Origin: Oculina patagonica
Taxonomy: Eukaryota
Direction: 5' to 3'
NCBI RefSeq assembly: GCF_052425735.1
Contig: NC_135770.1
Span: forward strand, 26,846,001-26,910,000
DNA: 64,000 bases
Below, piece after piece: positions 1 through 64,000 of the stretch; positions within the stretch are counted from its first letter, which is position 1, and the number at the start of each line of letters is the position of its first letter. The position numbers and the translations under genes are program-made. The notes beneath the pieces are model-generated. The model ran no database searches, was not told where the DNA came from, and was given only the letters and a program-made list of their open reading frames with translations.

Positions 1-852
1 TTTGACCCGTTAGGGTTTGCTGCGCCTGTAGCGCTGGCTGCAAGATGCTTAGTGCAGAACCTGTGGAAGGCCAATTTAGGATGGGACGAACCCCTTAGCG
101 AAGATTCTCTGTTGAAGTGGAGGTCTTGGAAGTCTCAGCTACCTTCCTTATCACAGTTGCGCATCCCGCGATCCTATTTCCTACCAGATGATGACCCGCG
201 AGAATGCAAGTTGCAACTTCATGTCTTTTCAGATGCATCTGAGGTTGGCTATGGGACATCATCATATTTGCGTGTTGAGAACACGGATGGACGAGTCCAT
301 TGTACCTTCGTTATGGGCAAGGCTAGGAATGCACCAGTAAAGTTCGTCAGTATTCCTAGACTGGAGTTGCAGGCAGCTGTACTTGCAACTCGCATGTGCA
401 AAATGTTACGAGAAGAATTATTAGAACTGAACATTGACAGGACTTTCCTATGGACTGATAGTGAGATAGTACTGCACTATCTAAAGAATGAGAAACGAAG
501 ACTTCAAACCTTCGTAGCTAACAGAGTTAAAGAGATTAAAGAGCACTCACTTGTGCAAGATTGGAATCATGTGCCAGGAACTTTGAATCCTGCAGACTAT
601 GTGTCAAGGGGAATGACCCCATCTTCTCTGACCGCCAACCACAATTGGCTTCGTGGACCTGACTTTCTGTGGGGACCAGAAGACTCCTGGCCAGGACAAG
701 AATGTAGAACTTTGCCTACTGAAGGTCTGGAGCTGAAGAAAGAAACTCATGTACACTCTCTGGAACTGACCCCTGATCCAGCTGCAGCAAAGAAAGAAAA
801 CCCAGAATTTGAATCCCTCCTTGATCCTGCGGAGCACCCCTCCAAGTTCTGA
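1..852 (+). CDS. BEL/Pao pol, RT end and RNase H/A17 region (5'-partial; frameshifted relative to the integrase part)
   Basis: Frame open from base 1; ORF 52..852 carries typical Pao RNase H motifs; homology continues in another frame from about 840 (LQVLITTCSDWTRLRRKVAWLLRF). Confidence 0.9.
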   Translation, partial: FDPLGFAAPVALAARCLVQNLWKANLGWDEPLSEDSLLKWRSWKSQLPSLSQLRIPRSYFLPDDDPRECKLQLHVFSDASEVGYGTSSYLRVENTDGRVHCTFVMGKARNAPVKFVSIPRLELQAAVLATRMCKMLREELLELNIDRTFLWTDSEIVLHYLKNEKRRLQTFVANRVKEIKEHSLVQDWNHVPGTLNPADYVSRGMTPSSLTANHNWLRGPDFLWGPEDSWPGQECRTLPTEGLELKKETHVHSLELTPDPAAAKKENPEFESLLDPAEHPSKF

Positions 853-2315
853 TAACAACCTGCTCAGATTGGACCCGCCTCAGACGCAAGGTAGCATGGC
901 TCTTACGATTTACACAGTTCATTAGAGATAAAGACAAGGTCGTGACTGGAAGGTTAACCGTCGATGATTTGAATGCAGCTACGGTGGCTATTGCGAAGAT
1001 TGTCCAGAGCTCAGCATACACACAGGAGATTAAAGATTTGAAGTCAAATGGTGTCGTCAGAGCATCGAGCAAGATTGCTGCCTTGAATCCCGAATTGGAT
1101 GCCCAGGGAGTACTGAGAGTGAATGGACGTGGCCAGAAAAGAGTAGCAGAATCTACTATGGGCCGGCAAACCATTCTGCCCAGAAACCATGCCGTAGCTG
1201 AGAAGATTGTTCGTCATGTCCACCACTTCATTGGCCATTTGGGGCGTGAGCATGTGATAGCCAAACTGCGGGAAGACTTCTGGATCCCACAAATCCGCGT
1301 TCTAGTTCGCACAGACCTTAGCCGATGCGTCAAGTGCAAGAAAGTCCTTGCCAAACCCATGGTCCAGCAGATGGCACCTTTACCGGAGGCAAGGCTCATG
1401 GCATATGAACCACCATTCTCGTACTCAGGAATGGACCTTTTTGGCCCCCTGTACGTTAAACATGGCCGCGGGACCACAAAGCGTTGGTGCTGTCTCTTCA
1501 CCTGCTTAACCACTCGTTGTGTCCACCTAGAAGTGGTTAACTCAATGGACACCGACGATTTCATCCTGTGCTTGAGGCGTTTTATCAATCGTAGAGGCGA
1601 AGTGAAAGAGATACGTTGCGATAATGGCTCTAATTTTGTCGGAGCTCAGCGCGAGTTGAAGGAGAGTCTTGATGAATGGAACCAGGGACGGATCGAGAGT
1701 GAGCTTATCCAATACGGCTGCAAATGGGTATTCCAGCCCCCTACTGCATCGAGCATGTCCGGCGTGTGGGAACGTTTGGTTCGAAGCGCGAAGACGGTCC
1801 TGAAATCTATCCTAGGTGGACATGTGGTCACAGACGCGGTCCTGCAGACGCTGCTTACTGAGGTCGAGCGTGTTCTGAACGGCCGAGCCCTAACAGCAAA
1901 CTCGGATGATCCAAGTGATTTTGAGCCACTGACGCCAGCCCACTTCTTGATGCAGCGTAAGGTTGTTTGCTTACCACCCGGAGTCTTCAACAAGACTGAC
2001 ATGTACAAGAAGAAGTGGAGGCAGGTGCAATTTCTTGCCAACTTATTTTGGGAAAGATGGCTTAAAGAATACCTACCCATCCTGCAGCCTCGAGCTAAAT
2101 GGCGGAAGGCGTTGCCTAATGTTAAACCCAATGCATTGGTGCTGCTAGTCAACGATAACACCCCGAGGGGACACTGGAACCTTGGACGTGTCGTTGAGAC
2201 GTACCCTGGGCCAGATGGCTTGGTGCGAACTGTTAAAGTTAAAACTAAGGACAGTGTCTATGTTCGTCCTATACAGAAACTATGTTTGTTAGAAAATGAC
2301 CTGAATTCCATGTAA
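840..2315 (+). CDS. BEL/Pao pol, integrase region (zinc finger, DDE core, C-terminal domain)
   Basis: ORF 942..2315 with HHFIGH...CVKC, DLFGPL, DNGSNF, WERLVRS and PLTPAHFL motifs. Confidence 0.93.
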   Translation, partial: LQVLITTCSDWTRLRRKVAWLLRFTQFIRDKDKVVTGRLTVDDLNAATVAIAKIVQSSAYTQEIKDLKSNGVVRASSKIAALNPELDAQGVLRVNGRGQKRVAESTMGRQTILPRNHAVAEKIVRHVHHFIGHLGREHVIAKLREDFWIPQIRVLVRTDLSRCVKCKKVLAKPMVQQMAPLPEARLMAYEPPFSYSGMDLFGPLYVKHGRGTTKRWCCLFTCLTTRCVHLEVVNSMDTDDFILCLRRFINRRGEVKEIRCDNGSNFVGAQRELKESLDEWNQGRIESELIQYGCKWVFQPPTASSMSGVWERLVRSAKTVLKSILGGHVVTDAVLQTLLTEVERVLNGRALTANSDDPSDFEPLTPAHFLMQRKVVCLPPGVFNKTDMYKKKWRQVQFLANLFWERWLKEYLPILQPRAKWRKALPNVKPNALVLLVNDNTPRGHWNLGRVVETYPGPDGLVRTVKVKTKDSVYVRPIQKLCLLENDLNSM

Positions 2316-2397
2316 GAAGAAGTGCGTGTAACCTGAAGTCCATGTGAGAAGCCACATATTTGGGACGCTTTAGGGGATCGCCCCAAGGCGGGGTGGA

Positions 2398-2820
2398 TGT
2401 TGAGGCCGACTAGCGGCCGAAATTAATAACCGGAAATTGATTAAGGTCCGTTACTAACTGTGCACAAGTTGCTCGGACTGGATCGAGTCACGTGACTCGA
2501 TCGCACATGGTTTTGTGATGGAAAGAGTTTCGTGTCGGGCGGATTGCTCGACAGTGTTGTTTTTTGATACAGTTTTTACCACCTAAACCGCACAGAACAT
2601 GTAAGTTTTGATTTCATAGTTCCCGTTTTTTCTTATATTCCGAATGTATTGTAAAATTAGGTTTGTTTTGTTCAGTTTTTTACCGTAGGCGTAACAAGTC
2701 AGCGTGTCGATTAAGTTGTCAAGCCGTGGCGATGTTTGTACATTGGTACAACGAGCATCGCAATTAAAGCGTTGAGTTTACAACTGCGTGTTGAAAAGAT
2801 TCTGTGAATTGTCCCGAACA
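2398..2820 (+). repeat. 3' LTR of the BEL/Pao element (423 bp)
   Basis: Starts TGTT immediately after the PPT and ends AACA; ATTAAA near 2763; 5' LTR not in window so cannot be cross-checked. Confidence 0.8.
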
Positions 2821-3513
2821 ATTATCAACCAAGTAAAAGCAAATGAAGTTGAATTATGGGTATTGTATACACTCTACAGATCCCATTCTTGGCGACGAAT
2901 TAACATAATTATTATTTAACTCCAAAAAAGCTTAGCTTTCTTGGTTTGCAAATTTTGTTGAAGAACTATTATTTATGCTCTTCAACGTAACTGGTTAGTT
3001 TACAAGAAACGTCACCATCCTTTGCTCTCAAGTAACGATTTGATTGCTTAATTCTGTTCCATGTGACTCGGTTCTAGTAATCACACTGTGAACTTATGCA
3101 AAAAAACTAAATAATCAGATGCGACTTATTCGATTGGGCGACTGGGCTTGCTAGTTTTAATATTATGGACCGTTTCCTGCATAACAATGCATAAACAAAA
3201 CTCTCATCTTCGTTTTGCAGCGTGCCTGCGGGCACTTATTACATGGGGTATTACCGATGAACATCGATCCAAGAATGGTGCACTTCCGCTTGTTCGAATG
3301 TAATTCACTCGAAAACTGAAAAATTTGTTTCCAGCTTGGGGTGGAAATGAAGGTAACGGAAACTAAAAGAATCCAGTACAACAAGGAAGTGACATTCAAC
3401 CCCATCGCTACCAGACGTTTTCCTGTCTCGCTCTCCTCAACGTCCGCGACGGTTTTCTTTGCATAAGTAGACCAGGTAAAATAAAATCAAGCACGATGAC
3501 TAATTCAACTCAC

Positions 3514-3636
3514 CATTACAAGATTTGCCATCACCGGTGTACCCCGCATTACAAGCGCAAGTAAAAGAAGCCTCAGTATTAGTGCAGGTCGCCGACAAAT
3601 CACAGTCGTGAGTATTGGTAGTGCATTCATCTATGT
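3514..3636 (-). CDS. Gene A exon: calcium-binding EGF ([12 protein letters not shown]...GYTGDGKSC)
   Basis: 123 bp, phase 1-1, AG acceptor and GTGAGT donor. Confidence 0.9.
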
Positions 3637-6600
3637 CTGTCAACAAAAAGGTTTCGAGAAAATTATACACGGGCTTTAACAGTTTTAAAACTGTTTGAAA
3701 AATTCCTTTTTTTAAATAAGGAAATTAATGCTGCACAATTTTAAAGCTCAACCTTTGCAGCAAAATCGAACAAAGCAAACCTGAAACTCACCGCTACACA
3801 ATTTACCATCACCGGTGTACCCCTCATCACAAGCACAAATAAAAGAACCATCAGTATTGGTGCAAGTCGCCATCACATGACAGTCGTGAGAATTGGCAGT
3901 GCATTCGTCAATATCTGTCAAATAAAGATAACAACAAAAAACGTATGGTATCGCGGACATGAAAAATTAGAACTGGTCACCTAGTGTTAAAATAGTTTTC
4001 TTCAAGGATGTCCGGGTTGCCTGGGATCGCAATAAAAATATCCTTGCCAAAATTTATTCCAATTATTTTTTTACAGATTAGATATATTTGTTCTTTACAG
4101 GAATTCGTTTTTTAAAGCTGATCAGCTTCATCCTTGTTACAACTGCATGCTTAGTTTTTTGTAATACAAGGTAAATTAAGAGAAATTCGCGCAAATGATA
4201 CCCTGCACAAAGGTTTACGCGCGGTGCACATTTGACTTACCTGCACACGAGCTACCGGTATAGCCTGCTGGACATGCGCATTCAATGGACCCATCATTTG
4301 CCAAGCAAGCATCATTCTCATCTGCAAACACAACAATCTGTTTGCATATTGGCTTGATAAATGCTAGTCTTGCCTAAATATGGCAAAATGACTTCCAAGG
4401 AAGCTATGTTAATATAGCGCACAATTTTACTTCGTAATGCGTTATTTTCTTTGTGCTATTTTCTAAATGAAACAGAAAACATGTTTCTGTGTTTCTATAT
4501 CTATGTTTCTAGTTATATGGAGTTCTCCCAAACTTTCACGGATGTTTCTATTTAACAGTTAGATTATGAGCTCGAGATTTCTATCGCGCGATAGTTGATG
4601 AGGGCGAAGCCCGAATCAACTATCTAATTGCTTGAATCAACTATCTAATTTATTTATTTTAAATCTACTAGACGTTTAAAACATTAATAACAACAAGAAA
4701 GGCTCTCGTTTTTATTAAATAATGATATAAAATAGGTCACGTCACACGCGGATAATTGACAACTGCATCACATTGCAGTGGCTTCTGTGCGCGCGTTTGC
4801 AATTCATGCACGATTTGTTCAAGCCGTTATTTGCTCGAAACTGAAGGAAAAGCCAAGTTTTTTATTGTGAAATGACGATTGAAAGATGTACTGAAGTACA
4901 AGGGCCCTTGGAAGTCCATTTTTTTAAAATTCGAAAACGTAGACGATTAAAAAAATTCTGAAAAGTTGAACGAGTTGTTCGCAAGGAAGAAACCACATTG
5001 CTTCTGTGTGCGCCTTTGCATTTTATTCACGATTTATTGAGACCGTCATTTGTTCAAAACTGAACTGAAAGCCGGAACTTTTATTGTAAAATGACAATTG
5101 AAGGATATATTGACTAACGTACGTTCTTGAAAGTCAAGTTGGTTTCAGTCCAGGAAGCGTGAACTATAAGAAATTTATGAAAAGTTGAACGAGTTCCCGC
5201 AAGGAAAAACCTTGAATTCAATTATTGATGCATAAAAAAAACTTGTAAGCTTTATCTGTTTAGCTCTTCTTTTACTGCTTCTCGATGGGGCGATGAAATT
5301 GTGTTGGATTGTAAACCATTTTACAGAGCGGCTACTGTAACCGGGGTCACCCAGACAAAGTTAACCAATCACAAAGCAGAACGGAAACAATAAATTTCAG
5401 CATTTTTTCCTTCTGCCAATGAAATGTCGAGTACAGAACAAAGAAATTTCAACTTCTTCGTTCGCCACGAAAACATTTGGCATGGCGCTGGATTTTCAAC
5501 TAACTTCGATTGGAAAGTAAATATCAGCGGCATTAATCAAAGAGGAGTTCGAAACTGTGTCAAAACAGGGAAAGCAACGGCCATGCCATATGTCTCCAGA
5601 CGTAAAAGTGCGTGGCGGAGTTCGCTCGTGACAATTTTAAACAATTTCCTCTACGGCATCAACCGGAGTTTTGGTAATACCATTTGGAAAATAAATGCAC
5701 GTAGGGCCAGCAAAGGAAGACATTCTAAAGTGCATAACGTGCCAGTGAAAGCGACGGTGACAACATTTTTTTCACTTCACACAATAAAATGTCAGTTGAT
5801 ATGAGTGAAAAACAGTAAAATTTCATTTTGTTCACTCGTGAATTTCGAAGCTATTTACTTTATATGTTGAATAGAGCGTTAGCTAGCGTTGACGTTTTGA
5901 TTTAAAATTTGAGTAGTTTTACATGCTGTACCAGGAGCCCATCAAAGTTGATGGGCTCCTGGCTGTACAAATGAATGTCATTTGTCATGCAAGTTTTCAA
6001 GAATCGATTTGTGGAGGCAGTGTACGCGACGGACGTTTGTTAGAATTTTATTCTCGGGAAAAAATGAAACTTAATTGCTGGCTGTTTCAGTTTTTCTTGC
6101 AGACACAGGACAAATTCCGAACAGGAAAATCGGTGATGTTTTCAACACTAACATTCTTTGTTCATTTATTTATTTTTATCTGAATTTATTTCTTTTCGAA
6201 ACAAATTCCTTCACAAGCTTGTCGAGTTGTTGGTCCTGGATGATAAGGAGTGTATGGCGTATTTGAAATATTATTTCAAACTTTGCCGCCGGTCGGCTCT
6301 CTCGAGCACCTCAACTCTGCTCAACTTTGCTTTTAAACAGTTGAAAATTGGTCGCTCATTTGTACGCCAGAGAAGCTTCGGTTTTTTTCGGTTTTTTTTG
6401 GAGCTGTGTCATCTAGAGGATTTCTGAAATCTGATGGAAAACCACTGAGACAAACCCTGACTTGCAAGGGTTACGTCATTGCTAAATTAATTCCCCGGGG
6501 AATTCCCATTCAGCAAAACACAGGTCTAGTGTTTTTTCTCAAATTTGATTTAATTATTTGCTCCAATATTCCATTTTCGGAGCTGGTTATTCAATCTTGA

Positions 6601-9600
6601 AACGGTAATTCAAGACAACACTGGATGCTGATTTAAAAGATTTTTTTGTTTCACGGATCAGGATCGTGGGAATTAAATTTGGCCAGCATTAGCATATAAG
6701 AAAAATATTTAATTTCGGATGGAACTAGTCAACCATGAAATGTCACGCAAGGTGTTTTCCTACCATCTTGTTTGTCAGTCGCAACATTGTTCGACGCAGG
6801 TAAAGGGGATAAGGGGGGGGCGGCGCATTTTTTGTTCCCCTGACATGGCTCCCCTAAAGTGCTCACGAGACCAGCGCAGTTGTAAGCTCTAAGAGCTCTT
6901 GTTGGTAATGAAAACGTTACCGATGTTCCTGTTTGGAATGTGTTCTTTTTTCTGCATTATTACAATTGCGAGAAAACAATGAAACAGCCGGCTATAAAGT
7001 TTAACTTTTTCCGAGAATCAAATTCCGCCACACAGTTTGTCCAAACAAACAGCCGTCGCGCTTACTGCTTTCACAGAGATTGAAATCGATTCTCGCAAAC
7101 TTTCATGACAAATGACATTCATTTGTACAGCATGTGAAACTACTCAAATTTTAAATCGAAACGTCAACGCTAGCTAACGCTCTATTCAACATATAAAGTA
7201 AATAGCTTGAAAATGAAATTTTACTGTTTTTTTATACTCAACTGAAATTTTATTGTGTGAAGTGAAAAAAATGTTGTCATCGTCGCTTTCTCTGGCACGT
7301 TATGCACTTTAGAATGTCTTCCTTTGCTGGCTTTACTTTATTTTCCAAATGGTACTACCAAAACTCCGGTTGATGCCGTAGAGGAAATTGTTTGAAATTG
7401 TCACGAGCGAACTCCGCCACGCACTTTTACGTCTGGAGACATAACCGGCCTCTTTGATTAATGCCGATGATATTTACTTTCCAACTTGTGCTGTCACAAC
7501 TACTCCAGCTCAAAAGAGATGCAATCGAAGTTTGTTGAAAATCCTGCGCCATGCCAAATGTTTTCGTGGCGAACGAAGAAGTTGAAATTTCTTTGTTCTG
7601 TACTCGACATTTCATTGGCTGAAGGAAAAAATGCTGAAATTTATTGTTTCCGTTCTTTTTTGTGATTGGTTAACTTTGTCTGGGTGACCCCGGTTACAGT
7701 AGCCGCACTGTAAAATTTATTTCCACAACTGAATGTTATAAAATTATAAACTCGCCCGCTTTTAAAAGCGTAAATGAATAATAAATGCCTTTCTTACCGT
7801 GTAAAATCTTCATTTCATACTTCCATATAGTCTTCTTTTCTTCTCGGAAATCGCTTCGAATATTAAATTATCCCAGTCCTTCTTCACGGACAATTTAAAA
7901 AGCGATAAAGCGGCGGCCATTCACCAACCGCACGCTGTTTCGCTACTCACTTTCTACAACAGAATAGATAGTGAGTAGCGTAGCCAATCAGAGAACAGCC
8001 TGATTCGTGATAGAACGCTAGTAGATTTATACTAAACTCGATAGAAACACGCGACACGTTTTTTCATATAACAAACTAAGGAATGACGTCAGAACGCTTT
8101 TTCTTACCGTTAACACCGCAGTAACGTTGAGAGCATCCACTCGGCGTTTGCAATTTATAAACGTAGTACCCACTGCAGTTGCGTATTTCAACTGGATATG
8201 ACTCTTCACAGCAGAGTGACAACCAATGCATACAAACAGTTGTCGATACCAAGCCGTAAGCAACGTTGGGATGATCGCCATTAATCCAAGCAGTCTTGTG
8301 AGTGTTGCAACTTTTCTTTGGAATGCAATAGGTAGCCATCATTGTCCCAGCAGCCCCCGTGAAGCGGTACCACTGATTACTGATAATTGTATCATCGCAA
8401 AAAATAGCACCACTGGGGTCAACATAGTTCCAAAATCTGTTGGCCTCGTTCAGTTCGTTATATATGGAAGAGAAGCATTCAGGTGGAATTCCTGTATCTG
8501 TTTAGCAAAGCTGCGTTTTAATTTTTTTATCAACTGTAAAAAGCTACCTACATTTTAACATGCCCTATTTATATGTAGTTTAAGAGACTGCGCCAATATC
8601 AAGCAGGAAGGGGAATTAATAAAAGGGAGAGCGGTGATGTTGGGATGGCGAGGGGATACTATATAGAATCGGTGAAAGTCAGTGTGCAAATTTATCTTTG
8701 GCTAGCCTGAATTTCGGACGTCTCTCTATAGTCGCCAGCTCCCGAGAAGAGTCTCTTCTCGGGAGCTGGCCACTAGAAAGAGACGTCTGAAACTCTTTGG
8801 CAAGAATTGAAAGACGTATATAATATTTTTCATAATTTGAAAAAAAAACTGGTAATTAAACAATATTTTCAATTTCATGTCTCGCTCCCTTCAACGTCCG
8901 CGACGGTTTTTTTGCATCAGTAGACCAAGGTAAAATGTCGAGTAAAATAAAATCAAGCACGAGAACTAATGCAACTCACCGCTACACGATTTGCCGTCAC
9001 CGGTGTACCCCGCATTACAAGCACAAGTAAAAGAACCATCACTATTGGTGCAAGTCGCATACAAATGACAGTCATGAGTATTGGTCGTGCATTCATCAAT
9101 ATCTGTCAAAAATGATAACAACAAAATACATATGGTGTGGCGTAAATATAGGACACGGAAAACTGGAACTGGTCGCATTCCAAAAGGGTTGCCCAGTTTT
9201 GCATTGGGATCAAAATAGATAACATTCCTTTCTAAATTCATTCAAATTATTTGCTCGCTATATATTTGTTCATAAAAGGATTCGTTTCTCTAAAGATGCT
9301 TTGCTTCATCCTTGTCACAACTGCCTACTTAGTTTCTATTTAATACAAGGTACACTTAGAGAAATTCGTGCAAATGACACCTTGCACTAATGTAATTATG
9401 CGCCATGAGCGATGCATATTTGACTGACCTGCACACGAGCTACCGGTATAGCCTGCTGGACATGAACATACACTGGACCCATTTGTTGCCAGGCAAGCAT
9501 CATTCTCATCTGCAAGCAAAACAATTCCCTTGCATATTGGTTTGATAGCGTAGCCTCAAAATAGTATCGTCACTTCCAAGGAGAAGTGTCTGGTCTAGCC

Positions 9601-12600
9601 TATATACAATAAAGTCACTTACAAGGAGGAGTGCGATAAGTCAAATCACTATCAAACTAGGAACTAAATAAAGAATTAATAGAATAAAAAACAAGACAAA
9701 ATAGCGTTGAATAGGAAGGTAGTACAGAAACACAGAAACGATAAAAAGATTGTGGTTAGAACAGAAGGAAGAAAAGAAGGATGGAAGGAAGGAAGAATAA
9801 CTAAACAGTGCTTTGAAAAGTATAAACAAGCTCAAATAACAATGCAAGGACTAACGACAGAACGTTTTTCTTACCGTTGACACCGCAGTAGCGTGCAAAA
9901 CACTCACTAAGCTTTTGCAATTTATAAACGTAATATCCGCTGCAGTTGCGTATGTCAACAGGGTACGTCCTGTCACAGCAGAGTGAAAACCAATGCGTGC
10001 ACACTGTTGTGGACACCAAGGCGTAAGCAACATTAGGATGTTCACCATTAATCCAGGCAGTCCTATGAGTGTTGCAGCTTGATTGTGGAATGCAATAGGT
10101 AGCCATCATTGTTCCAGCAGCCCCCGTGAAGCGGTACCACTGATTACTGGCAATTGTGTCATTATCGCAAAAAGCACGACCATCGGGGTCAACATAGTTC
10201 CAATATCTGTTGGCCTCGTTCAGTTCGTTATACACGGAAGAGTAGCATTCAGGTGGAATGCCTGTACCTGTTTAGCAAAGCTGTGTTTTAAGTTTTGATC
10301 TATTTTAATAAATGTGCTGCATATTTGCATGCCCTATTAATATGTTGTATTTTAAGAGACTGTGCCATATTGAGGTGGAAGGGGAGTTGATAAACCTGAG
10401 AACACTGTGATGTTGGTAGAAAAGGAAGGGTATTGACACAATGTAAAATCGAAGAAGGTCAACGTGTATTTTACCCTATGGCAGTTTGGTCGGGGTATAT
10501 CTAATTTTCATAATTTGACAACCTCAATAGTCATTCAACAATAAGCCTGTATCAATTATATTATAAATTTGTTTAGCTCCATCTGTTTAACATCAATCGA
10601 CTGGTGTTTCTCCGATGACACAAATTTCAAACGAGCTCTCTTGTTTCTGTTTTCCATGGGCACATTCCTCCGTATCTTAGCCTTCCATCGTACATTCTTC
10701 TTGACTTTTATTCAAATATTATAGGACTAAAAATACGGCTTGTATTCCCACAGGATTTCCTAATCCTTCCAAGTTTATTTTACTTCCACAACTTAACGGT
10801 AACATCAAATAACAATGTCAGGATTATCATATCACTGGAAGCGGTTAACCTTTCCCATAACAATAACATTTTTTAGATAAACTAACAATACAAGTCACGC
10901 ACTGGTGCATAACTTTCCATCGCCGGTGTATCCCACATTACAAGCACAAGTAAAAGAACCATCAGTATTGGTGCAAGTCGCTGACAAATCACAGTCGTGA
11001 GAATTGGCAGTGCATTCGTCAGTATCTGACAAAAGTTATTAAAATGATTAGTTGCTAGGGAAGGACTAAATAGATGCTATTGTAAAAACGGAGCGGGCAT
11101 TAGTATAGTTTACTTTTGAGCTCAGAAGATGCAAATGTGAGCAAAAAAACTATCCAGTTATTTTAGACGGAAACACGGCATTGTTGTTAATAATACCTCA
11201 AATGGTTACTATGAGCACATAATTTAGCAAATCAAGGTTGCGATACCAACGTTATAGTTATTCTTTCTTTTCTCCTTTCTTCCTTCCTTTCATAAAAGAG
11301 GAACAAATGTACTGGTGTTCGTATAGTGCCGGTGATCGTCTGGGTGAGAGTAGTTCTGAAAAGAACTGTTGTTGGTGACTGATGTTTCGACAACCTGGGC
11401 GGAAGTCATCTTCAGAGTCCTTTTTAGAGTCAAATTCTGAAGATGACTTCCGCTTAGGTTGTCGAAAAGTCAGTCACCAACAACAGTTTTTTTCAGAACT
11501 ACTCTCGTCCTGACGATCACACTATACGAACTACTGATACTATTTCCTATGTTAGGAACAAATGTACTACATACTGACTACATAAACAGGAACGTTATGA
11601 CTTTTCTGTCTTAATTTGAATTTTCATTTCTTCGATTTTATGATAGCTTCAACACGGTATATGTATACCCTTTTTTCCATTGCAATGTTTTTTTTTTCTG
11701 CTTGGTCAGTCAATGCTCGACTCACCGCTACACGATATGCCGTCACCGGTGTATCCCACATTACATGTACAAGTAAAAGAACCATCAGTATTGGTGCAAG
11801 TCGCCGATGAATCACAGTCATGAGTATTGGTGGCGCATTCGTCGATATCTGTCAATAGCATGATTTAAAAATAACTGAAATTACCAGTAACAAAGTTGAC
11901 CTATATGATACTCAGAATGCGGTTGGGATTTAATTGTTCATTATGTTTTATTAAGGCAAATTAAGGCTGTTCTCATTGCAACATTTTTTCAATGTCCGCT
12001 GTTCCTCTTATTTTCATGTGAAGCTTACTAAGGTTTCTCCCTGAGCGGCATTTGCAAAAATAATACTCGGCAACGTGATTTCTGAAAACATAAATTTTGT
12101 AATTTGATTACATTGAAATAAATAATTATTAATTTGGAAGGGAGGCTTATTTGTAAGAAACATTTCTAGGGTGTAATTACATAGTAATATGAACTCACCA
12201 CTGCATGGAGGTCCGCTATAGCCAGCCTGGCATGAACAATCAGAGGAACCATCAGCGCTGGCCCGGCAGGCATCATTTTCCCCTTTAAGTAATGATAAAA
12301 CGCTTATTTTTTTTAGGTAAATATGGGTATACACAGTTGTATATGCGATGTTAAAGCGTGCGTTTTGATAAGAACCATGAAACGTTGGCTATTGTTGCTC
12401 TTACTATTTCTTGACGTCCCTTTGAGTCTCAACATAATAAACGAAAAGATGTCTAGGTGGAAATGCAATTCCATTTTTCAGTTGAATTATGTCTTAATAT
12501 TTAAGTGAAGACAGCTGAAAATTTAATTATGAAAACTAATAGGTCCTTTGAAATGTTCGTTTCAGTTTAGATGCACCCCGTGGTGATAAGCAATGATGTT

Positions 12601-12693
12601 CAGGAGAGCCAGTCAGTCGGCCCTTTCGAGAGTCTGTCCGTCCGCCCGTCCGTTACGCTGTTAGTCAATCGATCAGTGACATCAGTCGATCAG

Positions 12694-12765
<72 letters not shown>

Positions 12766-15106
12766 CCATTCAATTAGTCAGTCAGTTAGTCGTTAGGGTA
12801 CAAATGCGAAATGTTGCGCCACACAGCACTGAAACTGAAAGCTGGAAAGTAAAGAAATAACTGTAATGTAATTTAAAATGCTGAAAAATAACCCACGATT
12901 TCCTTCTAAGCGTTCTTGGGGTATATTCCAGCACCTAAAAGTTAAGTGGAGTTAATTCTCTACTTCCCATCTTCTAGTTTCAGTGCTGTGTGGCGCAATA
13001 TTGCAATTTCTGCGTTGTCACGAATTACCGCCTTAATAGTACACTCAACAAAATTACTGGATTCTGATTGGACGAGAGTACCTATTACCTTAATCTCTTT
13101 TGTTTTCGCGGGATTTAAATTTCGCGAAAATTTTTTCGGCTCATTTCGCTAGTCCTTAGTTTCGCAATCGGGGTGAAAACTTGCGTTTGCAGGGAATTTA
13201 GTCTCGAAATTGATTTCTGATTTCTAAAGATTTCTAGAGCTTCTTGCTTTTTCTTATTGAAAGGTGGGATGGTTCATTTTAAAGTTAGTGATGAAATCTA
13301 TCGTCGATCGTCCCCTTTCATTCAGGGAGGTCTGGAAATTTCTGTTGGATAATATGTGAAATGGACGATACACCGAGGAACAGGACAATAATGGAAAGAT
13401 ACAAGACACTCGTAACTAACAAGGAGCTGGGACAGGATGGTCAATTTGCCGACTGTACAGAGGCGGATGTATTGGAGGAACTGTGCGAAAATGATTATTG
13501 ACACTGATTAACATCACATGTTGATAGATAATAGCTCTGTGTAACAACTTGTGTTAAAAATTGTTTAGGACCCGTGAAAACAGAGTTACATGATTTTTCT
13601 GTCCATTCAGTCGCGAAGGTACTTTTCTTTCCGAAGTTGCTCTCTCGAAGACTTCCGAAGTTGATCCAAAGACTAATTTAGATTTTCGAAGTTGAACCGA
13701 AGATTTCCGAAGATATCCGAAGAGCTTGCAAAGACTTCCGAAGATTTCCGAAGTTGACCTGAAGACTTCCGATAACTTCCGAAATTAATCCAGAGACTTT
13801 TGGAGTTGAAATAAAGTCTTTCGATAAAAAACTCGATGGTTGATAAAGGCTCGCGCAATTTTAAGAACTTTCAAAACACCACTCATACCTTTAAATCACG
13901 ACAACTACTCGAGGTCGGGCAATTTCCTACCCAAAAATTACCCACGATGTGCTCCTGTCTGACTAGCTCAGTCGGTAGAGCAACTGTGATCTAATTCGGA
14001 GGTTGTGGGTTCGAATCCCACATCGTGAGGTGTTTGTGGTCCCAGATTTCCTTTCTAGAGCTGACACACAGAAGAAAAACCTGGATTAATTTTCAGCACT
14101 TAAAATTTCATTAGAGTAACCTCTCTTCTTTCCAGGAGTCAGTTAGCCATTCCGTCGAGGAGGATACGATAATCAGCAAGAATAGTAATACTTATTTGTT
14201 CTAGAATATACTTACCATTAACACCACAGTAGCGGTAACGCATGTCTGGCGGTCGTTTTAGCTTATAAACATAGTACCCGCTGCAGTTCCGTATTTCAAC
14301 GGGATATGACGTTTGACAGCAGCTCGAATGAGAATGCATACACACGGTTCTTGACACCAACTCGTAAGCTGCAGTGGGATGATCTCCGTCACTGATCCAG
14401 GCAGTACCTATCGTGTTGCAACTATATTTCGGAATGCAATATGTTGGCAACATTGTTCCAGCACCCCCAGTGAAGCGGTACCACTGGCCACTGATAATGG
14501 TATCGTAATCCTTATAAAGATAGATAATACCATCATCATAGCTCCAATATCTGTTTGCCTCACTGAGTTCGTTGTACACGGACGGGCTGCATTCAGCTGG
14601 TATAGGAACTGTTAAGAAAAACAAAACAAAACTTGCACTTTGCCAAATCGCACTTTGCCAAATCGCTTCCATCTGAGTAAACAGACGTCCCTGTTCCTGT
14701 GCTCAAGTCCTTCAACGTTAGAGAGTTGTGAGATTCGACCAAAACAAATCATTGGCGTACCGCTTTTAAGAGATCTGCGAGTGGTTTTGATTGTTTTTTT
14801 TTCACCTTGTTTTGAATGGACCACTTTACTGATATGGCGACCATTAAATTGAATTCCACTATTTCAAATAGCTTTCATGCCGGGGGGGGGGGGGGGGACA
14901 TATAGATGTCCATTTGCCCCCTGAGCATCCCATGATCTCTTTTGAAACAATGGAAATCTTTATATTGGCTAACTGCAATAGAAAATAATGATTTAGGATG
15001 CAATGTTTTACCGTTTTCCGTACTTTTTGTTGTGTTCTTTTTTTGTTGTAAAGTACTCCAAAACTAGCTGTAGGCAAGTACTCTCACGTGAAAAAGTATT
15101 ATTTAC

Positions 15107-15142
<36 letters not shown>

Positions 15143-18100
15143 TTTACTTTGGTCTTCTACATGTTAAGACAGAAATCCTTGACACCTGACCTATTCCCAC
15201 AACGAAAATGATGACAGTCTTTCATTTATTTTTTTTATATCAGTTTAGCTCGATGAATTCCATTTAATCTTGTGCTGTTTTGACAACCCATACTCATTTT
15301 AGGTTTTGTGGCAAAGTTTTTCTCCCGCCTTCCATTATCGGTTTTAGACATTAAGGCAAGTTTGTTTATCACAGCGACAGCTAACAGTAACATGGTCAAA
15401 AAAGTCTTGTAAAATACATTTTGAAAAAGCTATCACCATAACGTTGCAGTGTTGTTATATGTTGATAAAGTATATAGAGATGAAGGTACTTACACGTGCA
15501 TATGCGCAAATCACACTGCGTTATGTCAGGTGGTCTGTAAACATAAAACTCGCCACAATTTCGAATTGATATGTAATAGTGTCTAAAATAACAAATATCT
15601 CCACTATGATGGAAACAGAGTTGACGCTCGACAACACCATCGCCCACAGCAGGATGGCCACCTCGGATCCAACCCGGTGCATTTGCGCCGCAGTGGTAAT
15701 CTGGTGGCGCGTATTCAGGAACGACGGCTCCACCACTTCCTGTAAAACGAATCCAACTTGTACCAGTGAACGTAGTGCTGTCACAGCCGCCGCTTGTAGC
15801 ATCGTAAACAGAACGGGATGGGTCTGTTATGTTAGTGTAGTTGATGCATTCTGTAATGAAGAAAAAAATGGCTCAGTTCTTATTTTTATTATTGAAAAGT
15901 GCCTTTTATTTTTTACGCTTTCATCAGCGCAGTTTAGAACTTAAAGTTGGGTTCTGTGAGATATTGGAATCGATAAGGCGTGTAAAAAGGACAAGGAAAT
16001 AATATTCCCGTATGGGTTTTCTTCGTTTAGCTTTGAAAAACCTCCAAAAGTCCCAAGTTTAAAGGTCACATTGTGATCCTTTATTGACATGTCGATATTG
16101 CAATGAAAATACCACGCAACAACTTAATTTCAATTACCCAAGTATTTTAACTTAATAGAAAAATTATGAACATAAAATACTTGTAACTTCGCCTTTTAAT
16201 GAAACGCCAACGTTGCTCAATCGTTTTAGTTGCGTTTTCACTGACCTCAATCAACTTAGCGCTAGCGGACCTTTCAGAAAACAGAAGTTCACTTTATCGG
16301 GTTCAACCGATCACGTCTGTGGGTTGTACTCGTTAGATTTCGATCTTTTTTATCGTTTCGTTTTTCAATGCAGGTTGATTGTCGACGAAATTATAATTGG
16401 TGGCAAAGAAAGAAAGAAAAGGTATCGTTGTTGGATTTTATACTTCACCCTTTTGAAAGTGCAGTTACATTCGACTAGAAGACGATACCATAAGACAGTT
16501 ATGAAAAACTGGACGGAAGTGAAAAGTGATTTTGTTTTATTCAGTTGCAAGGCTCTAATTGAGGAGAGTGATATTCATATAGGCCCATAATACAATATGG
16601 GGTCCGGACAATATGTGCCCCTTATACACAAAAGATATAAAAACAACTACCGGTATGAATTAAACCCTTCTTACCGTCTACACTTAGAACTTGTCCAAGA
16701 TGACACAAAAAAGTTGTCAGCAAAGAAATAAAAACCTGTGGCGAAAAAATTTATAACATAAGCTCCTTTCATTGAACTTTAATCATTTTATGATATTTAA
16801 TGAAATTGGCTCAGGAATTCTTTTTGCTTAACAAAATATTTGGTGATAAACGTATCTTTGATAAGGGGATGTTTTTTTGTCAGGTTTGAGAAAAACACTG
16901 CTGCATATTGACATATTTGTGACGTTCCCTTCGTCCGAATCAATAAGAGTTAGAGATTAGGAGTTTAGTTATAAAATGATATTTACAAAACTACAATGCA
17001 TAAATTCGCAATGTTAGTGTTCTGCTTTGGAACGGATCATACAAGACACAGCTGGGAGTGACGTTTTCCACAGTAGATTTATTTTCGCTTAACTTAATTT
17101 CACTTTAACTTTTCAGTGAAAGAAAAACGAGATATAGTGTACGCTGCGTTCGGTTGAAAGCCATTGTGTAGATTTTTAAAGTTGGGCAAAGACTGTTTTG
17201 GAAACAATTCAAGTCAGAAGGCAGTCTTTGATGTTTAGCATACCACACCACAATTTCGACATACTGTATCATTGTTTTATTTTTCACCGGGTTTCCACGT
17301 AACACAGGTCACCATAGTACCAGCGATATCCTTTTCTATAATTTTTTCGAAATCTAATACGTACAATTTTGTATCCATTTTTTATTTCAATAATTTGGAG
17401 CATCGTACCAACTTTAGATGAAATTTCACAACAATTTGTTAGGCAGTTTTTGAAAAAAAAATCTTTCAGGAAATGAAAACCGCAATTACCGTAATGATCG
17501 TCAGACTGTTGCCACACGACAAAGTTGTAGTTTTGCTTAAAATCTTTGATGGGTTCCGTTGAGCTGTTTGACTACTATGCCACTCTGATAACAAGTTACC
17601 GCGTATGAAAAATAGTTTTCATTGACAAGTTCCCGGGTATAAAAAAGTTTTAAGTTTTTTTTCGATTGACGATGAACAGGTTTTTTTCATCCACTTCGAC
17701 TTGAATTCTACATCCCTTTCGAAGAGCAGAAGATTGATTGCCACTGACAGCAGACAAAATCGGTTTCTACGATCATTGACTTAACTTCTTTCTCAGTAAT
17801 TTTTCGGAAAGGGTTAAAGTTTTTAAAGAGTATCAGGTAATAAGTTTGAGATTAATATAAATGACTTTTAGCACGACTTTTCTGACATAATACAATTTTC
17901 TCTACTTTGTTTAAGAAGAAATGAAATTTGCTCAGGCAAAATGTAGTCACCTGTTCGGCAACCAAGAATGACACATAACAATCTTATCACGTTCCGAAGG
18001 GCAACGTAAATTTCCTTTGCATATAAAGATGGGAAGAAGTTATTATTTTCTATGAACCAGTTAGACATTAAACAGTGGACGAACAGTATAAATGGCAATT

Positions 18101-18673
18101 TAAATAACACTTTCCTTTTGGAAAAAAATACACGATGTGAATCAGCAGTTTAGTTTTTACAATTTTGATAATGTCTCGAATTATGATTTCAAATAACTTT
18201 TCTCAGTTTACAAATCTATTATTTCATCACTTTTTAGCACTCCGTCAGAGCAAACAGAAGTTATTAAAATATTAAACTAAAGCAATCAGTATTGATTTTA
18301 AAAACATTATAAATTCAGCAAAGCGGCATTGAGGTTTGGCTAAATCTACCCGCTTTTTGGTATGTTTTAGGTATGTGTTAGGGTGGAAGAAGTGTTAAGA
18401 CATTGTTGAACATTTAAAATCGATTAAGTTTAGTACATTTATCAGTTTCCAACAGAACAACCTCAAAAAGTGAGAAGCTTTAAGGGTCGTTTATCTTACT
18501 TAACTTCACTTTAAAGTAAAAGGAAACAACTATTTAAATTTTCGGTTAAAGATGGAGAAATGGATTTCTTCAAATGTCCTATCTGGCAATTCCCAAAGAA
18601 ATTTAATTAAAATAACGAATATACTTACTATTGATTGAAGAGCCACAAATCTCCGAACTTGTTCAAGACACAT
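3514..18673 (-). CDS. Multi-exon gene A (3'-partial): secreted or cell-surface protein with signal peptide, 4x uromodulin/GP2-type D10C, 3x mini-EGF and 5x cbEGF; uromodulin/OIT3/GP2-like
   Basis: Exons in transcript order: 18673-18629, 16735-16675, 15850-15494, 14608-14216, 12282-12199, 11848-11726, 11025-10903, 10267-9875, 9509-9429, 9102-8980, 8497-8108, 4321-4241, 3914-3792, 3636-3514; all GT-AG with compatible phases (0, then 1-1); last exon ends at a donor with no stop. Confidence 0.85.
3792..3914 (-). CDS. Gene A exon: calcium-binding EGF
   Basis: 123 bp, phase 1-1; inside ORF 3748..3960. Confidence 0.9.
4241..4321 (-). CDS. Gene A exon: 4-Cys mini-EGF ([26 protein letters not shown])
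   Basis: 81 bp, phase 1-1, CAG acceptor and GTAAGT donor. Confidence 0.8.
5318..7716. mobile_element. Non-autonomous foldback-type DNA element with roughly 650-700 bp terminal inverted repeats
   Basis: 5318-~6010 is the reverse complement, with a few indels, of ~7085-7716 (e.g. GCGGCTACTGTAACCGGGGTCACCCAGACAAAG); no credible ORF inside. Confidence 0.85.
8108..8497 (-). CDS. Gene A exon: D8C/D10C domain 4
   Basis: 390 bp, phase 1-1; [22 protein letters not shown] motifs. Confidence 0.9.
8980..9102 (-). CDS. Gene A exon: calcium-binding EGF
   Basis: 123 bp, phase 1-1; inside ORF 8966..9241. Confidence 0.9.
9429..9509 (-). CDS. Gene A exon: 4-Cys mini-EGF ([26 protein letters not shown])
   Basis: 81 bp, phase 1-1, GTCAGT donor. 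Confidence 0.8.
9875..10267 (-). CDS. Gene A exon: D8C/D10C domain 3
   Basis: 393 bp, phase 1-1, ten Cys; ORF 9801..10235. Confidence 0.9.
10903..11025 (-). CDS. Gene A exon: EGF ([12 protein letters not shown]...[10 protein letters not shown])
   Basis: 123 bp, phase 1-1, GTGCGT donor. Confidence 0.85.
11314..11553. mobile_element. Palindromic Penelope-type pLTR fragment with degenerate hammerhead motifs
   Basis: Inverted arms ~11335-11415 and ~11437-11518 containing CTGAAGA...GAAA; flanked by the direct repeat AGGAACAAATGTACT at 11299-11313 and 11554-11568. Confidence 0.7.
11726..11848 (-). CDS. Gene A exon: calcium-binding EGF ([12 protein letters not shown]...)
   Basis: 123 bp, phase 1-1, GTGAGT donor. 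Confidence 0.88.
12199..12282 (-). CDS. Gene A exon: 4-Cys mini-EGF ([27 protein letters not shown])
   Basis: 84 bp, phase 1-1; inside ORF 12014..12334. Confidence 0.8.
12695..12765 (+). repeat. (TCAA)n microsatellite
   Basis: Pure tetranucleotide run. Confidence 0.95.
13951..14030 (+). mobile_element. tRNA-derived SINE head or tRNA pseudogene
   Basis: TAGCTCAGTCGGTAGAGC A-box and GGTTCGAATCCC B-box, but no intact acceptor stem. Confidence 0.6.
14216..14608 (-). CDS. Gene A exon: D8C/D10C domain 2 (8 Cys)
   Basis: 393 bp, phase 1-1; ORF 14139..14672. Confidence 0.9.
15105..15141 (+). repeat. (TTTA)n microsatellite
   Basis: Tetranucleotide run. Confidence 0.9.
15494..15850 (-). CDS. Gene A exon: D8C/D10C domain 1 (ECINYTNIT...CDLRICT; 8 Cys)
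   Basis: 357 bp, phase 1-1; ORF 15396..15647 covers its 3' part. Confidence 0.88.
16675..16735 (-). CDS. Gene A exon 2: hydrophobic part of the signal peptide ([20 protein letters not shown])
   Basis: 61 bp, phase 0-1, CAG acceptor and GTAAGA donor; joins exon 1 and the first D10C exon in frame. Confidence 0.7.
18629..18673 (-). CDS. Gene A first coding exon ([15 protein letters not shown])
   Basis: ATG plus 14 codons, then GTAAGT in phase 0; mirrors the first exon of gene B. Confidence 0.6.
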
Positions 18674-20059
18674 GACTGCTTCAAATTATTTTACCTTCTC
18701 TTGATGCATTATAAACATCTCGCACAGGCAGATGAATTTTTATCAATATTCATAAAAATATTCCGCTTGGGGTCCTTTGATAAAGTTCTAGAATAAGTTT
18801 CAAAAAGCACTCCCTCGCTGTATTCAAGGCAACTTTAATTAACAATATCAAAATATCGTAGTTTGACTTCTCCTGTTGTACAAATCAAACTGTATTGAAA
18901 GCAAATGATGTTTTATGGCATTTCATTGTTATCGAAACTTGTTTATATATTTGGAACTAAACTTTTCTTTCGGACTCAAGGAACTCTCGTTCAATATTAA
19001 TATCTCTTTCGGAAGAAATTAAATTGTTAATTAGATTTTGCTCGATTGGTGAGACATAAATTGACTGTTGACAGAACATACTCTAAATGCCTTGATTGGC
19101 TTTAAAAAAAAATGGCAACATTTCTTCTCAAAGCTTCTTTTCACTGGATTTTCTAAATGCTTTATTATTTTTCACATACTGTTTTAGAACCTGCAAAATC
19201 CATGCTTGTAAGAATTCTTTAAAATACACGTCAAAAATTAATTTAATTTTACTTATTCTCATTAGTAGATGATTCACGTGAGGTCTAGTTTCAACATCGG
19301 ATTCATTCAGGGCACTGCAGGACAGCTGGGTACAGTTAAACTGTTACTGGAAAACAAAAAGCAAAGCAGATTTTTAGCACAGAAACGTTCTCATGGATAT
19401 TAATAATAAAACATATTTTCAAAAGTTTGATACAAATTCCTTAGCTAAAGTTGTTTTCATTTTCATTTTTTTTAGGAAAAAATTTTGGCCAAAACATCAG
19501 CTACGCTTGTTAATTTCGAAATTTTAACCAAACATCACATTAAATCTAAAAAGCACTATCATTTTTTAAAAGTATTAACAAAGACTGGAGATTCATTGAT
19601 ACTGATAGTCAGAATAGGCGACCAAGTTTTTATAGTGTACAATGTAAAGTAGAATTATTGTTATTTCCTTTTAACAGTACTGTTTTGTCTCTTTGCTTTA
19701 CTGGCCACCTGGTATAGTTTCTGAACATGTACAGTCAAGATTACTAATAGATTCAATAACATTGAGAAATGTCATAAGGGACGCGGTATTCGGACACTTC
19801 ACAAAGTTCAGCCAAGGTCTTTTAAAAACAATGGCTTTTAGCAAGGCGAACGAATTAAGGGCTTCCTCCCGACAACCTGTTTTTAAACAATGCTTTGAGC
19901 AGTCTCTTCTTTAATTAAAAATAACTCGAGTTTCATTCACACAGCACAGTCGGAAAAGTTCTACAAATTTAAATGACGCACAAACGAAATTTTGTTAGTG
20001 CTTCGTCCACCGGAATTAATCAAAACTGATCGAAGATATCAAAATTATGTTGAACAAAG
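18674..20059. promoter_or_regulatory. Divergent intergenic region (putative bidirectional promoter) between genes A and B
   Basis: Lies between two oppositely oriented start exons; TSS positions not determined. Confidence 0.5.
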
Positions 20060-20074
20060 ATGTTATTCGAAAAC

Positions 20075-20116
20075 ATGCGGAAACATTCTCTATTTGAAGC
20101 GCATCTTCCGGTCCTT
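20075..20116 (+). CDS. Gene B first coding exon ([14 protein letters not shown]; alternative in-frame ATG at 20060)
   Basis: ATG...CTT then GTAAGT, phase 0. Confidence 0.6.
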
Positions 20117-23100
20117 GTAAGTATTCTGCATTTTCTTGGCTTTTTATTTCTTGTTTTTGTGTTCACGCATTGCATTTATATGCTTAGATTTCAAAACTGT
20201 ATTAAACTTTGCACATTAATGTAAATAGCAGCAGCACTGTAGCTTGGATCATATCCATTCATTCAATTATTTCTCTGTTAGAAAATTAACACGAAAATAA
20301 TCGTACCGTTTAAGACCAGAATTTCATTTTGACATGTTTTTATGTTGAGTATTTTCAATAGGCAGTATGCGGTAAGAGCGCGCGGTTAGCAAAATATGCT
20401 TTACACCAGATCAGTATAACAACGTTCTTTTACAATACAAACACCGGCAAAATTGGCATTAAAATCGGTGAAGTCGTACGTTACTAAGTGATGAATATGA
20501 ATGAAATACATTTTGTTAAAACTCTTACGCACTTTATCAACAGCTAAAAATTAGTTTACCAAAAGAATTCACAGTAGAATTGAGAAAACTTGTTTATTTA
20601 TCTATTTAATTTTTTTTTTTTTTCAAATTGGAGTTCATTTTGAACATAATCACAGTTTTATAGTATCTGAATACTGTCCTGAATTGGAAAGTTAATGTTT
20701 CGTTCGTCAATTTTTCCTCAAGATGTAAAGTATTTTAAAACTTAGTATGATATCAATCAAGAACAGTAAGCAACTATCATGTCACAAATTGATTAAAATT
20801 GAGGGGAAGGGGGAAGGGAGGGTGAGGGGATGAACATCAAACGAAACTCAAAGTTGTCCTGAATAAGAAGATAGCCTGTGTGTATAAGTCCCCTTTCCGT
20901 CAAAATCCCAATTTATTTTAACAAGAGGGATAATTATAATTAAATATAACTGTACAACAAAAACAACAATTTTGAAGAGTTGTGTCTTATGCTACCGTTT
21001 CGCGATCGAGCGCTTTCCTTCGGTGTCATGTGAACTTCGACTTTTATTCCTTTTGTGCCGCCTTAGCAATTAGTTTTTTTGGGAAACATGTTCTATTTAT
21101 GCTAAATAATCAAAGATTTGGCTGTGGGCACCTTAATCGTTGAAAATAATTTTTCTTTGGTGATCACGGTTCGTTCGTCCTTCTTCATGGTAAAAACAAT
21201 CCAATTTTTTTTTCCAGTTAGCGGAAACGCTCAGAACCAGGGAAAGCGTGTGTTTAAAAGAGGTTTTCCCTTAGAAGAGGTAAAAATGCAGTAGTTTTGT
21301 CCGGTCACAACCACAGAGGAGTGACCGCTAAAGACAGGAGTACCCCTATTATTTTCGAAGTCGAAATGAAGAAAGATTAAGGTAACGAGGTAACTTGTTT
21401 TGTTTGCTTTTCCTACGTAGGTTGTACAGCTTGTTTTGCTCATCTCCTCGTCGACCTTAGCTCAACAAGGTATACATCAAAACAATCACTTATATTCATA
21501 AACTATACTGTATTTATGTCCAATTCCGCTACAACGAATGTAAAATTGACAAAAAAACCATGCGAAACCGGCTGTTACTCCAGCAAGAGCAACTGTTAAA
21601 CATTACACCTATCATAGGAATAAAATAAACGATCCACTTTAATCTATCTATCTATCAATTTTCTAACCTTAATTGAAATGCGTATTGTTGATAATTTATT
21701 GAATAATAAACAGTTATCCTGCTCGATCTTGTGAAATATCTTCTGATTCTAGCGAACTTGGCCTACAGCCTCGTCGGCTAAATAAATCAGGCGTTATTCC
21801 GCGCGATTTCGCAGGATAATTGTTAATTATTTTATGACACAACAATTTAGAGTGTGATAAAAGTCTAAACTCCCTCTCTCTTTGCAATTTAGAATGCAGC
21901 GAATACATCAACATAACTGACAACAGTAGATCAGTTAGTGCGACGGGCTTAAGACTTTGTGACTCTGGCGCAGTGTGGACCACCAATAACGATTGGATCC
22001 GCTTTCCTATAAGTGGTGAAACATGGATGCCGGAATATTGCCCACCAACGCACGCCTGTAATACGGATGCGCCAGGTTGGTTAAGTGGCAGTCATCCTGC
22101 GGTGGAGGATGGGATTGTTCAGCGTCGAGTTTGTTTTCACTGGAGTGGTGATTGTTGCATGTGGTCTATAGATATACTAGTTCGAAACTGCAGAAAGTTC
22201 TTTGTGTATCAGCCATTATTTCAAGTACCAACCTGTTGGCTACGTCTTTGCGTTTCACATGGTGAGTTACTTCACAGTCAGACACTTTCAGTTCAAATCG
22301 CAAAATATTTCTTCCTCTTTTTTTATATAACTTTCTTTTAATGTTAGCTCCGAGAATTTGTTGATAACTCCCCATAGCTGATGGTTATCTTCATTCTCAT
22401 CACCCTTCGGCTTAACAACATAGTGATATTGTTAGGAGAAATTTGAAGTTGATCAATCTTTGGAACTGGACAGTTGAAATCAATTTTCGATCAGGTATTA
22501 ATTGATTGCATTTTCAAGGTCAATGTGAATGGTGCAGAAGGCAATCATTTCATACTTCTCTGATGAAATGAATACTCCTTACCTCATGACCACAATAATT
22601 AATGTCACCGTTACTCAAAAGTCTTATGCTTCTTCCCGCTGGGGACTCCTTCCCGCTGGGGACTCCTTCCCCCAGGACTCCTTGCGCTGCCGGCCTAAAT
22701 CCTTAACCTTTTATAGACTATTTTTGACAGAAAATGGGAATCCTTTCATATTCTTTCCGTAGAAAATGGTACCCCTTTTATCTACATACAGTAGATATCG
22801 TCTCTTTTGCAGGGTTTATTTTAGTAACAACTTAAAATACTTAGATGTATCAGCCGTTAGCAGGAGCCGTTAGTTGCGCCTCTTTAACATATTATAACTA
22901 AATTCATATTATAACTGTTCGTCAGAAGTACACAGTTCTTGGACACAGCGTCGTCGTTAATGTCAGACGACAATGAACCCTGTTTACTTGATAAGATTGC
23001 AGTTGTCTGCTGCGCCTTAACAAACTGTTGCAAGTCAGTAGTTGCATCAGATTATGAGTCCTCAATTCAAGATATTTGTCAGCTGTACATTCCAGGAACA

Positions 23101-26100
23101 TTTTAAAGATTTCATTTAGTTTCAGCATTGTCCTTAGGCTAAGGGGACTAAAAAACAATTCAGAGGTTGTCTGTGGCGAATAAAGAAATAAAGCTATTTT
23201 TATCACAAATAAAGTTGTGAGTAGACTACTCCAAATTTAAGAATCAAACCCCAGTTTCTTTTCTTTTCTAGTAATCCACTATTTTATCTCAAGCAAATAA
23301 TTTATGGATCTATTTTGTCAGACTTCAAATTATGTAGAGGTTTTTACAGGCAGTTTTTTTCTAAACATGCAAACTGAACCACTGCAAACTAACACCAGAG
23401 ATTTGTCATCTTTCACCCTACAGTAACAGATTAGTTTGCTAGCTGATTGAGTATCAGAACGAACTTTGTTCTTTTGGTTGTGTATACCACTTGGCTAATA
23501 ATTCAGGCAGGATAGCAACCTTGTACACCTTATTGGCCTTTGATAAGTTTGTGTTAAAAAAATCATTGTCACGTTTAATCATCTCTATGTGCAAGTCCTG
23601 TTCTGTCCACACAACAAAGTGCGCAAACTGAAATCCTGTGACATGCACTTGCACCTGTGTCCAATATGGGTGTGTTTTCTTGAGAGTAAGACCACCATCG
23701 GGAGACTGCTCCAGGCAAAGCCTGTGATGATTTCCATCGACAGCCTCAGAGAGAACTTGGTCGCGTACACAGAAGGGGCACTTGACTTCCACACACCAAG
23801 TGCCAAGACAGTCGCAAGAAGCAATGGCATCTGGTGTTGCCCCAATGTGTGGGTTGTCTGGAGAAATCCTTAAACCAGTTGGCTTTAAAGTAAAATTCTG
23901 ATGGGATCTCTCCATGGTCTGTTACAAAAATACATAATAAAAAAGAGAGAGGTTTAGCCATTTAGTTTCATCTTTTCCATAAAAATACATAACTTTCATT
24001 ATATTGTCATTATTGGAAAAAAGGTGCGGCTTATCTGCGGGTTCTTACGATATTATAAATAATAAGAGCCATTGATATTTAGAAATTCTAATAGTTAGTC
24101 ACAATTATCAATCATATCAAAATTACTAAATACATTATGCTATAGTTATTTCACTAAGACCATCTGGCAATGTGAGTGTCTGATTACACGTGCAGTTAAG
24201 AATACACTTTGCAAAAAATAGTATTTGCAAAAATACACAAAAAATTGAGAATAATAAAAAAGAATTTTCTTTTCTTCTTGCTTCACTATATTGTCTCCAG
24301 ATAAACAACAGTATAATGATATATTAAGTATATTCGTCCAGAGCCTTTTTCTCTTTCCGGCATCCCCAGTCTGTGGCAGCAGAATAACATTTAGATCCAT
24401 AGCAGATCTGTTTGATGAGACTAACAGATGGTTTTGCAGGATCAGTATGGCATGTTGTATGTTGTATGTTGTAGAAATTACTTGCAGTGATTCTTACAGA
24501 TCTCATTTTTGCCCAAACCTCAGAATTTCTCTGTTCTCTTGTTGCTTCCTCAACGTCGATTGCTTGTTCTTTACTACAAGATATCTCTTCAAACACTTCG
24601 TCTGCCTTTTTCAGTAAGTCATTAAAGCTTAGATTGCTCAGCTGTTCAGAGTAAAGTTGATCAAGAGTGTTTGGCAAATTAAGGACAGGTTTCTTGGGAA
24701 CATATTCGTTGCTGTATGGAGACACAAGGGACAGTATAGCAGGCTTTGTTCGTGAAGCATGCAAGCGTTCATAAAATGTTTTGATTTGGTCTGTGGACGG
24801 ACCATACGCAGATCTTGGTTTGGCTGGAGTTGGTTGGCAGGCAGTCCAGAAATTCGTTCATCTAGCCTCCTTTTTTTGGTGGCCGAAGCAGTGAAATCGA
24901 TTTATTTAAGTTCAGCATATGTTACTGACAGCTGAGGGCATAAGCCACTGGCAAGGCGCTGAAGTGCAAGTTCTGGCTTTGATCATTCTTACTCCAGCCT
25001 CAACTGCAAATAGCATAGCGCCAACATGCGAGCAAACCTCTCCAAGTCCGGCCATGCAGTTGCAATGTCCCGTAAGGACGTTCCCATTTGTTTTGACGGC
25101 CAGCCACGGTTTTAAAGGTGCCTTACTAAGTCGCTGAGAGTGGTTTACCTTAAATTAAATTAATAAAGAAATGTCAGATAAACAGCAGCGAACGAACAGC
25201 AGAATAAAACAGCGATCCATCTTTCATAAAAATTAATAATGTTGTAGTGAAATCAACATCATCATACCAGCGATGTAACAAATATCTTACTACGTGTTTG
25301 TCTTACCTTTCCGATCAAAATTCTTGTGTCTTGGGTAGCTTTTCCAACGAACATACTTCTCACCAAGCCAGCAACGAAGTATTGGTAGGACTGAAGACTT
25401 TTGTATGCTTTGACTTGTTCCTTTGTAAACTTGCTCGTTGAGAAGAGCAAGTAGTTCACTATATCAGGAAACTCGATCTCTGGCCATTCGGTCATGGATT
25501 GAGAGAAAACATTAGCACTCACAGAGTAGGGATCGATTCCTGCGATAATTTTCAGCTTCTCGTCGTACATTTGTCGGTTCTCGGCACTCAGAGAATCCCG
25601 GTGACCGCCCTCGACAGCCGCCATGTTGTTTTGACCTGGCATGCAAGATGGCGGCGTAGTAACGGTTGCTACGGGATCACGTGACCCGTGCAAAACCTCT
25701 ATACTTTTATTAGAGTAACATTACAATGTGTGTTCTTTACCACGGCATAAAAAACACTGTTTCAACCAACTTTGGTAATTGCAAATCTTCCAGATGGTGA
25801 TGATTTAGTATCGGACTTTGTTTATTTTCAGACGTTCACCCTTGCATCTCTAAACTTCATGAATGTGATCTGCAGTCTTCTTACTGCAATGTGACTGGAA
25901 ACAACTCGTACTCTTGTCCTTGTAAAACGGGATTCAGTGGACTTCCAGGAAATTGTTCAGGTACTTAAAATTTTAAATAAGTTATTTCGTGCCGTCTAGA
26001 AATGCGTCATCTTTCAAATAATATGTTTTTAGAACTCAATCATTTGACTTCCTTTACCAAAAGGTAGTAAACTACTACATATAACATAGAAAATAATGTA

Positions 26101-29100
26101 TTTATTTCACAACATTTATTTGCTAGGCAAAATCATTATTAGAAATAGAACACTGTGTGGTAAAAACTATTACGGGCTCTAAATCATGTAATTTTGGCGG
26201 GTTTTTTTCACGACCCGTCAACGACAGTTCCTGCCTCCTGCGAAAACTCGCTAATTCTGAGCTTGTATACCAGGTACGCATCGTTCGAATATCCATGACG
26301 TGGTGCAATTGTATTGGATTGGCTTATGCATTACCTGAACAACTTACCACTGAAGGGTATCGAAATATTACGCTTTACTTGCAATTTTACGCGACTTCTT
26401 AATTTCGCAAAAGAGAACTATTTGCAGGAACATAGACCTTAGACCAATAGACCTTTTTCGCTCGGGCTTTTTGTTGCCTCATTACAGACCATGTGATGAT
26501 ACTCTTGAGAATTCTTGCTTTCAAATTTTCAAATAGTCGCGTGTATATGAATGAATAAATTTTATGTCGATAAAAGAAAAATTTTCTAGAGAACATCACG
26601 TGGTCTGTAATGGGAAAACAACCCGCCCAAGCGGATAAGGTGTTTTATCTCCAATTGCAAAATCGTTTGCAACACGAAAGGTCCATTTTTCTAAACACGA
26701 GGTAGCTACAGCCAAGATCAGAAGATGAGGCTGCGCAAACTTCGAAAAGTCAGCCACGAAAAAAGAACATGTCTGTACAAGTGAGGCTAAAGTCTAATAC
26801 TAAGCGCTCTGGCAGTATTTAAGTTTGTAACATCGGTGTATTCAGTCAGTTGCTTTACGTAATAAAACACAAAACCTATCTTTACAGATGTGAACGAGTG
26901 TGAAAATGGACTTGACAGTTGTGACGTCATCTCTACTTACTGCGTCAACACCATTGGGTCGTACTATTGTCAATGTCGTGAAACGGGGTTCACAATGAAT
27001 GGACAAATCTGCGAAGGTATTCAAAAGTATTTTTTCACGTTTTATTTTAAAACATTATTATCGTTACAGCCGCCCGTTTAGATCATAGATACATGGCGTA
27101 CGCGGCAGTGAATAGCCCAATTTCGTTATATTAAAATTCAGCCTAAAACAGTAGGGGTTTATTCCCCAGAGCCTCGTAGTTATGTCTATTGTTTTAGGGT
27201 GAATTTTAAAATATCAAAATTGGGTTATTGTTGTTATTTTAAGGTGAACTCTTTTCTAGGCTACCTTATTCTTACGGGTAAGCTTTTCATTTGCCCGAAC
27301 CCAAGCTCCTCAGGTCGTTTTTTCAGTGCGTTGATAGAATTAACGGCCACATGTTGCAACCCAAAACTTTTTATAAGTTAGCCTAAAAGTACGGCGACTA
27401 GAAAATTAGTACGAAGGACTTATTGCAAATGACAAAAAGGAAAAAACACTAGCACAACACACCTTGAAAACGGCTCACAGCGTGGCCGAATGCTTTAACT
27501 GGATGCGTTATCTGGAAGCCCTAAGTCAAATCCTCCACCATGCTACTAGCTGGATTTGCTGTTGATAATCCCAAGTTTTACACTTCGGCCGCGTTTTTTA
27601 AATAGCTAACTGAGCTGTGTCCCACAATATATACCTGAAAAACACTATATACAGTGCTTCGCTCCACGCTTTTAACTTCTAACCCACACACAATCCCAAT
27701 TATCCCGTTTTGTTTTTCTCTTTAGACGTCGATGAGTGTTTGACGGGCGACCATCAATGTCCATCCCATTCTGCCGACTGTTTCAACAATGAAGGCTCGT
27801 ACAGCTGTGAGTGTAAGCAGGGATACACTGGAGATGGAAGAAACTGTTCAGGTAATTAATAATTTGTTGAACTCAGTTATCGCAAGTACTTTTTATCACT
27901 AGTATAAATTGCACATAGTTTTCCGACAACTCTCAAAAACGAGCTGGCATTTTTCTCAAAAGTGGACACAATTTCACTTGAGCAGAATATTGATTGCCGC
28001 AAAATCACTGTCAGACTCTAGTGCGCATGACTCACCTACAGCGCAAGAGAACGTAATTTGAGGGATTATGCATCAAGTTTTCTTTGCCCCGCGAACGTCA
28101 AAACTTTTGCCCTTTTTAAGATTGCCGTTTATACGTCAAAGTGAGTAGTTTCGTATTCTTATTTTCCTGATGGATTTTTTCAATAATTAGAGAAGACGCT
28201 GACAGAAACAGGAGCTTTCTGACGTTTGTCGTTTGCAATAAATGTTAATCTCTCCACTGTCTTTCCGGACAGATGGTTGCTAACAATGGTTATCAGTAAG
28301 GGTACGGTTATCACTGGGGATTTTGAGATACCTTGCCTAGTTCCTAGGCCTTCCATATTCGCTCCCGTCGATCCGTTTAGGATCACGTGGTACGAGCGAA
28401 AAAACGACTCCAGCCGTTCTCCCCTGATACGTTACCGCAACGAGTAGTTACATTACACCATACTGTAAAAGCCTGGGGAAAAAAGCCATATGAATTAGGC
28501 AATGAGATACCTAAACCGGCCATTTGTGACAAGGCTGAGTTACAGACATATGAAATCATTTGTATTTGTTTGTTTGAAAGAATTAACCCTTCCTGTGTGT
28601 TCAATCCAATATGCAAATATCAACTTGATGTCAGAAACACCCAGTTAAATACTTTCTTTAAAAAAAGTAAACCCGCCCCGTTCAGTACAAAATGAGTTGA
28701 TAACAGAGGGTTGTGTAACATGAGCGAACTGAAATTTAATCTTCTTTGGCATATTAAAAAAGGTAAAGAAAATTGAAGAATAATTCATCAGATCGTAGAC
28801 CTTTCGCGGCCACTTTGCGTAATGACAAAAAAAATGAATTTGGAAGAGAATCATTTTTCTTCCTTCCCCAAAACGTTCAGCAAAAATATGCTACCAAGAT
28901 TCGAATTGAAACAGAGACTTTATAATTTGTGTGTGCAATATTTTATTGCACATGGTAAATGCCATTTCGGTTTTATTTTCGAGTGTTCCGATAAAAGTTT
29001 TCCTCGTTCGCAATAGAACATTTTTTCGGTGCTTTGCCTTGAAGCTCAACAACAAAAAGCGGTAACGGTCAAGGATTTGAGTACAACATGTAATTTAAGT

Positions 29101-32100
29101 ACAAAATAAAGGACAAGCAAAATTTGCCAGCATGTTTCACAAAGTCGTGAGAAACTTTCTCCGCGGTACAATGCGAACTGTTCTTCATAAGCGCGATCAC
29201 TAAATAATTACTCAAACCGAACGCGTGGAAACGATCTAAGGAAAAATTATGGTAGAAATAAATTGAAATAAATGCTATCATATAATTTATTACATAACCT
29301 GTTTTTTTTTTAACATTGGAAATGTCAAATTACAAATACTCTTCTGCTTTCTTCTCGACTCTGTTACGAGTGTAACATTATTTACAAATGGCCTTGCCTA
29401 CGCAGTACACCGACTTAAGCAGTGTTTACTTAATCCGAAAGCATGTATTATCTTAAATGATCTAAAACTGTAAACAGTTTTCAGTAAGTGTCAGTAACAG
29501 CCATCACTTAATATTCAGGATGTCTCATGAGTTCGCATTTAGCGTTGATTTAGATCACATCTATGGCGTTACTGGGAGAGATATTTCCTTGTCCCTCTTC
29601 TTGTTGGTTGATGTCTCGTTCCTGTCCAGTTTGAACAATGCCCACAGCGTTTGGTGATCCAAAAACACGCATCTCGATCTGTTCCGCTTGTGTGTAACTT
29701 TTTCTTAACAAAATTTCAAAGAACGCTACACGAAATCGCCTTATTCTTGCAGCGTAAATTATTGGATTAATTAACGAATTGATAACTGGGAGAAAACCTC
29801 CAACGAAAAAAATTATATAAGCAACATTCAATGAGACTCTAGAAACAATTATTCGAACGACAAATATTGGTGAATAACATAACAGCACTGCGACAACGAT
29901 AAACGTTGTCAATTTTAAGGCCTTCTTTTCTTTTAAGAATTTTTGTCTGGCCTCTGCGGACACTTGCTGGGAGAGAATTTCTTTTTCATGCCGACGAGCT
30001 TCTCTGTAAAGTACAAACTGTCCTATGATAATGATGGCTAGACACAGAACCCAAGCTGCGTTGTTTACGAAAAGAAAGACATCATTATCTATGACGATAG
30101 GAATTATAGTTATTAATAAGATTGTGACCCATGCAAGAACGGAGGCGAGCAGAATGCGGCCTTCGGTGACAATGGTTGTGTACTTGTACGGGTGATAGAG
30201 AGCTAAATATCGTTCCCCGCTCATTAAAACCAAGTGAATGAGCGATGATCCGTATAACAACCTCGACACATTTCTTACTGTCGCCTGAAGTATACATGAT
30301 TCACTTGACGAGTCGCCTTGAAGGATGAATATTACTAGTGGTATCTGCAAAGGTTGAACAATCAGCCCCACCATCGTGTCTGTAGCCGCTAGACACGCCA
30401 CAACGACGTTGGACATCGTTCTCAAGCGCGGTTTGGTTTTCACGGCGATCATCACCAACAGATTGAGTACAATTGTGAATGGAAACGTCACACTGTTGAT
30501 TACGGCGGACGAAACCAAGGTAGCATAAACTTCAGGAGTTATATGGTCAAGTTTTCCTTTGAGGAAAACGTAAATTTCACATTCGGCAGGTATCGCCGGG
30601 GAAGAAACTTCGCTTGAATTCATGATTTCGCTTTGTAGATCTTGGTCTTGATACAATAATGTTGATTTTTCCGTGCTCACAAACAGTGGTTCTTCTTTTA
30701 TAAGCGTTTCTTTATACTTTCTTTTTTATGTTTTTTCCGCTCTCGCATTTGCATTTTATCTATGTTATGTTTTAAATGGGGATAAGCAGTCGCTGCTTTT
30801 TAGCGAAGCTAAGACGCACGTTTCTCTTATTTAAAAGGTTTTCAGTACTTCCTTTTATTGTTCACTCCTCGACTTCCAATAAAGCGTCCTCGGAAAACAG
30901 ACCTAATTAGACATCTTGGCAAATCCATCATGAAAACACGATGTGGGTTGATTGAAAGGAACGCAAATGCAACGGATGTTAATACACAATGACCTGGTTA
31001 CGAAAAATATCGAGCCATTGAAGGCCAATTATTGTAAAAGACCCAAACTTCGAATCCAAACCAGTTATTTACAATAGACTTTTCAAAGCGCATTACCCTT
31101 TAACTGATTGGGAATATTATTTGCGACACAAATTTAAACCATTATTAAATACAATTTCAGTTTACAAACATGGAGAAAATTGAGGCAGTACAAGGTAGTA
31201 GTAAAGGTAGTATCGGTGTACACAGAGACTGAGTCAGTCTTCACTTGCAATTAACAACTGCAGCAAATCTGGCCACTCAAGAATTGGCCAAGAAAACCAC
31301 AGCACGCGCTGCAATGCTACTACAAGACTAATCCACGGCGCAAAAAAGCATAATTTTCACTCGAACCAATGCAGTGATTTGGCACATTAATAAAATAAAA
31401 AAGAAAATAAATAATAATTCATCGAGTCGAAGATAAATAAACAAGATATTTTCAGTTTACCTTTATAAATTATCATTTTTCTGCCGGTCGAAATAACAAA
31501 AACAATCTCCTCGAAACGTTCAACAGAAACATGCTGCAAGATTCAAGTGAAAATTGGCAAGTTGTAATTTGTTTGTCCAATATTTTATTGTACAGGATAA
31601 GTGCAATATTTTTTTTACTTTGAAGACACGAATTTAGCATCAGGTTTTCACCGTTCGCAATCATACATTTTTTCGGTTCTTTGCCTTGAATCTCAACAAA
31701 ATGTGGTGAAGGGGAAAGTTTAGGATTTAAGTGCAAATATGTTTTAAAAAATGAAGCACAAGACAAATTTGTCAGTATGCCTTACAAAGTCAAGAAAAAC
31801 TTTTTCCAGGTTTTTCTCCTGGGGCGAAATACGAACTTGTTCTTCATTCTTGCCATCACTAATAAGCAATCACTTAAATCGAACGGAAGAGAATGATCAC
31901 AGGGTAAAACATTGCAAAGAAAATTGAAAAATGGAATAAATTCAGTCATATATTTTATTACATCACCTGTTCTTTTTTTAACAATACTCTTCTACTTTCT
32001 TTTCTACTCTGTTAAGAGTGATATGGCCCGCTTAGATGATCTAAAATTGTAAACAGTTTTCAGTTAGTGTCAGTTACAGCCATCACTAAATATCCAGGAT

Positions 32101-35100
32101 GTCTCATGTGTTCGCATTTAGCGTTGGTTGATCTTGTTCCTCGGCTGTATTTGACATCATTGTCTATAGGTTTGGAATCACTTCTATGGCGTTACTGGGG
32201 ATGATATTTCCTTGTCCCTCTTCTCTCTGGTTGATGTCTTGTTCCTGTCCTGTCTGAACAATGCCCACAGCGTTTGGTGATCCAAAAACACGCATCTCGA
32301 TCTGTTCCGCTTGTGTGTAGCTTTTCCTCAACAAAATTTCAAAGAACGCTACACGAAATCGCCTTATTCTTGCAGCGTAAATTATTGGATTAATTAACGA
32401 ATTGATAACTGGGAGAAAACCTCCAACGAAAAAAATTATATAAGCAACATTCAATGAAACTTTGGAAATAACTATTCGAACGACAAATATTGGTGAATAA
32501 CATAACAGCACTGCGACAACGATAAACGTTGTCAATTTTAAGGCCTTCTTTTCTTTTAAGAATTTTTCTCTGGCCTCTGCTGAAACTTGCTGTGAGAGAA
32601 TTTCTTTTTCATGCCGACGAGCTTCTCTGTAAAGTACAAACTGTCCTATGATGATGATGGCTAGAAACAGAACCAAAGCTGCGTTGTTTACGGAAAGAAG
32701 GACATCGTTATCTATGACGATAGGAATAGTTAATAATACGATTGTGACCCATGCAAGAGCGGAGGCGAGCAGAATGCGGCCTTCGGTGACAATGGTTGTG
32801 TACTTGTACGGGTGATAGAGAGCTAAATATCGTTCCCCACTCATTAAAACCATGTGAATGAGCGATGATCCGCATAAAAACCTCGACACATTTCTTGCGG
32901 TTGCCTGAAGTATACATGATTCACTTGACGAGTCACCTTGAAGGATGAATATTACTAGTGGTACCTGTAAAGGTTGGACAATCAGTCCCACCATCGCGTC
33001 CGTAGCCGCTAGGCACGCCACAACGACGTTGGACATCGTTCTCAAGCGCGGTTTGGTTTTCACGGCGATCATCACCAACAGATTGAGTACAATTGTGAAT
33101 GGAAACGTCACACTGTTGATGACGGCGGTCGAAACCAAGGTAGCATAAACTTTAGGAGTTATATGGTCAAGTTTTCCTTTGAGGAAAACGTAGATTTCAC
33201 ATTCGGCAGGTATCGCCGGGGAAGAAACTTCGCTTGAATTCATGATTTCACTTTGTAGATTTTGGTCTTGATACAATAATGTTGATTTTTCCGTGCTCAG
33301 AAACAGTGGTTCTTCTTTTATAAGCGTTTCTTTATACTTTCTTTTTTATGTTTTTCCGCTCTCGCATTTGCATTTTATCTATGTTAAGTTTTAAATGGCG
33401 TTAAGCAGTCGCTGCTTTTTAGCGAAGCTAAGACGCACGTTTCTCTTATTTAAAAGGTTTTCAGTACTTCCTTCTTTTGTTCACCACTCTCCTTTCAATA
33501 ATGCGTCCTCGGAAAACCGACCTAATTAGACATCTTGGCAAACCCATCATGAAAACACGATGTGGGTTGATTGAAAGGAAGGCAAATGCAACGGATGTTA
33601 ACACACAATGACCTGCTCACGAAAAATATCGAGCCATTGAAGGCCAATTATGCTAAATAACCCAAACTTCGAATCCAAGCCAGTTGTTTTGAAAAATACT
33701 TTTTTGAAAAGCAATAGCTTTTTACTGGTTGGAAAAGATTATTTGGGCCACGAATTAAGAGCCATTTATTAAGTTAAATTCCAGTTTACAAACAAACATA
33801 CATGCCTACATGTAGCATGATGGGTAAATAGACCTAAACGCTTTTTTTAGTTAATGCTCTTGAAGCCTATCACTTTACTCTAATTTATAACGGTGAAACC
33901 TCATCATTCAATTGTTGTCATCATTCTTAAAAAAATTAGCTGATAATAGAGGTTTTTTTGTTTTTTGTTTAGCACGGGCATGAGATTCCCACTCTTCTAT
34001 TTTGGTAATTTTTTTTAACATTGTGTTTATGTATCGCAGAAACTATGAGAAATTAATAAAAAATTAAAATTTTACCAAAATAAGATAAAAAATCTTCTTC
34101 CAGCGAGTCAATCTAGTATACTGTTTTGCAAACAGTGCTACAGTGCTCTGTTTCTTCTTCAGCTGCCCTGAAATATTGGCAAAACATTCCAAGATTTCTT
34201 TTTTTAAATTTCGAAGTGTGAGCCAGAGTTCCGCTTCTTGATCGCTCCTTCAATCGGCAAAGCGATGTTGACTAGCTATTTCGTCAGGTTGCGAGGTTTT
34301 TTGTTTCGCCCGTCTTCTATCCCATTCATGAACAACATCGCATTTTAACTAATCAGATCCCTACACGAAAGCATCTAATAGCTATCTCATAGTCATAAAA
34401 AACTTAATGTGAAGTTTTTATGTCGTTCAGATGGTTCGAATCCTGCTCGGGGCATGCAATTTTTCTTTCATTTCAGAGACGTGTGTCGAAAGCCATCTGT
34501 AATTTATTTACATATTTCTTTTTATGTCGTTCTTATTCAGGATTTGTTGTACATGAGCAGACTGTATATAATTTAAGAGTTATGTTCATTTCAGGTGATT
34601 CACTGTGCCGTGAACATTTTTATTTTCGCAACAGATAAATAGAAATATAAATGGTACTTTTATAAAATGATAAATAATAATATGATAACTTCTACTGATA
34701 GCTACTGATGTTTAAAAAAAAGAATGTTTGAGTCCTATTTTGGTGGGTAATTTTCAACCTTCTTTTTTATTTGTTTGTTATATTAAGATGTTTTCTTTGT
34801 ATACACACTCGCCTAAAGGCTCGTGTGTATACTGAAAATCAAGTCACTCGTGGAATCTTTCACGGTATGCCACTCGAAAACATTGCATAACTAGTATGTA
34901 TCCGCCATGTTAGAGGAGAAATTTTGCTTGCAAGGGTTTGTGGGACTTCAGTGCACGTGATAGACTTGTTTCAGGTTTGCAAACCTCCTTCGCAGTTATG
35001 ATTTTCTTTGTTTTAACTTGATGAATGATTGATGAGTTTAAGAAAAGTTAGTTCGGCGAATTTAGTGTTACGACAAATTCAACAGCAGTTCGACGAAAAT

Positions 35101-38100
35101 AGTGTTTCGACGAATTCAACAGTTCGATGAACTTGCAATGAGGCTTCGATCACTTCCAAATCAGTTTCGATGAATACCACCTTCTGACGAATTCAGTGTC
35201 TCGATGAAAAAAAAAGTTCCGAAAAATTCGATAAATCCAATCAATTTAATCGAGTATTCAATAATTTCAATCGAGAATTTAAATGAATTCAAACTTTTGG
35301 TAAATAATAGTTTTAGTAAATTCACAAGATCGAATTTTTAACCCGATATTAAAAAGCCCTTTCATGCACAGCCATTTCGCGTTATAAGAAAAAGATGAAT
35401 TTAAAAGATATATTTTTCACATCTGAATAATATACATGCATATATTTTAGCATGCTCCTTGACTGAGAGCACGTCAATTAATCGCAAACAGTGCAGAAAG
35501 TTGAAATTGAGTGCAAAAAGTTGAAACTGAGTGCAGAAAGGTGAAATTAAATTGACTGACAGGAGTCGCGAAAGCGCGCCAAGACAAAATGACGGCCTTT
35601 GTCAGAGGGTTTAAACAATGCAAAAACATATTGATTCATGCAAAGTTTGATCAATTTAACGCAAATAATTAGTATATAAACCAAAGAACTAGTAAATGGA
35701 CGTTTTGCAGTTCAAGAGAGGCTTTACGAAACTACTGAAAGCTACCAAGCGAGGATTTTCTTACGCGGCAGCTCGTAAAGAAGGAAGATTACAAGCCAGA
35801 ATTCAAATTAAGCATTTTGTTCTTCACCTCCCGCTTCGAACAGCTTCGCTAATTGCGGGAGGTGAAGGACATTGTATATTATATGAGTGTGTAAAATAAA
35901 GTTTTGTCGTTGTCGTTCAGTACAAAATGAATTGACAACTTTACATTCATGATCAAAGAGTTAGTTAACACCATAAGCGCACTAAAAATTGAATAGCTAA
36001 GTTTTTAAACTTCCTTGACATATCAAGGCGTATGTACTTGCAACATATACGTATAGCCGTTGCATTTGCCTGTTGAAATTTTTTATTGTTTTCGAGCTAA
36101 CAAAATTTGAAGAAAACTAAAGAATTATTCATGAAGTCGAAGACCTTTCATAGTCACTCATTAGCCATGCACTTCGAGGATAATAAAGAGATAAAGTTGT
36201 GTCGCAAATAATCTTTTCCAATCAGTGAAAGGAAAATACGCTTCTGAAAAGTCTATTCAACTGGCTTGGATTCGAAGTTTGGGTTATTTAGCATGATTGG
36301 GTTTCAATGGCTCGATATTTTTCGTGAGTAGGTCATTGTGCATTAACATCCGTTGCATTTGCCTTCCTTTCAATCAACCCACATCGGGTTTTCATGATGG
36401 GTTTGCCAAGATGTCTAATTAGTTCTGTTTTCCGAGGACACATTATTGGAAGGAGAGTGGTGAACAAAAGAAGGAAGTCCTGAAAAACTTTTTAAAAAGA
36501 GAAACGTGCGTCTTAGCTTTGCAAAAAGCATTGAACTGCTAACACCATTTAAAACTCAGAATAGATAAAATTCAAATGCGAGAGCGGAAAAGTATTTAAA
36601 ACAAATCTAAAAACGCTTATAAAAGAAGAACCACTGTTTGTGAGCACGGAAAAATCAACATTATTGTATCAAGATCAAGATCTACAAAGTGAAATCATGA
36701 ATTCAAGCGAAGTTTCTTCCCCGGCGATACCTGCCGAATGTGAAATCTACGTTTTCCTCAAAGGAAAACTTGACCATATAACTCCTGAAGTTTCTGCCGC
36801 CTTGGTTTCGACCGCCGTCATCAACAGTGTGACGTTTCCATTCACAATTGTACTCAATCTGTTGGTGATGATCGCCGTGAAAACCAAACCGCGCTTGAGA
36901 ACGATGTCCAACGTCGTTGTGGCGTGTCTAGCGGCTACGGACACGATGGTGGGGCTCATTGTCCAACCTTTGCGGATCCCCGTAGCGATATTTACCCTTC
37001 AAGGCGACTCTTCAAGCAAATCATGTTCACTTCAAGCAACAATAAGACATTTGGCGAGATTTTTATGCGGATCATCGCTCATTCACTTGGTTTTAATGAG
37101 CGGGAAACGTTTGTTAGCTATTTCTTATCCGTACAAGTACACCACCACCGTCACCGAAGGACACATACTGGTTGCCTCCGCCATTGCATGGGTCACAATT
37201 GCTTCAATTAGTTTTCCTACCTTCACTGATTATGATGCCCTTCTTTCCGTAAACAACGCAGCTTTGGTTCTGTTTGTAGCCATCATTATCACAGGCCAGT
37301 TTGTACTTTACAGAGAGGCTCGTCGGCATGAAAAAGAAATTCTCTCCCAGCAAGTGTCAGCAGAGTCAAGAGAAAAATTCTTAAAAGAAAAAAAGGCCTT
37401 AAAATTGACAACGTGTATCGTTGTCGCAGTGCTGATATGTTATTTACCAATATTTGTCGTTCGAATAATTGTTTCTAGAGTCTCATTGAATGTTGCTTAT
37501 ATAATTTTTTTCGTTGGAGGTTTTTTCCCAGTTATCAATTCGTTAATTAATCCAATTATTTACGCGGCAAGAATAAGGCCATTTCGTGTAGCGTTTGTTG
37601 AAATTTTGTTGCGGAAAAGCTACACACAAGCGGAACAGTTCGAGATGCGCGTGTTTGGATCACCAAACGATGTGGGCATTGTTCAAACTGGGCAGGAACG
37701 TGATATCAACCAGCAAGACGAGGGACAAGAAAACATCATCCCAAGTAACGCCATAGACAAGGATGTCAAATACAGCGGAGGAACAAGATAAACCAACACC
37801 GAACGCGAGCGTGTGAAACAGCTGTAATTTTCTTTAAATTAAAGTGTTGGCAATTATTGACAGTAACTTAAATCCGTTTACAAGTTCAAGTTATTTAAGA
37901 TAATAAATTCTTTCCCATGTGGTACACAATTTTTAAGTCGTTGTATTCAGCGAAATATGTAAAAATAATATTACAGTCCCAATAAAGTCCCAAATGCTCC
38001 AGGGCTCGAAGAAAAACTGACTAGTTGTTATAATTTGCATGATCAAAAATATGTTATTGCGCAGGATAAATGCATTTCGATTGCTCAGTTGTTCAAATAA

Positions 38101-41100
38101 ACGAATTCAGCAACATATTTTCCAGTTCGCAGTAAATGAATTATTTTCAAGACAGTTTTTGCCTGGAAGATCAACAAAAAGTGGTTACCATAGCCGTACG
38201 GACACCTTTCGACCTGGGGAGGGGGGGGGGGGGGAGACGGGGACGGAGACCTTATTGTCCGAAAAAAGACCATGCGTTAAAAGCCGGATAAAGAGGCACA
38301 TAAAGTGGACAACGAAACGTGCGTGAATTAAAAGAGTGGTATACAAACCTCTTCTGCTTGCTTAAAGGAAACGATAGTTTTGTTTTAATTTCGTGGTGTT
38401 GCCCGAAGATGTCAATGCACTGTATCCCTTTTTCGGAAATTTTTATTTATCCTCTCGAGTTCAGCAAAAATAAAAACTATTTTTGGGGAGCCAATTTAAA
38501 TTGTTTTCCCTCCCCCTACTTTAAAGTGATACAAAAGCGTGTTAAGAAAGTGTCCATCTGAAATCCATCAGTATTAACATTTGAGTCTACATCAATCCTC
38601 TCAGATTTCCTTTATATTTTGCACGGGGCTACAAATTGAGGTGAAAATATCATTAATTCGCAAGATTCTTTACGAATGAATGATATAGGTACCTATATAG
38701 CGCATTTACAAAGCTTAATAGGCTTTACAGTTACAATTTTATTTGATGAGACCGGACAATAGCATATCAGGCGCCTTTGGCAGCCACTATTCGTCCATAT
38801 ATATGATCTCATCACACCACCCAACCCATAGAATAGAAACAGACCACAACACCGGGAACTTCGTGCCCTACTCTACTCGCGCGATAGAGGTCAACGTGCC
38901 CATAGTCGGTTTTGAGCCAAACAATACCCACATTTTGACCTAACTTTCGACCAAATATCTCTGCACGCATTGAAGCTTTCCAAATCAAAACACCATTTTA
39001 ATTAACAGATTAAAATCACCCGATACAATTTTAATTATACCATCAAGATTTGGTAGTAAACCTATTTTAAAAATAGGGTCTAGAGAGGCTCCTGTAAAAA
39101 GACAATGATTTTAGTGTGAAATTACGTTTAAATTAATATCGCCGATGCGGCGTTATTCTAATGGTTCCATTAGCCATGATTTTGTGAAACATTTACCAAA
39201 TAATAAATTAAAGAGAAAAAAGTTTGTACAGTTCAAATGGCACGTATGATTTTAGCGTACTAAAATGTGCTACACGTGAGTACAATAAAAACAAAGTTCT
39301 GAAAGTTTTAGAACAAGTTTCATAACACGATGGATAGGTCGGCTGAAGACGTGAAACATAACGCTTAGATACAGTCAATAAAACTTGTAATATCTAAAGT
39401 GCCCTTAAATACAGACTTACGGCGTGAAAAAGGGTAGACAAGTCATTCGCCATGTTCATCATCGACTGACTTCAGGCGTATCCTCACGAGCAGTTTGATG
39501 CAGAAAGAGAAAACGTCGCTAACTTCTGTCTGCCAGGTAGTTATAATGTTCACAAACAATTCTGCAAGGCTTTAGATTCCACTTGTCTCATAAACGAAGG
39601 CCTCAGTACTTCACATTTTCAGAAGTCTGGTAAGTTACTTTTCACCCGGCCGGGCGCCATGTTGTGTTAGACTAGTACCCAGTCTCTTAAGACTTGCTTA
39701 AGTGCTCAATCAAAACGTTAACGTTGGATAGACCATTGTTTTTTCTGGAAGCGCAGTATTCAAGACAGAAAATTGTTTCACTGTCGTTCTCTGCGCAAAC
39801 AATTTTTCCGACTGCACCTTTCTGTTGGCAATGTTTCTTGATTTCTGCTAACAATTTGTTTGGGCTTTTTTGCTATTGCAAACAATTTCTTTTCAGGATT
39901 TTTAATCCCGCTCCTCCAAAAATTACTGTAATGCTTGAATTATAGCGTTGATGTGAAAACCATTCAAAGGCCTTGTTAACAAGATCGCGCAGTTCGATTT
40001 TGTTAATTACGGGTACTGGGATTACATACCCAACTGGACTTCACTCAGTCCTTATACACTGTGGCTATATTCACATCCTCTCTGGCTCCCGTTCATGCCA
40101 TATTGCAGATTAACGTGATATGTGGAATTTTTAAAGCAGCTTATACGCGAAATTACTTTTAAATTAACGTAAATGAACAAGGATAGTTATGAATGAAAAG
40201 AATCTGGACGGATAACGAAAGCCAAACTTGAGAAAATAAGTCTCTCTTCAAGATGCGCTAGCTGAGCATTCTTGCATTGATCGCTTAAAAGTGGCGATGA
40301 GTATCATCACCAACTGAGGTACGTGTTATGCTATGTGCCAGACATCTCCGGTGCACCGCCATTTTAAATGCGAATCAAAGGGGCCTAAGGACAAGGTTGT
40401 GATGGTATGAATGTCGTCGTCACTTTGTTTCAAGAATTATCTCTCAAAAGAACGCAGAATAACTTCTCAATTGTTCCTTATCTCTACTTATTCTTCATAG
40501 CGTGCGCGAGCACAAAATGGTGGGTTGGGTGGGGGTGTATGTTTTCATGTCGCTGACATATCGCAGATCTGAAAACCATAAACGCCAGACGAGACCGTAC
40601 TTGTAGAATATCGGCCCTCGTTCTTTTTTCTGTTTAGACTCCCAGAACGGCCCTTGCACTTGGTCAATAAGATGTATGTCGAGAGGCAGTGGTCAGGGGC
40701 AGGAGATCATCTTAAAATAACGCGTGATTGCTTATGCATTTCATGATTGTTCCAATCTTGTACTTCGAGTGCTCGCTCCTAACTGACAAACTGCACAAAA
40801 CTGACGCAACGAGCGACTATCGAGGGATTCGTTGCAGAATCAAGTACGTTTAGGTTTGCTTTTAAAATCTAGGCATGCACAGTTCAACCGAAAGTACGAT
40901 ATTTTCCGATTTCGTCTCCAGCGATGATTTTGGTCAGCACCAAGAATCGAGACCTTTGAGCGACACTGAAAGCCCGCCCAAAAGACGACCAAATCTGATT
41001 GGCTGTTGAAAACGTTTTCATTTCCATTTAATTTTCTAAAACGTCACATAAAAATGACAGCAAGTCTTCCTGTTAAATACATATGTCATGTATTTTCGGC

Positions 41101-44100
41101 ATATGAAATGTGTACTTTTTTCAGTAAAAGGTGTACGAAAGGGGCGCCAATTTTCGTCTTAAGAGCGACTTTCTCCAATAATCAACTAAAATCGACTTTC
41201 GCCGGCACAAGTAGAAAAATCGATTTCGCTCATATTTGGTCCATATTTAGGCCATAGTGAGAAACCAAATGGACTGTAGTTAGTTTTTCCTAGATGAAGA
41301 TGAAGTTGTGTCGCAAATAATCTTTTTTAATCAGGGAAAGGAAAATGCGCTTCTAAAAAGTCTATTGTAAACAACAGGCATGGATTCGAAGTTTGGGTTA
41401 TTTAGCATGATTAGGCTTCAATGGCTCGATATTTTTCGTGAGTACGTCATTGTGTTTTAACTTCCGTTCCATTTCCCTTCCTTTCAATCAACCCACATCG
41501 TGTTTCATGATGGATTTGCCAAGATGTCTAATTAGTTCTGTTTTCCGAGGACACATTATTGGAAGGCGAGGAGTGAACAATAAAAGGAAGTACTGAAAAC
41601 CTTTGTAATAAGAGAAACGTGCGTCTTAGCTTTGCAAAAAAGCAGTGAATTGTTTACACCTTTTAAAACTCAGAATAGATAAAATGCAACTGCGAGAGCG
41701 GAAAAGTATTTAAAACAAATCTAAAAACGCTTATAAAAGAAGAACCACTGTTTGTGAGCACGGAAAAATCAACATTATTGCATCAAGACCAAGATCTACA
41801 AAGTGAAATCATGAATTCAAGCGAAGTTTCTTCCCCGGCGATACCTGTCGAATGTGAAATTTACGTTTTCCTCAAAGGAAAACTTGACCATATAACTCCT
41901 AAAGTTTATGCTACCTTGGTTTCGACCGCCGTCATCAACAGCGTGACGTTTCCATTCACAATTGTACTCAATCTGTTGGTGATGATCGCCGTGAAAACCA
42001 AACCGCGCTTGAGAACGAAGTCCAACGTCGTTGTGGCGTGTCTAGCGGCTACGGACACGATGGTGGGGCTCATTGTCCAACCTTTGCGGATCCCCGTAGC
42101 GATATTTACCCTTCAAGGCGACTCTTCAAGCAAATCATGTGCACTTCAAGCAACAATAAGACATTTGGCGAGATTTTTATGCGGATCATCGCTCATTCAC
42201 TTGGTTGTGATGAGCGTGGAACGTTTTTTAGCTATTTCTTATCCGTACAAGTACACCACCACCGTCACCGAAGGACGCATACTGGTTGCCTCCGCCATTG
42301 CATGGGTCACAATTGCTTCAATTAGTTTTCCTACCTTCACTGATTATGATGCCCTTCTTTCCGTAAACAACGCAGCTTTGGTTCTGTTTCTAGCCATCAT
42401 TATCATAGGACAGTTTGTACTTTACAGAGAGGCTCGTCGGCATGAAAAAGAAATTCTCTCCCAGCAAGTGTCAGCAGAGGCAAGAGAAAAATTCTTAAAA
42501 GAAAAAAAGGCCTTAAAATTGACAACGTTTATCGTTGTCGCAGTGCTGATATGTTATTTACCAATAATTGTCGTTCGAATAATTGTTTCTAGAGTCTCAT
42601 TGAATGTTGCTTATATAATTTTTTTCGTTGGAGGTTTTCTCCCAGTTATCAATTCGTTAATTAATCCAATTATTTACGCGGCAAGAATAAGGCCATTTCG
42701 TGTAGCGTTTGTTGAAATTTTGTTGCGGAAAAGCTACACACAAGCGGAACAGTTCGAGATGCGCGTTTTTGGATCACCAAACGATGTGGGCATTGTTCAG
42801 ACCGGACAGGAACGAGATATCAACCAGCAGCAAGAGGGACAAGAAAGCATCATCCCCAGTAACGCCATTGATGTGATCTCAAACCTCGAGACAAGGATGT
42901 CAAATACAGCCGAGGAACAAGATATATAAACCAACACCGAACGCGAGCGTATGAAACAGCTGCAATTTGCTTTAATTAAAGTGTTGGCAATTACTGACAG
43001 TAACTTAAATCCGTTTACAAGTTCAAGTTATTTAAGATAATGAATGCTGTCCCATGTGGTACACAATTTTTAAGTCTTTGTATTTAGCGAAATATGTAAA
43101 AATAATTTAACACTACCAATAAAGTCCCAAATGCTCCAGGGCTCGAAGAAAAGCTGACTAGTAGTTATAATTGGCCTGAGCAATATGCTATTGCACAGGA
43201 TAAATGCATTCAATTGCTCAGTTGTTCAAATAAACGAATTCAGCGACATATTTTCCAGTTCGCAATAAATAAATTATTTCTAAGACAGTTTTTGCCCTGA
43301 AGATCAACAAAAAGTGGTTACCATAGGCGTGTGGATAACTTTCGACCCGGGGGAGGGGGAGGTGGGGGAAGACCTTATTGTCCAAATAAAGACCATGCAT
43401 TGAAAGCTAGACTGCAAAATAGTCGTATCTTTTGCTAACGTGCTCGGTCTTCGAACGAGAGCGAGAGGTCTGGGGCCAATGTCAAAATTCTGAGTGAGAC
43501 TGGGGAGAGTGCTTTTCCAACGACTTTAGAGAAAAACGACTGTTTTGCAGTCTAGTTAAAAGCCGGATAAAGAGGCACACAAAGTGGAAAACGAAACGTG
43601 CGTGCATTAAAAGAGTGGTATACAAACCTCTTCTGCTTGCTTGAAGGAAACGATAATTCCATGGCATTGCCCGAAGATGTCAATGCGCTGTATCCCTTTT
43701 TTTCGGAAATATTTTATTTATCCTCTCGAGTTCAGCAAAAATTAAACTATTCTTGGGGAGCCGAATCATATTGTTTTCCCCTCCCCTCCCCCACTTTAAA
43801 GTCATACAAAAGCGTGTTAAAAAAAAGGTCCATCTGAAATCCATACAGTATTAAAATTCGAGTCTACATCAACCCTCTCGGATTTCCTTTATATTTTGCA
43901 TGGGGCTACAAATAAATAAATAAATAAATAATAATCATTTCTATAGCGCTATTTAGCTAATCTTTCATAGCGCTTTACAATCACTATGCTAAAAAAAAAA
44001 AATAAAATTGAGGTGAAAATGCTGTAAGTAGAATATTACCGCAAAATTCTTTACGAATGAATGATATAGGTGCTTATATAACGCATTTACAAAGCTCAAT

Positions 44101-47100
44101 AGGCTTCACAGTTACAATTTTATTGGATGAGACCGGACATCAGCATATCAGCCCTTGGCAGCCGCTATCCGTCCGTGTATATGATCTCATCACACCAGCC
44201 AACCCATAGAATAGAAACAGACCACAACACCGGGAACTTCGTGCCCTACTCTACACGAGGTCAACGTGCCCATGGTCGGTTTGGAGCCAAAAAATACCCC
44301 TGGACTTCACTCAGTCCTTATACACTGTGGTTATATCCACCTTCTCTCTAGCTCCTATTCATGCCATATTGCAGATCAATGTGCTATATGGAATTTTTCA
44401 AGCAGCTCACACACAAAATTCCTTTTAAATTAATTAAAACACCAATGAATGAGTGGTTATCTATTGAAAGCCAGATAAATAAAAGTTCACTTCCCATTTG
44501 TTTTCATACTGTTTGGGCACACCTTGCAGAAGTTGACATTATTTTCTGCTGAGTTGCAGAATTCATCAGATCAGAATTGCAACATTATTTCATTGCAAAT
44601 GTAAAGTGATATTTACAGCCTGTTTTGAAATTACTTCCGGTGGAAGCAATAAAAGCTGAAAATTTGTGTTTCCGTTAGAAGTTGAATGCATCGCCGTTAG
44701 AAAAAAGTAGCATCCATTTCACGGGAAATGTAGCCGTTAGCAATGGCATAAGTAGCCGTTACGTAAAGAATAACATGAGGTTAAGCGTCTTTTGGCAGTA
44801 TCCAATAGATCAGTGTGCCATTTAAAACTGTATCCATCTTTGCCTTGATCAAGTTGTTGAAAGTTCGTTTTTACTGACACTTCCATAATCTAGACTGCGT
44901 AGCAGGCGTACTCTTTTGATTGATTTTTTTTGTTTCCAGCTTTCCTGTAGCCAATTCTTACAATAAATGTAAATGAATGAAATACTGTAAATGATTTAAT
45001 AAACGCCAACTCTGAAAAAACGCCGCGTTTAAAAATCAAAAATAAAAAAAAATGGTTTCAAACATCAGCTGCTCTTTGCATTTTCGATGTTGGGAAAGTC
45101 AAATTACAAACATTTTTCTGCAGATTTCTGTTCAGATTTTATTGGGAGTGTAATATTATTTTACATATTTCGTTTGGGACAACGACTTAAAAATTGTGTA
45201 CCGCATGAAAAAGCATTCATTCAAATGACTTGAACTTGTAAACGGATTTAAGTTACTGTCAGTAATTGCTGTTTCATACGCTCGCGTCAACGTTCGGTGT
45301 TGGTTTGTCATGTTCCTCGGCTGTATTTGACATCCTTGTCTCGAGGTTTGGGATCACATCAATGGCGTTACTAAGGATGATGTTTTCTTGTTCCTCTTCT
45401 TGCTGGTTGATATCTCGTTCCTGTCCAGTTTGAACAATGCCCACAGCGTTTGGTGATCCAAACACGCGCATCTCCATCTGTTCCGCTTGCTTGTAGCTTT
45501 TCCGCAACAAAATTTCAAAAAACGCTACACGAAATGGCCTTATTCTTGCCGCGTAAATGATTGGATTAATTAACGAATTGATAATTGGGAGAAATCCTCC
45601 AACGTAATAAATTATAAAAGAAACATTTAATGGGACTTTAGAAACAATTATTCGAACGACAAATATTGGTAAATAACATATCAGCACTGCAACAACGATA
45701 AACGTTGTCAATTTTAAGGCCTTCTTTTCTTTTAAGAATTTTTCTCTGGCCTCTGCTGAAACTTGCTGTGAGAGAATTTCTTTTTCATGCCGACGAGCCT
45801 CTCTGTAAAGTACAAACTGTCCTATGATAACGATGGCTAGAGACAGAAGTAAAGCTACGGTGTTTATGGAAAGAAGGACATCATTTATAGCAGCGGAAAT
45901 AGGAAAACTAATTAAAGCAACTGTGACCCATGCAATGGCGGAGGCAACCAGTATGCGTCCTTCAGTGACGGTGGTGGTGTACTGGTACGGATAAGAAATA
46001 GCTAAAAAACGTTCCCCACTCATTAGAACCAAGTGAATGAGCGATGTTCCGCATAAAAACCTCGACACATTTCTTGCTGTTTCCTGAAGAATACATGATT
46101 CACTTGATGTGTCGCCTTGAAGGATGAATATCCCTACCGAGATCCGCAAAGGTTGGACAATCAGTCCCACCATCGTGTCCGTAGCCGCTAGACACGCCAC
46201 AACGACGTTGGACATCGTTCTCAAGCGCGGTTTGGTTTTCACGGCGATCATCACCAGTAGATTAAGTACAATTGTGAAAGGAAGCGTCAGAGTGTTAATG
46301 GCGGTTCCCGAAACCACGGTGGCATAAACTTCAGCAGTTAAATTGTCAGGCTTACAATCGAGTAAAGCATAGATTATACATCCGGCAGGTATCGCCCGGC
46401 GAGAAACTTCGGTTGAATTCATATCTTTGCTTTCTGGATCTGGTTTTTATAGAGTAATGTTGATTTTTTCGTGCTAAGCGATAACAGTGCTTCTTCTTTT
46501 ATAAGCGTTTCCTTAGACTTTTTTGGCTTTTTCGGCTTTTCCGCTATTGCATTTGCATTTCATCTCATTTAAGGAGGTGTTGGCCATTCTCTGCTTTTTA
46601 GCAGTGAATGGTTCGTTCCTCCTATTTAAAAAGTTTTTAGTACTTCCTTCTATTGTTCCCCCCTCTCTTTCTCATAATGCGTCCTCGGAAAAACAGTATT
46701 AATAAGACATCTTTGCAAATCCATGATGAAAACAGAATGTGAGTTGATTGAAAAGAAAGTAATTGCAACGGATGTTAAAACACAATGACCTGCTCACGAA
46801 AACATCGAGTATTTGAAGCCCAATAAAGAGCCTAAACTTCGAATCCAAGCTATTTGTATTCTAAAAGACTTAACAAACAAAGCATTACCCTTTTACTAAT
46901 TGGAAAAGATTATTTGCGACACAAATTAAGGGCCATTTATTAAATAAAATTTCAGTTAAAATACAAAGAAACAGGCTAACATGTAACAATGATGGAAAGA
47001 TGGACTTCAATATTCGGCTTTTAAACGTTGAGTTATTTCTTTACTGCACTGAATATTCCATTGAATATGACAGTAAAAATTATTACACATAATAACATAG

Positions 47101-64000: not shown

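Follow-up and report, generated by a model that had tools for sequence, protein, structure and literature searches.

The window, i.e., the whole 64,000-nucleotide stretch of Oculina patagonica DNA analysed here, most probably holds the junction of two divergent, full-length coral polycystin-1-like paralogues, gene A on the minus and gene B on the plus strand, whose flanks lie back to back, each with its own TATA-like core promoter (probability about 0.8). Public annotation labels the pair "GP2-like" and "uromodulin-like" and shows two small proteins; our analysis corrects this picture of the locus to two full polycystin-1-like receptor-channel genes with a D10C as the outermost domain. An earlier note on this DNA had proposed that an inverted duplication of D10C genes left a shared bidirectional promoter, which could co-express a multivalent D10C protein (gene A) with a single-D10C receptor (gene B) as decoy and sensor. 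We read it instead as a common case of two diverged genes, each apparently with its own promoter, and find no support for a shared switch or a decoy/sensor relation.

Colinearity and domain architecture

Gene A and gene B are colinear in about twenty blocks from the D10C to the channel exon, with 29–66% identity overall and 42–66% in the main coding blocks, e.g., 42–54% in the REJ, 62% over 429 aa in the PLAT exon and 47% over 514 aa in the channel exon. Pfam searches found REJ, PLAT, Polycystin_dom and PKD_channel in both genes. REJ (PF02010) is matched by two exons per gene with 74–93 bits over profile positions 5–412 of 452, PLAT (PF01477) with 64 bits in gene A and 78 bits in gene B, and the polycystin domain (PF20519) and PKD channel (PF08016) with about 97–106 bits in both. 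The gene A exon upstream of PLAT, which was scanned for a GPS, gave a partial match of 21 bits against a cut-off of 22.5, and the exons examined in the two genes showed no ZP module.

According to tblastn and Pfam matches, the remainder of the gene A ectodomain in the window lies at 3512–14608 (minus strand), where the D10C domains A2 (about 14208–14608), A3 (9861–10259) and A4 (8103–8498) stand among EGF exons. The gene carries on outside the window, where exons for EGF, REJ, the weak GPS, PLAT, polycystin domain and PKD channel lie on the same strand between about 4.5 and 23.4 kb ahead of position 1. An intron of gene A contains, in antisense, the ORFs of a Pao/BEL-type LTR retrotransposon (protease, integrase; 1–2312, plus strand), with Pfam matches to Peptidase_A17, rve, Integrase_H2C2 and DUF5641. 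The remainder of gene B takes up 22262–64000 (plus strand), with EGF exons up to 27850 and at 48300–48431 and 50593–50757, a discoidin at 52299–52790 and REJ at 55362–56225 and 58812–59426, and PLAT and PKD channel exons of the gene follow beyond the window end, up to about 72.1 kb. Its 20 kb intron harbours five nested GPCR genes (29553–46446), two of them in sense orientation to gene B.

Completing gene A, for which secreted, ZP-type and REJ-type outcomes had been considered, thus points to a REJ-type protein, with exons from REJ to PKD channel before the window start. The mirror symmetry, described in the earlier note for the 5′ ends, extends through the entire genes including the REJ, PLAT and channel exons outside the window; gene A is therefore best read as a polycystin-1-like receptor gene itself, with REJ, PLAT, polycystin domain and PKD channel, and not as a secreted multivalent D10C partner facing receptor B; the decoy/sensor pairing is unsupported. 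We regard it as highly improbable that only the 5′ modules (leader exons plus D10C exon) are paralogous, e.g., by exon shuffling onto unrelated bodies. D10C exons are indeed phase 1-1 cassettes present in hundreds of copies, but the colinear blocks run through to the channel exon, and the PLAT exons of A and B are mutually nearest outside the A array, that of B showing 62–63% identity to A-type copies and 46–48% to the next paralogue in the genome.

The 5′ exons and the annotated gene models

The mirrored starts described in the earlier note, where each gene opens with a short exon carrying the ATG, one for the signal peptide and a D10C exon in phase 1, were confirmed with two small coordinate corrections, by an RNA contig for gene A and by two NCBI annotations, which use these exons 1–3 for both genes. 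On the minus strand, gene A comprises exon 1 (18673–18629, 45 nt; ATG at 18673, donor GTAAGT, ending in phase 0), exon 2 (16735–16675, 61 nt; AG...GTAAGA, phase 0 to 1), which encodes the hydrophobic signal-peptide core, and exon 3 (15850–15494, 357 nt) with the first D10C domain, A1. Joined, these exons yield a translation identical to residues 1–154 of the NCBI protein model KAL9954069.1. RNA came from one public run (X1) in the form of contigs, and a 173-nt contig is spliced exactly 18678–18629/16735–16675/15850–15789 on the minus strand, with GT..AG introns. Homologues of exon 1 are intact upstream of A-type paralogues and reach 76% nucleotide identity in another coral, while five other A-type copies retain exon 2 together with its intact splice sites; this exon shows 80% nucleotide identity to the coral locus L043.

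On the plus strand, gene B starts with a 42-nt exon 1 (20075–20116; donor GTAAGT) from a conserved ATG at 20075. RefSeq places the ATG at 20060 (57-nt exon 1), the counterpart of which runs into a stop in L074, a locus of the B lineage in another coral. Exon 2 (21421–21469, 49 nt, phase 0 to 1), taken from the NCBI models, encodes the signal-peptide core and is 80% conserved at the nucleotide level in L074, donor included, and exon 3 (21893–22261, 369 nt) encodes the D10C domain B1 with all 10 cysteines; both KAL9954070.1 and XP_078352367.1 use these three exons. Exons 1 and 2 of A and B correspond in position, size and phase and both genes encode hydrophobic leaders, beyond which character no sequence similarity was found between them. 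Among the contigs of X1, none was found for gene B or past exon 3 of gene A.

What speaks against full-length products is that D10C heads and REJ-channel bodies are not joined in either NCBI annotation, the proteins having 165 aa (A, XP_078352366.1) and 308 aa with D10C and EGF repeats (B, XP_078352367.1) in RefSeq and 837 aa and 94 aa in GenBank, and that the introns to be spanned contain the retrotransposon (A) and the five GPCR genes (B). In a revised version of the decoy/sensor idea, one or both loci would mainly make short secreted D10C proteins (165 aa from A, 308 aa from B), uncoupled from the REJ-channel exons by these insertions. This is conceivable in that both RefSeq models stop early, the one of B with a spliced alternative terminal exon (28581–28648, plus strand), and in that two nested GPCR genes lie in sense orientation, but we consider it unlikely. 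All downstream exons of both genes are still open and colinear, and the retrotransposon lies in antisense, the usual orientation of tolerated intronic insertions. Moreover, D10C head and REJ are linked over short distances in the Stylophora model discussed below, in A′ and A″ (the two nearest tandem copies of gene A) and in the B-lineage gene of L074, where a B-like D10C, EGF, discoidin and REJ follow each other within 9 kb in the order of gene B, the EGF being 95% identical to the exon at 48300 of the window. Full-length receptor-channels with heads spliced to their REJ-channel bodies are thus the probable products of both Oculina genes. Rather improbable are self-decoying receptors, in which each promoter would drive both the full-length receptor-channel and, through alternative 3′ ends like those of the 165 aa and 308 aa RefSeq models, a soluble D10C head, with enhancers in the abutting flanks coupling A and B. 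If true, this would constitute a ligand-buffering system built on the uromodulin/GP2 domain that binds bacterial adhesins.

D10C domains and the age of the duplication

The D10C module is known from vertebrate uromodulin and GP2. Both first domains exceed the curated cut-off of 27 bits for Pfam PF23283 (D8C_UMOD; A1 65.7 bits, E 4.5e-18; B1 64.6 bits, E 1e-17) and match the solved GP2 D10C structure 7P6R with E values of 4.4e-20 (A1) and 9.5e-23 (B1) as well as the solved GP2/uromodulin D10C structures 6TQK and 6ZS5 (overall E range 1e-20 to 1e-23). Ten cysteines are present in B1 and its closest orthologue, eight in A1 and all five full-length A-lineage orthologues, with the Cys of "EYC" and one Cys of the "CC" pair replaced in the A lineage.

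A1 shares 48% identity with B1 and 33–38% with the other D10C domains of gene A. As the Oculina genome contains at least 318 D8C candidates and two non-self matches outscore A1 for B1 in the genome comparison, the 48% alone represents family background. In a tree of 67 Oculina domains, A1 and B1 pair with a support of 96/96; once domains from further corals are included, a single clade (98/94) unites the lineages of A (7 rows, 100/99) and B (6 rows, 89/78). Domain A1 and the B domain hence belong to sister lineages, which was the phylogenetic check proposed earlier. Since each lineage has orthologues in other corals, the duplication is old, and the idea of old paralogues in inverted orientation is borne out. 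From the motifs put forward as signs of this kinship, WIRF and PEY.PP stand as derived features of the A/B clade, as does the N-terminal NITD..RSV motif; the APGW...HP.V..G.V.R..CFH block and the AG-AATGY exon start, present in 33 of 55 other D10C exons, are family-wide.

The intergenic spacer

The ATGs of A and B lie 1386–1401 bp apart, and the spacer of 1.39 kb is rich in AT, with 32% GC, and contains neither another gene nor a CpG island. It looks like an A-type and a B-type flank set back to back, each with its own TATA-like core promoter. The A-type 5′ flank (about 18674–19551, minus strand) is homologous to the flanks of A-type tandem copies and contains a conserved TATA box, TTTATAAT (about 18710–18716, minus strand), 37–42 nt upstream of the ATG. 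The B-type 5′ flank with 5′UTR (about 19610–20074, plus strand) is homologous to the B-lineage flank of L074 and features the TATA-like TTTAATTAAAAATAAC (19910–19925, plus strand) within a conserved block at 19897–19955. More precisely, 17866–19877 show 73–85% identity to the flanks of A′ and A″, which retain exons 1 and 2 with intact ATG and splice sites, and the A-type tandem copies sharing this flank have no divergent partner; 19610–20304 show 74% nucleotide identity to the 5′ flank and exon 1 of the L074 gene, whose upstream neighbour is a tandem B-like gene. Judged from these boxes, at about 18710 and 19910 and thus about 1.2 kb apart, start sites are predicted about 1.2–1.3 kb from each other, and each gene appears to have its own promoter, which would be used independently.

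A single bidirectional promoter, left by an inverted duplication and co-expressing both genes, was the core of the previous interpretation and is in our view quite unlikely. The proximity of the two ATGs with no gene between would fit such an arrangement, as would the fact that the A and B flanks were contiguous already when copy A′ arose, since 19576–19877 was copied along with the A flank. However, both spacer halves are conserved in contexts without the partner gene, the predicted start sites are farther apart than the 1 kb usually taken as the criterion for a bidirectional promoter, and the base composition and missing CpG island likewise argue against it. Run X1 adds a contig on the 5′ exons of gene A and none on those of gene B, which is weak evidence since contigs cannot measure expression level. 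Independent core promoters remain our preferred reading, and the spacer may nevertheless contain enhancers common to A and B.

Gene A is the last, B-proximal member of a direct tandem array, with A-type copies on C13 at 26.67, 26.76, 26.79 and 26.83 Mb. A serious contender for the origin of the head-to-head layout, against which we lean only slightly, is that it arose later by inversion or rearrangement in the large, mixed-orientation polycystin cluster and not by the original duplication. Polycystin-like exons indeed occur on both strands of chromosome 13. In ENA assemblies of other corals, with one A-type or B-type copy examined per coral, the A/B junction is absent at the 5′ ends of L074 (B lineage), with its tandem B-like neighbour, and L075 (A lineage), and B-like sequence is missing both from the 6.9 kb that precede exon 1 in L075, the closest A orthologue, and from the surroundings, within 19 kb, of the A-like D10C exon of L057. 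On the other hand, A and B are adjacent and mutual nearest non-recent relatives, as a local inverted duplication would most simply leave them, and with one copy considered per coral, a junction copy could go unnoticed in lineage-specific tandem arrays.

Taken as two full-length paralogues, A and B would go back to an old whole-gene duplication before the split of Oculina and the pocilloporid corals. Both would encode a signal peptide, an N-terminal uromodulin/GP2-type D10C, EGF repeats, REJ, PLAT, polycystin domain and PKD channel, and the ectodomains would have been remodelled after the duplication. Gene A may have gained three D10C domains and more EGF repeats, is without discoidin and probably lost one cysteine pair in its first D10C, and would then have been amplified as direct tandem copies; gene B would have kept the 10-cysteine D10C and the discoidin and acquired the 20 kb intron with its five nested GPCR genes. 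The head-to-head layout would be nothing unusual for local duplication in a gene cluster of such size and rapid turnover, and gives no special reason to expect co-regulation.

Comparison with known systems

With classical bidirectional promoters, the Oculina pair shares two head-to-head genes and a short intergenic region, but differs in the distance of the predicted starts (about 1.2–1.3 kb), the two TATA-like boxes and the lack of a CpG island; in addition, neither of the two other corals examined showed the pairing.

A close counterpart in public annotation is "Uromodulin" of Stylophora pistillata (1233 aa, LSMT01001355.1), which belongs to the A lineage and combines an A1-like D10C, discoidin, D10C, EGF and REJ in one model ended by the scaffold end. 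Its N-terminal D10C shows 56–59% identity to A1, its inner D10C 56–57% to the A2–A4 type and its REJ region 50–58% to gene A. In contrast to gene A, which is without discoidin, a discoidin follows straight after the first D10C, and no B-like D10C was found within 10 kb upstream.

Homology to uromodulin and GP2 (7P6R, 6TQK, 6ZS5) covers the whole D10C domain, with ten cysteines retained in B1 and just eight in A1 and its orthologues. Here, however, the domain would be carried by a multi-pass receptor-channel instead of a ZP-module filament protein.

The literature searched yielded no account of a polycystin with a D10C head, and the combination of D10C with a polycystin-1-like body seems undescribed there; a coral skeletal matrix protein with a REJ domain, grouped with the polycystin-1 family, has been reported (PMC4890752). 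With this family (PKD1, PKD1L1-3, PKDREJ and sea urchin suREJ), the Oculina pair shares REJ, PLAT, polycystin domain and PKD channel in canonical order and a variable ectodomain assembled from modules. It differs in the uromodulin/GP2-type D10C heading the ectodomain, ahead of EGF repeats and, as far as gene B is concerned, a discoidin, and in the GPS match of gene A, which stays below the Pfam cut-off. As stony corals carry the D10C-headed polycystin in two or more old lineages, it is a candidate surface sensor.

Predicted 5′ exons and their use

The window is AT-rich metazoan DNA without gaps, and its assignment to the stony coral Oculina patagonica was confirmed by the NCBI names of the encoded proteins. 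The short 5′ exons predicted in the earlier note for the two head-to-head genes held up on both strands. In the minus-strand gene A, the joined exon 1 (18673-18629; 45 nt, ATG start, donor GTAAGT), exon 2 (16735-16675; 61 nt) and exon 3 (15850-15494; 357 nt, encoding the first D10C domain, A1) translate exactly into the first 154 residues of KAL9954069.1. We further compared contigs of one public RNA run, X1 (Logan; 4% of sampled words), over window positions 15495-21494. Here, a 173-nt contig maps to 18678-18627, 16733-16675 and 15850-15789, both gaps show GT..AG ends on the minus strand, and a 2-nt shift allowed at one joint yields exactly the predicted exon borders. Since the joints match these borders, gene A exons 1-3 are transcribed and spliced as predicted. 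A 32-nt piece of gene A intron 2 (16263-16294) also showed 90-95% identity to X1 contigs at a depth of 206 and is either a short repeat or part of an abundant, unrelated RNA.

For the plus-strand gene B, exon 1 (ending at 20116), exon 2 (21421-21469) and exon 3 (21893-22261, encoding the D10C domain B1) are common to both NCBI models, KAL9954070.1 (94 aa) and XP_078352367.1 (308 aa, “uromodulin-like”). No X1 contig was found for exons 1-2, which lie within the compared stretch 15495-21494. Over the shared exons, the only difference between the two models is the start codon. L074, a B-lineage locus of another coral, keeps the ATG at 20075, whereas the RefSeq ATG at 20060 there runs into a TAA (window 20060-20077), which makes the RefSeq protein probably 5 residues too long at its N-terminus.

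Correspondence of the two genes from head to channel

Minus-strand open pieces left of 18700 were compared with plus-strand pieces right of 20000, in the window plus 30 kb on each side. This revealed a colinear series of D10C exons, EGF exons, two REJ exons (42 and 54% identity), three middle exons and exons of 429 aa (62%), 58 aa (71%) and 514 aa (47%). Pfam recognized REJ, PLAT, Polycystin_dom and PKD_channel on the corresponding exons of both genes. Gene A also gave a weak GPS match below the threshold; a clear GPS match excepted, both genes carry the domains defining the polycystin-1 family. By these colinear exons, gene A begins at 18673 and ends, on the minus strand, about 23.4 kb ahead of the window, and gene B extends on the plus strand from 20075 to about 72.1 kb. 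As its REJ-PLAT-channel exons are colinear with those of gene B, gene A is predicted to be a polycystin-1-like receptor gene of the same kind, and not a secreted multi-D10C protein by design. Completion of gene A points to the REJ-type option that the earlier note had left for it, and away from a role as a multivalent D10C partner of a receptor. Since gene A appears to encode a receptor too, the proposed decoy/sensor pair fails as stated. A weaker form, in which short secreted isoforms act as decoys, could draw on the short RefSeq models (165 and 308 aa), yet we consider it improbable.

The NCBI models all end early, at 165 and 837 aa for gene A and at 94 and 308 aa for gene B, whose RefSeq model closes with a spliced last exon at 28581-28648. 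We infer from sequence that the Oculina D10C heads are joined to the REJ-channel bodies. Continuity is supported by a Stylophora protein of 1233 aa, which combines, in this order, an A1-like D10C, discoidin, D10C, EGF, D10C and REJ, and by the A-type gene copies of Oculina, in which leader exons, one D10C exon and REJ lie within about 10 kb. The strongest case is L074, where a B-like D10C (67%), EGF exons, discoidin and REJ succeed one another inside 9 kb; one of its EGF exons is 95% identical to the exon at 48300 of the window. Between the EGF exons 27725-27850 and 48300-48431, gene B has a 20 kb intron holding five young, intronless rhodopsin-family GPCR genes (29553-46446; three minus, two plus; about 390 aa each, 78-94% identical), and the L074 counterpart of this intron is 1.5 kb long and empty. 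An intron of gene A, in turn, hosts an antisense Pao/BEL-type LTR retrotransposon (plus strand), whose protease and integrase ORFs are open; it occupies 1-2312 and extends to the left of the window. The last EGF exon of gene A in the window lies at about 3512, and its REJ exons about 6 kb ahead of position 1. Transcripts joining head to body would have to cross these two insertion-bearing introns.

Candidate conserved last exons downstream of both genes (77-96% protein-level matches) were rejected. These mirrored segments of about 140 and 180 nt, 92% identical and with stop codons, are a small dispersed, non-coding repeat. On the minus strand they lie about 26.9-28.2 kb ahead of the window, on the plus strand about 9.8-10.4 kb past it (73832-74436 in coordinates extended beyond the window).

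Phylogeny of the D10C domains

A1 and B1 are both true D10C/D8C domains, by Pfam (E about 1e-17) as well as by their matches to the GP2 and UMOD structures (E 1e-20 to 1e-23). Their identity of 48% is unremarkable by itself, because the genome holds at least 318 D8C candidates and two other domains outscore A1 as matches to B1. In a maximum-likelihood tree of 67 Oculina domains, A1 and B1 nevertheless grouped at 96/96, with a long A1 branch that was gone once sequences of other corals were added. In this extended tree, one clade (98/94) comprises two sister lineages, A (7 rows, Stylophora among them; 100/99) and B (6 rows; 89/78). The motifs WIRF and PEY.PP and the start NITD..RSV are derived characters common to this clade, whereas an AG|AATGY exon start is usual for the family (33 of 55 other exons). 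Since the two lineages unite across corals, the tree argues for a real A/B duplication older than the Oculina-pocilloporid split. The old inverted duplication put forward earlier is supported and, judging by the colinear D10C-to-channel exons, extends to the whole genes.

The A lineage (window 15494-15850 and the orthologues L042, L043, L044, L051 and L056) has lost the same two of ten cysteines (“EYC” to EYA or similar, “CC” to xC), which probably removes one disulfide. Protein homology searches were swamped by EGF proteins for the gene A model, gave only two short Logan fragments for the gene B head (region 1-160) and returned only the query itself for the Stylophora head; a representative search with B1 mostly retrieved multi-D10C proteins, the useful part being short high-identity fragments. 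Most of the at least 318 candidate D8C/D10C exons are single, phase-1 and about 350 nt long, and sit in extended tandem arrays, e.g., at C1 26.48-26.67 Mb and C2 9.34-9.36 Mb.

Gene A is part of an array. Same-strand copies of its PLAT exon occur on the same chromosome, C13, at 26.79, 26.76 and 26.67 Mb (96, 96 and 88%), and a further copy (98%) on an unplaced contig; the gene B PLAT exon comes next at 63%, and the following paralogue reaches only 46-48%. The A1 exon is missing from the two nearest copies, A′ and A″, which retain homologues of exons 1 and 2 and of a single D10C exon of the A2 type (a further gene A domain). Upstream of these two copies, a unit of A-type 5′ flank plus exon 1 is tandemly repeated, about four times before A′ (C13 26809769-26816030) and two to three times before A″ (26774842-26778032), each with ATG and splice donor intact; these units could be alternative first exons or a promoter amplification. 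In the coral carrying L074 (1-5425; ENA ERZ25067872), it is the B lineage that is tandemly duplicated, opposite to Oculina with its amplified A lineage and single B. The polycystin-1-like family is very large overall, with at least 83 PLAT-transmembrane exon matches genome-wide (E<=1e-20), about half of them on C13 (0.7-1.0, 4.2, 19.8 and 23.8-27.3 Mb) on both strands.

The spacer and the origin of the head-to-head layout

The spacer measures 1386 bp between the two ATGs, or 1401 bp when the conserved gene B ATG is taken, has 32% GC with 29 CpG observed vs. 35 expected, and contains no CpG island. In a genome-wide DNA search its homologues were found only upstream of A-type copies, with 73-85% matches to 17866-19218, 19315-19551 and 19576-19877; ahead of A′ these matches are tandemly repeated several times. 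The A-type copies also keep exon 1, its ATG and donor included, and a block with TTTATAAT 37-42 nt upstream of the gene A ATG; the X1 contig begins 5 nt upstream of this ATG, which fits a very short 5′UTR. On the other side, 19610-20304 shows 74% identity over 716 nt to the upstream region and exon 1 of the B-like gene in L074, including a near-perfect block (19897-19955) that holds TTTAATTAAAAATAAC. L074 also conserves gene B exon 2 and the D10C exon start. The next gene upstream in L074 is likewise a B-like polycystin gene; it has the same orientation and stops about 4.5 kb away. Conversely, at the closest A1 orthologue (L043/L075), exons 1 and 2 (76 and 80%), the D10C exon and the A-type flank are conserved, and the 6.9 kb beyond its exon 1 contain neither a B-like D10C nor a B-type flank. 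Because each half occurs elsewhere without the other, the spacer is best described, from these alignments, as two lineage-specific flanks abutting near 19551-19610.

This speaks against the shared bidirectional promoter proposed in the earlier note, as do the separate TATA-like boxes of the two flanks, about 1.2 kb apart; such a promoter is unsupported and rather unlikely, and shared enhancers may act on both genes. The junction of the two flanks itself is real and not recent, since 19576-19877 was copied along with the A flank when A′ arose; the copied piece ends 20 nt short of the conserved core block of gene B. In two other corals the junction was not found at the loci examined (one copy per coral). 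Of the searches for a B-like D10C upstream of an A-like one, those that count are L075 (6.9 kb beyond exon 1) and L057, an A-like D10C locus (19 kb). An additional 10-kb test, in which no B-like D10C was seen upstream of the A-like exon at L042, L043, L044, L051 and L056, was downgraded because the first intron of L043 spans 7.4 kb. Across 15000-22800, no remnant of an inverted repeat linking the two 5′ regions was detected; the pairs that turned up were short, AT-rich and attributable to chance. Since the junction was not found in the two other corals, the inverted orientation may go back either to the original duplication or to a later rearrangement.

Comparison with known REJ and polycystin proteins

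In the literature searched on uromodulin/D8C together with coral or polycystin, no description of D10C-headed polycystins was found, and a coral REJ skeletal protein was the only relevant find. Automatic annotation names one D10C-headed polycystin, the Stylophora protein, “Uromodulin”. For coral REJ proteins, ectodomains built from WSC domains and PKD repeats have been described (PMC4890752); in genes A and B the head is a D10C domain.

Follow-up and report, generated by a model that had tools for sequence, protein, structure and literature searches.

The stretch of Oculina patagonica DNA analysed here (64,000 nucleotides in all, hereafter the window) is best explained as a whole by one transcription unit, of which it holds the 5' two-thirds and whose long product would be a polycystin-1-like (PKD1L/PKDREJ-type) 11-TM protein, a reading to which we assign a probability of about 0.7. 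In the predicted protein, a signal peptide would be followed by a D10C domain, five EGF domains (four of them calcium-binding), an F5/8C (discoidin) domain, REJ, GAIN/GPS, TM1, PLAT, TM2-5 and a TRPP-like six-TM region with a polycystin (TOP) domain. Proteins of the polycystin-1 family are poorly understood receptor/channel subunits with few known ligands. As far as its sequence can tell, the gene described here is a complete receptor/channel gene of this family.

An exact look-up of the encoded proteins placed the window on an O. patagonica chromosome of 38,349,888 bp (C13:26846001-26910000); it is gap-free and has a GC content of 35-42%. Exon borders were picked by GT-AG and phase, and the signal-peptide exons were placed via KAL9954070.1 (GenBank) and XP_078352367.1 (RefSeq). 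The joined model consists of 20 exons, each with GT-AG, and stays open over 2,658 aa. Exactly 14 of its coding exons lie in the window, on the + strand, with AG/GT borders and consistent phases:

20060..20116, + strand: exon 1, start of the signal peptide (matches the start of XP_078352367.1 and KAL9954070.1)
21421..21469, + strand: exon 2, remainder of the signal peptide, phase-1 donor (KAL9954070.1, XP_078352367.1)
21893..22261, + strand: D10C (D8C_UMOD) exon, ten cysteines (Pfam, GP2/uromodulin structure matches)
25832..25960, + strand: EGF1 exon, phase 1-1 (borders confirmed by XP_078352367.1; weak Pfam EGF match)
26888..27016, + strand: EGF2 exon, calcium-binding, phase 1-1 (EGF_CA 26866-27078, E 1e-9; borders per XP_078352367.1)
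27726..27851, + strand: EGF3 exon, calcium-binding, phase 1-1 (EGF_CA 27683-27856, E 3e-13)
27852..48300, + strand: long-form intron of 20.4 kb, between the EGF3 and EGF4 exons
48301..48426, + strand: EGF4 exon, calcium-binding, phase 1-1 (EGF_CA 48300-48554, E 5e-14)
50594..50716, + strand: EGF5 exon, calcium-binding, phase 1-1 (EGF_CA 50593-50778, E 2e-12)
52408..52736, + strand: F5/8C (discoidin) exon a (F5_F8_type_C 52299-52790, E 4e-18)
53868..54006, + strand: F5/8C exon b (F5_F8_type_C 53868-54038, profile 86-127, E 3e-8)
55363..56227, + strand: REJ exon a (REJ 55350-56228, profile 5-209, E 6e-25)
58814..59423, + strand: REJ exon b (REJ 58761-59468, profile 209-414, E 1e-21)
62004..62186, + strand: exon 13, helical, between REJ and GAIN (phase-0 borders; conserved exon in a related coral)
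63363..63488, + strand: exon 14, the last in the window, ending where the feature of the initial annotation ends

The initial annotation, made from the sequence alone, had claimed 14 phase-compatible exons encoding D10C, five EGF, discoidin and REJ in that order. The count agrees with the model, in which the last exon of the window ends at 63488, and all the domains are present in the order claimed, in stop-to-stop frames of the + strand, as confirmed by Pfam, with EGF1 below the cut-off (Pfam EGF 25804-25965, E 2e-3). The D10C exon is matched by D8C_UMOD (PF23283; 21838-22338, E 2e-17, 63.5 bits). The F5/8C domain is complete, positions 1-99 and 86-127 of the PF00754 profile falling on adjacent exons with a phase-0 join, and its exon a has an alternative phase-1 acceptor at 52390. 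The two halves of REJ (PF02010) abut in the profile and score 88 and 77 bits (cut-off 25). Exon 13 was without a match in the Pfam scan.

Residues 1-286 of the model are 100% identical to XP_078352367.1, so that exons 1-6 are independently confirmed. The split of the signal peptide between exon 1 (to 20116) and the 49-nt exon 2 is seen in both database proteins. The ATG at 20060 is the RefSeq start and that at 20075 is the start kept in the related coral, where the counterpart of the upstream ATG runs into a TAA. KAL9954070.1 (94 aa) leaves the D10C exon at an internal GT, joins an acceptor at 23424 and ends there with VTD and a stop (23424-23434); it probably reflects a modelling error or else an aberrant transcript.

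Beyond the window, a further 80 kb was fetched rightward (positions given here are the extended coordinate minus 64000), and six further exons were found within the first 8.6 kb:

670-924 and 1710-2414 right of the window, + strand: two GAIN-region exons
3153-3386 right of the window, + strand: GPS (CLCNHLTSF) and TM1 exon
4075-5340 right of the window, + strand: PLAT and TM2-6 exon, 1,266 nt (PLAT E 1e-21)
5732-5900 right of the window, + strand: exon with the start of the polycystin domain, 169 nt (located via comparison with the related coral)
6566-8553 right of the window, + strand: last exon, 1,988 nt, with polycystin domain, channel and stop (Pfam)

The initial annotation had rested its PKD1-family assignment on REJ and the following helices, and had proposed extending the model rightward in search of GPS, PLAT and PKD_channel domains, the lack of which would have spoken against it. 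PLAT and PKD_channel are there, as is a GPS motif, and the assignment stands beyond REJ alone because exons for the GPS motif, TM1, PLAT, Polycystin_dom and PKD_channel follow. The last exon matches both Polycystin_dom (PF20519, E 3e-27, 96 bits) and PKD_channel (PF08016, E 4e-28, 99 bits), and PLAT (PF01477) scores 78 bits, with polycystin-1 structures matched at E 3e-34. The GPS motif CLCNHLTSF (HL^T) is intact at residue 1452, 37 residues ahead of TM1, with a Pfam GPS score of 20.5 bits that is below the cut-off of 22.5. A simple Kyte-Doolittle scan, which is not a trained predictor, gives about 11 hydrophobic segments in a 1 + 5 + 5-6 pattern: TM1 at 1489-1507, four segments within 1700-1853, S1 at 1898-1916, and then S2, S4, S5, a pore helix and S6, the S3 peak being weaker and under the hydropathy threshold. 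The channel exon matches the structures of PKD2L1 (E 8e-41), PKD2 and PKD1L3 (E 1.5e-28), and S6 is conserved (NMFVAILDDSY). Its contribution to a pore is uncertain, since the LGD of the PKD2L1 selectivity filter is replaced by GGN in the coral protein.

The fused model is weakest at the 20.4-kb intron that separates EGF3 from EGF4, where five GPCR genes lie:

29550-30680, 32164-33276 and 45274-46422, - strand: nested GPCR ORFs
36640-37791 and 41754-42929, + strand: nested GPCR ORFs

These are intronless, paralogous ORFs of the rhodopsin type (370-391 aa), and the three of the five that were tested match 7tm_1 at E 1e-22 to 2e-25. As for the halves on either side, phase compatibility is by itself weak evidence of linkage, because the introns of the D10C through F5/8C-a exons, and that at the end of F5/8C-b, are all phase 1. 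In RefSeq the head stands alone, as a 308-aa "uromodulin-like" protein (XP_078352367.1). The EGF3 exon is the branch point between this short form and the long one, the former continuing to an exon of its own:

28581..28648, + strand: last coding exon of the short form in RefSeq, followed by a stop (tail of XP_078352367.1; acceptor AG and translation checked)

The acceptor of this exon is good, its sequence is unique in the genome, and an ATTAAA lies at 28753, 105 nt past the stop. The short form may well coexist with the long one through this intronic terminal exon. A less probable reading, which we consider unlikely, is that there are two genes, one for a secreted protein of D10C and three EGF domains ending at 28648, and a PKD1-like one with its start ahead of EGF4 or EGF5; an ancestrally single gene would have been split when the GPCR cluster inserted. 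In favour of such a split are the XP_078352367.1 model, whose terminal exon and poly(A) signal are plausible, and the five unrelated genes present between the halves. The body would then need its own start and signal peptide, however, and no private first exon or signal peptide for it was found in crude scans of 43-48.3 kb (46.4-48.3 kb included), a kind of scan that also missed the true exon 1.

Contigs of four Logan runs (X1, X2, X3 and X13) were aligned to positions 22000-27999. Run X1 provided a contig over the D10C exon (100% identity, 22000-22163) and a second one of 233 nt, which lies on 27767-27851, stops exactly at the EGF3 donor and continues with ATGTTAATGAGTGCATCAGCGG, the same 22 bases with which the EGF5 exon begins (50594-50615). 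This EGF3-EGF5 junction omits EGF4, in frame. The joined 44-mer was not found in the genome, in which the EGF3 and EGF5 exons are also without near-identical copies elsewhere. Two artefactual origins of the contig were considered and rejected: it is not a misplaced EGF4-to-EGF5 contig, the tails of EGF3 and EGF4 being identical at only 60 of 85 positions, and a de Bruijn chimera at k=31 is unlikely because the longest run of bases shared by EGF3 and EGF4 is 14. The joining contig is a single one (n=1); it has a depth of 2.9, mismatches its locus at 4 of 85 nt and comes from a run that we only guess to be RNA. Its low depth would suit two genes, for which it would represent a rare read-through or conjoined transcript without a protein of consequence. 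In the same runs and region, EGF1 and EGF2 had no contig and no read linked D10C to EGF1; X2, X3 and X13 gave only repeat-derived contigs there. Two hairpin repeats (26446-26646 and 27111-27229) have high-depth contigs in all Logan runs. Another repeat of the window, at 62230-62630, is MITE-like (about 390 bp, with 35-nt inverted ends) and has more than 40 copies of 86-90% identity across all chromosomes.

The comparison with a related coral argues for a single gene. Its ENA contig ERZ25067872 ctg20911, reached via the last exon (77% identity), carries two tandem gene copies, each made of exon 1 (MRKYSIVEERLPVI), exon 2, D10C, EGF1, EGF4, EGF5, F5/8C a/b and REJ a/b and leading on to PLAT and channel. 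In these copies the part from D10C to REJ takes up 6.4 kb, free of GPCRs, and the exon 1 of the next copy lies about 3 kb past the stop of the previous one. Exon identities between Oculina and the related coral go from 60% (D10C) up to 95% (EGF4), with 78-90% for exon 2, 74-77% for EGF1, 93-95% for EGF4, 93% for EGF5, 73% and 74-80% for F5/8C a and b, 70% and 78-80% for REJ a and b, and 67-72% for exon 13. Over some 700 bp, the promoter and exon 1 are 74-76% conserved in both copies, only upstream of D10C.

Several features of these copies speak against two genes. The gap from EGF1 to EGF4, whose intron corresponds to the 20.4-kb one and is without GPCRs, is only 1.5 kb; the 90 bp ahead of the EGF4 acceptor are conserved, this region being kept as the acceptor of an internal exon; and neither the RefSeq terminal exon of the short form nor the rest of the long intron shows conservation in the related coral. 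EGF2 and EGF3 are without a counterpart in its contig. The simplest reading of these sequences is that a single gene would be the state shared by both corals, and the long intron with its GPCR genes, together with EGF2 and EGF3, all absent from the copies of the related coral, may be a change of the Oculina lineage.

Within the Oculina genome, four or more other loci have D8C upstream of REJ with the two on one strand:

from 15.9 kb inside the window to about 23.7 kb beyond its left end, - strand: left head-to-head paralogue, a D8C array, then REJ through channel
15399-15872, 14142-14702, 9804-10271 and 8079-8501, - strand: D8C exons of the left paralogue
C13:25.467 Mb: paralogue with two D8C and about twenty EGF exons, unbroken into REJ
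C13:25.52-25.53 Mb: paralogue with D8C upstream of REJ
C7:15.28 Mb: paralogue with D8C upstream of REJ

The D10C gene lying head-to-head with ours thus belongs to a paralogous polycystin-like gene, as its 5' end; in that gene four D8C and about eleven EGF exons are followed by REJ, GPS, PLAT and channel, without F5/8C. The D10C exons of the pair are 43% identical in a pairwise alignment and 50% by genome comparison, so the duplication is an old one; a recent mirror copy was also looked for and rejected, the inverted-repeat search having found only two MITE-like hairpins. Oculina is single-copy for this D10C polycystin subtype, as its D10C has no paralogue above 55% identity. A retrotransposon sits within an intron of the left paralogue (whose part in the window is 3503-15872, - strand), and long open frames (283 and 496 aa) of retrotransposon pol-like sequence lie at 1-2312 (+ strand), extending left, inside the intron of the neighbour gene.

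The paralogues back the link between head and body rather than prove it, because a duplicated two-gene unit would look alike. The initial annotation had also named, as a finding that would refute it, cDNA in which the D10C exon is not spliced to the REJ exons, and on such splicing the answer is divided: one EGF3-EGF5 contig, the co-orthologues and the paralogues are for it, and against it stands the RefSeq model, in which the head is a protein by itself and ends in a private terminal exon. From the X1 contig, the related-coral co-orthologues and the paralogous loci, we consider the linkage of the D10C head to the REJ body supported, not proven, and the existence of the long, fused product likely.

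The same annotation had called the ectodomain unusual. This holds in that the combination is new to the family; it is less unusual in this genome, where D8C, F5/8C and REJ are all hugely expanded and repeatedly combined. At least 110 REJ matches, or roughly 50 genes or more, are present, with a large cluster at C13:25.4-27.4 Mb, along with at least 318 D8C and at least 1125 F5/8C candidates. F5/8C also occurs a few kb upstream of REJ elsewhere (C13:26482405>26489666, C13:23794273>23801607 and C4:22228901>22236907). At C7:28855054-28892273 (+ strand), 34 or more near-identical F5/8C exons form a tandem array with a period of about 1,118 bp, which represents a single giant gene of many discoidin domains or else a recent tandem amplification.

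In public coral proteins, the partners of D8C are ZP, CUB, VWD, Ig/FN3, trypsin, 7tm_2 and F5/8C+VWA. When the D10C exon was compared with 1.84 billion representatives, the best 150 matches were multi-D8C, D8C+ZP, D8C+VWD and D8C+EGF proteins, and none had REJ; with the ranking by total score, a single-D8C polycystin could fall outside these 150, so that the result does not speak for its absence. A word-index search with a long multi-D8C query returned 31 coral proteins, none with REJ, under the same limits of ranking. In the ESM Atlas, REJ exon a found generic REJ clusters only. A separate search with the channel exon gave only single-exon ORF calls, which are uninformative on architecture.

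The D10C exon itself is clearly related to the decoy module of uromodulin and GP2. It aligns with 7P6R, a crystal structure of the GP2 decoy module, at E 9e-23 and with uromodulin at E 7e-21, with the ten D10C cysteines in register (model residues 37-156). In GP2 and uromodulin this module is bipartite, consisting of a beta-hairpin and D10C, and shows FimH a high-mannose glycan, attached at N275 in uromodulin (UMOD) and N65 in GP2; D10C there carries the glycan, and it is not described as being a lectin in its own right (PMC8930769). In the coral protein the beta-hairpin ahead of D10C is absent, nothing being encoded between exon 2 and the D10C exon, because D10C begins two residues after the predicted end of the signal peptide: its Cys1 is the second residue past the predicted cleavage (between TLAQQ and EC). 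The position of UMOD N275 reads Q (FFVYQPL), so the sequon is gone, and in place of the WLNGT sequon stands WLSGS. Where GP2 has N65, the coral protein has E, and an N-I-T sequon lies 3 residues later, 5 residues past Cys1; the exact C-x-N-Y-T (as C-I-N-Y-T) is found in the paralogue exon at 15399-15872. Zona_pellucida (the ZP module) had no Pfam match in any exon of the long or the short form, and other coral D8C proteins do carry ZP. The coral protein therefore resembles uromodulin and GP2 in its D10C fold family, as matched by sequence, in the ten cysteines and in the adjacent EGF domains, and differs from them in being without the beta-hairpin, the ZP module and the N275 and N232 sequons of UMOD.

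With PKD1L2, PKD1L3, PKDREJ and polycystin-1, the coral protein shares REJ, a GPS-type HL^T motif, TM1, PLAT, 11 TM, the polycystin/TOP domain and the TRPP-like last six TMs. Its ectodomain, in contrast, has no LRR, WSC, PKD repeats, C-type lectin or SUEL, and the head that replaces those of the vertebrate PKD1-like proteins is made of D10C, five EGF domains and F5/8C. Variable heads on a REJ/GPS/PLAT body, some of them lectin-bearing, are known from sea urchin SpREJ1-10 and human PKD1, PKD1L2 and PKD1L3, and SpREJ1 has an EGF domain together with C-type lectins (PMC1934368). The sea urchin family is thus similar in being a lineage-specific expansion of the PKD1 family with variable, partly glycan-binding ectodomains, but counts 10 genes, where Oculina has roughly 50 or more REJ loci, and uses CTLD, SUEL, PKD and WSC modules, with D10C and discoidin not reported there (PMC1934368). 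Among scleractinians, Acropora digitifera aug_v2a.02830, a PKD1 homologue of the skeletal proteome, is likewise a multi-pass REJ/GPS/PLAT protein with a conserved GPS site, whereas its head is a classical PKD1 one (WSC and PKD repeats) instead of the D10C, EGF and F5/8C of Oculina (PMC4890752). The diversification of coral polycystins has been noted and linked to calcification (PMC6208414). Our literature search turned up no paper that brings D8C or D10C together with polycystins. The D10C/EGF/discoidin head is then a new domain mix in a coral-expanded polycystin-1 family, lectin-tipped PKD1 proteins being already known, and the gene is, to judge from its sequence, one member of a small D10C-tipped subfamily within the large coral expansion.

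As for function, analogy with the polycystin family suggests that the ectodomain would probably be cleaved at HL^T yet stay attached, that the C-terminal six TMs would pair with PKD2-like subunits into a cation channel, and that a ligand or force acting on the large ectodomain would gate or tune this channel. The head is a set of exon-shuffled (phase 1-1) adhesion- or glycan-related modules, of the kind amplified hundreds of times in Oculina. The same promoter would probably also yield the short secreted protein of D10C and three EGF domains, via the terminal exon in the 20-kb intron. More tentatively, we propose that one promoter may serve two products, depending on which 3' end is used within the 20-kb intron: a secreted uromodulin-like D10C-EGF protein, as a soluble decoy or competitor, and a polycystin-type channel subunit with the same head, as its membrane receptor. 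A cluster of five chemoreceptor-like GPCR genes would then sit in the switch intron, and the D10C-tipped polycystins would make up a coral-specific receptor subfamily with at least five loci in Oculina.

The ligand is as likely to be a matrix, mucus or cell-surface glycoconjugate as a microbe. Matrix binding is typical of calcium-binding EGF and discoidin domains, and it is possible, if some way from probable, that the ectodomain acts as an extracellular-matrix, calcification or mechanical sensor, perhaps shed into the skeleton matrix. The intact GPS cleavage motif, the occurrence of a PKD1 homologue in the skeletal proteome of A. digitifera (PMC4890752) and the ties of diversified coral polycystins with calcification (PMC6208414) are consistent with such a role, although the A. 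digitifera skeletal protein has another ectodomain (WSC, PKD repeats).

The initial annotation had instead suggested that a D10C and discoidin tip catches bacteria or prey glycans, contact then gating ion flux, which seems to us quite improbable. suREJ1 does set off ion fluxes upon binding egg-jelly glycan. The idea draws on the homology of D10C with the FimH decoy module of GP2/uromodulin (PMC8930769), on the N-I-T sequon 3 residues from the GP2 N65 position and the exact C-x-N-Y-T in the head-to-head paralogue, and on the lectin domains of sea urchin REJ proteins as a precedent (PMC1934368). The known D10C bears a glycan rather than binding one, however, and the coral protein lacks the beta-hairpin, the sequon of UMOD N275 and the ZP module used for polymerisation; moreover, the presence of D8C and F5/8C says little about the ligand, since hundreds of unrelated coral proteins carry them. 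Microbe sensing is accordingly speculative, none of the sequence features examined appearing to favour a microbe over a matrix, mucus or mechanical role.

To our knowledge, D10C has so far been studied only in vertebrate filament proteins, and its use here as the tip of a membrane receptor would take it outside that setting. The nested genes of the long intron hold a lesson for annotation, as such genes can make pipelines split a receptor gene. More broadly, corals hold dozens of polycystin-1-family members with freely shuffled heads, the D10C/EGF/discoidin head widens the range known for this family, and the D8C-only, F5/8C-only and combined forms found in one genome constitute a natural series for the contribution of the ectodomain to gating.
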